Position numbers and translations under genes: made by a program. From contig SRMA01025500.1 in the NCBI GenBank assembly GCA_007224835.1, positions 21,870-85,869 of the forward strand: a stretch of 64,000 bases of DNA. Reading direction: 5' to 3'. Numbering within the stretch: position 1 is the first letter of the stretch; each line of letters begins with the position of its first letter. The DNA comes from Danionella cerebrum (Eukaryota). The notes below the pieces were generated by a model. That model searched no databases. It was not told the origin of the DNA and saw nothing but the letters and a program-made list of their open reading frames with translations. Below are positions 1-64,000 of the stretch, one piece after another.

Positions 1-94
1 ACAAAGGGGATCCAAGCAGATACAACAAGACTTCAGAGAAGAGGGAGGTCAGGTAGGCAGCAAATCTCAATGCTGGTTTGGTAACAGTCAGAAA

Positions 95-95
<1 letters not shown>

Positions 96-133
<38 letters not shown>
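96..133. repeat. (GA)n microsatellite, about 19 units
   Basis: Perfect gagaga... run read directly in the sequence. Confidence 0.9.
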
Positions 134-136
<3 letters not shown>

Positions 137-2355
137 TGGGGTTTCAGAAGGAATCACCCAATTAAACAGCAGTGAAAGAAATGATAAAGGAAGAACATGA
201 GGGAAGGAAAGACACCACAACAGACAAACAAGAGGAAAGACCTAACAAGTATATCTGCCTAGAAAACTGCAACTTTAATTTTGAATTGGTTTTAGTACAC
301 TATTTTTTCAAGTTTTAATTTGGAAAGATATTGAAATTCTTTTGAGTCTTCAGAAAAGAAATACTTCTGGACTATCCAAAAAGTCTCATTGTGAGATCCG
401 AATAATAACTGTGAAAGATTAAAAAAAGAGAACACTCAGTGGGAACTGGAGAATTATGCCATTTCTAAAAGAGTTGAGTCTTCTTTAAGACAATAATTGC
501 ATAAATCTGCATAGATCCAAGTCCCTCCAACAACGGACCATTTCAGTTCGCCGTTTACAGACTAAATTAATCCCCACAGTGAACTTTTAGTCATTTATGA
601 AACTCAGCTGCACAAATAATAATGATGGTTTCCCCCTCCACTGAACACATCTTTCAGATCAGGAAAAACTACAGAGCATAAATAGAAGAAAATAAACTAT
701 TTGCCATTTTCAGATTCAATTCAATTGAAGGGATGGATTTGGTCTGTACTTTTTGCGTTAATACGTTGAGGTCTTTGACCTAAGCGGGAATTATTAAATA
801 TGTTTAAGGTTTAACAGAGCTTTTCTGAATACAGAGCCACAGAATTAAGAAGCATGTCCCGTCAGGAGATAAAAAAAAGAGTTTAATGAGGTTTCAGATG
901 AGAGGTGCAAGATAAGAGTCACATAAAACACCCAAGTCCATGCCCATGCATCTGGTAATCCTGCCAAAGAACATAAACTGAGGGAAATGCTGGCCAGCAG
1001 AGCAACTGGCTCTTAAGAGCAGCTCTGAGACTATAATTAGACTAAGATCAAAGCAATAAAGTAGGCTACATTAGCTACATGTTATGCCTTTCTTGACACA
1101 GCTGAGTCAAATCATTATTCCACAAATGTAGGGATGCTTCTGTTTTTTCATTTCAGCAACACTTTCAAGCATAAGCCAATATTTTATTCACAACAGAAAT
1201 ATTTAAACAGAGAATGGTTCACTTGTGTGCACTAAACAAGCTCTTTTCACATTTGATACTAAGAATGGATCTTAAATAGTTGCGGTAGAGCTAACAAATG
1301 AAACAAAAAGCTAATTATTTAGAAAGATTAACTGGGTAAAGAAGTAGCAATTAACTGAGTTAGGCTCTTTAACGTGATTGATGTCAGGGAAGCGCTGAAG
1401 TTGCACAGAAATAATATGTAGATAAATTACAACTTGTACATTTGTAAACTGTAAGTTTTTTACGACAAGATTTTGTTATGAAATAGTCAACAGATGCCCA
1501 AAATCATGAGCAAATTGGTACTCGCACAGTGTGAACTACCCAAATGTTACCAACTGGTCATGAGGTTTTAAATATTTGGTCAGAGATTCTGGCTCATGAT
1601 GAGTAAAATGTGTTCTGACTTAAATAACATCTTGGATTACCAGCCGCCAATAAAAGAGCAACGTCCGGGGCAGTGGGAAGTTAGGAAGGAGTTACAGAGG
1701 CATAGACAGCAATGTCAACTAGATGACTAAAGCATGCAAACTTTGATGTTTGAAATCTTTTTTTAATGATACCAATGTTACAATGTAAATTAAACCATCC
1801 CCTGTGTCTCTACGATTTTTCCAAGCTGAGATAGAGATATGCCAAATCGCTCAGTTCCCACTTTCCTCACGTTCGCAAATGTGACAAATAAAAGTGCGAT
1901 TTTCTAAGCAGATCAGCAAAAATGAAAAATTTTCTCCCTCAGAGATAGCTGCATCATCCATCAAAAATATTCACTGACGCTTACAATAAGAGCTCAGGAA
2001 GGATTCCATGCATATCGCAATATACAAAAAGAGTCTGACTGGGAAAACTGCAAACAACTAAATGGTTTTAGCGCCCATACATTTCCAGATTTGTATGTAC
2101 AGAAATTCAGTTTTAGTTTAAGCCAGGTGCTGAACTGGCTTGCCTGCAGTGCAATTTTTAAACCTAAACCAGGCAAAAAGTGGTCAAAAGTACAAATAAA
2201 CTCAAATAACAAATAATTAACTATAATTAGTTATGAGCCACAAAGCTCAATGTTGAAAGTTCTGTATGTTTAAATAAAGTAGGTTAGCAAAAAAAATATC
2301 TTTAAAAGCATTTTAAAAGCAATATTCAAAGAATATTGTCGAGCAGGCTTCTTAA

Positions 2356-3089
2356 CACTTAGAGGTCCAGGGCCTTTTTGAGCGTTTTTGCTATATTACA
2401 TTTTCTCTAATAAATTACCTTAATAAATAAACAATATTAAAGCTTGATATAATTTTTAGTACAACCCCATCTTCTTTTTTATTTAGAAATATTTTTCTTT
2501 ACATTACCCAATAATTCCACAATAAACCAGAAAATGTACAAGAAAATAAAATTCTGACAGTTAAATTGTAATTTTTTTCAGTGCAAAACGTAAAAAAATG
2601 AACAATTTTATGTTTAACAAAAATCAAGCGTTTTCTTGTAAAATAAAAATTCACAAATCCCTCAAACAAGCAAAGACAATGATAAAAAAATGTGAAAATT
2701 GTATAAAAAAATGGGCGAACCTCTTCTATACCTTTTACACTGTTTCAAGCACGTTTTGTTCCATTGTGCTTTCTTTTGTGCCAGAACCATATCGCAGGTC
2801 TTGTACTTCCATTGGTTATCCCTTCTTTTCACTACTACATGGCACTAATGGCACCAATTTGGGGTCCGTAAAATGAAACTGAAAGACAATCGTGCATTTT
2901 CTGACATTTTAATCATCTTCCAAATTGAGTCATAACTCTTGTAATGTTAATTTAAATGCAAAAATATCAAAACTGATAACCAAAAGAAATTAAAAATGTA
3001 TTTAAAAATACAACAATAGCTGGGTTGCATTATTCCTACTTAATTCAAAACAGCCGCTGTGATTGGTATATGCACCGGTGCCTGCAGGG
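2356..3089. mobile_element. piggyBac-like non-autonomous element (MITE), copy 1 of 5, apparently complete and flanked by TTAA
   Basis: TTAA at 2352-2355 and 3090-3093. Terminal CACTTAGAGGTCCAGGGCC at one end and GCCTGCAGGG at the other. The same family (shared motifs 'tcttttcaccactagatggcac', 'ctgaaagacaatcg', 'cctttttgaaacctac') recurs at 17.8, 28.7, 34.8 and 51.8 kb. The best-preserved termini read CCCTTAGAAAGTCTGGGGCC, which resembles the canonical piggyBac end CCCTAGAAAGATA. Confidence 0.55.
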
Positions 3090-3171
3090 TTAACAGTTTT
3101 ATACTTGTGGCAAGAAACAAATTTGTTTCTTAATTGCTCATTTATCATGTTGTCTAAAGTCTTTGGTGAAG

Positions 3172-3893
3172 CAGGGCTCTAGACTAACTTTTTGCACTGG
3201 TTGCACTGGTGCGCCTAAATTTTTTTCTTAGGTGCACCAGCACAAAAGTTAGGTGCACCCAAATTTTCAACTGCATCACATTTAACACCGCATTTTCACA
3301 AGTTCACTTTTTTAGTTCTCTATTTATTATTTTTTTTAAATCACTGTCCATAGACAATATTGACTTGTAAATGATTAACTCGCGTAACATCATTGCTGTA
3401 CGTCGGGTTTACGTTCAAGCCATTTTTCTTCATAAGAATTATTTCGGACTTGAATTTAGTGAAGGGGAGTTCTTCTTTTGCAATATTGTAGGCAACGTTA
3501 AACTTAATTCTCATCTCGGCCTCGTCTGATCTGTTTGCAGCTGCCTGCCGCTGTAAAGGTAGTTCACATCGAACGTGGTTCGCGCGGTAAGCGCGGAGGG
3601 TTTCCATGTTAAGTCAATGCAAAGACGCGTTTGCGCGCGTCTGAGGCTTCAGCGGCGCGGTAAACGCGAATTGAGAGGCGCGCTTGCCGCGATAGGCGCG
3701 TATTGAGCCGCATGAATGGGTGATACGCGTGTTGTGAGCCGCGCGCAGGAGGCGGAGCGGCCGTAGACGGAATTTCGTTTTTTTTCCCACTCGAACGACG
3801 GGTCGCACCGGTGCAACCTTTGATTTTTTTTAGTCGCACCATTGAGAAATTTGGTCGCATATGCGACCAAATTGGTCGCACTCTAGAGCCCTG
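3172..3893. mobile_element. Non-autonomous DNA transposon with 12-bp TIR (cagggctctaga / tctagagccctg) and 5-bp TSD TGAAG
   Basis: Perfect 12-bp TIR at 3172-3183 and 3882-3893. Identical 5-bp direct repeats tgaag at 3167-3171 and 3894-3898. Subterminal repeats ggtgcacc / ggtcgcac are present at both ends. Internal 3600-3780 is a CpG-rich block unlike the surrounding AT-rich DNA. Confidence 0.7.
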
Positions 3894-4865
3894 TGAAGAA
3901 CTGGTTCCCATTACATTAGTCAAATAAATAAACAGAATTCAGGCCATGTACAGAAATACTACATTTAAAACAGGCTGAACTCATATTTGGTTCACATGAG
4001 TAAAACATCATTATCACGGAGGGTTATACGAGATGAGATCAAGTTATGGTATATGATTTTAACTACTAAAAGTATTGTAGTCTCCAAAAATGTAGCTTTA
4101 AAACTCATTAAGATGGATCTCCCAGGTCAGGACAGGCACTGTAGTCAGCGCCTCAGCTGCAGAGCGAAAAAAAACAAAACGGGTCTTTTAGTACAGACTA
4201 AAGTGGGGAGGGGGGCTACACTGCTTCCTGTGTGTGAGGGTGAGCAGCTGGTGGCACAGCTGTACTAGTCTGTATGTGCATTCGTGTCTGTGAGAAATTA
4301 ACTATATATACACAAGACTGGGACCCTGTTTTCCTGCTTGATGGGAAACACCCCACTGGAAGGACATGGGGAGGCAGCATACATAGATTTAATTAGATAC
4401 AGGAGCATTAGGGTAGTAAACAAGACATGACTAAAGCAGAGCTCAGCTCTGAGAGAGAAGCAGTGGATATCAGACGTTTTTCAGCAAACGAAAGCCTTGA
4501 CACAGTAAATTAATAATTGAAATTCTGTTTTGTTAAACAAGTTGTGACCGTGTTCAGTAGTGAACCAAATGTGAACGTTGGCTGATTGCAACATATAAGA
4601 CACTAAACATAAAAAGTTTAATAAACTATTCAATTATTGATGAAATGAAGTCCTTGCTTTATTCTCGGAGTAGAACATTCAAGAAAAATTACAAAAAAAG
4701 GAGGCTTCATGTTAAAAATAGAGGCTGCCCCTACTGGGATCCAACCGGCATCAATAATGTAACCGTGTCATGACGTCTTTGTTCTTACAAGTTGAGCCAA
4801 ATATACTTATATTATATAATCTATTTATATAATCTTAACTAATATACTTACCTGTAATTATTCAC

Positions 4866-4988
4866 TGCGATGGACTGGTGACCTGTCAAGGGTATACCCC
4901 CCCCCTCTCGCCTGAGCTGGAAATAGGCACCAGCAGACCCCTGTGACCCCGTAAGGTAATAATTGGGTTAGAAAATGAATGAATGTAG
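4866..4988 (+). mobile_element. tRNA-derived SINE, 3' fragment (conserved core + gaaaatgaatgaatg tail)
   Basis: Contains 'ggactggtgacctgtcaagggtatacccc...ctctcgcc...ccctgtgaccccgtaagg...gaaaatgaatgaatg', matching the full copies at 26.6, 29.5 and 33.0 kb. Confidence 0.6.
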
Positions 4989-7900
4989 TTTTTCAAGGCA
5001 TATCAACACTTCTAGTTGGTTGTTAGGGTCTGGATTTAGCCTCGAATGTTTTCAGGCCCAAGAAACTGTTCACCACAGTTGCATCGAATGATGAAGTCTG
5101 TTCCATCATGATAAACTTCATTAATGGATGTTACACATTTATGAGTTATTAGTTTTTGTATGAATCTTGTGTATTTATTTCCGGAAGGTTGGTTTTCGAA
5201 ACGCCATCAGGGTTTGGAAAATCAGGCCTTCACTGTCCAGCCTTGACGTAACCATTGGACTCATGTGACATCGTCAATAAACTTTTATAAATCACTACAA
5301 AAGCCACTAAAATGTCTTGAATCAAGGTGGGAGAAGTACATCTATGACCATCTCTGAAAAGACAGACAGAAACACCAGGAAATACACTCAATTTGGGAAC
5401 ATCCGTTTTCTAGAGTGAGTTCATCCCAAGTGCTGTTAGAAACCCAAAGTTGTGCTGTAACCAAAATACTCGTACTAGAAAAGAATAAATATTGTACCAC
5501 GGCAAGACACAGTGCCAGAGCATCTGTGCTCTACAAGGTGATTTAAGGACAGCGTGTGTTTGTGAGAGCCAGGGTCAAATGCAGATGTTGCGACTAGACA
5601 GGAACCCCAGGCAAGTCTGAATGTGTGGAAAAAAGGCCAACATGACATTTAGGTAGGTACACAAGCTTCTTAAGAACCAAACAAGGTAAAATGCATTAGA
5701 TAAGATGACCACAGACATGTTTCCTTTGGATTGTGGATGTAATTTGTGCAACTGCTGGTCTGAACACTGGTTCGAGGACTAAATGCACCCCTGCACAAAA
5801 TAAAGTGCAAGTGAGCCATTAGGACAAACAGAGTGTCTTTAACCACAAATTGCTTCATCAATAAATCACCAGAGCAGCATTTTCTAGGTTAATGCACACA
5901 GCCCTCTTTGCTTCAGCTTCAATCACCCGCATTCAATAGACCACCACCTTAAAGTAGTAGCTAGAAAGGCTATTTAAATGAAAAATTAGCACCAAGCTGT
6001 GCTCATGCAATTGAGAAAATGGTTTCAATGCGAGACGATAATTTCTGAGTCTGTGGAGCCATGTTTACAATAAATGCAAAGCCACTTCATATTTATCTTA
6101 GCACTGCACCACCTTCTTTGTGCTGTTTTGTCAGGCCCTCAGTCTCCCAGGTCGTTTTGGCTCATAAATCAATCAAATAAAAAAATTTCAAAAACATCTC
6201 CGCTTTTAGATAAGTGCTCTTAAGAGGAGACAAAATCTTTAAATCAAGTTGACAGATCTATCTACCCTTTTTTTCTGCTTATCCTGAAGGAGAGACATGC
6301 AGCAGGCTGCTCTCTAAGGAATTTCCCTTCCACCTACTCTACTTACTCCTTTGTTCGACTCTCTCTATGTGGTTTGTTAGCTCTTTTTACCATTCTGAGG
6401 ACTATTTTCTATTATACCTTCTTAAACCTTGCTTCTACCATCTTCATAATAATGGATTATCACAAAATATTGGTGATAACATATTCACAATGGTTTTACT
6501 AACAACTTATGTCAGTACAAAAAAAAAATGTTTGCACATTCTTTTTGCATTTCCATTTCTGAGATCAAAACTCTGAGATGCGAAACTGAAGCTGAAATGA
6601 AACCAACAACAAATGGAGAGTATTGAAAATCAATGTCTGTCAATGATTTTTAAGGTAATTACTTGATTATTTTTGTTTTAAGGCTGATTTTTTTTTCTTT
6701 GTAATCAATTTATTTTTGTTCTTTTTGGCTGTAATTACGTATTTATGGCACAAAATGAATTCCATAATTTCCTAAAAATACTTCATATTGCAATCCGAAT
6801 GAAGCTTGCATTTAACAAGTGTTTACTCTATATGTTTCTCTGATGCTGGATAAACAATGACCCCTTTGCCTTGTTTAGGGACACCCTCATTTGTTTCTAA
6901 AGCACCTTCAATCTTCAAAGAAAGAAAGCAAAACTCACACAGCTTTCAGAAGACACCAGGTTCACAGAGACTTCTCATTTTGAAGTGAATCAGCCTTTAA
7001 GCACATAATGCCCATACGCTCCTTCAAAGAGCTGTTCTGTTCCTGTTCAAAGACTTGCTTCAGTCGGTAAGAGGATTGAGGCATACTGAGGTCTGCATAT
7101 GACACCTCATAAAAATGTCATCACTTGAAGTGCTAAACATATGTTCAGGAGCGATGATGCAACCAATCCGACGTCAACACCCCATTATTTCATACAAAAC
7201 ATCACTCTCTCTGATTTTATTTCTCTCAGAATCGGGTTCCCTTGTTTCTCGCGTCTTGTCTTCCCTGCTGGCTTGTTCACTCAGCCTGAGACCACATGTG
7301 AAAAACCCTGCTGCTCCTGTGTGTCTTCGAGATCTTTTATCCCTCCCAGATGAGGTTTAACAGGCTAAGAGAGACTTCAAAGTGAAACAACTCTTCACGT
7401 AGGCTAAAAGTGATGTCTTAAATCTTCAATTCTTCCTATATTCTGACCACAACCACCTGTCCTTACTCGCCAGTAAGCCACATCTAACATCTTGTTTCAC
7501 CTGTTTACATTTACTTTGTAAATCTTTTCACATCTCACAAACCTCAGCAGCCTTGTCCCATGGTGAGAGGGAACCAAGACAATTGTTCTCGTGGGATAGT
7601 GGTTCGTGTACACAACAAAGTAAGAGCAAGAAAGAGCTAATCCAGGGGAAAGCGAGCCACTTCTTCACAGAAAGGAAATCTCCCACTTCATTAGATCGCG
7701 CCACCTTGTTCTTAAAAAGCTTGGGATAATCCGCATTTTGGTGCACCTTGGCATGTCTGGGACTCATTGTGACTCACACAAGTTAACAAGAAAGCAGCGT
7801 TTCAAATGTTCGATTTTCAAAGATGTCACTTTAAATGCTATTATGATCCAAGCTTCAAAACCTAATGCTTTCTTTTGTGTGCCATATTCCAACATGAAAC

Positions 7901-8993
7901 CAGAGCCAATGTGCAAACGCGCTCAAACAAAGCAGCACGGCGTGCTTGAATAAACACCTGTGCTGCCAGATACGGCTGGCCGAGAGGGATAACAAGCACA
8001 GGGCAGAAAATCCACTGGACGTGCTCCACTTAAATCAAACAGAGGTGTGGACAGACACACACAGATACCCTCCAGGAGACGACAGGGAATTACCATAAAG
8101 TCTCTCTCACTCTACAATATAGCCATAATATTACCTGAGCACTTTATCTGACAAGCCAGCAGGCACAGATACTGTAAATGTCATACACTCAGTTAGCTGC
8201 TAAAAGGCTTGTGAATGCATGCAAGGCTCTGACCTCCACGTGACAAGCATTGCTAATAGAATCATGTCAGAGATTTTTTACAAAGTGTTTGTGAAAATGT
8301 GTCGGGGTAGAAGACTAATTCAATTTTCGGTGCAGTTTAGCTGTGGCATTCAAAGGAGATGAATGTAAATGCTTTATCTCGAATAGCATCTGTTAGCCAG
8401 CTAAGGTACTTTCTGAGATGTTTAAATGAAGCATCCTTCCGGAAATACACTGACAAGCTCCAAAAATATTTTTGCACATTAGCCATGTTTCTATCCAAAG
8501 TTGCAAATTAAATGTATGTGCAAAAATGGAATATTGCTTAAAATATTTCCGTATAAAGCACCATTTCCATCCAACGAGTCCAAGAAAACAAAATAGTCTC
8601 CTCCTGATAAACTGCCACCAATTATCAAAAGAAAAATGGAAGTTGCATTAGAAGAAGGTCTTTTTCGTATAATAACTTAATTGCGTCCTACAACCCGAAG
8701 ACAAAACGCAATACATGTCATCTGCTCTTTGGGAACGCAGCCAGTCAAGACAGTTCTGGGAGGTGATTATCCCAAACCACTGTGATGACAGACTTTGGCA
8801 ACATTTCAGATGTTATGCAATGAAATCAGAGTGTTGGTTAGTCCATTAATGCCGCCCCAGTTCTGACAGAAAAATGCATTTATTCTGTAAATCCATTTCC
8901 ATGAAATGCAAAACATTAGCTCAAAATGGCTGCAGATAATGTATATGAGGCTGTAGTTTTGTACCCCAATATTTGTTTACAAAACCTGCAAAT

Positions 8994-9370
8994 TAGGGAT
9001 GACACACTAGTCGGTTTTATTCCGAACCGAACACTATGACGTCCTTGGTTCAACACATATGAGGAGGCTTTTAAACCAGTTGTTAATTACAACAAAGACG
9101 GGAGAAGAATGGTAAACTAATAAGTCATCGTGTGCAAGCACTCTTTTATCAGATGTAATTATGCTAAAGGAAACACAAAATGTATTATTGTTTGTTTGGG
9201 CAAAATAAAGTGAATTCCATTAATCACCTATTTTTTATGTCTTCATAGGATCTTTAAAAATGATGATTCAAAAATTACGAATGTACAACAGAACCAAACT
9301 GAAAGCCGTGGTTAAAAAATCAAGGTACATACCGAACCAAGAACTCGTGTACCATTGCATCTCTATTGTG
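8994..9370. mobile_element. Probable hAT-like MITE fragment related to the 44304-45042 element
   Basis: Starts TAGGGATGACACACTAGTCGGTTTTATTCCGAACCGAAC, compared with TAGGGGTGTAACGGTAC...TTCGGTTCGGTAC at 44304. Several ccgaacc / ggtac subterminal motifs are present. No matching second terminus was found. Confidence 0.3.
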
Positions 9371-9759
9371 AATACAGCGATAATTTTTGTTATGGTGATC
9401 ATGCATCAACTGCGAGCATCAAGGGGATGATTTTTGTGCACTTCCAAGGCACATTGAACATGAGCAAACCAGAGAACAAATGAATATGCAAACATTTGAA
9501 ACACCAAATCATTAGAATTCCATTTAACACAAATTTGGTTATTGGCCATTTTCGACAGTAAACAGACAACTGAAATGTGTTTTTTGTGTTTATATGACAG
9601 GACAGAAATCAGTGTACTGAGCAAAACCAGGATGGTGGTGTGCATATAAACACACTCTTTTGTTGACTGACTAAGTTTTGCACAAATATGATATATTTAT
9701 TTATTATTATTTATAATTATTTTAAATAAAAACAAAACGATTACTTATTTTTCCGAGTC

Positions 9760-10170
9760 CTTTCATTCTATTGTAATGTGTCCGCTCCCAAATGCTAAAT
9801 AATTCTGTATGAGCCTAATACTGAAAGATCTAGTTCTCTTTTCAAGTCCTTTTGTCACATGTCCACCTAAAACAATAAGATTAGTTCTAATTTCAAGTCC
9901 TTTCACTCTTTTGTCAAGTGTCCGCTCCTCAATGTTAACCGATAGCCATACGAGCCGGAAACCGGAAGGATTAGTTCTTTTTCGAGTCCTTTTTACACAT
10001 GTCCAAAGAAAACAGAAGATTGGTTTTTCGAGTCCTTTCACTCTTTCGTCGTGCATTCATTCCAAAATGTTAACCAATGCCATATGAGCCAGAAACCGAA
10101 AGGATTAGTTCTCTTTTTGAGTTCTTTTGTTACAAGTCCACAGAAAACAAAGTTTATTTCTTTCATTCGT
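9760..10170. repeat. Satellite-like tandem repeat, about 135-bp unit x 3
   Basis: Three successive units each contain 'gagtcctttca(c/t)tct...gtccgctcc..aatg(c/t)taa..' followed by 'gtcc(t)tttg..acatgtcca..aaaaca'. ORFs in both strands here are reading-frame artefacts of the repeat. Confidence 0.6.
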
Positions 10171-11869
10171 TTGAATGGGCTAAACCCAAAAAACCATAAA
10201 GATGTTTCACATGCAGAACTGAACGAATCCCTTTCTAAAGTGATTATTTCAAACTAAATCACATCCGAGATAAGTTTAAAATGAACAAATTGTTTAAGAA
10301 TGACCCATCACCATCTATAATCAGATGCTCAGTAGAGCGAATGTTTCTTGATTTGTGGCGACTAAGTGATAAGGTTCTCTTTCTAAACCGTACAGCCTAG
10401 ATGATTATCAGCAGCATGAAGGATAACTAAAACATACGGAAATCCCAGCAAAAGCATTTAAAATGTCCAGAAACCCCTGCTGTCTAACACTGCGGTAGTC
10501 AGTTTGGTAATCACTGCTTGTAGGCCAGCAGAAAACTGTAGATGCACTAAGCACACAGACTGATGTGTATGTTTATGATGATACTAAAAAGAGCTCTTCA
10601 ATGAAACATCATGATCGAGCAACTAATGCATGAAAGAGAATGCTAACAATTGAGGGGTCCAGTAAAAAGAAGGGTTTTAACAGCCATGAGTCTGATGATG
10701 ACAGAGAAGAAATCAAAGAACACATAGAAATAAATCATAGATGTCGAGCGGTTTATTCTGTTGGTGGCTGATCACAGAGAGCTGTTTGACAAAAGTGTGG
10801 AGAAAAGTGAGGATTTGTGGTGCGCTATTTCTTTCCCGTTTCCAGTACAAAGTCGCTGTGAAAAGCTCTATTACGTCCCACTCACATAATCAAAAGAGCC
10901 AGCTTTCATCGGTTGTTCTCTTTGCGAAGAAACAATCTGATATGGCAGTGCACCACTTGTTCGGTCAGATGTGTGAGCTCCCGTTGGTGCCCATGGTTTT
11001 AGATCTTGGAAAAAAACATGGCTTTCTCGCACAAAAATTCTGATTGGTGTGTAGAGGCCTTTAAATATCACAGGAATAATTTATTTTAATGCCATTTTCG
11101 TCAAAACAGTTTCTGTTCAACCTCAGGTGCAAGGAACCAGATAAAAAAATGCTTGGGATTCTTAAGGAGCATTTGACAGTTGTTTTTAGACTCCTTATCA
11201 ATCACCTGAATAACCAATGCACTACCAATCCCCTTAAATGACGAGTAGATCTACAGTTTGAAAAAGGCACTACACACATACATACTTCTATGGTGTGGTC
11301 ATGCATCTAAGTATCTTTAGGTAAATGAACTTGTTTGGAGTACACTTATCTGTCTCTAATGTATTTCAACAGTATGCAGAGGTTCCACTCACACATTAAG
11401 AAATATCTGAATACATTTCGCAAATCTGTTAAAGGCATAAGCAAAGTTCTTTTAGAAATAGATTTCCAACTCTACCAAGTTTTGACGACTTTATTGTTTT
11501 CAATTGCCACACTCAGAGAAGGACTGAATACCAAATGAGCCTATTTCCAAAAAAATGACTGTTCCTTTACCATTTAAATCATCTTAAGTATTGAATATTT
11601 TCTCAACAATCCAGTTTTACATATTCTGTCCGAAAAAAGGGATTTTCCGCGGCAAAATGGAAACAATAAACACAGTTGTGGAGAAGACACTTGAGGAAGT
11701 GATGATTTAAAGCAAAAATATTCTAATACATTGTGTATTTACTTTATAACACTAGCTGTAGTATCTAATTTTAATCATGGTGCATGATATAAATTAGTAA
11801 ATAGAATATTGGAAAAACATTGCTTGCAACCTTAAATGAAATGGCCAGAATTTGGTATCAGCAACATTA

Positions 11870-12305
11870 AAGCATGGTGCCATCCTGCCTTGTATTGACG
11901 GTTCAGGGTGGTGGTGGTGGTGGTGTAATGGTGTAAGGGTATTTTCTTGGCACACTTTGGATCTATTAGTACCAATGTAGCATCATCACAATGCACCCAT
12001 CTTCTTCTAATGGCTACTTCAAGCAGGATATCGCACCATGTCTTAAAATGTGAATAATCTCAGATGGGTTTTTTGAACAGAATGATGAGTTCATCGTCCT
12101 CAAATGGCCTCAACAGTTTCCAGATCTCAATCAATTAAGGCACCCTTGGGATGTGGTGGAACGGGAGATTCATGTCAACATGAATATAACTTCTCCAGTT
12201 TCCTGTACCTTGTTGAATATATGCCATTAGGAATTAAGGTAGTTCTGAAGGTAAAAGGGGGTCCAACCTGGTACATGGAAGGTGTACCTAATTAAGTGGC
12301 CAGTG
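11870..12305 (+). mobile_element. Tc1-like transposon, 3' fragment (transposase C-terminal remnant)
   Basis: Frameshifted translation gives ...GGGGGVMV.G...LKWPQQFPDLNQL...WDVVEREI...IKVVLKVKGGPTWY. This matches the Tc1 transposase C-terminus motifs (H/V)GGGS(V/I)M(V/L)WG, (D/E)WP(A/S)QSPDLNPIE and AVL.AKGGPT. The same family is at 61.8-62.8 kb. Confidence 0.65.
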
Positions 12306-14249
12306 AGTGCAGGTGCACATTTCTGTAGCTGGGACAAAATTATGAAATTAAAAATGCACAGCATAACTTTAATCCACGTAAGCATACTTGCAGCCAACTT
12401 GTGAAGAAAGCGTCTTGTTTTAGGCAGAAGGCACAGAAGCGTACATAAGCATGTGCCTTTTCAAATGCTGATGCATTAGCCATCGCGGAGCAAAGAGCAC
12501 TTATAAAACCAAGAGAGATGAGTCGGTCATTAGGATTGAGCATTCTGCCTCTTCCTCCTTAATGGATGTATCACACAAACAGAGGAGTAAAGGCTATTCT
12601 GCAGTCCATCCCTGTAATTGGCAACAATTTAGCCCTCCACAGCCACTCCATCTTTGGTTTCAAAAGGAAGCCTGCTGTTGTATACAATAGGTGACAGAGC
12701 TGGCCTCCATTTAACACCGATTCATTTCTTTCAAAGAGACGGGCACGCGGCAAACCTATGGTTTTTCATTCAGAGTATGTTCAGTGCTGAAGCAGAGGCA
12801 ATGACCTCCCAGATAACACTGTTTGCAGATTATTGCAGCTCTTTGAAGCTTTTCTCTCTTTGCTGGATCAAGGTTGTTCTCATAGGAATAGGCAAAGAGG
12901 AATCAAGTGTTTATAAACGAACACAAACGCTTCTGTTGTTTAGTTGGCGTTGGCTACTATCGTAAACCACAAAGGCAAGATGCTCAACATAACCCATGAC
13001 GTGGTATATTTTGTAAAACATCTAGCCCTGATACAAAACATCTGTGTGACATCTGTGAAACGTTTCTCAGTCAATTGAACACATCTTGGTCCATTCACGC
13101 AGATACAAACGGTTACATTTGATGGATCCTTGTACACAACAAACTAGGGTCACAGGGCAAAGGGTGAGCGCAAACGCAATAGCTGCCCATATATCAGTCA
13201 AAAGAGATTTTACGGTAAAGCAGCTGCATCAAAAGACCCTGAGTCACAAGATGGTCAACTGCAATAAAAACCAGGGACAACTAACAAAACCAGAACATGT
13301 GTCTACCACTTAACCCAATGTTTAATAGGAATTAATGAATTCCAAACTTGCATTACAAGCTTATATATGCAAACAAACAAAATCATGCAGAGACCACTCT
13401 TTCCTCCTCTGAGGAACATACATGGCACATGAGCATCTGCTGCTCTGCTGAGCACCAATCCCTCCATCAATAATCCATCAACCCATCCAACACTCTGCAT
13501 TACTGTGCCACACAAAGGTGAGACCAAGAGCTTGACATCTACACAAATCATACAAACATTTTAATTATTGATTGAGTGCATTTCGGATACAGAGACTTGA
13601 GGGAGGAAGACAATACTGTAACACAAGTGCACTGATAGTACAACAATATGTCACTTCTACTTTTTCAATAAATCAAAGATATAGCAAGTCACAGACATCA
13701 TAGTTGGTAGATAAACTCATGAGCCTTCCAATTGGGAGCAAATCTTTTCAACAGGGCTATGTTTTTAGTGAAATAGTGACAAAATTTTATTAACCTTGAT
13801 GCAATATGTACTTCCCCTGTTTAGTCACACTGTGTTGCAAACCACTCTGTTTGACGGTGTTGTGCACTAACCGCAACGATGAGAGGAAAAAATCTAACTG
13901 GACGTTATGGTTGACAGAAGCAATGGTGCCCAATAGTAGTCCGTCAGCTAAGTTGATACACAAAAAACACAGAATGTCAACACCATGGGAATACATTGGG
14001 TTTCTAGTGGGCAACACTGAACAAATAAAATCCTGATTTGCAAGACCCGTCAAAGACATGTCACCACAACCAATGATAATACTAGACATCTCAATCGGCA
14101 ACTAAAGAAACATCATTTCAGTAATTTCAGAATAGCAGGCCCCAACAATAGACAAAAGAGCTCAGAAATACACCAGGAGATAAACACAACTAGATGGATA
14201 AGGATGGCACACAAACCTTGACGTTGGCCTGTAAAAGTAATGCTTATTT

Positions 14250-14600
14250 AAATGTTGCGCCCATAAACCAACCCCAATGTCTCTATTGTTTTCACAGCTT
14301 GAGATAAAGATTTATAATTTGTTGCTATGGTACACTGTCTGGTTGCTATGGCGGGATCAGTAACATAATATAATATTCCCTGTGGTACCTGGTGTGACAA
14401 ATCAAGTCGCGTGTCTCTGCAATGAGATAAAGATTTGCCAAATTGGTTGCTATGGTAAACAATCTGGTTGCTATGGATGGGTCAGTGACATAATTTAATG
14501 TTTCCTATATGTTAAATAAACCAACCCCCATCTCTCTATAATTTACTGAAGATTAAATATAGTTCAGAACGTTGGTTGCTAGGGAAATAGTTTAGTTTCT
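14250..14600. repeat. Tandem repeat, about 130-bp unit x 2.5
   Basis: Repeated 'gagataaagattt..a.ttggttgctatggta.ac..tctggttgctatgg.gggtcagt.acataat.taat' units read directly. Confidence 0.55.
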
Positions 14601-17600
14601 AGGGAGGTCTTATATACATTTCAAGTTATTATTATGATTAACATAATCAAATCCACATTTCTCTATGACGTTTCATCTTGAAGATATTTTGTTGCCTTTT
14701 CCCAATTAAGTCAATGGTAAATCTTTAACACCCCTAATAGACCCGAGGGTTCTTTTACACAGTGCTTGGTATGTTCTTGCACAGACTGTAACCTCCAATA
14801 GTTCAATGGCATTCTCAGATTTAGTTACAGTTTAACAAAGTTTGACCCCATGTTAAGTGAAATTTCCCAGCATTCTCTGTGATTTCTTAGAATACCAGTC
14901 TGAAAAGATATAGCAACTAGAGTCATCGCCAGTATGTATTTCGAACAGTCTGAGAGTTTTACAATGCGTTTAGAATTTTGTCAGAAGCAAAAGACGAATA
15001 AAAAACAATAATGAAGGTGAATATAGAGGTGAAAATGCACATAGAATACACACGTCCAGAAAGACAGCGTGGACATAAAATAAAAAAGAACAAATAAAAT
15101 AATAAATAAAAATCTAATTAAAACTTAAACTTTTGTGTCTTGTCTTGTGTTTGCTTTTCCCAGCCACCGGTTTGATTTTTCTGTGGCCTTGTCTTCTGTC
15201 ATGTGAGCACATGGCTCTTTGTTATGATTGGCCATGTGCTCACCAGCCTCATCATCTACCCCACCCCTTTCAATATCGGTGCCTTATTTAATCACCACCT
15301 GCAATACCTCGTTATCTTCTTAATTAAGCCTTTCCTGAATCCACAGAGCAGTGTTGGTGTGTCTTCATTTGATCTTCATGTAAATGAGAACTGGTCACCT
15401 GTTCTAGCCTGACTAGTTTAGGCCAGTTTTGTTCCTTAAAGGTTTTATAGTGTATACTAAAACTGTTCAGTTCACTGTCAATTTTTCATTTAGAATAAAA
15501 AAAATGCAGCCTTCTACATAAGAGTAAGTCAGAATAAGTGGCTGATAGCATTACAGCTAAAAGCAGAGGAAGTGGACAAGAGTTTCAAATCACTAGCAGT
15601 GAGTCATCACTGCTCTGCTTCAATGTAGGACTGTTTATTGATCTGGCTAGTCAATTTACCAGTTAATTCTGGTGCATGCGATCAAGATACATTTTACTTC
15701 CAACTTGCCAATTGTACAGTACCAACAAAGAGGAGCAATGCACTATAGAAAAATATTATCCGCATCTTAAAATGAGTCTTGACATCTACCCATGAACTCC
15801 ATGTAACTTAAACTGGGGTTACAACCCATGCCATGAGGATCACGGTTTCAGAGCTGGTAAATGGTAGAACACCACATAATCTTCACAAAATGGCACTCAA
15901 CTCTGCTTCAAATAGGTAAATGGCCTAAATGTATGTTAGACCTCAATCAATAAGTATTCTGTGCCTCTCCTCTCTTCCTCCAGACTCTGGGCCTGGATTT
16001 CCAAAGGAAATACAAACTTTATTGTCATCAGAGAACATAACCTTTGACCACTCAGCAGCACTCCAGTCCTTTTTGTTTTTAGCCAAGGCAAGATGCTTCA
16101 GATGTTCTCTGTCACAACAGCTGAAACTCCTGCGTACACCTCTGTCTTGTGGTGAGTGAAGCACTAACTCCAGCTGTAATCCACTCTACGCTTTGTTTCA
16201 CAATCCTTTCTACACCGTGGTTATCCTTATTGTTTTTAAAGATTGTTCTACCACATATTCCTTTCAGTGCTTAAACACAGAGCTTGTATGACTTTTGTGA
16301 TAATACATTTTTACTCTAACTCTTCAAATACTTCTGGAAATATAGTGCATAAAAAAGATATGGGGTAAAATTTTTGAAAAAAGTGCAGCTCATCAACAAA
16401 TTTCATGATCTATCACTCAACAGGCAACTTAATAATTAGCTAAATACAGCCTTGAAAGTAAATAAATCTCAATTTAAAGATGCAATCTGAAACCCTGCGA
16501 AGTCATAGATAAAGTAATGATATGGTCACAGCTAATGAAATATGTCCTACTTTCTCGAGAAGCGGTGAACAATTGCTGAGTCTTCTCAAAACCCCAATTT
16601 ATAAGACCATCTATTCATTCAACCCCCACTCATAGACTGACCCGCCTTCCCACTGTCCCACAAGTTCCACCTTGAATTATTCATGAGCAGCTAGCAGACA
16701 CTCCACTTCCATCCATCAGTTGCGTGGACAAACTAAAATATTTAATATTTGTGACCAGCCAACTCAACTGTGCCTTAACAGTGGCCCCCACCACGTCCCA
16801 CCGGGAGCACCAATCCATTCCCACCCGTTTAATGTCTAGTCTAGCCACCACCCAAAGACCCTCAGTCCCTCTCCCCACTTGCTTTAAGCACATCTCCCCT
16901 GCCCCCCTTTCTGCTTACCCTTTGTTAGTATGGCAATACGATGCAAGTATAACAGATGAACTAAGTAATTCTCCCCATTTTTTATATACATTTAAATAAT
17001 AATTATAGCATTTTAGCTGTTTTTAACTCATGAAGTCAATGTGCATGTAGACTTCTAAACATCAGAAAAGCCACTAATTAACAATTAATTAGTCTCTTTA
17101 GACTGACTTCCTTAGCAATAATCAGTCACAGTCTTCGGATGGAAGAAGCCTGAAACAGAAGGCATCATCTTCTAATTCCCCATTTCTGCCAATCTCTTTC
17201 CCCTTGTCCATCAGTTCTTTGTTCCAATCTGAAGGCAGGCATTAGGCTAGTTTTAATGAAGCCATGCAAACAATCAACTCCTATCGGACTGCATTACTCT
17301 GTCATTTTTAGCATCATAACCCAGATTCCTTGGATTTATTGAGTATTTCTTAAGAGACCTCTATGTATTGTGTATCTTTAGGACTACATTTGAAGTCTCA
17401 GAATTCATTATGAAGGAGGACAGTGTTGGACGTGTCTGTTCATGACACACTCTGATGATTAAAATGTAAGTTACAGGAATGTTTTAGCAAAACTATGAAT
17501 TTGTGGAACAACGATTTCTTTTAAATTCACCAAAAGTAACAAATGTCTTCCTCCCCTCACTGTTCCCAAGCCAAAATCTCTGCATTGAGGAATTAGATCT

Positions 17601-17799
17601 TTTCTGACAGCATTAACAAGAATAAGAAGCTACAGAAGCAAAACTCCATCCACTTTCAATGAGTCACTGACCTTTAAATCTCACCAGGTCTCAAGCTATG
17701 TCCAATAAACCGAGCAGAGTTCAGTTCACAATGGATCTAAAGGTTTTTTTCTATACCTTTCACAGGAATTAAATTTAACTTATTTCAAACGAATCTTAA

Positions 17800-18310
17800 C
17801 CTTTAGAAGTCTGGGGCCTTTTTGAGCATTTTTTTCTACTACACTTTGATCTAATAAATTATCTTTAAAACCGTTTTTGTGACTTAATGCTTAATATCTT
17901 TTTTTGTGACAAATGTTTTCATTATATTCCACAAATTTTACAAAAAAATACTATTACAAGTATTAAATTGTAATTTTTTACTGCACACATCTCAAAAAAT
18001 GAGAACAGTTTCAATGTTTTATAATGAAAATCAAAACTGTATAACAAAATAAAAAATTATAAACCTCCAAAAAAACAAAGACACTTTGCCAAACCTGTGC
18101 AAACACAAGCCATATCATAGCTATTGTACTTATCAACCCTTCTTTTCACCACTAGATAGCAGTGATGGCGCCAATTTGGCTTCTATAATATTAAACTGAA
18201 AGACAATCGAGGATTTTCTAATATTCTAATTACCTTACCAATAATGTGTTAATACTCTTGGAATGTTTATTTGAATCCAAAAGTATAAAAACTAAACCTT
18301 TTTGAAACCT
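17800..18310. mobile_element. piggyBac-like MITE, copy 2 (TTAA at 17796-17799, terminus CCTTTAGAAGTCTGGGGCC)
   Basis: Same family as 2356-3089. Shares 'tcttttcaccactagatagcag..gatggcgccaatttgg', 'ctgaaagacaatcgagg' and 'cctttttgaaacctacacattataagacc'. The 3' part is missing. Confidence 0.5.
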
Positions 18311-18586
18311 ACACATTATAAGACCTGCGATATGGCTTATGTTTTTCAAATTTCTTGCACAAAAGAAAGTACAATGGAACAAAAAGTGCTAGTTGAAACA
18401 GTGTACAAGCTTTTGTAGAGGGTTTATACAATATTTGCAATGTTTTGACCTTGTCTTTTCTTTTTTTGGGGACTTATGAAATTAAATTTTATTGCAATGA
18501 TTAGGATTTTGTTATAAAGCCTAAAACTGTTAGTGAGCCACTCATATTCTGCAGTAAGTAAACAACAAAATGTACTACTCCGAATT

Positions 18587-18621
18587 GTGTGTGTGTGTGT
18601 GCGTGTGCGTGTGTGTGTGTA

Positions 18622-18653
<32 letters not shown>

Positions 18654-18663
18654 ACATTTTTTA
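18587..18663. repeat. Compound microsatellite (TG)n-(TA)n-(T)n
   Basis: gtgtgtgtgtgtgcgtgtgcgtgtgtgtgtgtatatatatatatatatattttttttttttttt read directly. Confidence 0.9.
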
Positions 18664-20472
18664 AGGCCCTGGACTTCTCAAAGTTAATAATTTGCACAAC
18701 AATGAAAGAAGCTCCTGTAGAAAATGTTTCCTCTAGGTCTAGTACAATATGTTGAAACATTTTAAATCTTTTAAGTTTAAGTAGGGGAATGAAACAATAA
18801 AATAATGGAGAGTTCCGCATGAAGTTCATATATCCTTGTCAACTCGTACACATCTCACACCGGAAGATTTCGAGTTTAAGGGTATTGGCTATATGTGTGT
18901 AGGGGATAGGGGGGGGGTCAAGCTATTCTGTGTATGGCAGCAGTATAGAAGTGGGGGAGGGAGAGGCTTACTTAAGAGAGATTTGAAAAAGTGACGCACA
19001 GTGTATAAATAATTATAAGTTATAAGATGTATTCTTATGTGTCTGGTTTTTCTTTAAAACAATATTTGATAAAACAAAGCTATTGCTACAAATATACATA
19101 TTGATGCAGTTATGATTTAAATTATCTATTTTAACCGTACTATGTTCCAATGACTCCAGTCAGTTACATAAGCCTGCAAGACTTAGAACATAATGTGATT
19201 CAGCAAAAAAAACATTCCCTTAGTATCCAGGTCAGAGCTCTGGTCAGGTCTTCTATGTTTTTCTGTAACTGGGGATAAGCCTGAAGTAGCAACCAAAGAT
19301 AAATTCGAAGTAAAAACAGCCATGGGGGCAGATAGGAGCCTTCCAACCCAACCCCCTACTGTGCGTTTCCATTTTGTTGAGATCTAATCTGAAGCACTTC
19401 AAGCAAAGCACACACCTACAGTAAACACAAATACAGAGAGAGGGAACCAAAAATAAACCTCAGAGGGAAGACAACGAACACAGCCGATTCAAAATACAAC
19501 ACATTATAAGCTGATAAAGTAGTCTTGATAAGAAAACAATAGAAAAGTGACACACCCTCAGTAAACTTTATTGACCTCTCTGTTTGAACTCGAGGGATGC
19601 AATGTAAGCACAATTGTTTAGTTCACCACAAAAGTACAAGTGAGGATCCACTAAATAAATATAGAATCAAAGGCCTTCGTCCTCTGATATGCTCTGAATC
19701 TGCAGATATGCCTAAATAAATGCCCATGAATTAAATGCAACAGTATTAAGCATGCTAAAAGTTCAGTCCGTTCTCATACATTTTTAATGCAGAACTTTGG
19801 GATGAACATTAAAATGTTCAAATGGATAGAACATCCAAGAGGCTGACTTCAAGAACACACTTCATAATTAAACGCTGCATATTCTAAATAATGTGAGAAA
19901 AAAACAGGTTAAATGAGGGTATGTCGACTGGAATTCTGTCTTCCTCCTTTTTATATATTCAGTCAAACTTTTTCTGTTTCAAAATGTAAAAATGAACATA
20001 AAACGGCACGTGAGATTTCTCAATAATTGATACCGCTCTTTAGGTAATTTAAGAAAAAAAAACTACCAAGACATCTCATTCCCTTCTTAATTCTATCCTA
20101 CCCCTTATAATAAACTGCACTACTCTGTGTGAGAAATACCACTGACTAAATCACCTCAGATAAGAGTCAAGATATTCAAAGTCTTTGGCCTCTCAGAAAC
20201 TGAGAATATTTCTGCTAAACCAACAATCTGAAGAGTGCATACCATCTACATTTGCCACCACAGGACACAAATTCTGAAATTCTGAATGGGTACACAGCGA
20301 CTGAAAGTGTGATTTTTTATACTTTTATAATGCGTCATAAAACACCTCATTTTATTTGTTTGGAAAGAAATTTCTTTTCTTTATACTGATCTTATTTCAG
20401 CAGATTTGAATCTGTATGCGACAAACAAGGTTTTACATCATATTTAAAAGTCTTTGGAACTTCATAGTTTTA

Positions 20473-21198
20473 CAGTTGTGCTCATAAGATTTTGTACCCA
20501 GGCAATATTTTGGATTCCTTGGCCATTGTTCAAAAAAATCTGAATAAAAACTACGTAAATAAACTCTTGCATGAACTGCTTGTTTGAGTTGTTCAATGAT
20601 ATTGAGGTCAGGAGACTGAGATGGCCACTCCAGAATCTTCACTTTGTTCTGGTGTAACCAATGACAAGTGGACTTTGTGTTTTGAATTGTTGTTGTGTTC
20701 GAATGTTCAGCTTCTGGGCTAATGATGCACATTTTCCTTTGGTATCCTTTGAGAACATTCTGCATTTATACTGCCATCATTTTTGACACACATCCCCAAA
20801 ACATCAGTGACACGCCTCCATGTTTCACAGTGGGAATGGTGTTCTATTCATGTTGAGTCCTCTCCAAATGTACCGTTTATGGTTTTATCACAAATAACTT
20901 TGTTTCAGAAGTTTGGAGGTGTGTTTCTGAGCTGTTTGGCGTATTGTAAACAGGCTTCCTTGGATACCTTTTAATGTCCCTTTCCAATGCATCATTGGAT
21001 GAAAAAAGCAAGGGTCTATCAGGAGTTGATTACAAGCAAAGAGGTCACAGGTGAGGCGAGTTCCCTTTACTCGAACCCTTTTGTGTCTGCACCAAATTTA
21101 CTGAAAGTCATTTGGATTGTTTGACATAATGGCTTAACCCTACCACTAACTTATGAGTGGAAGAAATCCAAAAATTTGTAAACGTATGACCACAACTG
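20473..21198 (-). mobile_element. Tc1-like transposon, internally deleted copy with TA-flanked CAGTTGTG termini
   Basis: Termini TA|CAGTTGTGCTCATAAGATTTTG (20471-) and CAAATTTTTGGATTTCTTCC...CACAACTG|TA (-21200). Internal minus-strand frames give VKHGGVSLMFWGCV and KVKILEWPSQSPDLNIIEQLKQAVHAR, both signature Tc1 transposase motifs. Confidence 0.65.
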
Positions 21199-24100
21199 TA
21201 TATGTTACCAGCAAAGTGTGAAATCCTGCGTTTTTATAGAATGCTAGGCAATATACAAAACATACATGTGGCAGGCAAAGTGTGAAATCCCAGCAAGGCA
21301 GTGGAACGTCATACCAACAATATGCTTTCTTTGATAATTACTTGCACCTACAGCTACCATTGTGAAGCAAAGAGAACCCATCAAAGAGAGCAGTGGACTG
21401 GTGAAAAATTAGGACTGTTTCATACTTGCTTTGTAGAATGCCTAGGCAATTTAAAAAATATCAATCGTTTCATCTTTTACTATTCAATGTCAGGCATTAT
21501 ATTCATTGCCTATGCATTCTATAGAATGCCAGATTTAAACTTTGCTGGTAACAAATACATCAAAAGTTTTCTTGAACACACAAGCACTGGCCTCATCTCA
21601 AGGCTCCAAACAGGATGTATGAGACAATTGACAAATGGTGCAATGGGACCCGGGGCTAGACACTTATAGCTAAACATTCAACGATCAGCATTCTGGAGCA
21701 AAAGGTCACTCTGGGTTGTTCACAGTCTAAAATGACATTCTCAGGGTTCAAAAGGAAAGCACTACTGTATTGTTCAACCCCAAAGTAACAAGAGGGACCA
21801 AAGAATCAAAGCTATGCAACAAATAACCATGAGCTCTTCAGAAGCGGGCAATGATCATGGTCCTGTGCTTCCATCTCTGTTCTACAGGAATCTTACACAC
21901 CATTGGGACTCCATTGGGAAGCTGCTGGGCTGGAAGCTTGGTTAAAAACGTTTACCCAACTATTTTACCCAAACCATCTGTGTGCTAATAGCCCAAATTA
22001 GTTTTATTTACAACATGATAAACCACACATTTCTGGAATACCCATTGTGAACTGGATGATTGAAAAAGGAACAAGCAAATAAATGGATGAATTAATTAAT
22101 AAATCTGTGCATGCAAGCTTTAAGCTTTCAAACAGGTTTTTGAATATCTATAGTAAAGTAAGAATGGTTTACCACAAACCTAGTGAAGTCATAAACGCAT
22201 GCAGTAGCTATGAGCATCTTTAATTTTCTTTGTTTACCTAATAAAACCAAAATCCCCCCCAAGAAAGGCTTTATTAAGAGCGGCTGAGTGACTGTCAGGA
22301 AATGAGAGCATTGTTTCTGAACTCCATGCAGAGAAGCTAAGCTCAGCTAATGCGCCTGAGTCAGTGGGAGGCTAATAAACGCTTTAGACAAACACCTTGA
22401 ACGGTCTTTCCAGATCCATCGTTCTAACTTTCCTTTGAGCTTTCAAAATGGATTGTTCAACTTTGCGATCTTGGCCGTGTACATTCCTCTAAAGAAGTCT
22501 GTATGAGAATCCTTTCATAAAGTAGGTGATCTCTGATATACCAGTCATTATTACAGTGCACAGCTTTAACATCTTGGCGGGATCGTTCCCATAACGGTTG
22601 TTCAAGTGTTTCCCATGATTGAGAAATGCCAATAAAATTCCAATAGACACAACAAAAAAGGTTTTATGCATGCATTTACCATTTTGTGAGCCTATTACCG
22701 TTGTAAGAGGAAGCCCTTTATGGCTTCTCCTGCAGCTTTGTGAGAAGGTTTTTTTAGACAAAAAGCATCAGATGGTGCCCAGAGTCAGATAGTGTGAGAG
22801 GCTCAATATTTCCTCTTTTGCTTTTACCCTGCTTTCAACCTAACAGTCTTTTGCAGTTCCATTTTTTGTTATTTAACTTTTGTCAACAGAGTTTGTCTGA
22901 ATCCCCCCCAAAAAATCAGCTGTAAACTAGTAAAACGTATGGTTCCCGAGCCAGATTGCAAACCCTCAAAATGGGGCAAAACTCTTTTCCACACGTAAAC
23001 TGTTTCTTTCTGAAAAGCCGTAAAAATGTTGATTCGTTGTGCTTTTAAAAAGAGTATTCTGCATTGAGTTTGCAAAAATAGAGGCGTCTCAATTCGATGA
23101 TCAGATGCGAAACATATACATGTAATTCTGTACATGCTGTAGCTAAGCCATAATGGTGTGCGATGACTAGAGCTGGACATATAATCGAAATCGACATTCA
23201 GAACCTATAATCGTTTTTCAATTACTTTCACTTTAAAAGCTCACATGACCCTGCTCTACTTCCTGCAATTTATTTAATGCACCCTTCATTCAAAAACCTG
23301 TTACTTGTAATAAGTGAGAATATTTACTGTACAAAACCTGTTTTTCAATGTTGGAGCTAAATAGCACCTTCTAATCAGCATCTTTGAAGACAAGTGTTGG
23401 CACCAAAAAAAAACATTCCCTACGAGCCTAAGAGCCAGATTTAGTTCTATACGGAAGCTTTTTTTTAGAGTGAACTATAGCTTGCTGGCACTATTGCTGA
23501 GAAATCCAACTGGGTGGGGACACAACTGTACCCATGTAACCTGCACCTACAAATTGGCCTCGGGTCGATACGGATCTACACCAATGACAATATGTGTCTA
23601 TAAAAGATATCTTACCTCAACTGATCTAATTAAAGGAAATCAAACTGATTTCAAAGGCCACATTCTTGACCCCTCAAACAATGTCAATTTTTATCATTGT
23701 AGACTCAAGTCTGTCCATATCCATTTATTGACGTCTCGGTGCTTCTCCGACAAAGATAAACCTCTGTTCAGTTCCTAATGTAGTCTATCGATTCTCATCT
23801 CTTCTTGCTGATGAACTCCGTACTCTTTCCAGCAAAATCAATTTATCTGCTATGAACGTTTGTAGTTAGACTTGACGAGATCGCCAATGCTTTGTTTTTA
23901 ATACATCAGGTCTACATTTACTGGAGATTATTTTTTTATTCGTTGATTGATTTTTGTACCTTCTTATAGAAATCGTATAATGTTAGGACCTGGTGGTAAG
24001 CGAGGATTCACCATTGCCACTCCATGTACGGCATTAATCACACGCTCAGTTCTTCAGTCAGTGATCAAAAAACATAATTTTTGCAGCAAGGGAGGAAAGT

Positions 24101-25089
24101 GGAGGAAGATACAAACTCCAGAACTTGAGCCAAGAACATGCCGCGTTTATGGTACAGGTTTTCAATCCAATTAACAGCTAAAAGTACCCCGTTTGATTTA
24201 ATAACAAACACAAAAACAAGCAATCACAAAGAAGTCACTTTGAGACTGAATGTTTACAAAGGCCACAAGATGCAAATGCTTGAGCCTCACCCGCTGCCCT
24301 CCCGGCAGAACTAACACGCCTGTTGTCCGGCAGTCTAAAGCCATCTGTTGTTTGTTCAGAGGTAAGGGGTTCGTGTGAATGACTATGACGGTATTTTGCA
24401 TGTGTGATGAGGGAGCAAGTACCAAAGCAAACGGGGGAGGGAAGGACGGCTGCATGGGTAGAATATGTAAATGTAGACGTCAATGTTTTGTCTGTGACAG
24501 ACGTGGGGAAAGACTGTATGCACTGACAGCAATGAAAAGGTGGGAATAACTGGATTTAACATGGACCCCTCTAATCTAAACGGATCTGGGTCCAGCCCAA
24601 CAGCACAAGCTCAATGTCATATTTTAACCAAGTTTAATGCTGAATCATGCTTCTGTGAAAATAAAAAAATGAATCACAGGGCCAGCTGTCCAGTAATTTT
24701 AAGAAGCATAACCTAGATATTGAACTCATTTTATGCTAACAGTTGTTAACATTATAAACTGTTTTATCCTAATCAAGAACATCTGATATATGTTATAATG
24801 TACAGTTTATGACCCAATAGCACATGCAGCCTCTGATTGTATACAGGTGAGTCTAATCCAGGTGTGCAGTACATTCAATGTCTTAAATGTAGAGATTATC
24901 ATGCAACATTTAATGAAAGGCTATATTCGACGACATTTTTATTTTTACTCTTATTTCCCGTAAACACAGTAAGCGAAATTTAAATCATAGTAACAGAGAA
25001 AAGTTTAAGGCAAGTGTGGAAAAACATTCTGTGAATAAAAAATGCCTTCAAATGCTTTTGTAATTGTTAAAAATGTATTTAAGTAACAA

Positions 25090-25900
25090 TCCTATGCCTA
25101 GTTCTGCACGCACTTTTTGTTCCAAACATCTTGGAGAACTAAGGACAAGTCTTCTGTGGATGTAGCTTTCTCGCCGTGTCTTCATGTAATACCAAACACA
25201 CTCGATGATGTTGTTGCTATGCCATCAATTTCAGAACTTCTTGAGCTTTTTTTCACTGAAGATAGGTTTTATTGGCTGGCTGTGTGTTTGGGGTCATTGT
25301 CATGTTGCAATTGGGGCCTCCTGATGGTGTTGCATATGCAAGTGTCTTTCAATATTTCTCAATGTTCACAACAACATTAATCTCCAGCTCTATTTGCCCC
25401 AAGTATTTAAAGACCCTCCACCATGCTTCACCGTTGCTGGCAGACACTCATTATTGAACCGCTTTCTGCATCAATTAAATATTTCAATCCAAAGAGCTTG
25501 CTGCTAATTTTCTGCCCCCGAATTCCAATGTTTTCATATATCATTTATGTGCTTGGCCTTTTCTGGAAATATGGCTTTTTTTAGCTCTTCTCTGAAGAAT
25601 TCTCCAGACAGTAGTTTACCTGGGGTCTGCAAGTTCTGAGCAATGTTTTACACTTCAGAAAATCTTCTATTTCCAAAGGGTAATAAGCTTGCTCAAGTTT
25701 CCCTGTCTCCAGTAATGTCTCCCGTTCTTTGTACTTCCCCAAAAGAGCCTGAAAAGCAGTTATTAAACCTCCAGTCTGCTCTGAAATCTTTGTCTTGGTT
25801 AGATCTGGTTGATGCAGTATAACTACCTTGTGTCTTGGTGCTAAACTCAATCTTGCCATGATAAAAAACGTCTTTCTCAACGTCACATTGGTAGCAGATT
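25090..25900 (-). mobile_element. Degenerate Tc1-like transposon (transposase N-terminal HTH and mid-region remnants)
   Basis: Minus-strand 25880-25600 encodes MARLSLAPRHKVVILHQ..LTKTKISEQTGGLITAFQALLGKYKERE (Tc1 HTH-like, compare SxxLRxRIVxLHKAG.GYK.ISK). 25400-25460 carries 'ccaccatgcttcaccgttgctggcagacactcattattg', the same motif as the 60.0-kb Tc1 fragment (VKHGGG). Confidence 0.5.
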
Positions 25901-25904
25901 TTGG

Positions 25905-26035
25905 CTGTTCATCAGCCGGTTTTCTGTGAAGGACTGGCGACCTGTCCAGGGTGTACCCCTGCCTCTCACCCAATGTTCCCCCGTGACCCCGAAATGGAAT
26001 AAGCGGGGAGGAAAATGAATGAATGAATTGCCTGG
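25905..26035 (+). mobile_element. tRNA-derived SINE, 3' fragment
   Basis: 'gactggcgacctgtccagggtgtacccctgcctctcacccaatg...ccccgtgaccccgaaatggaataagcgg..gaaaatgaatgaatg'. Confidence 0.6.
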
Positions 26036-26590
26036 TTTTAAGCCTTCAACACAGCTTTTGCTCTGTCAGCTCATAACTGGGTTATAACCTTGGTGTTCAC
26101 TAGAACCTGTTAGGTAGATACTATAGGTTTTGGGTTTATCTTTTAAAATGCACCTATAAGAATTGATTAAGGCAGTCACACCAAATATTGACGGAATTTA
26201 GATCAAGTATTTTTCACCTTTAAGCATTGCTAAATAATTTGTAGAAAAATTATAAACTGCAATCCTGTCTGACTGACAGTAGCATGTCCTTTAAAATCGT
26301 AAATGGAAAAAGGAGAAGGCCCTTGTCTGTGCGTACTCACAACATTTGGGAACTAATCTGGTTTGTTTACAATGGAGTGGGAGGAGTTTATAATGGTCCA
26401 TTTGCTTCAAATGGATCCCATAACAAACAACAGAGTTGTAAACAATCAGCTTCATAATATCACAGAATGATATGCAAATAATTGCAGTCCTGGCTGCTGT
26501 GAAGTGGACAATTGGCTTAAGATGTGCATTATGAAATATGATTTATGCAAAACACTTTGCACAAAACAATACTCCAATATTGTTTGCTCT

Positions 26591-26885
26591 TGGCGGCACG
26601 GTGTCACTCCCTGGAAGGAGTTTGCACGTTCTTCCCGTGCTTGCGTGGGTTTCCTCCGGTTTCCCCCACAATCCCCAAAATCATGTGGTTAGGTTAATTG
26701 AATAATCTAAATTCCCCTTAGGTGTGAATGTGTGCGTGAATGTTGCCCTGCAATGGACTGGCGACCTGTCCAGGGTGTACCCCCACCTCTCGCCCAATGT
26801 GCGCTGGAGATAGGCATGGCCGACCCCCGTGACCCCAAAAAATGGATTAAGCGGGTTGGAGAAGGAATGAATGAATTAATGAATG
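26591..26885 (+). mobile_element. tRNA-derived SINE, full-length copy
   Basis: tRNA-like head 'ggcggcacggtg..', then 'gagtttgcacgttcttcc..gcgtgggtttcctccggtttcccccaca', then core 'tggcgacctgtccagggtgtacccc..ctctcgcccaatg', then tail 'gaatgaatgaattaatgaatgg'. Confidence 0.7.
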
Positions 26886-26939
26886 GTTTCCAAGCCTCCC
26901 TTAACTTAAAAGTACCATGACCCCACTCCATGCAGGTTT

Positions 26940-27180
26940 GAGGGAGCTAAATAGACCTTTTTTCCTTTAAAGAACCCCTGAAGCTCTTGTTTTGGTTCTT
27001 CACCGGTTCTTTGCCTGTTTGAGGGTGCACTATAGAACTTTTTTCACTTTAAAGAACCCCTTTTGCTCTTTTTGGTTCTTCACTGGTTTGTGTGTGCTAT
27101 AAAGCACTTTTTTGCTCTAAAGAACCCTAAGCTCTTTTTGGTTCATTACTGCTTCTTTGTGGTTTTGTGGTCCTGATATT
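26940..27180. repeat. Tandem repeat, about 60-bp unit x 3.5
   Basis: Iterated 'actttttt..ctttaaagaacccct...gctcttt(g)ttttggttcttcac.ggtt' units. Degenerate relatives continue to about 27440. Confidence 0.5.
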
Positions 27181-27899
27181 AGCGTAAAGAAACTATCATG
27201 GCCTTTTTCGTACTTATGGTTCTAAACCAGTTTTTATCAGATGCTGGTCATAAATATCATGCCAAAAGTGGTTTAGTACATAAATTTGATGTATTCTAAA
27301 TATACAGGTTCATAAAGGTTCTGAATATCACCTTTGAACATTGGTTCTAAATAGCACTTTCAAGATAAGTGTTAAATGGCACCAAAAAGGTTCCACTTGA
27401 AACCAAAAACAAACACATTTGGTTCTACACAGAACTTTTGTTTTTAGGAGTACTGTATAGTAAATCTTAACATTTTAAGAGAAATCATGCGTGAAATCCA
27501 AGCAGTTAGGCGAGGAAGGTACAGTTGAAAATCAGTTTATCATTCATTACAAGAAGTGCACAAATGACCCGAGATAACCTGCATTGTTCTCCAGTTAAAC
27601 ACCAGTGCTCAAGCCCAAACAAACAGGATCTTTTGAGTAACAATTTGGCTTCCAGCATGACCATCTAACTTATCAAACCATGAAATTATATATTAATAAA
27701 AAGGTTCCAAACTATTTATATTCATAAAAAACACACATTATACATATTACTACACGTTAATGTTAAAACAAGCACTTACCCATAACAACAAAGGCTGTAA
27801 CGAACCATTTGATATCCATGGTTGTCCTGCTTTCGGCAACTGATATTAAGTCCAAATATGGATTAAAAAGCGACAATAAATCCCTGTCTTTAAACAGAC

Positions 27900-28480
27900 T
27901 TTGGGGAGCGAGTTGAGCTAGAGTTGTGACCGCGTCGCGTACACCTGTTCGGACCGCGTGCGAGAGCGACCGACTCCACGAAATTCAATTTCTCCCGGGT
28001 CTAATGAATTCCAAGCGGCTACGACGAATATTCTGCCCGTATTTGTTAAAAGACGTTTTTAGTATTTAATAAAACCTTTAGGTCCTCCGACAGATAAAGT
28101 CCTCCGTAGACGAGAGAGCCCGATGCTGTGAGTTCTCCGCTCCGTCGCGTCGCTCTCCTGCAGCCCACGCGTGGTGGAGGAGTGAGTCCGGTTTGACCAG
28201 CTCCCCCTCAGATAAGCGGCTCGCTGCGGTCCTTGAAACTTCCGTTATCTTTGCAGGACGGGTTCGAGGAGACGTACGCGTTCGCCGTGCGTTGCAGAGC
28301 AGTGCGGTGATGCTTCCGTGCGCGCGTTCACCTTCAGCGCTATTGTCACACGCGCGACAAAAGGCAGAAGGCGGCCCTGCCCATCCCGTACTTTCAATCA
28401 CGAGCAGCCTCCGAGGAGGAGACCACAAGGGAAATCCTGCCTAAGACCACTGCGGTGGCAGGGAGTTCAACCCCTCAAAG
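27900..28480. promoter_or_regulatory. CpG island, candidate promoter / 5' end of a host gene
   Basis: GC- and CpG-dense block (gaccgcgtcgcgtacacctgttcggaccgcgtgcgagagcgaccg...gcccacgcgtggtgg...gacgtacgcgttcgccgtgcg...) that contrasts sharply with the flanking AT-rich DNA. It is not part of any repeat copy seen elsewhere in the window. Confidence 0.5.
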
Positions 28481-28746
28481 TCTTACATTCTAAGACAAGT
28501 GGTAATGGTCCACAATTTGAAAAGAACAATTCAGCTCTAGAAATGTAATTTTTGTAAATCTGTTCACTCCTAACTGTTTAAGTTTCTCTTGTTTTGTTTA
28601 TGTCGTCGCGTGGCTTAGGTGAAAGTTGTTAAACATGGAACTTGAACTAGTAACCTATTTCCGTTTGCCTTGCTCGTTCTCATTCAAAGATACTCTAGTC
28701 TAGGCTCAAACTAAACCCCGCCCCCATGACGTAACATCACACTTAA

Positions 28747-29341
28747 CCCCTCCTTTCACCAGGTAAATAAAACAAGTACAATTTACCTCTAAAACTGTTT
28801 TTTGTGACAATGCTTGATATAGTTTTGTAATACAACCGCAGCTTCTTTTTTTATTTTACAAATATGTTTTTCATTACATTACACAATAATTTCAAAACAA
28901 ACCTAAAATTGTACCGGGAAAAAAAAAACAATTTAAAATTTTTAACTGTTAAATGTTTTAATTTTTTCCATCTGTTTTTATTTTTTATAACAATAATAAC
29001 AAAATAACATTTCATAATAAGATAAAATAACAATTCATAAATCATCCCAAAAAAAGAATGAAAATTATAGAAATACACCAAAAGAACATTTCATAAACCG
29101 TATACACTGTTCCAAGTACTTTTTGTGCCATAGCATTGGAAAAAACAAGCCATATTACAGGTTTTGTACTTCCTATGGTTATCTCTTCTTCTCACCACTA
29201 GATGGCACCAATCTTTTAATCTATGTTCAAAACAGAAATTATAAAAACGAATAACCTTTTTGAAACCTACCCATAATATTTGATATAAAAGTCAAATAAT
29301 AGGTGGGTTGCGTCACCAGGTTGCGCAGAAACGTCTAAGCG
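28747..29341. mobile_element. piggyBac-like MITE, copy 3 (TTAA at 28743-28746)
   Basis: Shares 'tcttctcaccactagatggcacc', 'cctttttgaaacctacccataatatttgatataaaagtc' and the end '..ggtgggttgcgtcaccaggttgcgcag' with the other copies. Confidence 0.45.
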
Positions 29342-29544
29342 TTTAACATACAAATAACTTCATGTTTAGTGTTATATCTTCTGTAAAAAAGGAATTACAG
29401 ATACATAAAATGTACAATGTATAAAAGTCAATATTTCAAAAAAGTATTTTTAACGAATCACTGAGAAGGTGTTTTCTTCTCTGGGAGATCAATATTAGAA
29501 GTAACACTGTTTTTTCATGAGCTTTTCTAAATGAAGTACTGGTG

Positions 29545-29799
29545 TGGGCAGCACGGTGGCGCAGTGGATAGCACTGCGGCCTTCCAGTTAGAAGGTTGCT
29601 GTTTCAAGGTTTGCTGGTGACCTTCCTGCAAGTAGTTTGCATGTTCTCCCCCGTTTCTCTGGGTTCCCCAACAATCCCAAAAACTTGCATGTGAGTGTGT
29701 GTTGTCCTGCAATAGACCAGTGATGTGAGCTGGAGATAGGCCCCAGCAGACCCCCGTGACCCCGAAAGGGAATAAGCGGGATGGAAAATGAATGAATGA
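29545..29799 (+). mobile_element. tRNA-derived SINE, full-length copy
   Basis: Head 'gggcagcacggtggcgcagtggatagcactgcggccttccagttagaaggttgctgtttcaaggtttgctggtgacc' with tRNA-like A/B boxes. Then 'gtttgcatgttctccc', then core, then 'gaaaatgaatgaatga'. Confidence 0.7.
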
Positions 29800-31689
29800 T
29801 TGATAAAGTACTGGTGTGAGTCCATCCTGGGTTTGTTCCTGGTGTTTTAAAAAGAAGATGGGTAATGCTGAATAAAGCATCAACTTTGCCATATGGTCAT
29901 TCACTTAACCAAAAAAGTGGCGGTATGGTGGTGTTGGTTATTCTAGCAAGCCACTGTTAATAATGCGGCTAAAAGGTTACACGTTTTAACGTTTTGGTTT
30001 TAAAGGTTTGGTAACAAAGGTTACAAGAGATATGACACTATTAACAAGTGACACGATGTGCAATCATCTTTCAGTTTACGGACTCCAAATCGGTGCCATC
30101 AGTGCCATCTTGGGATGAAAACCCTTGGAAGCACAATACCTGTGATATAAGACAATTTAATTCTCAGAATTTTTTTTAACAATTTCTTGATTGTTTTGAA
30201 CTAGAAAAAGTATATCAAGCACTGACACAAAAAAAACTGTTTAAAAATAAAATTTCTTAGAGCAAATTCGTGAAATGCTCAAAATGGCTGCAGACTTGCC
30301 GTAATAACTTGACTGAACAAACGAGATGTTATAGATGTCTCTCTGACATTACTTTTATCTCTTGATGTATTGCAAAACACTAAACCATCTCTGTTTACAT
30401 CAACAACTGACAGCCGTCTTAAGTTATATGTAACATTTAATAATGTGATAGGATTTGGATTGATTTTGTTAAGCATCATCATTGTTAAGTGCCTTGCTAA
30501 AAGACCTAGCGATGCCGCCTGGAGCCAAAAAACTCAATTTCCTGGGCAAAAGCTTTACTCGGGTTCCCAACTCAGCAATTCAAGCTTCCTGTTTATAGCA
30601 TAATAACATATGTATCATTTATAATGCAGTATGGTTGTCATAAACATATAAACCCTTATCTTTTCAAATGCACAGATTGTTTTAGTTTAGTTTGTTCCTA
30701 CACAGAATTCACACATATGCAGCTACATTTATAAATATTTATAATATAGCTGTCCCGCTGTAACAGGATGAGTGGAAAGCAAGCACTGCAGCTAAGATGT
30801 ACTGTTACATGGTTTAATTCACTCAAGAAACAAGGAGTGAGGAGTACAGTGCCTCAAAAACCAATCATTGACAAAAAGAAACTGGGTGCAGAGGGACTAA
30901 ATACACATGGAAATCAAGACAACGAGGGAGTGACCGGATGTAAACAATGCGCTAACAGGTGGGGAACTAATGACCATGTGAAAACCAGAGACACTAAGTT
31001 CTGACAGTACCCTTGGCATGGCATCAGAGACATATCCAGCTGTATCTGCACCACTCTCAAAACACCAGCATGAGACTGGTGGGGTGGAGTCAAACAATTA
31101 TAATGCTCGTCACTACAGAATGTACTGTGGTGACACAAAGTTCGTAGGTTTGTGTGAGTTTCTTCACGCAGACATCTCCAGACCGTTCTAATGCTGGTGT
31201 CCCTGAAGTGATAATCACGTGATGTGGCTGCAGCTGGATTTTAATTTGTCCAAGGAGTGGGTTTGGGGCACAAGGGAACACACAGTCTTTGGGTGGGGGC
31301 AGTTCAAAGAAAAAGCTGGCATTTCAGAGGTTGAACCGACACCTGGTGGGTTGCTGAAAACCGATGCTCTGCCTAGGAGTTACTCAACTGAGCTGACACC
31401 AAGAACCCGGAGGGCTGTGAAGGTGCATGCATGATCTTTTTCATGGCGACTTAGGGTGTGGGGGTAGTGGGGTGGGAGATGGAGTTCATTCAAGCCTCTA
31501 TGACAGACTTAAGCCGGTCTAGACTGTGAGGTGACAACCTCCGAAAGTGGAGCTATAGGGGCGAGGAAGGATTCAAGACTGGAGGATCAAGGCTGTAGGG
31601 TCATGGACAATGGTAAAGCATGGGGACATGTTTGCATGTCCAAAAAGAGAACATAGAGAGAGGGTTTCCAATCTTTTAGTTTGACAGCA

Positions 31690-31870
31690 AGTGGGTGGGT
31701 GGGAAAGGAACTTTTGGCTGGACCCTGCAGTGGATCCAGACTCAGGCACGGAGAAAGATGTGAATGTTTCCTGGAGGAAACCCCCAGAGGAAAGCATGGG
31801 GAGAACATGCAAACCCCTTCCTGGAAGGTCACCGGCAAGCCTCGAACCGAGAACCCTACAGTGTTATGCC
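31690..31870 (-). mobile_element. SINE fragment (antisense), same family
   Basis: Reverse complement of 'ggagaacatgcaaacc..ccagggaaac' and 'ggtcaccggcaagcctcgaaccgagaaccc' (tRNA-like head). Confidence 0.45.
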
Positions 31871-32949
31871 CTACAAATATTGTGATGCACATTGTATCAT
31901 GGACAGAATGTCGAGGTATGATGCAATTTAAGGCTCTTTCAGCTGCATAACCTTACATTACCTCCTTCCTTTATCTATCTGCATGTTTTCTCATCCTTCT
32001 TGTGAAAAGCCAGCTTTACATTTAAATTCCCATCATGAGGAAAGGACGATTATGTCATGGTCAGTTCTTAAAGCTTTGAGTCGACTTCAAGGAGCAACCC
32101 ATACACAGTGTTGTTGCTTCAGGGAGAAACATTTGCAAAGACATTTCATCTGACGTTTGCATATTTTTGCAGAGCATTCAGAGATAAATAAATCATTCAT
32201 TCCCTCCATTGCTTTGGGAGCTCATTTTAGCTCATCGGGAAAACTGAGCTAAGCTGGAAGGCTATGGTGTTTTTCTCTCAGTCTTCATTTATGTCTTGCA
32301 TATGATTACACTTTGGAAAATGTAAAGATTAAACATCACAATGAAGCCTCTGCGACCAAGTAGTCTAAAATAATTACATAAGATAGAATTAATTTAAAAA
32401 AATCCAAATGGAATTTTAAAATCTAAAATTATATTATGTTCCTGAACCTAAAAGTGGACATTTACAACACAAACATGCCTTTGTTTTGTTTAGCATTTGT
32501 CCCATTCTTTGCAACAGAATCTTCAAACTTTATTGGAAGTCATTCAACCAGCTTCTGCTTCATTCAACTCCAGTTTTTGGTTCTGCCTAATATGGTTCTC
32601 TTAGAATATTCAGTCTGAAGCTTCGTGCGACAATGTGCCTCGATCGAATACTGTGGGCACCAACACACACATCTGAGCGAACGAGTGGTAAGAATGAGAA
32701 TCGCCTCCCTGACCGGCAGTGTTCCCAAAGAGCAGTTTCCCAAAAGCAAGATGATATGACTGCGCATATTGTGTTTCATCTACGTCTGCACAACTTTGAT
32801 TCTTTTGATATTTGGCACCAGTTTATCAGAAAGTGCCAATTTTGTGTTTTTGCGCTCATTGGATGGAAACTGTGCTTTTTCGCAAATATTTTATACAACA
32901 TTTCAGTTTTGCGCATGAATTTTACTCTGCTGAAACATATGCCATGCAC

Positions 32950-33268
32950 CATTCATTCATTTTTCAACCCGCTTATTTCCAACCGGGTTTGCCGGTGCCT
33001 ATCACATTGGGCGAGAGGTGGGGGTACACCCTGGACAGGTCACCGGTCCTTCGCAGGGCAACATTCACACCTGACAGTGAATTTAGATTATTCAATTAAC
33101 CTAACTGCATGTTTTTGGGATTGTGGGGGAAACCGGAGTACCCAGAGGAAACCCACGCAAGCACAGGGAGAACATGCAAACTCCTTGCAGGAAGGTCACT
33201 GGCAAGCCTTGAACTGGCAACCTCCTTACTGGAACGCAACAATGCTACCCACAGCACCACCATGGCTC
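32950..33268 (-). mobile_element. tRNA-derived SINE, full-length copy, minus orientation
   Basis: Exact reverse-complement organisation of the 26.6-kb copy: 'cattcattcattttt..ccgcttatttcc..gggcgagaggtgggggtacaccctggacaggtcaccgg...ggagaacatgcaaactcc...ggagccatggtggtgctgtgggtagc'. Confidence 0.7.
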
Positions 33269-34548
33269 CATTCAAATATTTTCATATTAACAAAACCAAA
33301 CTGGAACAATACAAATATTCAAATTAGTTAATATCATAAATAAAATTTGCATTTTTGTTGTTTTTCTGTGCTTTATCTGTTTGAAATATTTTGGGACAAC
33401 CGTTCTCTCAGGCAAATAACTACCTTCATTTCAGCAAGTAAGTTATGTCTTCAGATGCTGTATTTGTGAGCAACCAATAGAAAATACCTTGTGAAAATGA
33501 TAGAAGACCTTTTAGAGAAATATTATTGAATATTTCAGTTTTTTTGTTAACTTCCCCCATGACTTATGCACAGTCTATTTGAATAAATCATGACATCCTT
33601 TGCCAAAAGGGCTTTCGTGGCTCTTCAAAGTGCACATTAACAAGCTGTAAGAAGGAGAAAATGGGCCTTTTCTCATTTTCTCCTCTCCCTTTCTAATACG
33701 GCAGTGCTGACAACAGAATGTGAGGTCAATAGGACCTGGCACAGTAATATCTCTTCTACGCGAAATTAGAGTTTAATGAAACAGGATATGAGAACACTCT
33801 GACATGGCAATGCGTATGTCATTGAAGAGGCAATTCTTCCTCGTCTCCAGCCGGGACAGAGGCTTTCACACAAGCTCTCCATCCTTCGTGGAGGAGACTG
33901 ATTCCTCACGGAGAGGAAGAAATCGCTCTTTATTGTGACTCCTGAAGGGACTGATCTGTAAATTGATGCAACAAAAGGACTTACAACAGCTTGCAAGACC
34001 ATGGGAGATTGTGACAGGCGAAGCCAGAGGAACCATCTAAGATGTCTAAAAACTGTTCTCACATGATGATAGTCCTGGAAATTTATAGACAGATTTTTTA
34101 GCTACGGGACAAGATGATGTGAGGCTGTGCAAACGCTTTTTCCAGTCTTCTCTATTTTTTTGTTTCACAGAATGCAGTTCATCTAAATTATTTTGTGTTT
34201 TCAGAATGCTCTTCTAGACTTTGTGTTTCATTGATCCCTACAATTCTAAACACGAATGTGTATTTCACAGAATAAAGTGTGGTTAAGCATTTAAGATCTT
34301 AACCACTTTTTATTTACATTTAAAATCAAATGAGGTTATGTTATCTGATGCCCATAGCAGGGGGTAACAGCTTCTGTATTTCTGAGCATGTTTCCTGGAA
34401 GGTAAATGAAGCCACCTCCTATAATAATACATTGTAAAAAGACTCTATTCAAAATAGTTGACTAATTTGCAAGCAGAGTGTCAAATATTAAGTGCCACGT
34501 GTAGGTTGAAGCCCAGTCATGGAATGAAATAAAAACAGGCTTAATAGT

Positions 34549-34790
34549 GTGTTTAGGAGCAGCCAAAATCTGCACCAAGGTGAGGTTGAGAAAGACATTA
34601 TTGTCATGGAAAGATTGAGAACAGCAACAAGACAGAAGGTAGTTATACTGCATCGACAAGGTCTCAAGATTTCAAAGACTATTGGTTCAAGATGTGCAGT
34701 TGAAGCTCTTCAAGGAAAACAGCAAGATTTAGGATCGTTGATACAGTGTTTGCCCAAGGAAACTTGTGAAGTAGATGCAAAGAACATTTA
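34549..34790 (+). mobile_element. Tc1-like transposon, 5' fragment (transposase N-terminal HTH)
   Basis: Encodes MERLRTATRQKVVILHRQGLKISKTIGSRCAVEALQGKQQDL (compare Tc1 SEDLRLRIVAAHKAGKGYKTISK...). It is abruptly replaced at 34791 by the terminus of a piggyBac-like MITE. Confidence 0.5.
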
Positions 34791-35237
34791 CCCTTAGAAA
34801 GTCTGGGGCCTTTTAGAGCGTTTTTTTTATTTTTTTACTCTAATAAATTGCCCTTAAACCAGTTTTGTTGTGGCAGACTTGAGATAAAAAAACTTGAGAA
34901 TTAACAGTTTTTATGTTTTATAGCAAAACACTAAAACATTGGGACAAAAAAGAATCATAAATCCCCCCGAAAAGCAAAGACAAGATCAAAAAAAGTGAAA
35001 ATTGTTTAAAAAAAAAACAGGCGAACATTCAGTTCCAGCATTTTAACTCAAGCCATCTCACAGGTCTAGGACTTACAAGGGTTATCCCTTCTTTTCACCA
35101 CTAGATGGCACTCATGGCATTGATTTGGAGTCTATAAAATGAAACCGAAAGACATTTTCATTTTTGTCATAATTCTTGTAATGTTTCTTTAAAACCAAAA
35201 ATATCAAAGTGAATGACCTTATTGAAACCTACATATT
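34791..35237. mobile_element. piggyBac-like MITE, copy 4 (terminus CCCTTAGAAAGTCTGGGGCC)
   Basis: Best match to the canonical piggyBac end. Contains 'tcttttcaccactagatggcactcatggcattgatttggagtctataaaatgaaaccgaaagaca'. Followed by (GA)n. Confidence 0.5.
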
Positions 35238-35243
35238 ATATTT

Positions 35244-35278
35244 GAGAGAGAGAGAGGGAGAGGGAGAGAGAGAGATTA
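35244..35278. repeat. (GA)n microsatellite, imperfect
   Basis: gagagagagagagggagagggagagagagagagat. Confidence 0.85.
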
Positions 35279-38200
35279 TTATATTATTTAATATATTGAA
35301 TTACTACATCAAGCACATAAAACTGTCAAAGGGCTGGACGAAGAGATTTAGAAAAAAGGAAAATGCTCATTGCTTTATTTAATGCCTGAGATTATTTAAA
35401 TGATGACTGGGAATTGATCCCGATATAATTGAGTAACGTTCATTCGCAGTAACAAGTCCTCTCTAATGCACTCTTTCATGCTCATGGCAGCAGGATCATC
35501 AGACATGCTCTTTGTTCTTTCCATTCATTACCGTCTTCCTGTGTGTTGATAATCTCTGACTCTTTGTAGAATACAGGTGATCATCACGATGAGCTGCTTT
35601 GCAACTCCACCAGCATCACATTTACTTCGAGGATGTGTTATTTTTGATACAGTCCAGGAATCCCAAAACAAAACAAACACAACAAAAAGTTCATCAAGTG
35701 GCTGGGAGTCTGGATCATTAAGACTAGGAATATTGGTTACTAAAAAGAAGATAATATATATCATCTTAAAATATAATTATCAGAATATCCTCAAAAAAAT
35801 GTGACCAGAAAATTGTCAAATGAGGATTGTGTTGCCAAAATCCAATATCGTTACTCTTGAAGTCAAACACAAAGTATGTATCTATATAAAACTATTGACT
35901 TGATGTCTGTGACGTCAACCACAGGATTCTGATGGAGGCTCAAATTAGTACATTTTGTAAGTGCATCCCTTTTCTTTGTTTACAAAGACCAAAGGTGATG
36001 GTGTAACTGTAATGAATTCTCCCCACACTTATGTTGGTTTCGTTCCATACGCCAAAAAACACCAGGCAGCTAAAATATCTGGGCATAAATGAATGCTGCT
36101 ACTAGGCAAGAGCTGGGGTTAGAACGGCAGTCTATGAGCTCCTTCAACTGCCTCCTTGAGTTTGCATAAACAACATACCTCTGACCAATCAGAAACTATA
36201 GTTAACACAGTTAGTTACTTAATATCACCTAAATTATTTTAGAAACATGTTTTTTCAAAGTATTTTTAAAGCTTTTGTTGTATTTTCCACAAAAGGTATC
36301 GGTCAAGGAGCAATAAGTGACGTGGTGGCGTTTTAACAGCTATAGTTTATTTTATAACGAAGTAAATCATAAAGATACTGTTGATGGCAGGAACAGAGGG
36401 AAATGCTTACTTTTGAGACCTTAGATCTACCACCCATCTTGTACATTCACAGGTTAAGGGGTGTCCCGTTTCTTTTTTAATCAAAGCAAAGGGTTGTATA
36501 TCCCTTAATCTGTGCAGAGGGATTGAGGAATGGTAAGATGACCACCAGAAACCCAAATATACAAGTCATTTTTGTCATTTATAAACATTTGAAATCCCTG
36601 AAACACATAATATTACGTTGTTTGTTTGTTTGTTTCATGCTAATATATAGGTCAGCGAAAGTACAGAACTGTCAAGTAAGTACAGTTACTTGAGTAAGGA
36701 GAAAGGGCATGATATCAGAAACTATTTACACTTTATTTACAAAATATATAGAGGTTTAAAAAAAGTCATGCACCCCTTAAAGGGAAAGGTCTTATCATTC
36801 TGAGGCCAATCACAGGAAGAAGCCAGGAATACGGGGAACCACCATGTCATCAGAGTTCTGTACTAAGCTGGAGATGAGCTGACCCAGAGGAGACCCCAGC
36901 AAACCACTGCAGTAGATTGGCTAACGATCTTGGCCCAGAGGAGACTGCATAGGATCTACATCGAGCTGCCACAAAGAGCTATAAGCTCAGGAGAATCCAG
37001 CAGGCAGGAAGTGATCATCAGGAGTCAGGGTGTGTGAACTGTAGATCAGACATTGATTAAGTGCATGGATGATCCTTTTGATACTGCGTGAAAGGAATCG
37101 CATCCGACAATGCGAAAGCAGAATTCACAAACTATGCAATCATGACGTTCTTTCTGTTGGGATGAACTTTAACCTGCGATAATGCATCACATGGTGAGAT
37201 TTGAGTACCCAGATTGGAGAGGATACATGCGTGAGCTTTTTGTTTACTCAATATGTACTTTGTAATCAACAATGCTGTTTTGTGGGTGGAGTTATAATGG
37301 ACGCAGCTACATTGTTTAGGAGTTTTGACCCCTTTGACAGAGGGAGGAGGGATTAGCCGAGTGCTCTGATTGGTTGATCATTTCAACAATGATAAAAAAG
37401 CATGCTTTACAGGAGCAATGGACCTTTTTTTAGCCTACTAGCATTAATGTTACACAGTAGACTCATGCATGGTGCATAAAAGTTTCATTTGATTCTATTT
37501 ATATGTTTTAAAAATGTAAAAACAACCAAGAGTGATGCGTTTACAGATCCCTCATTTGGCTGACGTACCAAGGATTCATAGAGGTACATCATCAGCCTCT
37601 CCTCTAGCCCTCTGTTTCAAGAACCATGGGATAGGGATAGAAATAAGTGAGAAAAAGGGAATTCCACCTAATAAAGGGCTGAGTAATAAGAGAAATCAAC
37701 TAAAACAGACAAGTTGAATTCGCAATTGTTTGCATGTCTGAAGTGAGGGCACCATCCTTCCTGTAGACACATACTTTCTAGTCTGTCACTACACAAAACA
37801 CACTGCTATTATCATTATACATTCAGCCGCTAAAGACCAATGTGTTCCTTCTGTCAGATTCAATATCTCCTTCAGCAGTTGTAGATATGAATTGTTTGCT
37901 CTCATTAAATTTCGGCTGCACACAGAGCCTCACCTGCTCAATGCCAGTCACTCCTCACTAGAAGATCAGCCTCGTATGATCCCGGCATATGCCCATCACT
38001 CATGCTGTTGGACATTTCACTCTACAGTCATTTTTATTTTGCCGATCAAAGAGTGAGTGAAAGCTGCATGGTTTGGAAAGCCCAGTGAAGGTGAAGCGTT
38101 TACTGGAGTGTGTGGAAGAGGAGGTGGATAAGAAAGATGAAAGGGCTGACGAGGGAGGCACGTGAATTGCTGATGAATAATGTCCCTCACTGAAATTCAT

Positions 38201-38699
38201 TTTCTCCATTCGGTTTAAGTCCACTCCAAAGCTACAAGTATGAGGTTTGTGAGTGTATATTTCCTATTAATAACATACTCCAAGCCTCCAAGGTTTCCAT
38301 GTATAGAGCTCTTCTCATGTTTGTTTATCATGTTTTAATATTAACAAAATCACAGTGGAGACTCTATACAGAAAAACGTTCACATTTTCTTGCGTCTAAC
38401 TTGTTGTTCCACACCAACCACTCTAGTAAACACTTGCAAATCAGGACACACCAATAACTCCCATAGGAGAGCAACGTGGTCATGGTGTTGCTAGAGTACC
38501 CCCCCCCCCCTTATAGTAAGTACACAGGATTTGGGGTAGCCCTGCCACATTGGTCCTGTCTACGAAAACTCAATTGAAAACAAGGACTTGAATGGGAAAA
38601 TGGATTATCTGTGGAGCTTCCATTCAAGCTCCATCCAGTGCAAAAGATACTTTCAAAGTGGGACCAACTCCTAGCCACTTGAGGGTCTTAATCCAGAGA

Positions 38700-38900
38700 A
38701 ATTTTACTTGTTTTGTGACACGGTGTGGAGCGCTCTGATCATCACCACCCCCAGATGACATTTACATTTATGTATTTAGCAGACTCTTTTATCCAAAGCG
38801 ACTTACATTGGGAGTAAACATCAAGCAGTTTGGTACAAAGTGGATTGATCAGAAGACATACACATAGAACACTTTCAAGCTAGTACAGAAAATGAATTCA
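38700..38900 (+). repeat. Teleost SINE-like repeat head ('gacatttacatttatgtatttagcagac..tttatccaaagcgacttaca')
   Basis: I recognise this motif as a very widespread fish interspersed repeat. No termini are defined here. Confidence 0.3.
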
Positions 38901-39079
38901 AATCAGTGCTTCAGAGGGTTTTTTTTTTAAGTTAAGTTAGTAAATGCGATGATATGTGTAGAAGGGGGGAAGCTGAGTCGGAGATGGGATCAGTCTTTAA
39001 AGTCATGAGGCGATGCCTCCTGAAACATGTTCAATTAATTAAACAATCAGTTTAATCTGCATATAGGAATATAATCTGT

Positions 39080-39675
39080 ATATTTTTACACCGGCACCAT
39101 CGAGAGCGTCCTGACTGGAAACCTCACTTCCTGGTTTGGGGATAGCACCATGCAGGACCGGCGAGCCCTATAGAGGGTGGTGCGTTCAGCTGAGCGTACC
39201 ATCCACACCGAGCTCCCAGACCTGCATGACCTCTATAACAAGCAGTGCAGCACCAGAGCGAGGAAGATTGTGAAGGGCCTCAGCCATCCTAACAATGGAA
39301 TCTTCTCACTGTTGCGTTCAGGAAAGCATTTCTGCTCCTTGAAGGCAAACACAGAGAGAATGAGAAGGAGCTTCTTCCCGCACACCATTCGGACTCTAAA
39401 CAGGGACACACGGGACACACAAAGACTTTCTATCCTCATTACTCATTTGGTTTGCACAACCGTTGACTTGAAACAACACTTTAGTGAGCATCTCTCACAC
39501 ACAAATCATTGTGTTTTTGTATTTTTATTTCATACCTGTTTAATTTTCTTATTATTTACATTTTATTTATTTTCATTTCTATTTTATCTATTTCATCCCT
39601 TACAAGTTAGACAGTCATGCAATATATTTCACTGCACGTCATACTACAAATAAAATCTGAATCTGAATCGGAAAC
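39080..39675 (+). mobile_element. 5'-truncated LINE copy: C-terminal end of ORF2 plus 3' UTR ending in a (TCTGAA)n-like tail
   Basis: Translation gives ...FYTGTIESVLTGNLTSWFGDSTMQDRRAL.RVVRSAERTIHTELPDLHDLYNKQCSTRARKIVKGLSHPNNGIFSLLRSGKHFCSLKANTERMRRSFFPHTIRTLN. I recognise this as a conserved C-terminal block found at fish LINE 3' ends. The sequence ends 'caaataaaatctgaatctgaatcgg'. Confidence 0.6.
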
Positions 39676-40004
39676 CCTTGCTTATTTTATCAACTACTTT
39701 TTTTTAGTTTTCTGTTTAAATCTATGTCCCGAATACTTCTTCTACTTTTATGCTGCCACTCTCAGAACTAAGGCACTGTAGCAGAGAAGCAGCCAAGATC
39801 TGTTTGCAGTGCAAAAACACTCAAACTAAACACAGGAGGAACATGGGAATAGGTGCAAACAAAGACAGAGTTTCTGAGTAAATGGGGAAAAAATTACTGC
39901 AAAGACAGCGAAAGACAAAATGGACAGAACACACGATCAGATGAAGACTATGGAACTAGGTAAACTGTGCAAACAAAGAATAAAATCCTCAATTATGTCT
40001 GGTT

Positions 40005-40073
40005 TGCCCAATGTGCGCTAGAGATCCCTGTGACCCCAAATAGGGAATAATGAAGTTGGAAAATGAATGAATG
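40005..40073 (+). mobile_element. SINE 3' fragment (tail only)
   Basis: 'tgcccaatgtgcgctagagatccctgtgaccccaaatagggaataatgaagttggaaaatgaatgaatg'. Confidence 0.5.
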
Positions 40074-43000
40074 TCTGGTTTGTTGCTGAGCTCGAAAACA
40101 CAAAATAATATTTTCCAGAGAGTAAAAGTGCAAAATCCAAAGTGATCAGCTTAATCTGTGCTTTGGATTTTGATGTCTGTTGGGTGGTTTGAGCTGGAAG
40201 ACCCTGATTCCATCTTTAGTAACCTCATTTTACAATAATCGCCTGACAAGATTAAGGTCTTATAAATCACTCAAGACAACTGTTTTCACTCAAACTGGTT
40301 TGAAAAGTTAGGAGCAATGTTAAACACTATCCAAAAGCCTGTTAACAATGTTAGCATCCGGAACACGGTCCAAAAAGAAACGGTACTGTTGGTAGCTTAA
40401 TTACTGCTTTTCTGCTCACATACAACGATTAATTAATTGAATAGTCATAATATGATCTTATTGTGGTCAAGATCTATTGTTTTATTTGTGAGCACCACTC
40501 GGGAGCATTGACACATGAGCATCCAAGTGTGTGCACGAACCAGGTGAATTTCACCTAGAGTTGGTAACTTTTTGCTGAGACTTTTATATCAATATTAGCA
40601 CAGTTGTATAAAAACACAAAATCATGTGCTCACTTATCAAACATAAACTCAATGCAACAGTAAAATTCTGTAAATATTTTGTTTTTTGTAGTCGTGTTGT
40701 GGTGGTCCCTGATGTTCTGTGTTACGTTTGACGTTTATCATGCCCTCAGATGATGCAAGGGACTGTACAGAGCAGAGAAAAGCAGACATTAAAACTCAGA
40801 GGACACGGTGTGTTTTTGCCAGGTGGCTCAGTAATGACTTTCACTGACTTTCTCTGAGTTTGGCAATTTCACAGCCTTGGATTTATTTGGTAGTGAGTGT
40901 CCTCACTAGAAGTGATTGGATATCTGTCTCTAAACTTTTGGCTCTCCTACTCAGTCACTAATCCCTTTGTCTTTCTGTTCCCTCACTATCTCCAAATGTA
41001 TAATGCACAAAGCAAATGGAATAGACGCAGGACAAAAAGACAGGAGGAGGATGAGGAAGAGGTTGCTTGGGGAGAAATAAGTGCCTGTATAACTCATCCA
41101 TAATGCAGTGTCCTAGTCAACAATCATGTCACTTTGGGAAGAACTGTCCAAATTCTGCTTTGTGTGGTCAAGTGCAAAGCTCCAAAAGCTTTCCAGGCAA
41201 ACAACATGATGATGCCAAAGCGACACTACTGTTGAAAATGGAACATAAGCATAAATAAACAACAGCTATGCTTCCTATTTCTGAATACACTTTCTGTCTA
41301 ATGTATATTTCACAACACAAATGTTCAAGGCCGCCGGGTCTGTTTTTTAAACAGTCAGAGATAAGAAAATGGGTTTGATCAATTGGATGTTCTATAGGGA
41401 TTAGATAAAGGCTTAAAAATTAATTATTAATTGTAGCAAGTTATTTGGTTACAATCATTGGTTAACATAAAGGCATTTTAAAAGAGAACAACCACATGTA
41501 GCCAATATTAAAGCAAATATTTTTAGCCAAATTATTCCCCTTAGCTTTCTCACATCCTTCTGTCTCCTCATGTGATAGTAATCCCGATAGTTTCCCTTTT
41601 TTCTGCCTCAGTTTCTATGTTTTTGTCCATGCATGAGTTACTTAGCCGTATTCTCGTGTATGAGATACACTTCTAGCCGAACTTCTCCAGACAATGGATG
41701 GTTGTTCCTTTGTCCCAACGATTTCCGTCAGTTCTTGGCTATTTTCGAATGGTAATTGGTTTGATGTGTTTAGCATCAATGGCTCAAGTTCTCTTGCTGA
41801 CAACAGGCCCAAATTTTCTATCCAAAGTTTCGTGGGACGACGCACCATGATCGAAAACTACACAGAAAAATCCCAACAGTTAAATCAACTCTACTCAGTG
41901 TATTTGGTCCCACTCTATATAGAGTTTAATCGACTCTGAGAAACAGTTATTTCATTTTTTTACAAATCTGCACAGAAGTTTACAGAGAAACACTATACAG
42001 AGAGGTACCAACTGTTTAGGTATTTTTGATCATCAGCGCATTTGTTATTAGCAAGCCTATAAAACATAATACAAAAACAAAAGGTACACTCATAAAAGAT
42101 GGAATTTTCATTCACAGATTTGGGAAATAAACTCATTTAAATAACTCTTCTTCAGAGTTGGCCTAACTCTATATAGAGTGGGACTAAATACACTATGAGT
42201 GGAGTTCATTTACTATATATAACATCGATCGAGTGGTGTCAACAAAAAAAAAAAAAAGAGTTACCATCGGATTGGTTTTTAGCAAGGAGAACGTCCAATG
42301 AAAACTGGCTCTTTCTGTAACGCTCTTCCCACATTTCATAGCGACTTTGCACAGGAAACCGGAAGGAAATAGCGCACAAAAAATTCTTCTCTTTTCTCCA
42401 GATTTTGACAAACAGCTTCCTGTGATCAGTCACCGCTCGACATCCATGATTTGTTTCGATGTATTCTTTGATTTTTTTTTTCTGTCATTGTATTCTTCTT
42501 TTCTATTTCCCTGTGTGACGCTGAATGCATCTGTGGTACCATAAACGCCATCTTCAGGCAGGGAGCGTCAATATTTCCTCAACCCAATCGAAAGGAACCT
42601 GCTGATAAGCCATCCAAGGATTCGTGCAACTCAACGATGCCCGTTTCTTTGTGCTTCTTCAAAAGAGCTTGAGCTCGAAATTCTTGACTTGGAGAGACCT
42701 TGTTGATACGGTGCTCAAAAGAACATTTCTTAACCTCTCCTGGACTATTCCTTGCTAAGTTCCTCATCCAAGAGCCTTAATCAGCCATTTAAGCCATGAC
42801 TGTATGCGTGTGTTGCTTATCACTATTTTATTTATTTTAGAAGCAAAATTTAAAGAGAAAACATCATGCATTTAAGTAATCCCAGAGACTTTATGGTTGA
42901 AAATGAGTTTATTGGGAACCAGTGTGTGGTCGTGCACCATTGATTGGACTAAACCATCTGTTGTTTCAGCAGGGTGCTATCGAAATGGTTGAACCTGTAA

Positions 43001-43116
43001 AAGGAGGGTTGGACACATTAGAATGATTTCAGCTTGTGTATACTTGTGTATTTGGTATAAAAGTTATTTATTTGAATGTTTATTTACTTTATTTGAGTTG
43101 ATGGCTTTAGTTATAC

Positions 43117-43736
43117 AGTGGTACCCCAAGATATGAAATTAATCTGTTCCAGGGTGGCTTTCGTATGTCGAACATTTCGTATCTCTAAGCAAGTTTTACA
43201 TGTAAAACGCCTATTCCGTGCAACGGCTCTCAGAAACAACACTATAAGTTGATAATAAAAAATGGAGAACTAGAGAAAAATCAAGTAACGTTTCATCAAT
43301 CCTTAAATCTACACATTGTTAATGTAATAAATGATAATAAAACAGAATAAAACACATGCAAAATACGTAATATATACACAAATGTGAAACCTTACCTTGC
43401 GAGTGAAGTGATGTGTTGGAGGAGGTGGAATGGGTGGCAGAAAACATTATGGCACCACGTATGAAAGTTAACTTTCTCAAGATATTTAAGATAAAATATA
43501 AAGTCAAGATAAAGGCGTATCAACCCCTTTTAGCACTGTGTGAATGGGAGAATGGAGCGCCAGGACCCGGGAGCGCAGGGCGACGTCAGACTTAACATTC
43601 GGATAATAGAGCAGAACTGTTGGTGTTTTTCGTATCTTGGAATTTTTTTCATATCTCGAAGCAAAATATTTCCTGCGAGACCTTTCGTATCTCGAACATT
43701 TCGTAACTTGAAGTTCTCATATCTCGAGGTACCACT
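43117..43736. mobile_element. Tc1/mariner-like MITE with about 22-bp TIR AGTGGTACCYCRAGATATGARA and palindromic subterminal repeats
   Basis: Left 'taCAGTGGTACCCCAAGATATGAAATT'. Right '...TTCTCATATCTCGAGGTACCACTa'. Repeated 'cgaacatttcgtatctc(g/t)aa' blocks inside both ends. The left flank is TA and the right flank is degenerate. Confidence 0.45.
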
Positions 43737-44303
43737 ACATGTACTACATGTGTTCCTTGCTACATGTGCTGTCCTTTAAAAGAGAGCAAGCTCAATCGAG
43801 AGGCAGGCTGGAGGACACATGTGAGCTCATGCTCGACTGTGGAGGTGAATCGAATGGTACTTATGCTGCCAAGGAGAGCACCAGCTCTGACCAAAGCTTT
43901 GATTGAGTTTATCCCACTAAACTCATCTTTAACAACAACAGCTTAGTAAGCTTTAGCTGTACCCAGTATAGCAGCAAGATTTTTGCTGTTGAACATTTGT
44001 TCTTTTCTGTTTTGTAAATTCAGTGTGTCACTTTGTAAAGCTATTTTGTTGGTTTCATTATGGTTTTGTTCACTGGTGGCACAATAAACACATTGAAACT
44101 TGAAACTTACCTCGTCTTTGGGCTCAATCCAGTCCTATGACCCTTGGTTCCCACATTCTACGACAGCGTGTCACATCAATGATTGGTATGACTGGTTGAT
44201 CAGCTGACTACAATCCTACAAAATCCCCGGCTTAGTGCAAGGATTGATGCTTGCTTCAAATTGAAAGGTAGAAACAACAAACACTTGTTATTTATATTTC
44301 TGA

Positions 44304-45042
44304 TAGGGGTGTAACGGTACGCTAAAATTGTATTCGGTTCGGTACAGTGTCTTGGAGAGTTCGGTTCGGTTCATTCGGTTCTGTACAAAACAATAACAAC
44401 TTACATAATCTTTATTTTGAAAAGCTGTCAATACACAGTAGAATTCATGCATAAAATAAATAAAAGTGACACATTTGGGTGATATTTTAAATGAATTGCA
44501 CTCTTTATTAAGAAAAACACATTTTTTTAAATAAAAAATGAAATACTGCAACTAGTTAGGATAGATAGGATGGATTAACCTACCCACATTTTCTGAAGAG
44601 AGCACAGATCTGGTTGCAGTGACAATATCTCCAGCAGTAGAAAATGTTAGATGTGTTGCCTGCCTGATCTCCGTGGAACAATGTCGGCATACAACTTTAA
44701 ATGTATCCACTCGTCTATCCCCCGTTATGTATTTTAACAGAGAAGCGAAAGTGTTCTCAAACAGGAGACTGTAGTGAGGTGGGAGGGTCTTCAAGCTCTG
44801 GCTTCTCTTTCGCTGTGTCCATTTCTCACAGCTACTTCGTGCAGCTCTACTGTGCGTCACTCAATAGCGTCCGTGCGGAAACTTGCCTAGGAACATTGTT
44901 CCGCTGCGCTTAATGTCGCGCTAATAATACATTTATATCATTTAATAAAAATACAGAATACCGAAACGGTACGCAAGTGTACCGAACCGAAGAGGCCGTA
45001 CCGAAACGGTTCAATACATCCCCGTGAACCGTTACACCCTTA
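44304..45042. mobile_element. hAT-type non-autonomous element (MITE) with 8-bp TSD
   Basis: TIR TAGGGGTGTAACGGTAC / GAACCGTTACACCCTTA. Flanking direct repeats atttctga (44296-44303) and atttctca (45043-45050), a 7/8 match. The 8-bp duplication is diagnostic of hAT. Subterminal cggttcggtac / ccgaaccgaa repeats are present. Confidence 0.7.
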
Positions 45043-46666
45043 ATTTCTCAATGTATTCTTATCTTACAGGATTTGTTTCACACCTGCCCAAAACATTTGC
45101 ACAGTACTGTGCATTAGTTTTGGACATGAGTGTTGTCAGAGCCTGTGAATCAGGTTTCTGTATTTCAGAAGTAGCCTGTTGACGGAGGGCGTCTTTAATA
45201 AGTAAAGGGCTCATTCTCTCCCTCACCATTGGATCTTTGACCGCGTCATCCAACCTTCTTCCTGTTTGTTTTGTAGCAGATTATTTTCTCTTTCCATCAA
45301 TGATGGGATTTATGGCTCTTTGGATGGAGCCGGACCTTTTGGATCCGTCCACTTTAAAGAGCCGTTCAAAAAACTGGCTCAATTTGCTCCTTCAATTTTT
45401 GACTTTTAAGAAACCAGCATGGGGTACATTTTTTTATTCTGGAAATAATCACAGGAATTATAAGCTGAGATTCTGTACCAATTTTTGAGTTTGAAATATT
45501 TGACTATTGCTTTATTTGACACATACTTATCCTTTGTATTAAATGTATGTGTGTAAAACTTTGACTTGTTATTTAATGAAACACCTAATTACTCATAAAG
45601 AACAAAGACGGCTTCAATAAAGTTTCACGCCAAAACCTTAAAGCAAAATTTCCACATAAGTACATTTTTAACAATACTGAAAAACTAATTAACAATATTT
45701 TAAAATTATATAAACCCAATAACAAAATAAGTAAAAAAAATACATACTACTATTTCCAAAATGATAAAACAGTTCCAGTCTTTATGGTGTCTCTCTTTTT
45801 TTTCTTTCTGCAAATTCGAATTGAGAAACACAAGTGCTCTCACTTTGGAATGTTTGAGGCGATTTCTCCTCTTTGTGAGTATTTTTCCAGTTTTGGAGAA
45901 AATTGTTCCACAACACAAAGCATTTAGCCACTAGTTGACTAAGCCTTGGATACACAGGTACCCGACTTTCCCACCACTTCAAAGGGTCTTTATTCTTAGG
46001 AACAAGTGGCTCCTCCATGACAGCGTCTGCTGTGGGGTTGCCAAGGTTCCAGCTTCCTGGTCATAGAGGTATACATCTACACATTTATCCCTCCTCCCCC
46101 CAGAGGAGAACAGCTCCCAATCAAACGCGACTTGGCTCCGATCGTTCATATTAATGAGACGTTCAAAAGATTCGATTCGTTTGTGAACGTCCCAACACTA
46201 CTTTCCATCTTGGAGACTGCAACCCTAGAAAGTTTTCCCTCAGAATCTCTTACCAACAGAACAATCGTCCCATCAACGTAACCAGCAGAGGAATGGTTTT
46301 TCCATCAAAAACAATTGATGGGTCTTTGAAGCCATGCGTGGAATGAATGAGTTCACCTTAAATAACAGTGTTTTACATGAGAAACACCTACCGTAATCAT
46401 TTATAGATTTCCATGTAATGGAGGCAAGTGGAAAGCTTACAAAGTGCACATCCAGATGCATATCCTCCCTTCCTAAATAAAAAAAACATTGAATCATCTT
46501 GAGAGAAATGGTAATCTGAGGTTCTTCTCATATGTAAACGTAAGGCTGTTTTTCAGAGGAAATGTATTAGATGATCAGAGATGAGAGGGTGGGCTGTACT
46601 TGTCACCTCTGAGATGTAATAGAGCAAACATCTTTTGAGTCATTAGGCTTAAGTAGTCATTGCTGA

Positions 46667-46711
46667 CTGTGTGTGATGTGTGTGTGTGTGCGTGTGTGTG
46701 TGTGTGTGTGT
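46667..46711. repeat. (TG)n microsatellite
   Basis: tgtgtgtgatgtgtgtgtgtgtgcgtgtgtgtgtgtgtgtgtg. Confidence 0.9.
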
Positions 46712-47379
46712 CTGGCAGGTAAGCGCACTTTCCTCACCCTGTGGAATCAGTCTCCATGACGGCAGCTCAGGCTGAAAGAGGCACCAGGGAGGAGAGATGC
46801 TGTCACTCACTCCTTCTCCAGCACTAACCATCCACTCCAGCTTTGCGAGTCCAACGCCTTGTTCTTTAATTCATCAACTACAACATTTAATCTTTGGTTT
46901 GGTACATTTATGCATTTGGTACTTTATGCAGAACGTTTCACAGCAGTGGATCCTTGGATTAGTTTGTCTTTTAATGCATTTTATGTTCTCAAAAATTATT
47001 CCCAAGCCTGAAAACCCAGGTGAATTTGGTGGATGGAGTGTCCTAGGAGCCAAAGCAAGCTACCCCCATGCAAGTATGGCTGTGGCGATAGGGTGAAGAG
47101 CATGCTTAAATATAAATATATGCTGCTAACAAGACAAGAGTTGCTGCCGCTGCACTTGATTCACTTCCGAAATGAGTTCGAAACTTCAGTTAATTGTTTT
47201 TTTTTTTTACTTGACCGCGTTTTAATAATAAAATTCCCAGTTCGAAATAAAACCCCCTTGCATTGCACATGTAAACTAAGGGGGGGAGGGGAGACAATAT
47301 GCTGTTACATACAAAAACAAATACAAAATTGTCACATTAGGAATTCATCTTTTTTGGTTATTGCAACTCCATCTTCACA

Positions 47380-47513
47380 TGTTTAAGTAAACATCTCTTG
47401 AGCGACGTCAGGTTGTCCAGAACGCTGCTGCAAGGCTTTTAACCAAATCTTCCAGGTATTCATGTCACCCTGAAATTAATCCAGCTGCATTGGCTCCCCA
47501 TCCATCTCCGAGT
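47380..47513 (+). repeat. 5' part of an older interspersed repeat, split by the LINE insertion
   Basis: '..catctcttgagcgacgtcaggttgtccagaacgctgctgcaaggcttttaacc...ccagctgcattggctcccca' ends in the left copy of the 17-bp TSD. It continues at 50642 once the LINE is removed. Confidence 0.5.
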
Positions 47514-50500
47514 CTTCTTCTTCTACTTTCGGCTGTTCCCAGTTTAGGGGTCGCCACAGCGAATCATCCTTTTCCACCTAACTCTGTCTTCAGTATCCTC
47601 TACTCTTGCACCAACCATGTCCTCTTTCAGCACATCCATATATCTCGTCTTTGGCCTTCCTCTTGACCTCTTTCCTGGTAGCTCCATCTCCAACATCCTT
47701 CTACCAATATAACCACTATCCCTCCTCTGCACATGTCCAAACCATCTCAACCTGGCCTCTCTGACTTTGTCTCCAAAACAACCAACCTGAGCTGTCCCTC
47801 TGATGTGCTCGTTCCTAATCTTGTCCATCCTAGTCACTCCTAAACTGAACCTCAACATCCTCATCTCTGCTACTTCCAGCTCTGCCTCTTGTCTCTTCCT
47901 CACTGCCACAGTCTCCAACCCATACATCATAGCTGGTCTCACTACTGTTCTGTACACCTTTCCTTTGATTCTTGCTGACACTCTTCTGTCACACAACACC
48001 CCTGACACTTTTCTCCACCCACTCCAACCTGCCTGCACTCGTCTCTTCACCTCTTTTCCACACTCCCCGTCACACTGGACTGTTGACCCCAAATACCTAA
48101 ACTCCTGCACCTTCTTGACCTCATCCCCCTGTAACCTCACTGTTCTATTTCCCTCCCTCTCGTTCAAACACATGTATTCTGTCTTGCTGCGACTGACTTT
48201 CATTCCTCTTCTTTCTAGAGCTGACCTCCAACTTTCCAGGTTTTCCTCCACCTGCTCTCTGCTCTCACTACAAATTACAATGTCATCTGCAAACATCATT
48301 GTCCACGGCGATTCCTGCCTGACCTCATCTGTCAACCTGTCCATCACCATAGCAAATAAGAAGGGACTCAAAGCTGATCCTTGATGTAGCCCCACCTCCA
48401 CCTTGAACTCCTTTGTCTGACCTACAGCACATCTCACTGCTGTCTTACTTCTCTCATACATATCCTGAACTACTCTGACGTACTTCTCTGCCACTCCTGA
48501 CCTCCTCATACAGGACCATAGCTCTTCTCTTGGCACCCTGTCATACGCTTTTTCTAAATCCACAAAGACGCAGTGAAGCTCTTTCTGACCATCTCTGTAC
48601 TTCTCCATTAACAATCTCAGAGCAAAAATTGCATCAGTAGTGCTCTTCCTGGGCATGAAGCCATACTGCTGTTCACAAATATCCACTTCCCTTCTTAGCC
48701 TAGCTTCCACTACTCTTTCCCAAAGTTTCATTGTGTGGCTCATCAACTTTATGCCTCTGTAGTTGTTACAACTCTGCACATCACCCTTGTTCTTAAAGAT
48801 TGGTACTAGGACACTTCTCCTCCATTCCTCAGGCATCTTCTCACTCTCTAAAATCCTGTTGAATAACCTAGAAAGGAACTCCACTGCTGTCTCTCCTAGA
48901 CACTTCCACACCTCCACTGGTATGTCATCTGGACCAACAGCCTTTCCACTCTTCATTCTCCCCAGAGCCTTCCTCACCTCATCCTTTCTAATCTTTTCAA
49001 CTTCCTGCTCTACAGTATTCACCTCTTCCTCCCTTCTTTCCCTTTCATTCTCCTCATTCATCAACTCCTCAAAATACTCCTTCCATCTTCTCAGCACACT
49101 CTCCTCACTTGTTAGCACCTTTCCATCTCTATCTTTAATCACCCTTATCTGTTGCACATCCTTCCCATCTCTGTCTCTCTGTCTGGCTAATCTATACAAT
49201 TCCTTCTCGCCTTCCCTCGTGTCTAACCTGGCATACAACTCATCATATGCTTTCTGTTTGGCCTTTGCCACCTCCCTCTTCACTCTGCGCTGCGATTCCT
49301 TGTAGTCCTGTCTACTTTCTTCAGTCCTTTCAATGTCCCACTTCTTTTTAGCTAGCCTCTTCCTCTGGATGATGTCCTGTACTTCCTCATTCCACCACCA
49401 TGTTTCTTTATCTTCTTTCCTCCTTCCAGCTGACACACCTAGCACCTTTCTTCCTGTCTCCCTGATCAATTCTGCTGTAGTTTCCCAGTCATCTGGAAGC
49501 TCTTCCTGACCACCCAAAGCCTGTCTCAGCTTCTGTCTGAATTCTTCACAATCTTCTTCCTTTTTCAACTTCCACCACTTGGTCTTCTTTTCAATCTTTC
49601 GTCTTCTCTTCTTCCTGACCACCAGAAACATCCTACACATCACCATCCGATGCTGTCTGGCTACACTCTCCCCTACCACTACTTTACAGTCTCTGATCTC
49701 TCTCAGATTGGCTCGTCTACAAAGGATGTAGTCTACCTGCGTACTCCTCCCTCCACTCTTGTAGGTAACTCTATGTTCCTCCCTCTTCTGGAAATAAGTA
49801 TTAACTACAGCCATTTCCATCCTCTTGGCAAAGTCCACCACCATCTGTCCTTCTAGGTTCCTTTCCTTAACACCGTACCTGCCCATCACCTCCTCATCAC
49901 CTCTGTTGCCCTCGCCAACATGCCCGTTGAAATCTGCTCCCACTACTACTCTCTCCCCTCTGGGAACACTCTCAATCACCTCATCCAGCTCACTCCAAAA
50001 TCTCTCCTTCTCTTCCAACTTACAGCCTACTTGTGGAGCATAACCACTCACTACATTCAACATCACCCCTTCAGTTTCTAACTTCAAACTGATCACCCTG
50101 TCTGACACTCTTTTCACCTCTAAAACATTCCTCACAAACTCCTCCTTCAGGATCACTCCTACCCCATTTCTCTTCCTATCCACACCATAGTAAAACAGTT
50201 TGTATCCCCCTCCAATACTACGCCCTTTGCTACCCTTCCACCTGGTCTCCTGCACACACAGAATATCTACCTTTCTTCTCTCCATCATGTCCGCCAGCTC
50301 CCTACCCTTCCCTGTCATTGTACCAACGTTAAGAGTCCCTATTCTCAGATCTACACTCCTGCCTTTCCTGTTCTCTTTCTGTCGACGAATCCTTCTCCCT
50401 CCTCTCCTTCTTCGACAAACAGTAGTCCAATTTCCAGCGGCACCCTGTAAGTCAACAGCACCGGAGGCGGTCGTTGTTAACCCGGGCCTCGACCGATCCG

Positions 50501-50641
50501 GTATGAAAATCGATTTGGTGACTCGCATATTTGGTTTTGGCATATTTTACGCCGGATGCCCTTCCTGACGCAACCCTCTCTATTTATCCGGGCTTGGGAC
50601 CGGCACAGAAGTCACTGGCTTGCAACCCCTGAGGCTAGATT
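47514..50641 (-). mobile_element. Full-length non-LTR retrotransposon (single-ORF APE+RT, RTE-clade-like), about 3.13 kb, with 17-bp TSD
   Basis: Single 999-aa ORF with a 98-nt 5' UTR and a 30-nt 3' UTR ending in a (GAA)n tail ('..gtagaagaagaag'). Direct repeats cccatccatctccgagt (47497-47513) and cccatccacctccgagt (50642-50658). Removing the element rejoins one continuous repeat sequence. Confidence 0.85.
47544..50543 (-). CDS. LINE polyprotein: N-terminal AP endonuclease (EEP fold) + reverse transcriptase, 999 aa, no internal stops
   Basis: Endonuclease motifs: LNVGTMTGKGRELADMMERRKVDILCVQETRW, VVGADFNGHVG, TQVDYILCRR. RT motifs: PIFKNKGD, YGFMPRKSTTDAIF, HCVFVDLEKAYDRV, GLHQGSALSPFLFAMVMD, MMFADDIVI (FADD box). 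ATG at 50543-50541, stop TAA at 47546-47544. Confidence 0.85.
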   Translation of the reverse strand: MPKPNMRVTKSIFIPDRSRPGLTTTASGAVDLQGAAGNWTTVCRRRRGGRRIRRQKENRKGRSVDLRIGTLNVGTMTGKGRELADMMERRKVDILCVQETRWKGSKGRSIGGGYKLFYYGVDRKRNGVGVILKEEFVRNVLEVKRVSDRVISLKLETEGVMLNVVSGYAPQVGCKLEEKERFWSELDEVIESVPRGERVVVGADFNGHVGEGNRGDEEVMGRYGVKERNLEGQMVVDFAKRMEMAVVNTYFQKREEHRVTYKSGGRSTQVDYILCRRANLREIRDCKVVVGESVARQHRMVMCRMFLVVRKKRRRKIEKKTKWWKLKKEEDCEEFRQKLRQALGGQEELPDDWETTAELIRETGRKVLGVSAGRRKEDKETWWWNEEVQDIIQRKRLAKKKWDIERTEESRQDYKESQRRVKREVAKAKQKAYDELYARLDTREGEKELYRLARQRDRDGKDVQQIRVIKDRDGKVLTSEESVLRRWKEYFEELMNEENERERREEEVNTVEQEVEKIRKDEVRKALGRMKSGKAVGPDDIPVEVWKCLGETAVEFLSRLFNRILESEKMPEEWRRSVLVPIFKNKGDVQSCNNYRGIKLMSHTMKLWERVVEARLRREVDICEQQYGFMPRKSTTDAIFALRLLMEKYRDGQKELHCVFVDLEKAYDRVPREELWSCMRRSGVAEKYVRVVQDMYERSKTAVRCAVGQTKEFKVEVGLHQGSALSPFLFAMVMDRLTDEVRQESPWTMMFADDIVICSESREQVEENLESWRSALERRGMKVSRSKTEYMCLNEREGNRTVRLQGDEVKKVQEFRYLGSTVQCDGECGKEVKRRVQAGWSGWRKVSGVLCDRRVSARIKGKVYRTVVRPAMMYGLETVAVRKRQEAELEVAEMRMLRFSLGVTRMDKIRNEHIRGTAQVGCFGDKVREARLRWFGHVQRRDSGYIGRRMLEMELPGKRSRGRPKTRYMDVLKEDMVGARVEDTEDRVRWKRMIRCGDP

Positions 50642-51035
50642 CCCATCCACCTCCGAGTGCATTTTATAAAATAGAGCTCTTAAAAACCAAGCACTGGTCT
50701 ATATAAAAGGCCTCGTGCTGCCCTACACTCCCAGCAGGTCTCTGAGGTCATGTGACCAGGGTTTTCTGGTCGCCAAGAGAACCCGGTTAAAAATGAAAGG
50801 TGACAGTGCCTTTGCAGCACTGGCTCCCTCTCTCTGGAATCCCCTTCCTCTCAGCCTCAGATCCGTTGACTCAGTGTTTTCTTTTAAAAGACAGCTAAAG
50901 ACACATCTTTTTAAAATGGCTTTTTACTAATTGTTTTATATTCTCTATTCTGTGTTTTAATGTGAAGCATTTTGTGATCTGTTTATCTCGAAAGGTGCTA
51001 TATAAATAAATATATAATTATTATTAGTTACTCTG
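50642..51035 (+). repeat. 3' part of the interrupted older repeat (ends '..aaggtgctatataaataaatatataattattatta')
   Basis: Begins with the right copy of the TSD and continues 'gcattttataaaatagagctcttaaaaaccaagcactggtctatataaaaggcc...ctggctccctctctctggaatcccc..ctctcagcctcagatccgttgactcagtgttttcttttaaaagacagctaaagacacatc'. I recognise this motif from fish interspersed repeats. Confidence 0.5.
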
Positions 51036-51834
51036 TTTCTTGTCGCTTCTGAAAGTTCTTTAAGTTGAAATATTTACTCATAATTTAAAAGAAAAACATT
51101 ATTGATAGAACTCCATCACTTAATAGAAAAACAGAGGACTTAGTGCTGCCCTCTAGTGAGTGGATGATATTAAAAGCCCTAAAACAAATCAAACCAGACT
51201 GTAGCCTTCTTCACTTTTCTTTCTCAAAGCCTTCTTCACTTTTCTTTTCTTTTTAGTACATTTTTTCATCCACTGATTACATGAATGGTTTTAATAGTTG
51301 GTTAAAAATTATTTAGAAAATATTGTGATACCGTAATACAGATCAACGAACCCTCAATCGCCTGATATTGCCTATAATTAATAATCCTTGATTATCTGTG
51401 TAAAAAATCATTTGCCAAGTTATACTGGTAATTTTTCATGGTTCATGAGCATTAACAAGAGCAAGTTTGTTCATTTGCAATAAAAATAAACAAAATATAA
51501 TTAGAAGATGAGATGTTTTCAGTGTGAGTAACCTGGAAATAAATGTTTTTATTTATTTTGTTAAGTGTGATTAACAACAAGGCAACCTGAAAATAAGCAT
51601 GACAAATATCTTGAGAATCTGATGAGATCATTGGCTAGCGTGTAACTAGGCAACACTGGTTGAGAAGTAAGTAGGGTGAGCCTAAGCATGCTGGACACTA
51701 AGAAGTACCTTTCCCTCCATGTAGACTTTAAGGGCATAGTAGAAGTATTTAAATTAAGAGTGTCAATTGGTGTCACAATTAATTTTTTTTAAATATACAA
51801 AGATCATATTAATACTTGATACTTGATTTTTTTT

Positions 51835-52556
51835 TTTTTTGTACAACCTCAGCTTTTTTTTACAATGATATCTTTATTACATTACACAATAATTCCATAG
51901 CAAACCTGAAATTGTGAAAAAATTCAATTCTGACCAGAAACCTTATACACCGTGTGGACACATTTCCCATGTCTTGTACTTCCAATGGGCATCACTTCCT
52001 TTCACCACTAGATGGCACTGATAGCATGCATTTGGAGTCTGTAAAACGAAACTGAAAGACAGTCACTCATTTTCTCAATTTAAATACCAAATTATCTACC
52101 ATTCATTCATCTTTTAACCCCTTGTTTCGTTTCGGGGTCACGAGGGCCTGCCTTTCTCCAGCGCACTTCAGACAAGAGGTGGGGGTACTCCCTGGACAGG
52201 TCGCCAGTCCATCAAAGGGCAAAAAACACATTCAATTAACCTAAGGCATGTTTTTGGGATTGTTACCCGGAGGAAACCCACGCAAGCACAAGGAGAATAT
52301 GCAAACTCCTTCCAGGAAGCCTCAAACCCTGAACCTTCTATTTGGAAGCCCACAAAACCTTCTGCATCACCATGCCGCTCAATTATGTAGCGTACCTCTT
52401 GTAATGTTCTTTAAACCCAACAATTTCAGTGCTAATAACCTTTTTGAAACTTACATGTTAATTTTGGAATCAAAATTATAATAGTGGTTGGTCGCACCAT
52501 TCCTACTTAATACAAAACAGCTGATGTGATTGGCAAACGCACCGCTGTGTGCAGAG
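51835..52556. mobile_element. piggyBac-like MITE, copy 5 (5'-truncated) carrying a nested SINE
   Basis: 'gtacaacctcagcttttttttacaatg...ttcctttcaccactagatggcactgatagcatgcatttggagtctgtaaaacgaaactgaaagacagtc...cctttttgaaacttacatgtta...tggttggtcgcaccattcctacttaatacaaaacagctgatgtgattgg..gcaccgctgtgtgcagag'. Confidence 0.45.
52110..52380 (-). mobile_element. tRNA-derived SINE inserted inside the piggyBac-like MITE copy 5
   Basis: 'cattcattcatcttttaacccc..gtttcggggtcacgagggcctgcc...gacaagaggtgggggtactccctggacaggtcgccagtcc...ggagaatatgcaaactcc', the antisense of the SINE consensus seen elsewhere in the window. Confidence 0.6.
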
Positions 52557-55500
52557 AATTTAATGCTTAAGGGTGTTTTTGTTTCTAAATCGATCAAGGA
52601 CTGCTTATGCCCTCCACTGCTGCATTGCGAGTGAGGTCTTGAAAAACTCTACTGAGAATCCTTACAGAATAACCCGACCAAACTCTAATCTCAGTAGTAG
52701 CAGTATTGTTTTTTTTAATCAGATTCGTCTTCCTCTGAGATTGAGTTCTTAAAAAAACCCTGCCAAGGACCCAAACTAATAAACGGTGGCTTATGTTGTG
52801 ATGTTTAAACAACAAAATCCCTGATACAAATAATACGCTTGTTTACATGTTTAGCAATGTGAGTTTTATTCCGAAAAAGACTTCACGGTCTTCTGGGGTT
52901 AATTGATGCTTGTATTGGAGCAGGGTTAGAACAAAGTCCCCACAGAACAACTTTGAATCTTTTTTGATTAAACAACGACATGCATCCACCACATAGAACT
53001 TTTTAAATGACGCAAAGCTTCTTTATGGAACATTCCATGTATGGATTTGTTTATGCAGACGGTTATTTGGCAAAAGTATTTTACCTTTGTGTCTGGGTCT
53101 TCTAAACTTATCATCAGTCTGATCCACAGAGCCTAAGGTGATGATTCACTCCACAGGAAAGGTGAGCTCTTGTACAGTAGATTTGGGAAGTGGGAATCTT
53201 TTGATGGCTGCATGGGAGCAAATCGCAATGTAGACCAAGACCTAGACTGCCTTCCCAGTGCACCCAAAGGTGTGGACCAAGGACCAAGCTGTGTACAAGT
53301 TGTAATAAGAAGACCTCTAACAGTGTCAGGCAAAGCTCTGCAAGTTCAACTGAAATAGTTACCATGGAGATTTGTACAGGGGCACAGGCGCACACCAAAA
53401 TCAATCAGATTGATTGAAAAAAGAAGTATTTTATGCCACATCTGCTACACAGATCTTTACAGCTGCAAAGCTTGCTTGTTGAATGTTATCTTTAACAGCT
53501 CCAATAAATAAGATAAATAACCTGTTAGCCACGGGACACGCAAATCATTCCTGTGCTTTTAAACATTTTTTACAGATTATTTACAGATGCTGCACAGTTT
53601 TTCTTTTAGTGCAACCATATCATAAAAAAGCAGGGTAACCAATACCAGAAATTAGTCACCAGTATGTCACGCAGAAACAAAAAATTTTGACAGAAGAAAT
53701 TGATTGTTGCACTAAATTGGGAAATCTGAAAAACAGGAGCAACTTTATACAATTAGAACTTTGAAAGAAATCCTAGCCTAATCCTAAGGAACCCTCTAAC
53801 TGTTCCACATCATGTCATTATTTATCATACAGCATTTTTAATTATTATAGCAGAATTTTAAAATAAATATATATTTGTTTAATGATTCAATTTTGTTTAA
53901 TTTATTGAAGCTCTGTGCTCCTTTTTATTACAGGACTCCAGCATAACCCCTATATTGTGATTAACAACGGCAGGATCTGATTGGAGGAGTCACAGTGATG
54001 TCATCACTGCACTTTGAAGATACTATTATATGAGCTATATAGCATTTATTAGGGTGTTATGGAAGAGTTGTGATTAAGTTGATGTTGATGCGTTAAGCTG
54101 TTGGTGGTATATTTGTATTGCTGTGAAACTGTTAAAGCTGTTACGATGCAGATTTAAGATGGCATGCTATTTTGACTCATTGATTGCAAAATTATTTAAT
54201 GTTAATGAACAAATTGTTTATTAATCAACCGATATGTTTACAAAAATTATTTCATTTCAGCTTTAATGGGTAATTGAAAGAAGATAGTGGTAAACTTATA
54301 TCATTGTTAACTGTTGTCACAGTTTCTAAGCAAGAGGAAGGAACCCAGATTAGTTCAGCACAGTTTATTTCCAAAATAAGTAAGTTTTACTGAAGTAAAT
54401 GTTCCATAAAGACCAGCACTCTGTAGTAAATAATAGCAAACCAGGAAGTTAGAGGAAAGCGGCGCCTTGAGTCCGCTTGGGGAGTCTGTACAGTTGAACA
54501 GCAGGTGAGTATAGATATGTATCGGTGAAAGGAGAGATCCAGTAGAGAAGCAAGCACATAAGTCACAGGGGAACCAAGAGGGGGAGATCTGATCATGGAG
54601 AGTCAGGTGGTGTGAACCGTAGGTCACAACCAACTCTTGTGGAATGAGTCTTGTTCTGGGCTGCTACAGGACTGACGGTGGTTGGGTGTTGGATTCATTG
54701 GAGTGATTGGGAGCAGGTGTGATGCTTCTGTCAATGAGGGAAGATTGCTTTCTGGCTTTGTGTCACACAGAATCCCTGACAATTGTCATTATGTTAGTTC
54801 TAACAGATGATCTAAAATGTCAATGTGGAGCTGTTGGTTAGAATGGGGACTGATCAAGTTTGCTTGTGGTGAACTTTGTATTTGGTAGACATGGATCCAA
54901 GAAACTGGATTTCCACACACCGCAGCTAAGACATCCGAGATCTCATGAGAATTCCACGAAACTCTATAAATTAAAAAGAGACTAAACAGGAAGCCTTTAA
55001 GCTGACTAAGCCCTCCCACTGCTCTGTAACTAAGACCGTTATACAAAACCAAACTGAAAGAAACAACAAACTGTGATGAGGTGCATTAAATTCCCTCTTC
55101 ACCATATTCTTTATATTAATGCTCTTTCCCAATTTATGAATAGCATGAGCATCTCTTTTGACAGAGGTGCCAACTTTTGACACATAGAGAGAGCATGTTT
55201 GATTGGAAAACTAAACTGTGAGCAACTGTAGCAGCCCGACTGAAACACAGTCATCTGTGGGAGACTGTAACCAGGAATAATGGAACATGTCGTTGTTGTC
55301 ACGCTTAATGTTTCTCAGCATTTGTTATGACTTAATAAGCCTAACAGCATTTGACTGGCTAAACAAGCTGCATTCAAAATGTCCTCTGAAACAAGACACA
55401 TATGGTAGAGGTTTGTCTGGATTAAAGGCATATACTCACAGATGCTGTGACCACCTGCTAACCCCATCCTTTTGTGTACTTTTCATTAAAGATTGTAAAA

Positions 55501-58439
55501 ACTAAGATGATGAAAACTGACATTTAAAAGAATACATTTTTCATCAGATGGCATTCTTACAAAACAAACTAGAATCTTTGTTTGCCTGACCCTTAAGATG
55601 GGGCTAACAAAGTGGAAATGCATTAAAGGGGGGGTATTATGCAAAATCTACTTTATTGAGCTTTTTGTTGTGTTTTAATGTCAGTCCCTTGTTAAAAACG
55701 CTCCTGAATCGTGACTTTGAATCATTCATGAATATTTGAGTAATCTTGAATCTCCTTCAGTAGGCTAAAACGCTCTGTTCTGCGAAGCCCTGGCCCTTTT
55801 GCGTAGCTCCGCCTCTATCCCCTATCTGATTCTACACCGCTCCTCCCCCTCCAGCTCCGGCAAAGACTACAGCTGAGGGAGCTACTGTAAACAACAGCTG
55901 GTCTCGCTACGTGTCAGCGAAGCTCCTCGTTCAAAGTGCTTTTCTCTATAGTTCTCCTTATTACAAAATGATTAATCAAAAAGATGTTTTTTTTGATGCC
56001 AAGGAGGGAGCCCTCTCTTTACGCTTTCCAAGGATGACACGCTTCGTCAAAAATGGTTAGAGAAATATTACAAAACACGATATGATTTCATAGCTAAATG
56101 TAGCTTACGTATTATTTCATAGCAAAACATAGTTTCATTATGATGCATATTTTTAATTTCCTAGTAAAATGCTGTCATAAAATGGTGTAAATTTACAAGA
56201 GAATATTTACCAAGCAGACACGTCTTGAAAAAGTCTCTGTACATGATCCAATTCCGCTGAAAACTCACTTTCTGGGTCTGACGTAGGATCGTGTGCATAG
56301 GCTTGTACAATATCCTCCGTTACCATTTTGCAAAAACATGATTTTAATGTTTTACTATGAAAATGTAGTGGCGCTCTGAAAATGAAAACAAACGGAGGCA
56401 ATGCGCATGGAGAATGACGCACTGAAGGGGGCGGGTCGGAAAGAAGGAGGGGGCTCTTTAAGAGACAGGTGAATATCAGGGCGTTACGTGCAGCCAAGAT
56501 GCCAAGTCAGAATCTCTTTGAGGTTTTTTCTGACAAATACAGCGATTACAATCCAACTGTAGGTAAAATTGTTACTTGAGTGTGATATAAAACGACACTA
56601 TATGCCTGAAAAACATATAATCCCCCCCCCCCCCCTTTAAGCTACAAATTGTTGTATTGAAGCCTTTTTCTCCTGCGGATTTATCTGAGTATTATCTTTC
56701 TCCCTTCATTGCTCTCTCTGTCTGAGTCCTGATTTTTTTTTTTCTTTCTTTTCAGGTGCTCCCCATTTCTCTCTCTCACCCTTTAGTATGTTCTCTTCTC
56801 CCCATTTGTGAGGTCATACTGTCTAATCCTATGTGCTATCTCCCTATGATTTTATCTGGAAGATTCTGATTCTCTAGGTTTTTCCGCCGGATCTTTGATA
56901 CATTTTTTTCCAATGCGACATAGTTTTTGGAGATTTTTGGGTTTTTACCTTTTTCTGTAAATAAGGACTACTCCCTATAAAGAATGCCTATTAGTGATGC
57001 CTGGGTCAGGTATTTATACAGCCCCGCACCGCACCCACGACAATTAAATCACCAGGTATTGTAATTCAAATGAAAACAGCATTTATTTCAATTTGAACGT
57101 GCTTCGGAACATTGGCCTGTAAACTGACAACAACCCGACCAGTAGAGCTGAATGTGCGCTCGCTTGATGCGCTTGTCGATTCAGAGAATCACTTTTAAAA
57201 CCTTGGCGAGCACACGAAAAGCAATTGACTGCGACTGCCAGAAGCTTAGAATGTTCTCACCGTCCCAGAAGAACCTCCTCTCTCTCAGCAACGCATTCGC
57301 AATCATATAATTGCACACAACAACATTTTATGTGATTTTGTGTTTCATGACCCGCCCCAATCTGACCCGCAAATAAAGTGACAATTTCTTTACCCATCCC
57401 AACCCAACCTGCAGGTTACACGCGGGTTCGGGGTTCATCTCTTAACCCGCGCATCACTAATTCTCCTATTTCTCTTTGTCCGAACGTGAAGCGTTAAAGA
57501 AATACCTCACCAAGGGTCTTAATACAGGTAGTACTGTTACCTCATCTCTAACTGGGTTGAGGTTTTTCTTCGTTAAGAAGGCAGACAGCTCCTTGAGAAC
57601 AAGTATTTATTACTGGGTCTTAAGCAGGTTCTTAGAATTGCGTTATCCATGGTATATTTTAAAAACGTTTCAAGTCCAATGACGAAAACCTACATGGGAA
57701 AGCTTTTTTCCACAAATATTATTCAAATAGACACAATGTAAATGTAGATCCATCAGCCAGTAGAACAGTTAGTGGGGGGAACCTGTTTCTGAAAGAAATA
57801 TCTTCCAGAAAGAATCTTAAATGTAGAAGCCACCTACACTTCATAGTTCTTTTATTCAACATGGCGCACTTTCTCAATGCGAGAAACAATGATACTGACA
57901 ATTTCTGAAAGTTAATGCTACGGTCATTCTTCTGCATACAGAGGGAACTTTGTGAAGTATCCTTACCACAGTTTAGTGGCACATCCCAAGAATTAAATCT
58001 AGGCTGCATTTTATTATTCACCTTAAAAGAGCCCCAAATACAAATTGTGTTAGCACCCAGTCGTAACTACAGATCCGCAAGCATGTACAGTATAAAGCCT
58101 GGCTGCCTTAGATCTTGCATGTGACACGCTGGGGGTGTCCACAGACCTTTTTGATAGTGTGTGACAGCATGCTGTGCTGGTCTGAATGTCAGGAGATGAG
58201 GAGCAGATGTGTTCCCTTACATCACTCTGAAAGCCATCGCTTCTCATCTGCCAGAAGCACATTACTGCTTGCAGCTTCGCTCAGAGAGAACACCTCGTAC
58301 TTATTGATTAAGGACTAGCTTCATGTGCTTGTTAAGAGGATAAATAACTTTGGTAGATTTCTTTTATACTACTTTAATATAATGTATATTTTATTTAATA
58401 TTTAAAACTGGTTCTGTTGATGACATAATGCCTTCAATG

Positions 58440-58750
58440 TCAGTAGCGTTTTTCCAGACGTTCAAAGACATTTTAAAATTTTCAGAACAGTATTTATTCA
58501 TTCACACTCTGGTGGTGATAAGCACCTTGGTAGTCCTCAGCAGGCCCTGGGGGCAGTCTGACAGAACTTTAGCGCCTCCTGCCCACCACCAAATACCCCC
58601 CCCCCCCCCCCAGTCACGCGCATCCATACAGGGCAAGGCGGGTGAAGTGGCTAGCCAAGGCCACTTCAAAATGGACCTGGTGGGAATCGAACCGCCAAGA
58701 CAACCACAGCGCCACTTGCTACTCTGCCACTTCCTGTTTCCCCATCTGTT
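58440..58750. repeat. Possible SINE/tRNA-like remnant with C17 homopolymer
   Basis: 'ggtgggaatcgaaccgccaagacaacc' resembles a tRNA T-arm/acceptor segment. It is adjacent to a C17 tract at about 58595-58611. The family was not identified. Confidence 0.25.
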
Positions 58751-59829
58751 GTACTGTAAATGCTATCTTCAGGCATCAAAATTTCCTCGAGCCAGATGAC
58801 GAGCACCCTGCTGAGAGCCACTCGAAGATTTGTGCGAATCTCAACCAGAAGCGGTGTGTAGAGGACTTTAGAATAACATCAAAGTCGAACTGCAGAGAGT
58901 GGTAGGGAGGGGTCCCTGTCCACTGCATCACCATTCTGAGATGTTCTGTAGACCAAAGGGGTGAAACATCAGTGCAGGATGACTCCCAGCTGCAGTTGGT
59001 AATCTGGCAACGATGACGTTTTGTGTATTTTGTGTCAACTTTGACTGTTCTTGAATGCACTTTACCAACAAAATGTCAATTATAGTAGCTCTACCTGCAT
59101 GCGAAAGTCTGGATGCTTTTGTGTCTCTCAAACATCTGCTATGAAATCGCTTCCTCACCAATCGCTGTTTAAAATGATACGCTTGGAAATCCCAGAGCAT
59201 TTGTAGCACATGTCTTCGCATCACTTATTCATATGCTCTCTATGTAACTGTCACTGTTATTTGTCTGACAGAGTTGCTAAATGATTCATTCAAGATGTAT
59301 TTGTGCAACCCCACAATGATTCTAGGCAATAATGGTTCAGGAAAAAGCCAAATGTCCCAATTGACAAAGAGATTATTGGATGCATTGGTCTGCAATTTCA
59401 TTTAAATGATGTGTATGAATTTAGTTTGCTGCCAGTTTAAAAAGGGTTTCTTTGCCTGCTATGTTTGGGGTGTACTCCTTTGTAAAACATATTCCATTTA
59501 TTAGTAGCTACTGTTCCGGCTGAATGGTTTTGCAGTTTCACAAGACCACAAAGGCTCATATTACAAGGTAGAGTACATCCTCCTGCACGAGATACCCAAA
59601 TGAGGAGCTTGGTGCTCAGCAATAAAATATTACAACTTTTGGTTTGCTAAAATCTAAGAGCAACATGTATAGAAGTTGTTGCGTCAGTCGTACAAGAACT
59701 GAGCATTTTGAATCGTTCAGATTTTGGAAATTGTGACGATGCTTCTTAATGAGCTTGAATGCTTTTAACCCAATGATTATAAAATAAATAAAAGCATATT
59801 AGTTTAAACCATCAGTTTTGAATGAAACA

Positions 59830-60420
59830 CATGGTCCTTTTATGTTTGCAGATGTAGTTTTCTCACATCCTTCTGTCTCTTCGCGTGGATGCTATTCCAT
59901 CCATTCCAGTTCTTCTTGTTCTTATAAGATGGAGATAGTTCTTAATGACTTTGGCTTTGTGTTTGGAGTCATTGCATAAAACATTTTGGGGTCATTCCAA
60001 ATGAGCAAGGCACCACCACCATGCTTCACTGTTGCCTGCAGACACTCATTATTGTACCTCCCTCCTGCCCTTCTTGACTCATCAGTCCAGAGTACGTGCT
60101 GCCCTTTTTCTGCACATCAATACCAGTCCGTTTTGGCTGCACCTCGTCAATGAACACCACTTCTCCAAACAGTGTACAAGTTTCTGCAAGTTTTGAGCTG
60201 ATGACACAACTAGACATCTTTCGTTTTCAAACAGATGATGAGCTTATTGTATCTTTCAACTGCTCCACAAGTTTCCACTGCCGACCACTTTGTCTACGAT
60301 CCTCAACTTCTTCAAAAGAGCTTGAACAGCACATATCGAAACCTCAGTCTGCATTAAAAAGGTTTGTCAGGGAGAGACCTTGTTGATGCAGCATAATGTA
60401 GAGTTTGGCTGTTGCTCAGC
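59830..60420 (-). mobile_element. Tc1-like transposon fragment (transposase mid/C-terminal remnant)
   Basis: Minus-strand frames give ...SVCRQQ.SMVVVPC (VKHGGG motif from 'caacagtgaagcatggtggtggtgcc') and further Tc1-like blocks (SSKLAETCTLFGEVVFIDE.., KRTGIDVQKKGSTYSGLMSQ). Confidence 0.6.
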
Positions 60421-61779
60421 TTTAAACCTCCTATATAAAATATATTATATGTTATGTTCAGGTAGGGACTCCTGAACCCTTCCTCCTCACTTACAACTAT
60501 CATTCTTTGTCCCGTCCTTTTAACACCCTCCTGTCCTGATGTAATTAATGCCCATGGGAAATATAAATAATAAATAACTACATCAATTCACTGCTTTCAT
60601 CCAGAGGTGGAACACACCACAGCAGATGTTCAAAACAGTCCAGCTCAAGCGAAGCCACCCCCAATGTGGTGGCTTTTGAGCAGGATAGGACAAGGCACAG
60701 CTGTAGATAACCCAACACAGCTGTGTCTGTTTCAGTTCAATGTTGATGATCATTAGCAGCTGTTTAATATAATAGTTGGATCACCTGACTATAATCCAAC
60801 AACATCCCTGACTTTGTGTTCATACAGGAATTGCTGGAAGTTTGAAGGCTAGTAACCGTAGTAACAGCAAAAAATGATGCTCTCTTTGTATATTGTAAAG
60901 TTACCAAAATCCTCAACCATCATTTATATTTTATAAAGCTTTTGTTTCATACTTTTCTAAAAGTAGGGTAGTACAAAACGTAACCGTACTGTACATTTGA
61001 AAGAGTTACAGAGCCACTTGTGTGTCTCTAATGTAAGAAGTTGTATGGGGAAGAGCGATGGAATTGAGATTAATTTCACCGTGGAGTCGGCAGGACGTAT
61101 GGTTAGGAGTTGATGGTTTGTCCACACAAACACAGAAAGAATTTTAACAAAGATTCATGGTGATCTTACAGCATGTCCTTGGAGCTTTCCAAAATGGTGA
61201 GACAGAGTTTTGTAAACCACATAATCCAACTTGTTTGGTCAGGGCTCATCAAAAATCAAACAGAACTGTGTTAACCAACATTTAGCAGCATACTCATTAT
61301 AAAGCTGTCGAGAAGAATGAGTGATGAAGTTTGCATTTTTCATTCAAATCTGGTTTTTACACACTTTGTACAACAACTGCCTTAAAGTGTTTAAAATGAT
61401 GTTGATTTGTGAACCAATTTTAAAGACTGACCATTTCTTTTGGATTGAGAATCTTATTGATTCTTGACGGCCATTTTTTGCAGTTGCAGTTCATTTTACT
61501 TGAAGTAATTAGTTTTAAATAAATGAGCCATTCATTAGTACAGAAACAGCTGCTAGTGTTTTATGAGGACAGCTTCAGTAATCTGTGAATTAACTGAATC
61601 AATATTTTTCAGGGTTGGAGCCCAACCACACTGATGATATAAATATACAAAGTTGTTTGTTTTATGACACTTCTCTTCAATCTAACAAATCACCCGGGCT
61701 ATGAGTATCATTTCATCTATTACACTTTATTAGTGCTCGTTAATCAGCCAATAATATAGCAACACCTCAATGCATTTTG

Positions 61780-62795
61780 GCTTGTAGACAAGGGCAAAAT
61801 GAGCATCTGAATGAGGAAGAACAGTGATTTAAGTGATTTTGAACGTGGCGAGCTGAAATGATATTTCACACAACCATCTACGAGAACGGTGAGAAAAAGA
61901 AAATATCCAGTGTGCGTCAGTTATCTGGCTGCGAATGCCTTGAGGTCAGAAGGGAATGGCCAGATTGGTTTGAGCTGATAGAAAGTAACTCAAGTAACCA
62001 CTGGTTACAATCAAGGTCTGCAGAATAAACAAAACGTTGAACCTTGAGGCGGATGGGCTACAGCCGCAGCAAACCACACTGGATGCCACTCCTGTCAGCT
62101 AAGAACAAGTAACTCACTCTACAATTTGGACAAACTCACCAAAACTGGACAACAGAACATTGGAAACATGTTGCCCGGTCTTGATTTTTGCCGCGAAACA
62201 TGAATGGAAGAATCAGATTTTGGCATCAACAACATTAGTTCAAAATGAGCTTCTGATTGTTGTTGCTGACAATATCCATCGCTTCAAGACCATCTTCTGA
62301 TGGCTACTTCCTGCTGCTCCATGTGGTGTAATAGTGGCCTAGTGGATAAGGTGACTGACTGGAGATCAAAAGGTAGCTCCACTGGGAATCGAAGGTGGGA
62401 TGAGTGTTGAAACTGTGGTGGCCTTGATCAAGTCACCAGTTTCCCCACAGCTCTCCTGGCGCCACAGCTATGGCACTTGGATGGGTGAAATGCAGAGCAC
62501 AAATTCCTCGTATGGGTTCCTCAAAAGCACAAATAATCTCAGACTGGTGATGACGATGAGTTCACCGTACTCAAATATTCTCCACAGTCACCAGATCTCT
62601 ATCCGGACAAGGAATTTTGGGATGTGGTAGAGCGGGAGATCTGAAGCAAATCTGCAGCAACTGCATGATGCGATCATGTCGATATGGAGCTAGAGGAGTC
62701 TCTGAGGAATGTTTCCAGTACCTCGTTCCATTCTGAAGGTAAAGAGGGGTCCAACCTGGTACTAGCAAGGTGTACTTAATAAAGTGGCCGGTTCG
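61780..62795 (+). mobile_element. Tc1-like transposon, roughly 1 kb degenerate copy (same family as 11870-12305)
   Basis: Frames give LSDFERGELK (Tc1 HTH), then ...HEWKNQILASTTLV..., then WPPQSPDLYPDKEFWDVVEREI and SLRNVSSTSFHSEGKEGSNLVL (compare Tc1 WPAQSPDLNPIEHLWD...AVLKAKGGPTRY). Ends 'ggtgtacttaataaagtggccgg' like the 12.3-kb copy. Confidence 0.65.
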
Positions 62796-64000
62796 TTCTG
62801 TAAACGTAACTTATCTGCTGTACGTTTCTGGGAAGATGAGCAAAATTCTAATTCGTTCCCCAACACGAAGGTTGTGACACAAAACAGCTGAAAACAAAAG
62901 ATGAAAACAAAAACTAACGTTGGGGCACATTTCAGGGGGGGAGGGGTGAGCAAAGTTGACGAGCTACAGCTGGCTTGATTGTTGATTAGAGTCAGCTGTG
63001 GCTTGTTATTCTACGTGTCAGGATAATTTAGCTCCTCTTTATTTTCTTTTTTGTATTATGTTGTTTTATTCTAAAAACCTAGAACAAAAATTAAAATTTA
63101 AGTTCATTTTAAATTATAATTACCCGTACATTTTAAGGCTGAAATCAATGTTTAATCAACCCCATTATGATGGTTAAACAGAATTCTAATTTAAAATAAA
63201 TGCTAACATAAAACAACACACTTGGCTTAATAACCAGAAATCAATGCATAAAATGCCACTTTCAAAACAGTGATATTAAATAAAATAACCCAGAGTGTAT
63301 TTTGATTTGAGATTTACAGGAAGTTTAACACTCTAGATAACGTTTTTTAGATATTAACATTGTCTGCTGAAGACTGTAACCTGAACCATTTCCTTTATTT
63401 TCTTGAATGGTTTCTTGAATTTTGATTCACACGCAGCTCTGGCTGAATCACTTTTTGAAAAGGCGTTTTTGAATAGTTGATGAAGGTTACTTCGCATGTT
63501 TGGTTTTGGAGAAAGAAGCCATTACAAAACCAGATCAGGTAAGCATTTCTATTATGTTTTTTGTTATAAGGCAAGTGCATGTGATGCACTATAAATAATC
63601 ATGGAGTCAAATTAATAAATCTGAGCCTAATTTCAATTCTGCAATAAATCCGCTGCTGTTTTATTATACTCCCATTGTTAACAATGATCACCAGAGACGT
63701 TAATTTTTTAAGTCAAAAAGTATCTGAGCAATTTTGCACTTCTATGCTGCTCTTTAAACATTTGCAGCAGTGAGAAAAAAAGCAGTTTTATGCAAACTCA
63801 TCTCATTAATTCAGTGCTGATCACACCCCCTTTCCCTGGGTTTTTCCCTGGGTTCACATCCATCCATCCATCCTCTTCACCTACCCATTTTGGAATTACA
63901 CTTCCTTTATTAGGCTTCTATGCCTTAAGCTGGCTTGCTGTTTTTCTCCATGAGGCATTTCTTCTGAAACTAATCATACTGTGTTGGACGTTGAGGCTAC

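Follow-up and report, generated by a model that had tools for sequence, protein, structure and literature searches.

A full-length RTE-type LINE with a predicted twister ribozyme at its 5′ end in a gene-poor stretch of teleost DNA

Coding content, composition and CpG-rich patches

The window (the whole stretch of 64,000 nt that was analysed) holds a single ORF longer than 250 aa, at 47544-50543 on the minus strand; its 999-aa product is the endonuclease and reverse transcriptase (Exo_endo_phos and RVT_1) of a non-LTR retrotransposon (LINE). An earlier note on this DNA had described a low coding density with a retrotransposon as the only long ORF, which proved to be accurate. Outside the LINE, all 532 stop-to-stop ORFs of ≥45 aa were scanned with Pfam; the yield consisted of transposase fragments and chance-level matches, and no domain-bearing ORF was found among them outside transposons. 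The longest other ORF (246 aa, 32591-33328) passes through SINE copies. ARAGORN detected no tRNA in the window, and no RNA was found at the Rfam gathering level.

The overall G+C content is 39% (0.34-0.47 per 2 kb), in line with the AT-richness reported previously. The observed/expected dinucleotide ratios in the window (CpG 0.45, TpG 1.27, CpA 1.24, TpA 0.70) are the signature of a CpG-methylated vertebrate genome. Thus, the earlier claim of CpG depletion was correct, but instead of the one island mentioned along with it we observed three CpG-rich patches, at 3401-4000, 27801-28600 and 50201-50900.

The first patch is accounted for by a 721-bp element (3173-3893, minus strand), recognised by reading the sequence, with terminal inverted repeats CAGGGCTCTAGA ... 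TCTAGAGCCCTG, a CpG-rich interior and a 90-aa ORF. The termini are hAT-like, the class of the element being uncertain. For the ORF at 3344-3613 (minus strand) 48 homologues were found, the named ones all from teleosts (Metynnis hypsauchen, Aldrovandia affinis and Serrasalmus rhombeus).

The second patch (27901-28500; G+C 0.51-0.56, CpG observed/expected 1.0-1.4) is possibly a host promoter. We saw neither convincing terminal inverted repeats around it nor a protein-like ORF, and this lack of transposon hallmarks would fit a window that includes part of a host gene, e.g. a promoter at 27.9-28.5 kb followed by small minus-strand exons. A GC box and a CRE-like TGACGTAA at 28715-28735 point the same way, as does a short signal-peptide-like ORF, MDIKWFVTAFVVMG, which lies just downstream of the patch on the minus strand (~27790-27832) and ends in a consensus GTAAGT donor. 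On the other hand, no ORF of ≥45 aa carried a host Pfam domain, and a codon-usage log-odds scan of the window, using a zebrafish-like table, gave nothing that scored beyond the LINE and the CpG-rich patches; no host exon was found by these two scans. Stop-free frames of ≥100 aa outside the LINE were in excess (37 versus 16 ± 4 expected from first-order Markov simulations). We attribute this excess to transposon remnants and G+C-rich SINEs, and with such an attribution small host exons may have been missed. On balance we regard a partial host gene as possible, though the less probable case; it would be compatible with the picture of a transposon mosaic described below.

A full-length LINE with a twister-type motif at its head

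The LINE occupies 47514-50641 on the minus strand (3128 bp), with boundaries set by a target-site duplication. It consists of a 5′ UTR of ~98 nt, the intact ORF and a 30-nt 3′ UTR ending in the (GAA)n-like GTAGAAGAAGAAG. The protein has an N-terminal apurinic-type endonuclease (residues 70-277; Pfam E 1e-07) followed by the reverse transcriptase (residues 587-822; E 6e-39), without RNase H; there is no ORF1, for which the 5′ UTR leaves too little room. Elements of the RTE clade are ~3.2 kb long, have a very short 3′ UTR with a simple-repeat end and are flanked by a target-site duplication. The length of the LINE, its 30-nt 3′ UTR and its 17-nt duplication fit these hallmarks, and we characterized it as RTE-type on architecture. 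PCR primer sequences for Rex3 gave no match.

Database searches with the LINE protein produced 2455 homologues; the best 120 were 56-89% identical (most of them 82-89%), and the named ones among these 120 were all teleost, the closest (85-89%) being from Hemibagrus guttatus, Silurus asotus, Pangasius djambal and Oryzias latipes. The medaka and window proteins share 86% of amino acids. Look-ups for an exact copy of the LINE protein, and for one of the product of a 232-aa ORF, gave no recorded sequence. At the nucleotide level the LINE can be aligned over its whole length (1-3128) to elements at two Hemibagrus loci, L001 and L006, with 85% identity.

The 5′ copy of the target-site duplication, ACTCGGAGGTGGATGGG (50642-50658, minus strand), is identical at 16 of 17 positions to the 3′ copy, ACTCGGAGATGGATGGG (47497-47513, minus strand). 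The insertion point is situated inside an older repeat. The LINE is an intact copy of recent insertion, which may still be active.

At the head of this LINE there is a twister-type ribozyme motif, overlooked by the earlier note. The match to the twister-P1 model (Rfam RF03160) covers 50570-50646 on the minus strand and the full model (1-68), with 52.2 bits and an E-value of 8.7e-9 over the window, the Rfam gathering score being 67.2. The motif makes up the first 72 nucleotides of the LINE. Cleavage is predicted between G50642 and A50641, and it is exactly at this site that the 5′ copy of the duplication stops. The core GCCGGUCCCAAGCCCGGAUAAA..GAGGG is intact; in the alignment to RF03160 the segments AA, GCC, GCCGGUCCCAAGCCCGG, AUAAA and GAGGG are all present, together with the A 3′ of the scissile bond. 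The base 5′ of that bond is G instead of U. The last bases of the 5′ duplication copy form the 5′ strand of a weak P1 helix, in which A-C, U-G, G-U and G-U amount to one mismatch and three wobble pairs.

A twister motif was found upstream of the ORF and on the same strand in all seven related LINE loci that were fetched (41.6-53.1 bits). All eight copies, the one in the window included, score under the Rfam gathering threshold, which shows that this threshold hides the predicted twisters of the LINE family. In the LINE copies homology begins at the cleavage-site AA. In Hemibagrus locus L001 a duplication with 16 of 16 identical positions adjoins the predicted cleavage site; in L006 the duplication is ambiguous because the locus sits in an ATTTT repeat.

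Just 3′ of the ribozyme motif, sequence comparison revealed a conserved box, AGGAAGGGCAUCCNNCGUAAAA (50515-50572, minus strand), which is predicted to form a small hairpin. The box is invariant in the fish copies and in metagenome elements that are otherwise different downstream; one pair of the hairpin covaries (C-G, U-A, A-U).

Covariation and the proposed role of the ribozyme

To count base pairs we used an alignment in which 92 of 105 sequences came from metagenome contigs; these were located via the downstream box, and the metagenome twisters were gathered with a covariance model. In the 102 distinct sequences, helices P2, P3, P3b and P4 and the pseudoknots T1 and T2 were paired at 87-95% and P1 at 53%, counts that are biased towards the structure since the alignment was fitted to the model; controls with slid strands were 27-42% paired. 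Doubly changed cells numbered 90 in the same sequences, versus 34 ± 6 in shuffles. Compensatory variants were observed in P2 (UCUA/UAGA, CCCA/UGGG, UGCA/UGCA and CCAA/UUGG), in P4 (G-C, A-U and U-A; CCUG/CAGG in the metagenome twisters) and in pseudoknot T2 (G-C to A-U), as well as in P3 and P3b. T1 is uninformative, as its pairs never change on both sides.

A T-variant twister arrangement has been shown experimentally in Perere-3, an RTE-clade element of Schistosoma mansoni (Liu et al., NAR 2021, PMC8501958). The fish LINE resembles Perere-3 in having the twister right at the 5′ terminus of a LINE with a single endonuclease/reverse-transcriptase ORF, in a target-site duplication that adjoins the cleavage site and contributes the 5′ strand to an imperfect P1, and in a near-identical core (CCG GUCCCAAGC CCGG (A/G)UAAA ... 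GAGGG UUG(G/C)). The imperfect pairing of P1, seen in the family-wide figure given above, corresponds to the T-variant condition of that work. The two elements differ in that the fish LINE has a vertebrate host, other P2 and P3 sequences and the conserved box downstream, which the text of PMC8501958 does not mention; the likeness concerns arrangement and core, and cleavage in the fish LINE is predicted from sequence.

We considered whether the motif could be a non-functional relic or a look-alike, the LINE having a constant 5′ terminus because an internal promoter fixes its transcription start. Scores below the gathering threshold in eight of eight copies, a weak P1 and the G at position -1 would all fit a relic. 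Yet every core nucleotide is retained, P2, P4 and T2 show compensatory changes, and the boundaries of the element in two species coincide exactly with the predicted scissile bond. Poor pairing in P1 is, moreover, what the Perere-3 model predicts, and for variants of this kind cleavage is documented both in vitro and in vivo (PMC8501958). We therefore consider a relic unlikely and favor a twister that is predicted to self-cleave.

A self-cleaving twister could serve the LINE as follows. Having no evident promoter of its own, the LINE would be transcribed by read-through from upstream sequence. Cleavage of the transcript by the twister, between G50642 and A50641, would then set the 5′ terminus of the LINE RNA; this RNA, uncapped, would be translated to the endonuclease/reverse-transcriptase protein, and target-primed reverse transcription would copy it all the way to that terminus. 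Every full-length copy made anew should thus start at the cleavage-site A and be flanked by a duplication, whose upstream copy would provide a new, usually imperfect, 5′ strand of P1.

Similar logic is known from the HDV-like ribozymes that head the R2, RTE-type and L1Tc retrotransposons at their 5′ ends (PMC6765202). Co-transcription from upstream, self-cleavage setting the 5′ end of the RNA and translation of uncapped RNA are features of those elements that we propose for the fish LINE as well. In contrast to the twister, the HDV-like ribozymes are of a different class, with a double-pseudoknot fold; they cleave at the very first nucleotide and therefore need no flanking strand.

Twisters in fish have been catalogued before. 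According to PMC11662667, the 2014 discovery set included one fish, and the 2024 study itself found many fish twister candidates to be active in vitro. The LINE twister is of the same motif class and from the same host group, and probably belongs to this catalogued population. The text consulted gives no genomic context or function for the fish twisters; here a twister is tied to a LINE family, to its boundaries and to its duplications. We found no published link between a fish LINE and a twister in the literature searched.

The arrangement of a ribozyme at the head of a LINE is already described in a parasitic flatworm, and the fish LINE adds a vertebrate case. The single functionally studied partnership between a twister and a retrotransposon, that of Perere-3, is extended to vertebrates by evidence which is positional in two species and comparative through covariation; the extension suggests a role for the many fish twisters. 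One could go further and propose, with slightly less than even confidence, that the twister with the following hairpin and box forms an ancient 5′ module, obligatory throughout a widespread lineage of RTE-type LINEs; the lineage would be present in teleosts, in flatworms (Perere-3) and in at least one further metagenome animal host, and the module would trim the read-through transcript and aid cap-independent translation. If so, most of the twisters catalogued in fish genomes would acquire a biological role, and the module would mark those vertebrate LINE copies that are full-length and potentially active.

Decayed transposons and the origin of the window

The interspersed repeats described in the earlier note are borne out: matches to other places in the window cover 9.5% of its length, with none in a shuffled control. 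Among the families named there, SINEs with GAAAATGAATGAATG tails were confirmed by eight tail sites (≤2 mismatches) versus 0.49 expected, a 16-fold excess that none of 100 shuffles reached. The tailed copies align as a single SINE family. Tail search, copy alignment and self-comparison placed its best-preserved copy at 29552-29806 (plus strand) and further copies or fragments at 4865-4986, 25924-26029, 26607-26877 and 40022-40074 (plus strand), at 32950-33264 and 52092-52319 (minus strand), and at 31759-31855. For the tRNA origin claimed for the SINE head the signs are mixed: an A-box-like TGGCGCAGTGG and a B-box-like GTTTCAAGG/GTTCAAGGC resemble pol III promoter boxes, while ARAGORN and Rfam (even at E up to 1) gave no tRNA match.

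Tc1, hAT and LINE sequences were also correctly recognised. A Tc1/mariner transposase remnant at 20436-20969 (minus strand) was detected by DDE_3 (E 5e-4) and by tblastn to the Tc1 part of protein P0100 (30% identity, 1e-13), and a 62-nt end repeat (D8) is shared; Tc1-like fragments at ~12054-12304 and ~62540-62792 (both plus strand) are indicated by the motif WPxQSPDLN only. A frameshifted C-terminal remnant of a hAT transposase (45709-46060, minus strand) matches the dimerisation domain Dimer_Tnp_hAT in two overlapping frames, with 26.1 and 21.6 bits (cut-off 21.4). Besides the intact LINE, a second and unrelated one is represented by a 3′ coding fragment at 39078-39420 (plus strand; tblastn to the C-terminus of protein P0080, 46% identity, 1e-9). 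An L2-type LINE/SINE 3′ tail at 38767-38818 (minus strand) has a UnaL2-like stem-loop followed by ATGTAAATGT and matches the eel UnaL2 element (RF00436, 47.7 bits with gathering at 55, E 3.4e-6). No support was obtained for the piggyBac-like elements, since DDE_Tnp_1_7 was absent from the 532 ORFs scanned with Pfam. Tailed SINEs, Tc1, hAT and L2/UnaL2-type tails in one window make up a typical teleost repeat landscape.

We conclude with high confidence that the window is gene-poor nuclear DNA of a teleost, a mosaic of decayed transposons with one young RTE-type LINE headed by a predicted ribozyme, in agreement with the vertebrate, teleost assignment of the earlier note. Named relatives of the transposon proteins are mostly from catfishes and characiforms, and for two independent proteins the closest named relatives are solely teleost; CpG depletion and the UnaL2-like tail agree with this.

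Could the DNA belong to another vertebrate or to an invertebrate that shares these transposons via horizontal transfer? Conservation within the LINE family is unusually high (86% for the medaka and window proteins, 85-89% for catfishes), and metagenome contigs carry the ribozyme with its downstream box as well; transposons alone are thus imperfect taxonomic markers. Still, independent repeat families (the LINE, the hAT-like ORF, the tailed SINE and the L2-type tail) all indicate fish, and not one named non-fish species was among the best matches, so a non-teleost host seems very improbable.

A microbial locus, be it prokaryotic, viral or other, with an undescribed gene system, to which the excess of stop-free frames might seem to point, is hardly credible, given that the lone long ORF encodes a eukaryotic LINE protein, the 246-aa ORF passes through SINE copies, Pfam returned transposase fragments, CpG is depleted in the vertebrate manner and searches of plasmid, E. 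coli and phage collections with the window gave zero matches. In line with the earlier note, we saw no operon-like ORF arrays in the ORF list or in the Pfam and codon-usage scans. The note's statement that no novel gene system is supported stands, because of the teleost relatives, the CpG signature, the lack of plasmid, E. coli or phage matches and the lack of operon-like coding; a new system called from these ORFs would be an artefact.

Several weak matches were set aside. Ribosomal_L37ae in the ORF at 2565-2873 (plus strand) scored 28.2 bits, above the Pfam cut-off, and was rejected as a compositional artefact: identity to human RPL37A was 20% with E 0.48, one CxxC pair was absent, and the ORF sits within a five-copy interspersed repeat. 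Matches to LIFR_N, PI4K_N, 7TM_GPCR_Srw, Paxt-1_C, DUF7043 and NDH2_C (E 0.002-0.008) are of a number expected by chance with 532 queries, and the Rfam matches to SCARNA7 (E 0.068, on a TG repeat) and mir-31 (E 0.82) were likewise taken as chance.

Self-BLAST also delineated an unclassified interspersed repeat family (D1-D3) at 2453-3087, 17788-18491, 28823-29283, 34779-35245 and 51834-52088. Tandem repeats include a minisatellite at 9808-10156, with 2.5 copies of a 135-bp unit, and microsatellites which, described earlier as long, are of a modest 32-44 bp.

The putative twister-type ribozyme and the boundaries of the LINE

The sole ORF longer than 250 aa in the window, 47544-50543(-), encodes 999 aa with Exo_endo_phos and RVT_1 domains (Pfam) and therefore belongs to a retrotransposon, as the earlier note had maintained; the architecture of this LINE suggests membership in the RTE clade. 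Overlooked in that note was a putative twister-P1-like ribozyme forming the first nucleotides of the intact element. A permissive Rfam scan matched the type-P1 twister model over its full length at 50646-50570(-), with a score of 52.2 bits and an E-value of 8.7e-9 for the whole window; the gathering threshold of 67.2 bits conceals this motif, and no Rfam family reached its gathering score in the window. The motif lies on the same strand as the ORF, with its 3′-end 26 nt before the ATG. All core segments are kept (AA, GCC, GCCGGUCCCAAGCCCGG, AUAAA and GAGGG); P1 is poor, consisting of three wobble pairs and an A-C mismatch, and a G immediately precedes the scissile bond.

The ribozyme model predicts cleavage between 50642 and 50641. 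Exactly at this site ends the 5′ copy of a 17-nt target-site duplication, ACTCGGAGGTGGATGGG at 50658-50642(-); the 3′ copy, ACTCGGAGATGGATGGG at 47513-47497(-), directly follows a 30-nt 3′ UTR ending in GTAGAAGAAGAAG, and the two copies are identical at 16 of 17 positions. As the two copies border it at 50642 and 47513, the element occupies 50641-47514 (3128 bp). Its ORF is intact, and it is a young, full-length copy that inserted into an older repeat.

We infer that the LINE is transcribed, cleaved and translated; uncapped 5′ ends of the LINE RNA would lie at the start of AAUCUAGCC. The arrangement matches that which Liu et al. (PMC8501958) established in Schistosoma mansoni for Perere-3, a LINE of the RTE clade whose core sequence is almost the same. 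The proposed arrangement would work like that of HDV-like ribozymes in R2, RTE-type and L1Tc elements (PMC6765202). Twisters in fish have been predicted since 2014 and many of the candidates cleave in vitro (PMC11662667); in the text consulted, the fish examples come without genomic context. With incomplete coverage of the literature, we found no report linking fish LINEs to twisters. As an addition, the LINE with its 5′ ribozyme motif is real, though modest.

The ribozyme motif in related elements

Seven related LINE loci were considered, from Hemibagrus guttatus (two), Silurus asotus (one), a Logan contig (one) and ENA metagenome contigs (three). The twister motif was present 5′ of the LINE coding sequence in all seven (41.6-53.1 bits). 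From the cleavage-site A onward the window LINE and the Hemibagrus elements align end to end with 85% nucleotide identity, while 5′ of this A the LINE copies have no sequence in common. The Logan contig consists of a single complete element, starting one base before the predicted site. At one Hemibagrus locus (L001) a perfect 16-nt duplication, GATTTATGCCACTGAA, abuts the predicted site; the other (L006), inserted within an ATTTT repeat where the duplication is ambiguous, has the same geometry.

Directly 3′ of the ribozyme lies a box, AGGAAGGGCAUCCNNCGUAAAA at 50515-50572(-), which is invariant in the fish copies and also in metagenome elements with otherwise unrelated downstream sequence. A small hairpin using the 3′ strand of P1 is weakly predicted in this box, with one covarying pair (RNAalifold). 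When JGI metagenomes were scanned for this box, AGGAAGGGCATCCNNCGTAAAA, at least 120 metagenome loci were returned, most having a twister core directly 5′; these twisters have P4 CCUG/CAGG and P2 CCAA/UUGG. The loci, L008-L127, are on JGI contigs Ga0056108/126/133/135, Ga0209259/458/459/782 and others. Since a recognisable endonuclease/RT protein (27-44% identity) was found 3′ in only 10 of the 86 JGI loci with enough downstream sequence, many of them may be non-autonomous ribozyme-headed elements.

Ten copies served to build a covariance model; run over the window and the retrieved loci, it gave 105 instances, just one of them in the window. Pairing was evaluated for 102 distinct sequences, in an alignment that is model-fitted and draws mostly on one metagenome source: paired cells made up 87% in P2, 89% in T2, 90% in P3, 92% in distal P3, 95% in P4, 92% in T1 and 53% in P1, compared with 27-42% in partner-slid controls, and there were 90 doubly changed cells versus 34 ± 6 in shuffles. 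The hand-checked alignment of ten sequences contains the same compensatory changes as the large set: P2 takes the forms UCUA/UAGA, CCCA/UGGG, UGCA/UGCA and CCAA/UUGG, the third pair of P4 is G-C, A-U or U-A, and T2 changes from G-C to A-U.

Origin and coding content of the window

Our analysis supports the diagnosis of the earlier note, namely ordinary teleost DNA that holds no novel gene system. With a cut-off of E ≤ 1e-20 we obtained 2455 homologues of the LINE protein; identity is 56-89% in the top 120 (mostly 82-89%), and all named ones among these are from teleosts, mostly Hemibagrus guttatus, along with Silurus asotus, Pangasius djambal and an Oryzias latipes cluster of 342 members. Hemibagrus was annotated without repeat masking, and because of this database bias no fish order can be assigned from these matches. 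For assembly GCA_033459395.1 the protein cluster of this LINE comprises over 800 members. Look-ups of the exact LINE protein and of a 232-aa ORF gave no database entry. A 90-aa ORF unrelated to the LINE, within an inverted-repeat-bounded element (3173-3893), gave 48 homologues, and those with a species name (Metynnis hypsauchen, Aldrovandia affinis, Serrasalmus rhombeus) are likewise all from teleosts. For Megablast searches the entire window was divided into 25-kb pieces with overlap, each compared with one collection; there was no match for 1-25000 against plasmids, 25001-50000 against E. coli genomes or 39001-64000 against phages.

Within the LINE family, protein identity is 85-89% across the window, catfishes and medaka (homologues P0073 from Hemibagrus guttatus and P0081 from Oryzias latipes), and DNA identity to contigs L002-L004 (Tara Oceans sample, sequencing run) is 82-83%. 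Similarity this high is unusual for such distant lineages and may reflect either horizontal transfer or strong constraint.

The G+C content is 39% across the window (0.34-0.47 per 2 kb), and the observed/expected dinucleotide ratios (CpG 0.45, TpG 1.27, CpA 1.24, TpA 0.70) are of the type of a CpG-methylated vertebrate genome. The CpG depletion asserted earlier is thus real, but instead of a single island there are three CpG-rich patches.

Just five ORFs in the window reach 150 aa, and three of these belong to one element, one in sense and two in antisense orientation. Among all 532 stop-to-stop ORFs of at least 45 aa outside the LINE, Pfam matches were limited to one Tc1-type DDE_3 fragment, a hAT dimerisation domain in two frames, one Ribosomal_L37ae match and six weak matches, the latter at the chance rate. 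The Ribosomal_L37ae match, on ORF 2565-2873(+), scored 28.2 bits, above the curated cut-off of 21.9, and is probably spurious, the Pfam model responding to lysine-rich sequence; we rejected it, as the ORF is only 20% identical to RPL37A and sits within a five-copy interspersed repeat. No tRNA genes were detected in the window by ARAGORN, and a codon-usage scan of the window revealed nothing exon-like beyond the CpG-rich patches and the LINE. With the LINE excluded, there were 37 stop-free frames of 100 aa or more, about twice the 16 ± 4 expected under a first-order Markov model; the longest crosses G+C-rich SINE copies. We attribute this excess, taken as a whole rather than frame by frame, to transposon and SINE remnants and G+C patchiness, not to genes.

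Other repeats and CpG-rich patches

Self-matching sequence makes up 9.5% of the window (none in the shuffled control); together with single-copy elements known by protein or RNA homology, and with no repeat library used, repeat content is at least ∼17%. Stretches free of repeats include 5200-8400, 13300-17700 and 53000-60000. The Tc1 and hAT repeats reported earlier are represented by a Tc1-like transposase remnant at 20436-20969(-) (DDE_3, Pfam), by two more Tc1-like fragments identifiable from the motif alone and by a frameshifted hAT C-terminus at 45709-46060(-) (Pfam dimerisation domain). LINEs, likewise reported, include besides the intact copy a fragment of a second LINE at 39078-39420(+), detected by protein homology, and an L2-type 3′ tail at 38767-38818(-) that matches eel UnaL2 (Rfam E-value 3.4e-6, below gathering) and is followed by ATGTAAATGT.

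Of the proposed tRNA-SINEs with tails, the tailed family is there: GAAAATGAATGAATG occurs at eight sites (≤2 mismatches) versus 0.49 expected, and the sequences 5′ of the tails align into a single SINE family, in which ∼150 nt on the 3′ side are conserved. The tRNA origin of its head is less clear, as it has A-box-like and B-box-like sequences and was not scored as tRNA by any tool applied. Pfam revealed no piggyBac transposase domain in the window ORFs, contrary to the piggyBac-like repeats proposed, and the supposedly long microsatellites are just 32-44 bp; with the count of CpG patches, these are minor corrections. A minisatellite with a 135-bp unit repeated 2.5 times lies at 9808-10156 (77% matches). 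The unclassified five-copy repeat (2453-3087, 17788-18491, 28823-29283, 34779-35245 and 51834-52088; identity 61-84%) has the common segment ...CCATATTACAGGTTTTGTACTTCC...CACCACTAGATGGCAC.

The first CpG-rich patch is explained by the 721-bp element at 3173-3893, bounded by terminal inverted repeats with a perfect 12-nt repeat, CAGGGCTCTAGA, at both ends; its undecayed, CpG-rich interior suggests a recent insertion. The class of this element is uncertain because its immediate flanks share only TGAAG; for hAT insertions an 8-bp duplication is expected. Around another patch, at 27901-28500, we looked for transposon hallmarks and found none. Nearby, at 28715-28735, there is a GC box with TGACGTAA, and at ∼27790-27832(-) a short signal-peptide-like ORF, MDIKWFVTAFVVMG, is followed by a consensus GTAAGT donor. 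The patch and the minus-strand ORF may together be the promoter and first exon of a host gene.

Follow-up and report, generated by a model that had tools for sequence, protein, structure and literature searches.

The 64-kb window (the whole stretch of DNA analysed here, 64,000 nucleotides) contains one interspersed repeat family in seven fragments: five on the + strand, near 2.35, 17.8, 28.7, 34.8 and 51.8 kb, and two on the minus strand (Table 1). An earlier, sequence-only reading of this DNA had described a five-copy family. The dispersed, non-coding repeat it described is real, but two minus-strand fragments had been missed and the count is seven, a density of 7 fragments per 64 kb. Homology among the copies spans hundreds of bases (blastn, iterated nhmmer). 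The block TCTTTTCACCACTAGATGGCAC occurs five times with at most 2 mismatches, always on the + strand (2824, 18141, 29187, 35090 and 51997), where shuffled sequence gives an expectation of 0, and a degenerate 23-mer matches all five + strand copies exactly. The earlier statement that all copies share the internal blocks holds for this block; CCTTTTTGAAACCTAC is found in four copies (2 to 5) and CTGAAAGACAATCG in three only.

Table 1. Members of the TTAA-flanked repeat family and the elements nested in or adjoining them
Feature	Position	Strand	Details
Copy 1	2352-3093	+	element proper 2356-3089, 734 bp; TTAA at 2352-2355 and 3090-3093
Copy 2	17796-18320	+	TTAA at 17796-17799, then CCTTTAGAAGTCTGGGGCC
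Fragment 2b	18315-18596	-	family centre, model ~192-456, inverted
Copy 3	28743-29315	+	TTAA at 28743-28746, then CCCC...; secure homology 28779-29315, model ~60-670
Fragment 3b	29949-30297	-	model 636-425 and 210-10, inverted
Tc1-like fragment	34557-34786	+	ends exactly at the copy-4 junction
Copy 4	34787-35244	+	TTTA at 34787-34790, then CCCTTAGAAAGTCTGGGGCC from 34791
Copy 5	51801-52556	+	3' end ...GTGTGCAGAG (52556); nested SINE-like insert
SINE-like element in copy 5	52096-52379		direct repeat CAAATTAT (52088-52095) / CAATTAT (52380-52386)

The 300-bp flanks of the copies have nothing in common, and the copies therefore represent independent insertions, not a segmental duplication. Pairwise identity among them is 56-76%, which marks the family as old and dead; none of the copies in the window is still able to move. 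The elements have no coding capacity, in agreement with the earlier description of a dispersed, non-autonomous family.

Copy 1 is the sole complete element and the only copy with both ends; its tips read CACTTAG... and ...CTGCAGGG. The other + strand copies are each reduced differently. Copy 2 has lost an internal stretch (model ~347-434) and breaks off on its 3' side at model ~630; fragment 2b adjoins this truncated end, tail to tail. In copy 3 the first ~40 nt are strongly diverged, and ~630 bp downstream lies fragment 3b, also tail to tail, with its terminal 7 nt not recognisable. Copy 4 has the best preserved 5' tip in the family, an internal deletion (model ~91-226) and a 3' truncation at model ~633, at the start of a (GA)n run. 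Copy 5 has lost its 5' ~70 nt, or they are no longer recognisable, and model ~200-419 is deleted; its 3' end falls at the same family boundary as that of copy 1, with AATT as the flank and TTAA 3 bp beyond (52560-52563).

Internal deletions are concentrated in the AT-rich centre, and there are truncations, one SINE insertion and rearrangements besides. Conservation within the family is highest in the 30 nt at the 5' end (0.92), as expected of an end recognised by a transposase. The copies have this 5' end in common and vary by internal deletion, a pattern of DNA-transposon deletion derivatives and not of 5'-truncated retroposons.

TTAA stands on both sides of copy 1, exactly where homology to the other copies stops, and it encloses termini of the form CAC...GGG, just as the sequence-only reading had stated. 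This is the only two-sided case. Copies 2 and 3 start immediately after a TTAA, again in line with that reading. Overall, TTAA is present at four of six observable element boundaries (P ~7e-8, calculated with the window frequency of 0.0082, or one TTAA per 122 positions). Without empty sites, duplicated target and element-internal sequence are not distinguishable as the source of the 5'-side TTAA.

The consensus tips are CCCT...AGGG. Individual 5' tips read CCCTTA (copy 4 and consensus), CCTTTA (copy 2) and CACTTA (copy 1), and the 3' end, kept in two copies only, both diverged, reads ...CAGGG (copy 1) and ...CAGAG (copy 5). The consensus 5' hexamer fits the piggyBac tip motif C[C/A/T][C/A/T][T/G/A][T/A/G][T/G/A] (PMC5381638); the 3' tip read inward, CCCTGC, fits it at 5 of 6 positions. 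The end of T. ni piggyBac is CCCTAGAAAGATAGTCTG (PMC3078864), close to the family 5' tip CCCTTAGAA(A)GTCTG. With the shared CCCT set aside, an equal score against this end is reached by 1-3% of shuffles, and the previously noted nearness of the copy-4 terminus to it is upheld.

The two ends of the element are a different matter. The sequence-only reading had named a lack of inverted repeats at the consensus termini as evidence against itself, and this is essentially what is found: the consensus 5' end CCCTTAGAAGTCTGGGGCC and the reverse-complemented 3' end CCCTGCAGGCACCGGTGCA pair over the first 4 nt only (CCCT/AGGG), and alignment of the 60-nt ends is no better than that of shuffled sequence (402/1000 shuffles score as well). 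At the tips, 10 of the first 20 positions pair; after CCCT, 2 of 10 positions do so within the canonical 14-nt TIR. A search for a terminal inverted repeat within copy 1 likewise returned none. In piggyBac elements the TIRs span 12-19 bp, or 5-19 bp for the structurally simplest group (PMC5381638), longer than the 4 bp paired here, where the 3' end is represented by two diverged copies only.

Taken together, the boundary TTAA, the CCC.../...GGG tips, the non-coding sequence and the many internal-deletion variants, all of which recall non-autonomous elements of the piggyBac superfamily, suggest that these are probably old relics of a piggyBac-type DNA transposon, the best fit to the data. Since the TIR is only 4 bp and the 3' end is preserved in just two copies, this assignment is not proven. 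The earlier piggyBac-like label is borne out by the TTAA boundaries, the tips and the likeness of the 5' end, but not by any TIR beyond 4 bp. A scan of the window for a piggyBac transposase remnant gave only noise (query: a piggyBac transposase sequence).

If the piggyBac-type assignment is correct, the family would have consisted of ~730-bp non-coding cut-and-paste DNA transposons, now extinct, in a teleost genome. Mobilisation would have depended on a transposase from another locus, most likely a piggyBac-superfamily enzyme, that recognised terminal and sub-terminal sequences and cut precisely at the CCC.../...GGG tips; the excised element would then have reinserted at TTAA tetranucleotides, with duplication of the TTAA. 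The copies would since have decayed through the deletions, truncations, SINE insertion and rearrangements described above.

Known piggyBac-type MITEs include human MER85 and MER75 and the 'piggyBac-N' entries of fish repeat libraries. Compared with these, 734 bp lies at the upper end of 'miniature', and the copies here are heterogeneous and old. A MITE in the strict sense is short, has TIRs and a high copy number, and its copies are highly similar (PMC6004289). The earlier use of that term is not sustained in this sense: the TIR is absent, the copies are as diverged as noted above, and the length is borderline.

The two tail-to-tail inverted pairs are unexplained under the piggyBac-type assignment. 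They lead to an alternative, which we consider unlikely, in which the ~730-bp unit is one arm of a longer long-TIR or foldback element, both true ends are CCCTTAGAAGTCTGGGGCC, and solo copies are half-elements or derivatives. Two of the five + strand copies (1 to 5) have an inverted partner immediately downstream (17796-18320/18315-18596 and 28743-29315/29949-30297), and in both pairs the 5'-type termini point outward, an arrangement of two adjacent pairs with a chance probability of ~0.005 (rough estimate). An arm structure would also explain why the 5' and 3' ends of the unit are not mutual inverted repeats. Against it, copies 1 and 5 stop at the same 3' boundary, and the TTAA there in copy 1 indicates a genuine 3' terminus. 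Identity between the two arms of a pair (0.56 and 0.68) does not exceed that between unrelated copies. Fragment 3b shows neither the expected terminus nor TTAA at its outer end, and the point where copy 2 meets fragment 2b has no TTAA and resembles a deletion or rearrangement. Moreover, only two such pairs are present.

The asymmetry of the ends also bears on a more improbable reading: some other or unknown mobile element without inverted repeats, in which TTAA is the element's own sequence or reflects an AT-rich target preference. TTAA at the 5' end of every copy retaining that end could be element sequence, and the 3' flank of copy 5 is not TTAA. Set against this is copy 1, where a further TTAA directly follows the 3' limit of homology; in addition, coincidence would have to account for both the CCC/GGG tips and the piggyBac-like 5' tip. 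Helitrons, as one such type, lack support in their hallmarks (5' TC, 3' CTRR, insertion between A and T, a conserved 3' hairpin), which are absent; the 10-bp palindrome GCACCGGTGC of copy 1 is not kept in copy 5.

Slighter still is the probability that the family is a non-autonomous member of a different superfamily that duplicates TTAA or another 4-bp target, for example Sola or the Kolobok/T2-type MITEs common in fish and frogs. The TTAA flanks are present, Kolobok/T2-MITEs too target TTAA (PMC6004289), and a family lacking a piggyBac-length TIR leaves its superfamily open. The family further resembles Kolobok/T2-MITEs (Xenopus Xmix and relatives, fish 'Kolobok-T2' repeats) in being non-autonomous and dispersed, and these elements are long-lived in cold-blooded vertebrates (PMC6004289). 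Their defining feature, though, is a purine terminus (RR; AG or AGGRR) directly after TTAA, in the TIR (PMC6004289), and this is absent here: the family starts CCC, CCT or CAC and ends ...GGG.

An origin as a retroposon (SINE or 3' portion of a LINE), a satellite or a segmental duplication is hardly credible. In its favour, the copies are unequal in length and A/T-rich. Against it, they have no tRNA, 7SL or 5S head and no Rfam match, and their shared 3' boundary carries neither poly(A) nor a simple-repeat tail. Losses fall in the 3' end or centre and the 5' end is kept, the reverse of the 5' truncation typical of LINEs. The copies show no variable-length duplications and lie 6-17 kb apart in unrelated flanks, neither tandem nor segmental. 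CACTA elements, considered because copy 1 starts CACT, as well as PIF/Harbinger (TWA) and Tc1/mariner (TA), were rejected on their termini and duplication patterns.

Nesting relations give the family a place in a relative chronology. The SINE-like element proposed earlier within one copy is confirmed in copy 5, where it has its own direct repeat; relatives of it lie at 4858-4985, 25924-26025, 26607-26883, 29493-29806, 31759-31855 and 32948-33272. The truncated Tc1 noted beside copy 4 is likewise present and runs up to the junction. Here, the break in the Tc1-like element coincides exactly with the family 5' tip and falls at a tetranucleotide resembling TTAA: the uninterrupted homologue at 60.2 kb has ...GATACA|ATAA|GCTC, and the sequence at copy 4 reads ...GAACA|TTTA|CCC. 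The possibility that the copy-4 terminus is itself Tc1 sequence was rejected; the Tc1 copy at 25.7 kb reads TTACCCTTTGGAAA at this position, and alignment scores are within the shuffle range. No continuation of the Tc1 that would give a two-sided empty site was found within 3.8 kb downstream of copy 4. The insertion order drawn previously is retained: the Tc1 copy predates copy 4 and the SINE-like insert postdates copy 5, which dates this Tc1 copy and the SINE family relative to the TTAA-flanked family.

Searches beyond the window returned no relatives of the family. nhmmer found no match at E <=10 in 182 kb of Hemibagrus, Silurus, Pangasius, Sinocyclocheilus, Logan and ENA loci. The degenerate core pattern that matches all five copies was absent from the metagenome, prokaryotic genome and viral contigs scanned, and the 5'-tip pattern from the viral contigs scanned. 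A 1876-aa multi-frame pseudo-protein of the conserved block had no match at E <=1 in a set of 5.8 billion proteins, and no tRNA or Rfam family was found in the element copies.

Old non-autonomous DNA transposon families of this ordinary sort are routinely present in fish genomes, and this one may already be catalogued in a repeat library. Masking it is advisable before genes or regulatory elements are annotated in the region. Its sole point of wider reach is an embedded CTCF consensus, which lies in the conserved block and had been overlooked by the sequence-only reading.

The best-conserved internal block of the family has the consensus CCACTAGATGGCAC, which perfectly fits the vertebrate CTCF core CCASYAGRKGGCRS (PMC6746451) and contains no CpG. 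Perfect matches occur on the + strand in copy 3 (29195-29209), copy 4 (35098-35112) and copy 5 (52005-52019). These three are the only ones in the window, where 0.01 are expected, and they lie in the same orientation within 23 kb. The motif has 1 mismatch in copy 2 (18149-18162, CCACTAGATAGCAG), is degenerate in copy 1 (2 mismatches, 2832-2846, CTACTACATGGCACT) and is partly deleted in fragment 3b. It is thus intact in 3 of the 6 motif-bearing fragments, despite ~20% divergence per copy. By a rough binomial estimate, this retention has p ~0.015 when judged by whole-element divergence and ~0.07 when judged by the block's own. Selective retention of the motif was rejected as not significant on the latter measure. 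The block is only modestly better conserved than the others (pairwise 0.78 vs 0.70-0.72).

As a side effect of transposition, each copy would have brought along a consensus CTCF motif, always oriented the same way within the element. Transposable elements that carry CTCF sites are known: mouse SINE B2, the MER20 DNA transposons and, in zebrafish, SINE3-1a and the non-autonomous hAT element HATN9_DR (PMC7786948, PMC9341505). The likeness to such families lies in a full CTCF core within the repeat consensus, so that transposition spreads potential sites. The zebrafish carriers are SINE or hAT elements, whereas the candidate here is a TTAA-type DNA transposon with a motif predicted from sequence alone. 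It is doubtful, if conceivable, that the family spread ready-made predicted CTCF sites through this fish lineage and that the host has retained some for use in chromatin loops or boundaries. If so, it would parallel the mouse SINE B2 wave, with a TTAA-type DNA transposon as the carrier. Occupancy of the motif in vivo would make it a further repeat expansion seeding chromatin-architecture sites, in this case in a teleost and by a DNA transposon; mammals offer well-established examples of such seeding, and the zebrafish examples to date all involve other repeat families.

Two further features of the window concern its coding-like content. The GC-rich non-repeated ORFs resemble Tc1, hAT and LINE debris, not exons. 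The window also contains an intact LINE ORF, which no record matched exactly; over its full length and over a short variable segment alike, its best protein relatives are 87-89% identical (Hemibagrus, Pangasius, Silurus), with medaka at 86%.

A 22-nt block picked out by the sequence-only reading matches five times in the 64-kb window, always on the + strand and with at most two mismatches (shuffled sequence gives none), and a degenerate 23-mer is matched exactly in 5/5 copies. Homology spanning hundreds of bases, and seven fragments in total, emerge from blastn self-comparison and from an iterated nhmmer profile that starts from 2352-3093 (copy c1). The five-copy family of that reading is therefore real on the + strand (c1-c5), but its count was too low, as two more fragments (c2b and c3b) lie on the - strand. 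The 300-base flanks of the copies are mutually dissimilar; the copies thus represent independent insertions, not tandem or segmental duplicates. Identity between copies is 56-76% over aligned columns (K2P 0.30-0.68). Individual copies differ by ~18-29% from the majority consensus, a divergence understated for c1, on which the model was seeded; the family is thus old and inactive. No further copies were found in metagenome, prokaryotic-genome or viral collections or by translated-ORF search, nor was the family found in 182 kb of loci from fishes with a related LINE (Hemibagrus, Pangasius, Silurus and others).

Features of the window, with family copies placed on the c1-based profile (model) and a slash marking each element boundary
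Feature	Position	Strand	Detail
c1	2352-3093	+	model full length; 5' end TTAA/CACTTAGAGGTCCAGGGCC; 3' end ...GCACCGGTGCCTGCAGGG/TTAA
c2	17796-18320	+	model ~1-347 and 434-630; 5' end TTAA/CCTTTAGAAGTCTGGGGCC
c2b	18315-18596	-	model 192-456
c3	28743-29315	+	model secure ~60 to ~670; 5' end TTAA/CCCC..., then ~40 nt diverged
c3b	29949-30297	-	model 10-210 and 425-636
c4	34787-35244	+	model 2-91 and 226-633, then (GA)n run; 5' end TTTA/CCCTTAGAAAGTCTGGGGCC
c5	51801-52556	+	model 69-200, 419-570, nested insert, then 546-738; 3' end ...GCACCGCTGTGTGCAGAG/AAT-TTAA
Perfect CTCF-consensus 15-mer	29195-29209 (c3); 35098-35112 (c4); 52005-52019 (c5)	+	
Degenerate CTCF motif	2832-2846 (c1); 18149-18162 (c2)	+	two mismatches; one mismatch
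SINE-like family	4858-4985; 25924-26025; 26607-26883; 29493-29806; 31759-31855; 32948-33272; 52096-52379	both	seven copies/fragments
Tc1/mariner-type transposase fragments	25415-26045; 34557-34786; 60013-60440; ~16.4 kb; ~62 kb		decayed
hAT-type remnants	~3300-3500; 44555-44860		
LINE ORF	47544-50543	-	999 aa, intact
GC-rich segments	3514-3938; 28081-28545		CpG-island-like
(GA)n microsatellites	97-133; 35245-35275		

The boundaries of the family point to TTAA-targeted insertion. The window has one TTAA per 122 positions; the tetranucleotide stands at 4/6 family boundaries (P ~7e-8) and on both sides of c1 (P ~7e-5). The 3' end is known from two decayed copies only, c1 and c5, and is a real boundary because their similarity stops at the same point. 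The consensus tips are CCCT...AGGG, and the inward-read ends (CCCTTAGAAGTCTGGGGCC versus CCCTGCAGGCACCGGTGCA) agree in the first four bases only. In local alignment of the 60-nt ends, 402/1000 shuffles score as well, and a repeat search of c1 reported no terminal inverted repeat. The sequence-only reading had named termini without inverted repeats as a result that would refute it, and beyond four bases such termini are what was found; this deserves weight, even though the 3' end comes from just those two decayed copies. Conservation is 0.92 over the 5' 30 nt, ~0.8 in two internal blocks and 0.4-0.6 in the AT-rich centre, a profile that fits a deletion-derivative family whose ends mattered for mobility.

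According to a review, the hallmarks of the piggyBac superfamily are a duplicated TTAA, TIRs 12-19 bp long (5-19 bp for its simplest group) and the tip motif C[C/A/T][C/A/T][T/G/A][T/A/G][T/G/A], which is only loosely conserved (PMC5381638). The family shares the target and the tip motif but, when tested, not the TIR length, so the piggyBac-like reading holds for target and tips, fails for the inverted repeats and leaves formal membership unproven. The 5' tip resembles the classical T. ni piggyBac end, TTAA-CCCTAGAAAGATAGTCTGCG (PMC3078864), and only 1-3% of shuffles that keep CCCT reach its score; the 3' tip shows no resemblance to that end. The copies form an ordinary and ancient family of non-autonomous DNA transposons, and the element probably worked as a piggyBac-type, TTAA-targeting transposon mobilised in trans.

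Directly downstream of c2 and of c3 lies an inverted partner fragment (17796-18596 and 28743-30297). Both pairs are tail to tail with the 5'-type termini outward, for which we estimate a chance of roughly 0.005; two pairs are too few to choose between the readings that follow. One possibility would be local hopping followed by deletion. Alternatively, the parent element could be longer and have long inverted arms, the family unit being one of them; this would also account for the missing TIR. However, c1 and c5 share a defined 3' end, followed by TTAA in c1, and the paired arms are 0.56 and 0.68 identical, no closer than unrelated copies. The main TTAA-target alternative to a piggyBac-type element is Kolobok/T2-MITE, whose defining purine terminus (AG, AGGRR; PMC6004289) the family lacks. 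A retroposon is rejected: there is no tRNA or Rfam match and no tail, and the copies have lost their centre or 3' end but kept the 5' end.

Two junctions bear on insertion order. The truncated Tc1 said to abut c4 was borne out, as this fragment is homologous to the 25.7- and 60.2-kb copies right up to the c4 junction. The uninterrupted 60.2-kb copy reads ...GATACA/ATAA/GCTC versus ...GAACA/TTTA/CCC at c4, placing the break at a TTAA-like tetranucleotide (each one mismatch from TTAA). No resumption of Tc1 was seen downstream of c4, making this interruption test one-sided. The family tip was also considered as Tc1 sequence, to which its slight resemblance is at chance level. One (GA)n microsatellite starts exactly at the c4 truncation point, which suggests that truncation and expansion are linked. 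The nested SINE proposed in c5 is likewise confirmed as a SINE-like insert; it is younger than c5, since a separate 7-8-bp direct repeat (CAAATTAT / CAATTAT), a target duplication, flanks it and the window holds six further members of its family. No tRNA-like head was picked up in this family by ARAGORN or Rfam, and one of its copies sits between c3 and c3b.

The best-conserved internal block of the transposon family reads ...TTCACCACTAGATGGCACT..., within which CCACTAGATGGCAC perfectly matches the genome-wide human CTCF consensus, CCASYAGRKGGCRS (PMC6746451). Just three sites in the 64-kb window match the 15-mer CCACTAGATGGCAC[T/C] perfectly, against 0.01 expected from shuffles; in c3b the motif is partly lost. 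The motif contains no CpG, and conservation of its block exceeds that of neighbouring blocks by a modest margin (0.78 versus 0.70-0.72 pairwise). A rough binomial estimate of motif retention gives p ~0.015 to ~0.07, depending on the divergence assumed, and makes no solid case for selection. Mammals offer familiar cases of repeats that carry CTCF sites (SINE B2, MER20; PMC7786948), and such repeats have been reported in zebrafish (SINE3-1a, HATN9_DR; PMC9341505). If bound, the motif would be one more example of this phenomenon, a modest upside should the embedded candidate sites prove occupied.

The window as a whole, teleost DNA of 39% GC, is rich in Tc1-like, hAT-like and SINE-like debris, the Tc1/mariner and hAT remnants being called by eye on translations rather than by domain search. 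The longer hAT remnant carries a C-terminal dimerisation-like motif, FSTAGDIVTATRSVLSSENV. The two GC-rich segments have 56-61% GC versus the 39% background, and no host exon was recognised. The segment at 28081-28545 ends ~200 bp upstream of c3 and may be a promoter, because a GC box and CRE-like TGACGTAA come after it at ~28716-28733.

The LINE ORF encodes AP-endonuclease and reverse-transcriptase domains. Its best relatives are catfish proteins (87-89% over Hemibagrus, Pangasius and Silurus taken together), with 87-89% identity to hundreds of Hemibagrus guttatus proteins and 84-86% to Pangasius; a medaka protein cluster is 86% identical, Sinocyclocheilus 79% and Erpetoichthys 69%. At the DNA level, identity is 83-85% to the Pangasius locus and to a Logan (SRA-run) contig. 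Such high similarity between distant fish orders suggests a lineage that is very slowly evolving or spreading horizontally. A 'hypothetical protein' filed under the bacterium Alcanivorax profundi (protein match P0195, on a 2.7-kb contig) is a 301-aa piece of this fish-type LINE, almost certainly from fish DNA contaminating that bacterial assembly.

Follow-up and report, generated by a model that had tools for sequence, protein, structure and literature searches.

Target site duplications (TSDs) of 5 bp are typical of Transib, a group with a RAG1-like DDE transposase and RSS-like CACNGTG termini. PIF/Harbinger elements make a 3-bp TWA TSD and encode a DDE_Tnp_4 transposase and a Myb-like open reading frame (ORF); Ginger elements have an integrase-like DDE transposase and TGT...ACA-type termini; and piggyBac elements duplicate a TTAA target and have CCC...GGG termini. 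hAT elements, finally, are typically recognized by YARNG termini and 8-bp TSDs (PMC3014272). One hAT group, hAT5, occurs in some invertebrates and fish and is "unusual in having 5 bp TSDs" (PMC9004415); in the citing passage of PMC12730594, Kapitonov and Jurka (Repbase Reports 2007) are the source given for hAT5 as the hAT group with 5-bp TSDs.

The window, by which we mean the whole stretch of 64,000 nucleotides that was analyzed, is eukaryotic and vertebrate-like, clearly resembling a teleost genome (GC content, 0.39; CpG observed/expected ratio [o/e], 0.45) and also holds several DNA-transposon remnants. On the basis of its sequence, we assign positions 3172 to 3893, an element of 722 bp, to the hAT superfamily as a non-autonomous, internally deleted transposon of the hAT5 type, i.e., with a 5-bp TSD, and put the probability of this reading at roughly 0.8; the reference hAT5 elements were compared by description (TSD length and host range). 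The interval of 3167 to 3898 given for the transposon in the first-pass annotation corresponds to the element plus both TSD copies. The features are as follows, in window coordinates.

3167 to 3171, no strand: left TSD copy, TGAAG, the same as 3894 to 3898 and abutting the terminal inverted repeat (TIR).
3172 to 3183, plus strand: left TIR, CAGGGCTCTAGA, the exact reverse complement of 3882 to 3893; 3' end relative to the transposase gene.
3184 to 3269, plus strand: left subterminal region with repeated TTGCACTGG and GGTGC(A/G)CC motifs; 92 to 93% identity to L006/L007 and 77 to 82% to L008/L041 and L001.
3192 to 3210: tandem 9-mer within the left subterminal region, found with TRF.
3386 to 3559, minus strand: remnant of the transposase coding sequence, residues 17 to 74 of an 88-codon ORF (3341 to 3607); in full-length relatives, this segment separates the zinc finger from the catalytic core.
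About 3557 to 3775, no strand: CpG-rich core with degenerate 31- to 32-bp repeats and GC palindromes, non-homologous where relatives have a CCAAT-box promoter, 5' untranslated region (5'UTR), and about 140 N-terminal codons.
3776 to 3881, minus strand: right subterminal region (5' end of the element) with five GTCGCA/TGCGAC motifs; 85% identity to L002 and 81% to L042.
3882 to 3893, minus strand: right TIR, TCTAGAGCCCTG on the plus strand; its counterpart in L002, L008, and L042 abuts unrelated flanks.
3894 to 3898, no strand: right TSD copy, TGAAG, abutting the right TIR.

The TIRs are exactly 12 bp long, since position 13 is a mismatch, and the flanking match spans 5 bp, the 8-bp flanks (TGGTGAAG and TGAAGAAC) being different. 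By arithmetic estimate, about 20 perfect 12-bp inverted pairs no more than 6 kb apart are expected by chance in 64 kb, and about 0.02 per window are expected for such a pair with a 5-bp direct flank; in a relaxed scan of the window, the pair bounding the element was the only one with perfect arms. In other genomes, the similarity of L002, L006/L007, L008, L001, L009, and L044 ends exactly at the CAGGG termini, and the counterpart of the left TIR, CAGGGCTC[T/C]AGACTAACTTT, was found between unrelated flanks and element sequence in L006/L007, L008, L001, L009, and L044. The predicted boundaries of the element were confirmed in this way, with similarity disappearing at these termini in at least five other assemblies. 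The first-pass annotation had correctly recognized a TIR transposon with a 5-bp TSD, with perfect 12-bp TIRs and TGAAG on both sides. Its concern that the TIR might belong to a longer tandem or satellite array was not borne out, as TRF detected only the two-copy, 9-bp subterminal repeat in the element and no further copy of the element was found within the 64-kb window. Its description of a clean, probably recent insertion, consistent with the exact TIRs and TSD and with the undecayed CpGs, also stands: because the TIRs and TSD are perfect and CpG o/e is 1.4 over the whole element, versus 0.45 for the genome, the insertion is probably recent. The empty, pre-insertion site would read ...TTTGGTGAAGAACTGG....

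A 5-bp TSD was seen in the only two independent two-ended copies retrieved: it is perfect in the window (TGAAG/TGAAG) and imperfect in Aldrovandia affinis (L008, 4786 to 6151), where both termini surround a longer version of the gene and the flanks, CTCCA and CTCAA, match at four of five positions, the 8-bp flanks being unrelated. L041 represents the same insertion as L008, and L007 duplicates L006. It might be supposed that the element is a canonical hAT transposon with an 8-bp TSD and that the 5-bp match arose by coincidence or is what was left of an 8-bp duplication after decay or rearrangement, all the more since most hAT elements make 8-bp TSDs (PMC3014272) and since L001 contains a miniature inverted-repeat transposable element (MITE) whose termini are similar and whose 8-bp TSD is perfect. 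However, the 8-bp flanks of the element do not match at all in register, the perfect 5-bp match (chance, about 1 in 1024) sits beside perfect TIRs in an undecayed copy, and the Aldrovandia copy fits 5 bp (4/5) but not 8 bp, and we consider an 8-bp origin highly improbable.

The MITE in L001 (3576 to 4185; 610 bp) has 17-bp TIRs (CAGGGTTCTAAATTAAC) and GTTGCATA as its TSD; its first 22 nucleotides match the left end of the element at 19 positions, but it has other subterminal repeats (TTGGCGGG/TTGGCTGG). As a canonical hAT element, it is odd in having near-identical tips beside a family with 5-bp TSDs; because of its 8-bp TSD, similar termini do not guarantee a 5-bp TSD. Elsewhere in L001 (about 5765 to 5800), an inverted 11-nucleotide copy of the terminus lies just outside the 3' terminus of the element, with 8 bp between them (CTGGAGCCCTG-AAGTTAGT-CAGGGCTCCAG). 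This spacer is complementary, in reverse, to the first 8 internal bases, and the arrangement could have come about by rearrangement or by aberrant transposition.

All close relatives were found in teleost assemblies or on contigs whose sequence is fish-like. One end was present in L002 and L042 (5' end) and in L001, L009 (Metynnis), and L044 (3' end). The copy in L006/L007 (GCA_977066275.1), 92 to 94% identical and with the 3' end only, is another deletion derivative of the same family. Contigs that were truncated or had one end only comprise L001, L002, L006/L007, L009, L040, L042, and L044, and an autonomous copy with both ends was not recovered among the contigs examined. Two of these loci have peculiarities of their own. 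In L009 (5694 to 6925; Metynnis hypsauchen), an internal tandem duplication of about 1067 bp covers the ORF remnant and accounts for a repeated peptide in the annotated protein P0001. In GCA_977066275.1, a 5.6-kb block (2566 to 8180) in which a Tc1/mariner-like transposase gene adjoins the truncated hAT remnant is present on both contigs, L006 and L007, with 97.75% identity, being either a segmental duplication or a composite repeat.

The assignment to the hAT superfamily comes from the gene remnant. The 88-codon ORF (3341 to 3607, minus strand) had 43 homologs, with E values down to 3e-32, most of them short, fish-derived ORFs; these were found only via large protein databases, and Pfam and PDB sequence searches with the 88-residue ORF alone gave no match. 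Some homologs run N-terminally into a C17orf113-type zinc finger (PF25431), and others continue at the C terminus with ...ACAQFIGVI..SFMIDGDTDVSTKE..., a stretch similar to the beginning of a DDE/RNase-H core. A profile search retrieved 1309 relatives, the full-length ones being 608 to 793 residues long and containing PF25431 and PF05699 (Dimer_Tnp_hAT, scoring above Pfam's cut-off), with or without PF14291 (DUF4371). Among these relatives, a 754-residue Lineus "ZNF862-like" protein (P0054) is 53% identical to the ORF over 58 residues, and NCBI uses the name "zinc finger protein 862-like" for relatives from Lineus longissimus, Antedon mediterranea, Doryrhamphus excisus, and Dendropsophus ebraccatus. 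Homology to the relatives is confined to residues 17 to 74 and ends at both edges of 3386 to 3559, which are deletion junctions. For membership of the hAT superfamily by way of the transposase dimerization domain, the evidence is indirect and comes from the relatives, the domain itself having been deleted from the 722-bp copy.

The gene runs from the right end of the element (3893) leftwards, on the minus strand. L002 and L042 share the 5' terminus and subterminal repeats of the element, after which come a CCAAT-box region, an ATG, the zinc finger, and the homologous segment. In L002, L042, and L008, the gene is longer, has the same orientation, and is flanked by the same termini; comparison of these copies indicates that the remnant is native to the element rather than captured, and the corresponding terminus with GTCGCA repeats ahead of the homologous ORF in metagenome contigs and in Lineus longissimus (see below) points the same way. 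The element has kept both 12-bp termini, both subterminal arrays, and 58 transposase codons, and because a native hAT gene remnant is truncated between retained termini, we regard it as an internally deleted, non-autonomous member of the hAT superfamily. Its ends agree with this: CAGGG fits YARNG and is part of a short TIR. The 8-bp TSD typical of hAT elements is absent, the flanks matching over 5 bp, and the 5-bp TSD of hAT5 is present as TGAAG/TGAAG here and as CTCCA/CTCAA in L008. Relatives of the element occur in fish and invertebrates, matching the host range reported for hAT5 (PMC9004415).

The first-pass annotation had held that the combination of CAGGG termini and a 5-bp TSD does not fit hAT and might be Transib-, Ginger-, or PIF-like. 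Neither statement survived: CAGGG fits YARNG, a hAT transposase gene remnant lies inside, hAT5 does make 5-bp TSDs, and the relatives carry hAT domains only. One could still envisage a Transib-, Ginger-, or PIF/Harbinger-like element that has captured a fragment of a hAT gene, given that the TSD has the length typical of Transib and that the 88-codon ORF is a fragment only. Set against this, the same termini flank longer, same-orientation stretches of hAT-type gene in several species and phyla; the termini fit the YARNG of hAT, not CACNGTG or TWA-flanked ends; and a domain search found no RAG1-like, integrase-like, or DDE_Tnp_4 homology in any relative. Such a capture strikes us as extremely improbable. 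Taken singly, Transib was rejected since its TSD length fits but the termini read CAGGGCTC and the gene remnant is of the hAT type; PIF/Harbinger, since the TSD is 5 bp (TGAAG) and the relatives have hAT domains only; and Ginger, since the element ends in CAG...CTG and its gene remnant, again, is of the hAT type.

Just inside each TIR lies an array of short motifs. On the left, five GGTGCRC-type motifs fall within 3208 to 3253, versus 0.13 per kb elsewhere in the window; on the right, five GTCGCA/TGCGAC motifs, among them the palindrome AATTTGGTCGCAT/ATGCGACCAAATT, fall within 3802 to 3880, versus 0.13 per kb outside. We infer that both arrays are putative transposase-binding sites. The right-hand arrangement recurs far beyond the teleosts. 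Four metagenome contigs from JGI (L012, L013, L015, and L024) have the CAGGGCTC terminus and TGCGAC/GTCGCA repeats 1 to 2.8 kb upstream of the homologous ORF, and the Lineus locus (L010) has a CAGCGCTC terminus and the same GTCGCA repeats about 400 bp upstream of the annotated gene start. Similarity of this kind, from a nemertean and invertebrate-like metagenome contigs to teleosts, implies that the putative transposase-binding ends have been conserved for a very long time. The palindrome GGTCGCA(N2-3)TGCGAC was itself observed together with the CAGGGCTC/CAGCGCTC terminus in L010 (4591 to 4660), L024 (124 to 200), L012 (921), L013 (206), and L015 (1396). In all, the metagenome scan yielded 29 distant loci, 4 of them with 5' termini and none with a recognizable 3' terminus; nor was a 3' end recognized for the intact 793-residue relative (L043) or for Lineus L010. 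The combination of CAGGGCTC and GTCGCA repeats provides a handy signature for locating autonomous hAT5 elements.

When viral and prokaryotic genome collections were scanned with the terminus or the protein profile, the single match was a degenerate fragment (L045). This contig of 55 kb (CAXXBX010000137.1), labelled as part of a Dehalococcoidia metagenome-assembled genome, contains at 5800 to 6200 a eukaryote-type hAT zinc-finger/transposase fragment with 42% identity to the ORF, close to which lies a reverse-transcriptase-like ORF. The contig is probably a eukaryotic host contamination of the bin.

The element lies next to a piggyBac-like MITE (2340 to 3091), further, degenerate copies of which were observed near 17790 to 18500, 34780 to 35210, and 51830 to 52560. 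The right ends of this family read ...GCACCGGTGCCTGCAGGG|TTAA (also given as ...CTGCAGGG|TTAA), and the left ends resemble TTAA|CC(C/T)TTAGA(A/G)GTC; the copies are 70 to 80% alike and partly rearranged, one with an insertion of about 300 bp. Motifs shared by the element and this MITE had been noted before and taken as a hint at a related or chimeric family. The shared words do occur, with GCACCGGTGC at 3072 and 3805 and GTCGCACCATT at 3833 and 52491, but the proposed relationship does not follow from them, as they are at chance level and each is present in only one of the four MITE copies. Where the copy at 3040 to 3091 has GGTTGCATTATT, the copy at 52.49 kb has GGTCGCACCATT, and where the former has GCACCGGTGC, the latter has GCACCGCTGT. 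Exact words common to the subterminal 215 bp of the element and the remainder of the window number 64 for 10-mers and 20 for 11-mers, and BLAST of the element against 2340 to 3091 and the other copies revealed no similarity beyond words of this length. Membership of piggyBac was rejected for the element, which has no TTAA at its ends and shares 10- and 11-mers at chance frequency that are not conserved among the MITE copies.

The most unusual part of the element is its core. Within 3560 to 3780 (221 bp), there are 34 CpG dinucleotides, at a GC content of 0.59 and a CpG o/e of 1.86, which makes the core the most CpG-dense 200 bp in the window. It contains the repeat families D1, D2, and D4, with repeated GCGCG-containing units, and the palindrome AGACGCG-TTTGCG-CGCGTCT. 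Folded as single-stranded DNA, it is more stable than its shuffles (z = -3.4), of which 1 in 200 did as well. An unusual CpG-dense, self-complementary block had been pointed out in the first-pass annotation, and its CpG ratio, palindrome, and folding score bear that out.

Homology to the relatives passes the right subterminal repeats and a poly-A run, breaks off at about 3775, and restarts at about 3559. By position, the core stands in for about 625 bp of promoter, 5'UTR, and the first approximately 140 codons. In local alignments with the 5' regions of L001, L002, L008, L010, L042, and L044, the core reached shuffle level only. Its translations in any frame had no counterpart among 5.8 billion predicted proteins (called ORFs), no Rfam family matched it, and it was found in none of the other copies of the family that were retrieved; the ORFs of four further copies (P0185 to P0188) read through the same terminus into the CCAAT-type region, not into the core. 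Most likely, the core is filler or captured DNA from the formation of an internal deletion (abortive gap repair) in a young copy, or else a lineage-specific 5' region, and we infer that it is not a conserved functional module.

This bears on the earlier suggestion of a mobile CpG island or promoter, which is weakened by the finding that the block is not homologous to the 5' region of any relative and has no counterpart in any frame among called ORFs. As functional cargo, the core would be a CpG-island-type promoter belonging to the family or else a regulatory module that the MITE family carries from place to place. In favor of this, it sits exactly at the promoter/5'UTR position of the relatives, upstream of the minus-strand coding remnant; it has the composition of a CpG island and is the densest CpG block of the window, with repeated GCGCG-containing units and above-chance self-complementarity, and L001 likewise has a GCGC-rich stretch upstream of its ORF. 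However, similarity to the 5' regions of the six relatives does not exceed that of shuffles, the sampled relatives (L002, L042, and P0185 to P0188) have a CCAAT-box region instead, the search of predicted proteins came up empty, and a high CpG content is also expected of a young, not yet deaminated insertion. Functional cargo is, in our view, unlikely, and we find it more doubtful still, indeed quite improbable, that an active or very recently active hAT5 lineage is spreading the core, as newly acquired cargo, in the form of a mobile unmethylated CpG island or promoter that a MITE seeds at new loci. If the core turned out to be common in the family, this would be a minor case of CpG-island-like sequence being spread by a transposon.

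Elsewhere in the window, about 27860 to 28300 ranks second in CpG density (CpG o/e, 1.2 to 1.7; GC content, about 0.6) and may be a genuine CpG island or promoter. An uninterrupted ORF of 999 residues that resembles a LINE endonuclease and reverse transcriptase (47544 to 50543, minus strand), in a region of strong GC skew, may belong to an intact retrotransposon copy. Scanning both the window and the element for Rfam families and tRNAs gave nothing above threshold (SCARNA7, at 17.5 bits versus a gathering score of 65, is a chance hit), and a bacterial promoter and terminator scan, irrelevant to a eukaryote, returned chance-level counts.

Drawing on established hAT biology for mobilization in trans and for the role of the binding sites, we propose that the element, itself unable to move alone, would have been mobilized by the transposase of an autonomous relative. 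This protein would be about 720 to 790 residues long (relatives, 715 to 793) and would combine a C17orf113-type zinc finger, an RNase-H-like core, and a hAT dimerization domain. It would bind the subterminal repeats and then cut at the CAGGG termini; joining of the element to a target cut with a 5-bp stagger, followed by gap repair, would produce the TGAAG duplication.

In summary, the combination of a 5-bp TSD and CAGGG termini is to be annotated as hAT5 rather than Transib, Ginger, or PIF. The element is an ordinary mobile-element copy of the hAT5 type and no new kind of element, and its perfect TIRs and TSD and intact CpGs suggest recent activity of the hAT5 family in the fish lineage of the window. 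With Transib it shares the 5-bp TSD, but neither the RAG1-like transposase nor the RSS-like CACNGTG termini of that group. The hAT-derived ZNF862/C17orf113-type proteins (PF25431) resemble it insofar as full-length relatives of its ORF are named "ZNF862-like" and combine zf-C17orf113 with Dimer_Tnp_hAT; those, however, are annotated host genes, whereas here a remnant of 58 homologous codons lies in a TIR-bounded, TSD-flanked element. Canonical hAT elements and their MITEs (Ac/Ds, hobo, Tol2, Charlie, and Blackjack) are alike in their cut-and-paste mode, TIRs of 10 to 25 bp, YARNG termini, repeated subterminal binding motifs, frequent internally deleted, non-autonomous derivatives, and C-terminal hAT dimerization domain, but they make 8-bp TSDs (PMC3014272), compared with 5 bp for the element. 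The closest match is the hAT5 group, with which it has in common a hAT-type transposase gene, short TIRs that start with YARNG, a 5-bp TSD, and occurrence in fish and invertebrates, and from which the 722-bp copy differs as a deletion derivative with a non-homologous, CpG-rich insert.

Follow-up and report, generated by a model that had tools for sequence, protein, structure and literature searches.

What does a dense, undecayed cluster of CpG dinucleotides mark in a stretch of vertebrate DNA that is otherwise filled with transposons, and does a host gene start there? The window, by which we mean the whole stretch of 64,000 nucleotides that was analyzed and to which all positions refer, has a GC content of 0.391 and a CpG o/e of 0.45 and is thus CpG-depleted DNA of the methylated vertebrate type. 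Pfam searches with every ORF of 48 aa or more, on either strand of the whole window, returned only LINE, hAT and Tc1 domains and one doubtful L37ae-like ORF, and several dispersed repeat families are present in two to five copies each. This fits the proposal, made earlier from the sequence only, that a CpG-dense block and the short minus-strand exon adjoining it are the only host-gene candidate in the window. Because no host domain was found in the 64 kb, the CpG island has to be placed in a gene desert, a setting where one often meets orphan islands as well as enhancers and promoters of lncRNAs.

The transposons that fill the window are of several kinds. An intact LINE ORF (47544-50543, minus strand, 999 aa) carries Exo_endo_phos (1e-7) and RVT_1 (6e-39) domains. 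The closest relatives of its protein, with 85-89% identity and none reaching 90%, are almost all 'hypothetical proteins' of Hemibagrus guttatus, with further relatives in Silurus asotus and Pangasius djambal, and the assembly collection held no exact-protein record for the ORF. The LINE may belong to a recently active element, and it produces the strong negative GC skew seen at 47-51 kb. ORFs with the hAT dimerization domain lie within 44600-46300 (best E 7e-6, e.g. 45785-46060, minus strand) and represent a second hAT-type element. An element of about 1.45 kb at 28791-30241 is delimited by 36-nt inverted repeats (28791-28826 and 30206-30241, 83% complementary); a non-autonomous DNA transposon is its likely identity, and one copy of the dispersed SINE-like family lies inside it at 29552-29806. 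This family, the commonest repeat of the window with up to five copies, was mapped in both orientations to 26607-26877, 29552-29806, 32950-33264, 52092-52319, 4865-4986 and 25924-26029, and has frames reading '...GYTLDRSPV...' and '...GGTPWTGRQSIAGQH...'. The L37ae-like ORF (2565-2873, plus strand) matched Pfam Ribosomal_L37ae over residues 7-64 with 28.2 bits (gathering threshold 21.9; E 2e-6). It is lysine-rich and lies inside a repeat (2453-3087) that is present three times in the window, and a human RPL37A probe gave no tblastn match in the window; the ORF is probably spurious or an old captured fragment. An RPL37A promoter was rejected as the identity of the CpG island, as the L37ae match belongs to a repeat 25 kb from the island and has no relation to it.

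The CpG island itself (27900-28480, unstranded) contains 56 CpG and has a GC content of 0.563. Its CpG have not decayed, as the o/e is 1.22 versus 0.45 for the window, and the 500-bp window with the top CpG count of all 64 kb belongs to this block. Merged 200-bp windows with the values by which Gardiner-Garden and Frommer define a CpG island (at least 200 bp, GC of at least 0.5 and CpG o/e of at least 0.6) extend over 28001-28550. The island is composed of two CpG-dense halves, 27900-28040 and 28085-28400, with an AT-rich patch between them. According to the intra-window repeat map, it sits in a repeat-free stretch of about 1.6 kb that reaches from about 27155 to 28790-28822. On the left this stretch is flanked by a dispersed repeat and tandem units of 70-80 bp (26607-27154), and on the right by the element with inverted repeats, which starts exactly at the end of the repeat-free block. 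Self-blastn of 27600-28900 gave just two trivial matches, both past 28798 inside the adjoining transposon, and neither self-blastn nor the repeat map detected a second copy or a fragment of 27900-28480 within the 64-kb window. The earlier description of the block as CpG-dense, non-repetitive and unique in the window was therefore borne out.

We also considered other identities for the block. No TIR or direct repeats bounding it were found in a repeat search within the window, and no ORF inside the island, on either strand, had a Pfam match, TE domains included. An in-window repeat was ruled out, since the block is single copy and the nearest TIR pair belongs to the separate element at 28791-30241. 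A known RNA gene was ruled out because the respective scans came back empty: Rfam gave no match at the gathering threshold in the whole window and none at E≤1 in 27000-29500, and ARAGORN found no tRNA. Two ORFs of the island had no exact-protein record in the assembly collection.

Next to the island, the minus strand offers a candidate for the coding part of a first exon (27780-27819). It opens with an ATG at 27819 in the Kozak context ACAACCATGG, with A at -3 and G at +4, and comprises 40 nt, that is the ATG, 12 further codons and one base, encoding MDIKWFVTAFVVM followed by the first base (G) of an interrupted codon. It ends ...ATG G|GTAAGT at a consensus splice donor (TGG|GTAAGT, 27774-27779, minus strand) predicted from the sequence. 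The exon sequence is as first described, with one correction: the terminal 'G' of MDIKWFVTAFVVMG is part of a split codon, and the candidate exon thus ends in phase 1. Read-through in the frame of the ATG reaches a stop 5 codons past the donor; upstream, the same frame is open back to 27984 and contains no earlier ATG, giving a stop-to-stop ORF of 73 aa. With a rough vertebrate donor matrix applied to all GT dinucleotides in the window, the donor at 27779 scored 4.65 and stands at the 99.2nd percentile (56 of the 7212 GT sites score as high); between 28100 and 27300 it is the only minus-strand donor above 2.3. The start codon with its strong Kozak context and the GTAAGT donor, which belongs to the top 0.8% of GT sites, are both as the sequence-only reading had stated.

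The same reading had called the encoded start hydrophobic and signal-peptide-like, and this, too, stood up to measurement. A polar MDIK is followed by a hydrophobic WFVTAFVVM, which is the layout expected of a signal peptide or signal anchor, namely a short polar n-region and then a hydrophobic h-region of 7-15 residues or more. The mean Kyte-Doolittle hydropathy of residues 5-13 is 2.26, a value equaled by only 2.5% of 1298 control frames (ATG-started 13-codon open frames in the window), although 13 residues are too few for calling a signal peptide and T-rich DNA easily gives hydrophobic codons. The full pattern of RNNATGG, an open frame and GTAAGT within 300 nt occurs four times in 128 kb of strand, or 0.031 times per kb per strand. 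The probability of meeting it by chance on the outward-facing 300-nt flank of a given island is about 0.02, a figure to be read with the caveat that the features of the exon candidate were partly chosen after the fact. The three other cases, at 52500-52455 (minus), 38482-38515 (plus) and 50285-50024 (minus), served as chance controls; none of them adjoins a host-type CpG island and one is located inside the LINE.

The region upstream of the candidate start has a further property. An ATG-free run (27822-28383, minus strand) ends at the candidate start codon, so that consecutive minus-strand ATGs at 28384 and 27819 are 565 nt apart. No other gap between ATGs on either strand of the window is as long, and the second longest measures 369 nt. 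From the local dinucleotide composition 4.3 ATG are expected in it, and the simulated probability of finding none is 0.013, while the plus strand of the same segment contains 4 ATG, as expected, and is not depleted. 5' UTRs are poor in upstream AUGs, and the depletion is strongest close to the coding sequence (PMC7889888). In the light of this depletion, a strand-specific desert that ends at a Kozak ATG has the look of a real leader with its start codon. If the gene is real, just the leader, perhaps 220 nt of the desert, would be under selection, and the likelihood ratio of the test is accordingly modest. A strand-specific ATG desert is nonetheless a cheap additional test for candidate first exons. 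The putative 5' UTR, ATG-free on the minus strand, would cover 27820-28040, its upstream boundary being predicted. As is asked of a coding first exon, the first AUG lies in good context and its frame is open to a strong donor.

The search for a protein homologue and a second exon was negative throughout. None of 5.8 billion protein clusters shared three 5-residue words with the 73-aa exon ORF, and no protein beginning with MDIKWFVTAFVVM or a close variant was found in this collection. The collection includes the catfish proteomes of Hemibagrus guttatus, Silurus asotus and Pangasius djambal, which lends the missing homologue some weight; a 5-mer word filter would miss diverged orthologous signal peptides. 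Splice-aware enumeration of phase-1-compatible, non-repeat exons over the 27.8 kb downstream on the minus strand produced 26 candidates for exon 2, of which none had a homologue at E≤1 when they were searched together. One of them, at 19458, would lengthen the hydrophobic run to TM length; it was rejected on account of a weak acceptor and its lack of a homologue. In minus-strand ORFs across 165-27984, scanned against Pfam as concatenated ORFs of at least 35 aa and as 150 individual ORFs of at least 40 aa, we found no host domain, the sole match being a DDE_3 remnant of Tc1 type. Metagenome contigs were also scanned with exact 24-mers to detect a spliced or orthologous copy, with 0 matches. No in-phase downstream exon recognizable by homology or domain was thus present within the window, and of the expectation that the remainder of the gene would lie upstream of coordinate 27780 or beyond the window, the part that concerns the window was not borne out. 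Exon 2 may lie outside the window, and its absence therefore lowers the first-exon claim without excluding it. A first intron of more than 27 kb would be unusual for a catfish-sized genome. About 0.6 kb past the donor, the putative first intron contains three tandem units of about 70-80 bp with 72-79% identity (26935-27154).

The anatomy of the putative promoter was examined by motif scan and by reading the sequence directly; the description that follows is of motifs, which prove no function. The AT-rich gap in the island (28040-28085) holds TATTTAATAAAA at 28064-28075, and in a 100-bp profile the GC content falls to 0.36 in 28000-28099 between flanks of about 0.6. This patch is the putative core promoter and TSS region of a minus-strand transcript and possibly of a divergent plus-strand one too. 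Strict consensus sequences of TATA (TATAWAW), CCAAT, NRF1, YY1 and ZNF143 were not found in the motif scan. Two ETS cores CGGAAG are present on the minus strand, at 28239-28244 and at 28313-28318, the latter adjoining CGCGCG clusters at 28321-28326 and 28351-28356; the island has two of the nine CGGAAG sites in the whole window. Approximately 0.9 kb upstream of the ATG at 27819, at the edge of the repeat-free block, a GC-box (CCCCGCCCCC) abuts a CRE-like TGACGTAA (28717-28734, unstranded), a pair that may be functionally relevant to the putative promoter.

A plus-strand donor-like site, GTG|GTAATG, had been taken as a hint of a bidirectional promoter, in which two transcription units begin no more than about 1 kb apart and run in divergent directions. 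The hint is a weak one, and the promoter may or may not be of this type. The GT is at 28502 rather than 28498, and the site is unremarkable, with a score of 0.45 on the same rough matrix, which places it at the 92nd percentile among all GT. Donor-like sites of better quality on the plus strand are GTGAGT at 28128 and 28182 and CAG|GTAAAT at 28763 (99th percentile). The last of these follows the GC-box and CRE-like TGACGTAA within 30 nt, and the segment 28717-28769 (plus strand) could mark a small plus-strand exon or be a coincidence. No plus-strand ORF or domain supporting a gene was found after the sites at 28128, 28182 and 28763, and none of the plus-strand ATGs in the island segment opens into a donor.

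Taken together, the intrinsic signals favor a real minus-strand first exon with its start at 27819. In the reading that we prefer, 27900-28480 would be a promoter-type CpG island in a 1.6-kb transposon-free stretch of a repeat-filled, gene-poor region. It would most likely drive a minus-strand transcript that starts within the AT-rich patch of about 28040-28085 or close to it and carries an AUG-free leader of about 220 nt, with translation beginning at the ATG at 27819. The 13-residue hydrophobic N-terminus would either make up the n-region and h-region of a signal peptide or begin a signal anchor, and splicing from the GTAAGT at 27779 would proceed in phase 1 to exons past the left edge of the window; alternatively, the downstream exons may be too short or too lineage-specific to be recognized. 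That the locus is transcribed from this TSS and translated, that the donor is used and that the product is secreted or membrane-bound are all predictions of this model. A first exon is made less likely by the fact that neither a gene body nor a homologue was found and that CpG islands in fish are poor predictors, and we consider the chances of a promoter with a coding first exon at this place to be about even. Of the original claim that this is the first exon of a secreted or membrane protein gene, the island, the donor and the hydrophobicity stood, with the ATG desert added in its favor; homologue, exon 2 and domain are lacking. A special form of the preferred reading is that of a lineage-restricted orphan gene for a small secreted or single-pass membrane protein, with its own CpG-island promoter in a transposon-rich gene desert. 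Such a gene would be without a detectable relative in any public proteome, and we regard this as decidedly improbable.

Two further explanations compete with a promoter plus coding first exon. The island may be a genuine regulatory or non-methylated one and the coding interpretation wrong, which we hold to be somewhat unlikely. The MDIKW frame would then be a chance ORF, whether GTAAGT is used or not, and the island would belong to a lncRNA or divergent plus-strand promoter, to a promoter with a non-coding first exon or to the intergenic enhancer type. The peptide without homologue and the exon 2 that was not found point in this direction, as do the lack of any host-protein domain in 64 kb, with its gene-desert look, and the plus-strand donor-like sites in or just beyond the island (28128, 28182, 28763). 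In zebrafish, non-methylated islands are present at 64% of lncRNA TSSs, and among intergenic islands about 40% lie at putative enhancers, about 9% at non-coding TSSs and up to 8% at novel transcripts (PMC3583005). Difficult to reconcile with a spurious coding frame is the minus-specific ATG desert ending at a Kozak ATG, which neither an enhancer nor a non-coding RNA would be expected to show. On the plus strand, ATGs are as frequent as expected, and none of them leads into a donor. The combination of a hydrophobic frame with a perfect donor is likewise rare in the window.

The other explanation, which we consider unlikely, does without a promoter and takes the block for CpG-rich DNA that happens to occur once in the window, either a fragment of a dispersed element that is young or low in copy number or some other methylated DNA, the exon-like frame being coincidental. 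It draws on the fact that the other CpG-rich patches of the window are on transposon sequence. One is the second CpG island of the window (about 3300-3900; 46-53 CpG per 400-500 bp and an o/e of about 1.5), which overlaps and adjoins a hAT-like ORF fragment (3344-3613, minus strand, 'FNVAYNIAKEELPFTKF...') and looks transposon-associated; no Pfam match at E≤0.01 was obtained here. Another, at 44600-44900 (o/e about 1.0), adjoins ORFs with the hAT C-terminal dimerization domain, and a third, at 50200-50650, is the 5' part of the LINE. These patches keep a repeat origin of the block alive despite the lack of any TE hallmark in it, and the uniqueness of the block is a statement about the 64 kb of the window. 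Furthermore, computational prediction of CpG islands has been called unreliable in cold-blooded vertebrates, where computed islands are often away from promoters; in zebrafish they overlap 17% of TSSs versus 55% for experimentally mapped non-methylated islands (Long et al., PMC3583005). Methylation or transcript data are accordingly needed before a computed CpG island in fish is taken for a promoter. Against an origin from a repeat, no second copy or fragment exists within the 64 kb, where several repeat families occur more than once, no TE protein domain appears in any frame of the block, no terminal repeats bound it, the nearest TIR pair delimiting the separate element at 28791-30241, and two of its ORFs are not on record in the assembly collection. 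The strand-specific depletion of ATG would also be left unexplained.

If the promoter with its coding first exon is real, it is the place where a gene or transcript begins within 64 kb that are otherwise empty of genes and filled with transposons, which would be useful for annotating the locus and would imply no new mechanism. Among known systems, the very short first coding exon recalls the L-part1 exon of Ig and TCR V genes, with 40 nt here versus about 46 nt in V genes. As in the leader exons of secreted and Ig-superfamily genes, Met and a few polar residues are followed by a hydrophobic run and the exon ends in phase 1. A V-gene leader is followed by a V-domain exon about 80-150 bp downstream and then by a recombination signal sequence; here, by contrast, no V-set, Ig or other domain exon occurs within 27.8 kb downstream, and the ORFs at 27509-27664 and 27331-27474 (both minus strand) and all others downstream had no V-set or Ig Pfam match. 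The idea of an Ig V-gene leader exon, which the short phase-1 leader had suggested, was rejected for want of a V exon. CpG islands are not typical of Ig V promoters. With orphan or intergenic non-methylated islands of the lncRNA or enhancer type the locus has in common that its CpG island stands alone among transposons in a gene-poor region, no coding gene being recognizable, but ATG depletion that is confined to one strand and stops at a strong start codon, itself followed by a strong donor, is not expected of them. From vertebrate CpG-island promoters with a short coding first exon the locus differs in that no downstream exon or protein homologue was found. It resembles them in length, GC content and CpG o/e, which are those of the classical definition, in being free of repeats, and in combining motifs of the ETS, GC-box and CRE types with a leader that lacks AUG, an ATG in Kozak context and a donor of consensus sequence. 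The locus would accordingly work like an ordinary vertebrate CpG-island promoter, and nothing in it departs from textbook gene anatomy.

Follow-up and report, generated by a model that had tools for sequence, protein, structure and literature searches.

The 64-kb window, by which we mean the whole stretch of Danionella cerebrum DNA analysed here, very probably contains a full-length, coding-intact and autonomous plant-like fish RTE element that was inserted by TPRT into an older, decayed repeat. The anatomy of the element, its boundaries, its target-site duplication (TSD) and its family placement were established by the present analysis. The features were located as follows:

47391..47496, plus strand: older host repeat, left part, decayed, with the motif QNAAARLL ... 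LHWL
47497..47513, no strand assigned: TSD copy at the element's 3' end, CCCATCCATCTCCGAGT on the plus strand
47514..50641, minus strand: full-length RTE-clade LINE of the plant-like fish RTE lineage, 3128 bp, aligned end to end by blastn with L001-L003
47514..47543, minus strand: 3' UTR, 30 nt, ending in GTA(GAA)3G
47544..50543, minus strand: single ORF with AP-endonuclease, reverse transcriptase (RT) and RTE-type C-terminal domain, 999 aa from the first ATG
47544..47750, minus strand: C-terminal RTE-type motif region, LRWFGHVQRR ... GRPKTRYMD ... RWKRMIRCGDP
48078..48785, minus strand: RT domain with FADD, residues 587-822, Pfam PF00078 RVT_1, E=6e-39
49713..50336, minus strand: AP-endonuclease domain, residues 70-277, Pfam PF03372 Exo_endo_phos, E=1e-7
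50544..50641, minus strand: 5' UTR, 98 nt, the best-conserved segment of the element
50642..50658, no strand assigned: TSD copy at the element's 5' end, CCCATCCACCTCCGAGT on the plus strand
50659..50927, plus strand: older host repeat, right part, ...HF ... PYTPSRSLRS ... GDSAF ... LWNPLP ... FKRQLKTHLF

Across the whole element, blastn identity reached 85.4% with a copy from the bagrid catfish Hemibagrus (L001), 82.9% with a Logan sequencing-run contig (L002) and 81.5% with a Tara marine metagenome contig (L003). The alignments spanned the ends of the element, that of L003 beginning four bases inside the 5' end, and confirmed the full length that a first-pass annotation had claimed. At the 3' junction none of them ran more than one base beyond the element, and the 5' end AATCTAGCC was common to L001 and L002. 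The Hemibagrus copy had its own, different TSD of 15-16 bp adjoining the same termini. Judged from this homology to three other sources, both ends of the element can be regarded as confirmed independently of the TSD. No sibling copy was found elsewhere in the 64-kb window, an exact-protein look-up of the 999-aa product returned no identical record, and family-specific strings had no match among the entries listed from the curated fish LINE FASTA of the sea-snake paper.

The identification as a LINE was upheld by a single ORF encoding an AP-endonuclease followed by an RT, the absence of LTRs, the TSD and the microsatellite tail. Absence of terminal repeats and the presence of TSD flanks are those of an APE-type non-LTR retrotransposon, as is the presence of the endonuclease and of the RT with its FADD box in one polypeptide. 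The ORF had zero internal stops, in agreement with the uninterrupted 999-aa frame initially proposed, and was the only one longer than 250 aa in the window. The start codon conserved in relatives corresponded to the second in-frame ATG, at codon 6 of the ORF, so that the conserved product would be 994 aa long and the 5' UTR 113 nt. Outside the element, a Pfam scan of ten stop-to-stop ORFs of at least 75 aa gave just weak DDE_3 and hAT matches, and these ORFs resembled repeat relics. The element's relatives and the kinds of repeat nearby suggest a teleost as the host.

Canonical endonuclease and RT motifs, already noted in the first reading of the sequence, were recovered both by Pfam and by an alignment with human L1 ORF2p, with which the protein was colinear over residues 8-738 of the latter. 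The endonuclease retained N72, the E of QET, the Y of GYAP, the D and N of DFN, the D of VDY and the catalytic H, which aligned with L1 EN residues N14, E43, Y115, D145, N147, D205 and H230. The 'SDH' motif of the endonuclease reads 'RQH' here; as plant RTEs likewise have 'QH', this is not a defect of the window copy. The RT motifs VFVDLEKAYD, HQGSALSP and FADD were intact. [quoted passage not shown] The human LINE-1 ORF2p (PDB 8uw3, 8sxt) resembles the present protein in the colinearity of its endonuclease and RT and in its catalytic residues, and the insertion mechanism generating the TSD would be the same. Unlike LINE-1, the element has neither ORF1 nor a poly(A) tail, measures 3.1 kb instead of 6 kb and scored 91 bits only against ORF2p.

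A single ORF without ORF1 and a length of 3128 bp correspond to the architecture of the RTE clade (about 3.1-3.3 kb), as do the very short 3' UTR, the simple-repeat end and the absence of poly(A). The untranslated regions and (GAA)n tail of the first-pass annotation were recovered at 50544-50641 (98 nt) and 47514-47543 (30 nt), with a tail of (GAA)3. Since it reads GTA(GAA)3G, this tail is a very short microsatellite; those of relatives were (GAA)3-5. The 5' leader was free of ATG and carried two in-frame stops ahead of the ORF, and its identity between sources was 84-91%, as against 66-75% at third codon positions. Hairpins were predicted in the 5' UTR, with little covariation among the 3-4 sequences compared. 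Another predicted hairpin, across the stop codon, was uninformative because it was invariant in four sequences.

Clade membership was examined with phmmer on the whole protein, using labelled reference sequences from the supplements of two papers. Scores were 1677 bits for the medaka element OlRTE-a03, 812-880 for plant RTEs, 379 for Rex3_Tet and 322-360 for RTE-Snek_1 and RTE-Snek_2. Outside RTE, where the references comprised Proto2, Rex1 (CR1/L2 group), L1 ORF2p and R2, they fell to 85, 71, 91 and 90, respectively. The NJ tree agreed with this placement, and the earlier preference for RTE over L1 or L2 is supported by scores of 322-1677 against 71-91 bits. In this tree the element grouped with OlRTE-a03 and EsRTE-a01, as sister to the plant elements and apart from Rex3, which is the position of the plant-like (Plant/Animal) RTE subgroup; the OlRTE-a03/EsRTE-a01 cluster and the plant-sister clade were both obtained in 100/100 bootstrap replicates. 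Protein identity was 81% to OlRTE-a03 (in the machine-read text of a PDF supplement), 86% to the medaka protein P0081, 74.5% to the hagfish EsRTE-a01, 44-45% across the full length to the RTEs of rice, soybean and potato, 31% to Rex3, and 26-28% to RTE-Snek. These sequence comparisons support assignment to the plant-like fish RTE lineage, which sharpens the initial assignment to RTE. The plant-like RTE family and its proposed plant-fish link were described by Tay 2010 (PMC2887409), after Župunski 2001; the same report provides an RTE description for comparison, HmRTE-e01, of 990 aa.

Architecture and length were the same in OlRTE-a03 (Oryzias latipes, AB207138:17235-20258) and EsRTE-a01 (AY965681), which share with the element the N-terminus IPDRSRPGLTTTA..., the RQH motif, PWTMMFADDIVICSE and the C-terminus ...RWKRMIRCGDP*. 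The window copy differs from its medaka relatives by its host and by ~14% amino-acid divergence; it lies at a dS of 0.7-0.95 from the copies with DNA and has an extra upstream in-frame ATG. The sister group, OsRTE-a01 (rice), GmRTE-a01 (soybean) and StRTE-a01 (potato), belongs to hosts of a different kingdom and shares the domain order, the QH endonuclease motif and the C-terminal motifs LRWFGHV...GRGRPK. Plant RTEs end in (GTT)n with a TSD starting with T, whereas the present element ends in (GAA)n with a TSD starting with A.

The classic RTE of teleosts, Rex3 (Volff et al. [quoted passage not shown] Identity with Rex3 was ruled out by primer mismatch, a differing tail and the 31% protein identity. 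The Rex3 primers RTX3-F3 and RTX3-R3 had no site at up to 3 mismatches. Of the Rex3 tail GCG(GAA)2(GATG)n, no GATG repeats were found, and the stop codon is separated from the element end by 30 nt instead of 3 nt in Rex3, which occupied a separate branch in the NJ tree.

The two TSD copies, CCCATCCATCTCCGAGT and CCCATCCACCTCCGAGT, matched at 16/17 positions, so that the duplication originally reported, 17 bp with one mismatch, was found adjoining both independently defined ends. At the 3' junction, a single A can be assigned to either the tail or the TSD. Among 1.8e8 17-mer pairs spaced 2-5 kb in the window, a 16/17 match was reached at only 13 loci; as such a rare pair abuts both ends, the TSD is far beyond chance expectation. 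The first-pass annotation had also considered that excision restores a continuous older repeat and provides a clean empty site. Continuity was retained: when the flanks were rejoined with one TSD copy kept, they read ...QNAAARLL...LHWLPIHLRVHF...PYTPSRSLRS... and were collinear over the junction with the same repeat, embedded in the Hemibagrus protein P0087 (LHWLPVAARIRF). The cleanness was not, the comparison being made with one distant, frameshifted relative. The rejoined flanks carry less weight than the TSD, since the old repeat has frameshifts and occurred only once in the window. Protein-level fits with none, one or both of the TSD copies gave no clean discrimination, owing to the same frameshifts, and a manual base count placed a 14-nt shortfall relative to P0087 at 8-15 nt right of the junction.

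According to Nishiyama & Ohshima 2018, RTE insertions display a signature in which the TSD opens with the base that is repeated in the tail, with a T-stretch located around P-10. Position 1 of the present TSD was A, next to a (GAA)n tail, and TTTT occupied P-13 to P-10, an observation that is anecdotal for a single insertion (n=1). A T-stretch near P-10, as described for plant RTEs, was seen at the window site in this single case, and was absent at the insertion site of the Hemibagrus copy.

TPRT is established for APE-type LINEs, and from it we infer the order of nicks at this site. The element RNA would have been translated into one protein carrying both endonuclease and RT. The endonuclease would then have nicked the window's plus strand between positions 50658 and 50659 (5'-CTCCGAGT^GCATTTTAT-3'), and the freed 3' end may have served as the primer for cDNA synthesis from the (GAA)n end of the RNA, with microhomology of no more than 1 base. 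Cleavage of the other strand 17 bp away, followed by fill-in synthesis, would have produced the 17-bp duplication.

The lineage is under purifying selection (dN/dS 0.09-0.11 against L001-L003), and the window copy is without decay. It carried 22 private substitutions, mostly conservative, compared with 21-34 in the other independent lineages; its conserved 5' UTR was intact, and 0/15 conserved CpGs had decayed in a surrounding genome that is CpG-depleted (o/e 0.45). The suggestion that the element is possibly young thus received indirect support from the dN/dS of ~0.1, the few private substitutions and the unlost CpGs. In an age model with assumed rates, ~15% of neutral changes in the 3-kb ORF were taken to be disabling, giving P(intact)=exp(-450d). 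Under these rates the intact ORF would place d very roughly below ~0.7% at the 5% level, and the best estimate, combining the intact ORF with one TSD mismatch in 34 bases, was near 0.2%. We therefore infer that the insertion is recent on the scale of neutral decay, with roughly less than 1% divergence; the TSD mismatch represents either some elapsed time or an integration error. As far as its sequence goes, the window copy may be retrotransposition-competent and could still be active.

The first-pass annotation had stressed that full-length copies are rare, which does not apply to this family. Clusters at 90% identity comprised 819 protein models for Hemibagrus and 342 for medaka, with several distinct members of 996-997 aa, and the window copy is not a rarity because intact family copies are common in other fish. 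NCBI and UniRef label relatives as 'hypothetical protein' and 'ribonuclease H'.

A more ambitious reading, which we consider unlikely, is that the window copy is the currently active master of a plant-like RTE lineage moving horizontally among aquatic vertebrates. It is allowed by the distribution of relatives, since the 90%-identity clusters span teleost orders (a carp member in the catfish cluster, climbing-perch members in the medaka cluster) and the hagfish element nests within teleost diversity in the NJ tree. If it were true, the element would be a recent arrival in its host and the conserved 98-nt 5' UTR would be a portable promoter. For the sampled sources themselves, dS ranged from 0.54 to 0.95 among the four copies with DNA, which lends no support to recent horizontal transfer between them.

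It is improbable that the insertion is old and dead, its 3-kb ORF having stayed open by chance. The TSD copies do differ at one base, and neither a sibling in the window nor an identical protein on record is at hand for dating. However, neutral decay soon creates stops or frameshifts in 3 kb and none is present, no conserved CpG was lost despite the genome CpG o/e of 0.45, the private substitutions are few and conservative, and a dN/dS of ~0.1 is hard to reconcile with a long neutral phase. An intact ORF and strong purifying selection on the lineage would also be expected of an RTE that had been domesticated as a host gene and preserved by selection for host function, but this is very improbable: the copy has kept its full termini together with the 5' UTR and the tail, its TSD is fresh, the locus lies inside another repeat, relatives number hundreds of copies per genome, and such purifying selection is normal in active LINE lineages. 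Hardly any credit can be given to an assembly artefact, in which a collapsed, consensus-like repeat would simulate an intact ORF that is not one physical copy: short-read assemblers do yield stand-alone family contigs of ~3.1-3.3 kb (L002, L003), but here the element is joined on either side to unique flanks that carry a matching TSD and together reconstitute one older repeat, something that a collapsed contig put in the wrong place would not produce.

The preferred reading, that of a full-length RTE inserted by TPRT, describes an element that is known in kind, plant-like RTEs having already been described in medaka and hagfish, and that is well preserved and ordinary. The wider interest of the family lies in the long-standing proposal of plant-fish and fish-fish transfer, which is published and is not advanced by a single copy. 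The finding matters little beyond annotation: the locus should be masked or annotated as a plant-like RTE-clade LINE and not as a host gene. As an intact, clean-ended copy, it is a good reference sequence for the family in this host, and a candidate for screens of activity or polymorphism.

A protein search with the ORF of the element returned 2459 relatives, the best of which were 85-89% identical and came chiefly from the catfish Hemibagrus guttatus. The DNA of three relatives, namely a locus on a Hemibagrus chromosome (L001), a contig of 3142 bp from run SRR7031337 (L002) and a 3263-bp contig from a Tara Oceans metagenome (L003), was compared by blastn with the element and 60 nt of flank on either side, and identities were 85.4%, 82.9% and 81.5%, respectively. 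The alignments of L001 and L002 started at the first base of the element and stopped at its last base, plus or minus one; that of L003 began four bases inside it. All three relatives shared the 3' terminus ...GCCGAAAG-N-AGAAGAAGAAG with the element; the 5' terminus AATCTAGCC was common to the element, L001 and L002. Since homology stops at these termini, and since the Hemibagrus copy is flanked there by its own, different duplication of 15-16 bp, the element is full length and has the following features.

Features of the element (window positions)
47514-50641 (-): element, 3128 bp
50544-50641 (-): 5' UTR (L001:1387-1500; L002:2-115), the most conserved element segment between sources
47544-50543 (-): ORF, 3000 nt open, 999 aa; Pfam matches Exo_endo_phos (residues 70-277) and, C-terminal to it, RVT_1 (residues 587-822)
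47497-47513 and 50642-50658: 17-bp target site duplication (TSD)

The ends proposed by the first-pass annotation were thereby confirmed independently of the direct repeats, and its UTR lengths (98 nt in 5' and 30 nt in 3') agreed with them. GAA units were indeed present at the 3' end, but the presumed (GAA)n tail amounted to GTA(GAA)3G only. Identity of the 5' UTR between sources was 84-91%, versus 66-75% at third codon positions, which points to selection for a non-coding role such as that of an internal promoter or of an RNA element; among the three sequences, almost no covariation was seen in the predicted hairpins.

The ORF, established from the ORF listing and a reading of 47200-50900, was the sole one above 250 aa in all 64 kb of the window. 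The start codon conserved among relatives matches the second in-frame ATG, at codon 6, which makes a product of 994 aa likely. A search against solved structures aligned residues 66-788 colinearly with residues 8-738 of human LINE-1 ORF2p. In this alignment, the counterparts of the L1 endonuclease residues N14, E43, Y115, D145, N147, D205 and H230 were all kept, and reverse transcriptase motifs A (FVDLEKAYD), B (HQGSALSP) and C (FADD) were found; the ORF listing, Pfam and the ORF2p alignment bore out the claim of an unbroken 3-kb ORF with endonuclease and RT motifs. The single endonuclease departure was 'RQH' where L1 has 'SDH' (ARQH, residues ~307-310). Antisense ORFs of 122-193 aa, rich in S, L, T and P, also lie inside the element (47803-48384, 48763-49305 and 50200-50568, +); they are by-products of a sense strand with 68% purines, not genes.

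RTEs of fishes usually go by the name of Rex3. This identity was rejected: the Rex3 tail GCG(GAA)2(GATG)n, beginning 3 nt past the stop, was missing from the element, standard Rex3 primers had no site in it at up to 3 mismatches, and protein identity to Rex3_Tet was 31%. The supplementary files of two papers provided labelled references; those of the lepidopteran RTE paper (PMC2887409) contained OlRTE-a03, EsRTE-a01, Rex3_Tet and the rice, soybean and potato RTEs.

Comparison of the element protein with references (phmmer score, identity)
OlRTE-a03 (medaka): 1677 bits, 81%, depressed by errors in machine-read PDF text
EsRTE-a01 (hagfish): 74.5%
Plant RTEs: 812-880 bits, 44-45% over full length
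Rex3_Tet: 379 bits, 31%
L1 ORF2p: 91 bits
R2: 90 bits
Proto2: 85 bits, RT region only
Rex1: 71 bits, RT region only

Identity to a medaka UniRef protein (P0081) was 86%. In a neighbor-joining tree rooted on Proto2, the element protein grouped tightly with elements of medaka, catfish and hagfish, and this clade was sister to the plant RTEs and apart from Rex3 and RTE-Snek; both nodes had 100/100 bootstrap support. These sequence relationships place the element in the 'Plant/Animal RTE' subgroup of Tay et al. 2010 (PMC2887409), after Župunski et al. The initial RTE call was therefore right, and bit scores and tree sharpened it to a plant-like RTE rather than Rex3; the family is already described, the present copy being a further member. 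Plant RTE references also carry 'QH' ('xQH'; PMC2887409, Additional file 2), whereas Rex3 and RTE-Snek retain 'DH'. The 'RQH' of this fish lineage is thus a lineage trait rather than damage, and the QH-type motif a shared derived trait of the subgroup.

The TSD 17-mers differ at one position. Among all 17-mer pairs 2-5 kb apart in the window (1.8e8 pairs), a 16/17 match was reached at only 13 loci, several of them dispersed repeats; a pair lying directly at either end of an element whose limits were set independently is not due to chance, and the proposed 17-bp TSD held. Without the element and one 17-mer, the flanks translated, with frameshifts, as QNAAARLL ... LHWLPIHLRVHF ... PYTPSRSLRS ... 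LWNPLP ... FKRQLKTHLF, which identifies the restored sequence as a decayed interspersed repeat. This host repeat also occurs inside a chimeric Hemibagrus model, P0087 (...QNAAARLV...LHWLPVAARIRF...), and the 17-mer codes for 'PIHLRV' of its motif. The tblastn alignment to P0087 crosses the insertion junction if one 17-mer is kept, in support of the claimed empty site; this evidence is nevertheless weaker than the TSD, the host repeat being frameshifted and having no second copy in the 64-kb window. Between 'RVHF' and 'RALKNQ' (50659-50690, +) it is ~14 nt shorter than P0087; as this gap lies 8-15 nt right of the junction, it is a separate small deletion, outside the insertion event.

Target-primed reverse transcription (TPRT) is the established model for such insertions and, combined with the element's anatomy, suggests the following path. 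In element orientation, the target would read ...TATTTTATAAAATGC // ACTCGGAG(A/G)TGGATGGG // GAGCCAATG..., the first nick falling on the window + strand between 50658 and 50659 (5'-CTCCGAGT^GCATTTTAT-3'). The 3' end at this nick would prime reverse transcription on the (GAA)n end of the RNA, and the second nick would come 17 bp from the first. The base repeated in the tail, A, is also TSD base 1, and TTTT occupies P-13 to P-10. Both agree with the split signature described for RTE-related retroposons, although a single insertion is an anecdote; unlike the window element, the Hemibagrus copy has no T run near its insertion site.

The element is surrounded by a mosaic of transposon remnants, in which no host exon was recognisable.

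Other repeats in the window
9808-10156: tandem repeat, 135-bp unit, 2.5 copies, 77% matches
20436-20765 (-): Tc1-type DDE_3 relic, Pfam E=5e-4, below cutoff
25584-26946 (-), 29530-29904 (-), 32591-33328 (+), 52118-52387 (+): dispersed repeat family, ORF-like motif ARGGGTPWTGRQSIAGQH ... GEHANS
39174-39401 (+): Rex1-like LINE C-terminus relic, 46% over 76 aa to Rex1-Snek_1H1, E=2e-21
45785-46060 (-): hAT C-terminal dimerisation-domain relic, Pfam E=1.8e-4, at cutoff

The dispersed family has at least 5 window copies, some pairs sharing >=16/17-mers, and no Pfam match.

Between the element and L001-L003, dN/dS was 0.09-0.11 and dS 0.72-0.95. The lineage leading to the element has therefore been under strong purifying selection; the sampled lineages are anciently diverged, and these dS values gave no sign of recent transfer between them. 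Aligned with eight relatives, the element protein carried 22 substitutions of its own at columns invariant in the others, largely conservative (R/K, I/V, F/Y, D/E); other independent lineages had 21-34. All 15 CpGs conserved in L001-L003 were intact (genome CpG o/e 0.45). Assuming, by our own estimate, that ~15% of neutral changes disable a 3-kb ORF, the intact frame would roughly imply less than ~0.7% divergence since insertion, and ~0.2% is the best rough estimate once the TSD mismatch (one in 34 bases) is included. On these grounds the copy is probably young, as first proposed. No sibling copy was found in the 64-kb window, and an exact-protein look-up returned no record of its protein.

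The 90%-identity clusters of a 996-aa Hemibagrus and a 997-aa medaka protein held 819 and 342 sequences, respectively, with several distinct full-length proteins among the members read. Intact copies of the plant-like family are thus frequent in the genomes of some fishes, and the earlier argument from the rarity of full-length copies is weakened accordingly. The two clusters examined (P0073, P0081) span teleost orders, the catfish one including a carp member (Cirrhinus molitorella) and the medaka one Anabas testudineus members, and hagfish EsRTE-a01 lay beside a Silurus copy, inside teleost diversity, in the tree. Horizontal transfer of this family has reportedly been proposed already; the cross-order clusters and the nesting of the hagfish element are compatible with such transfer or with contamination.
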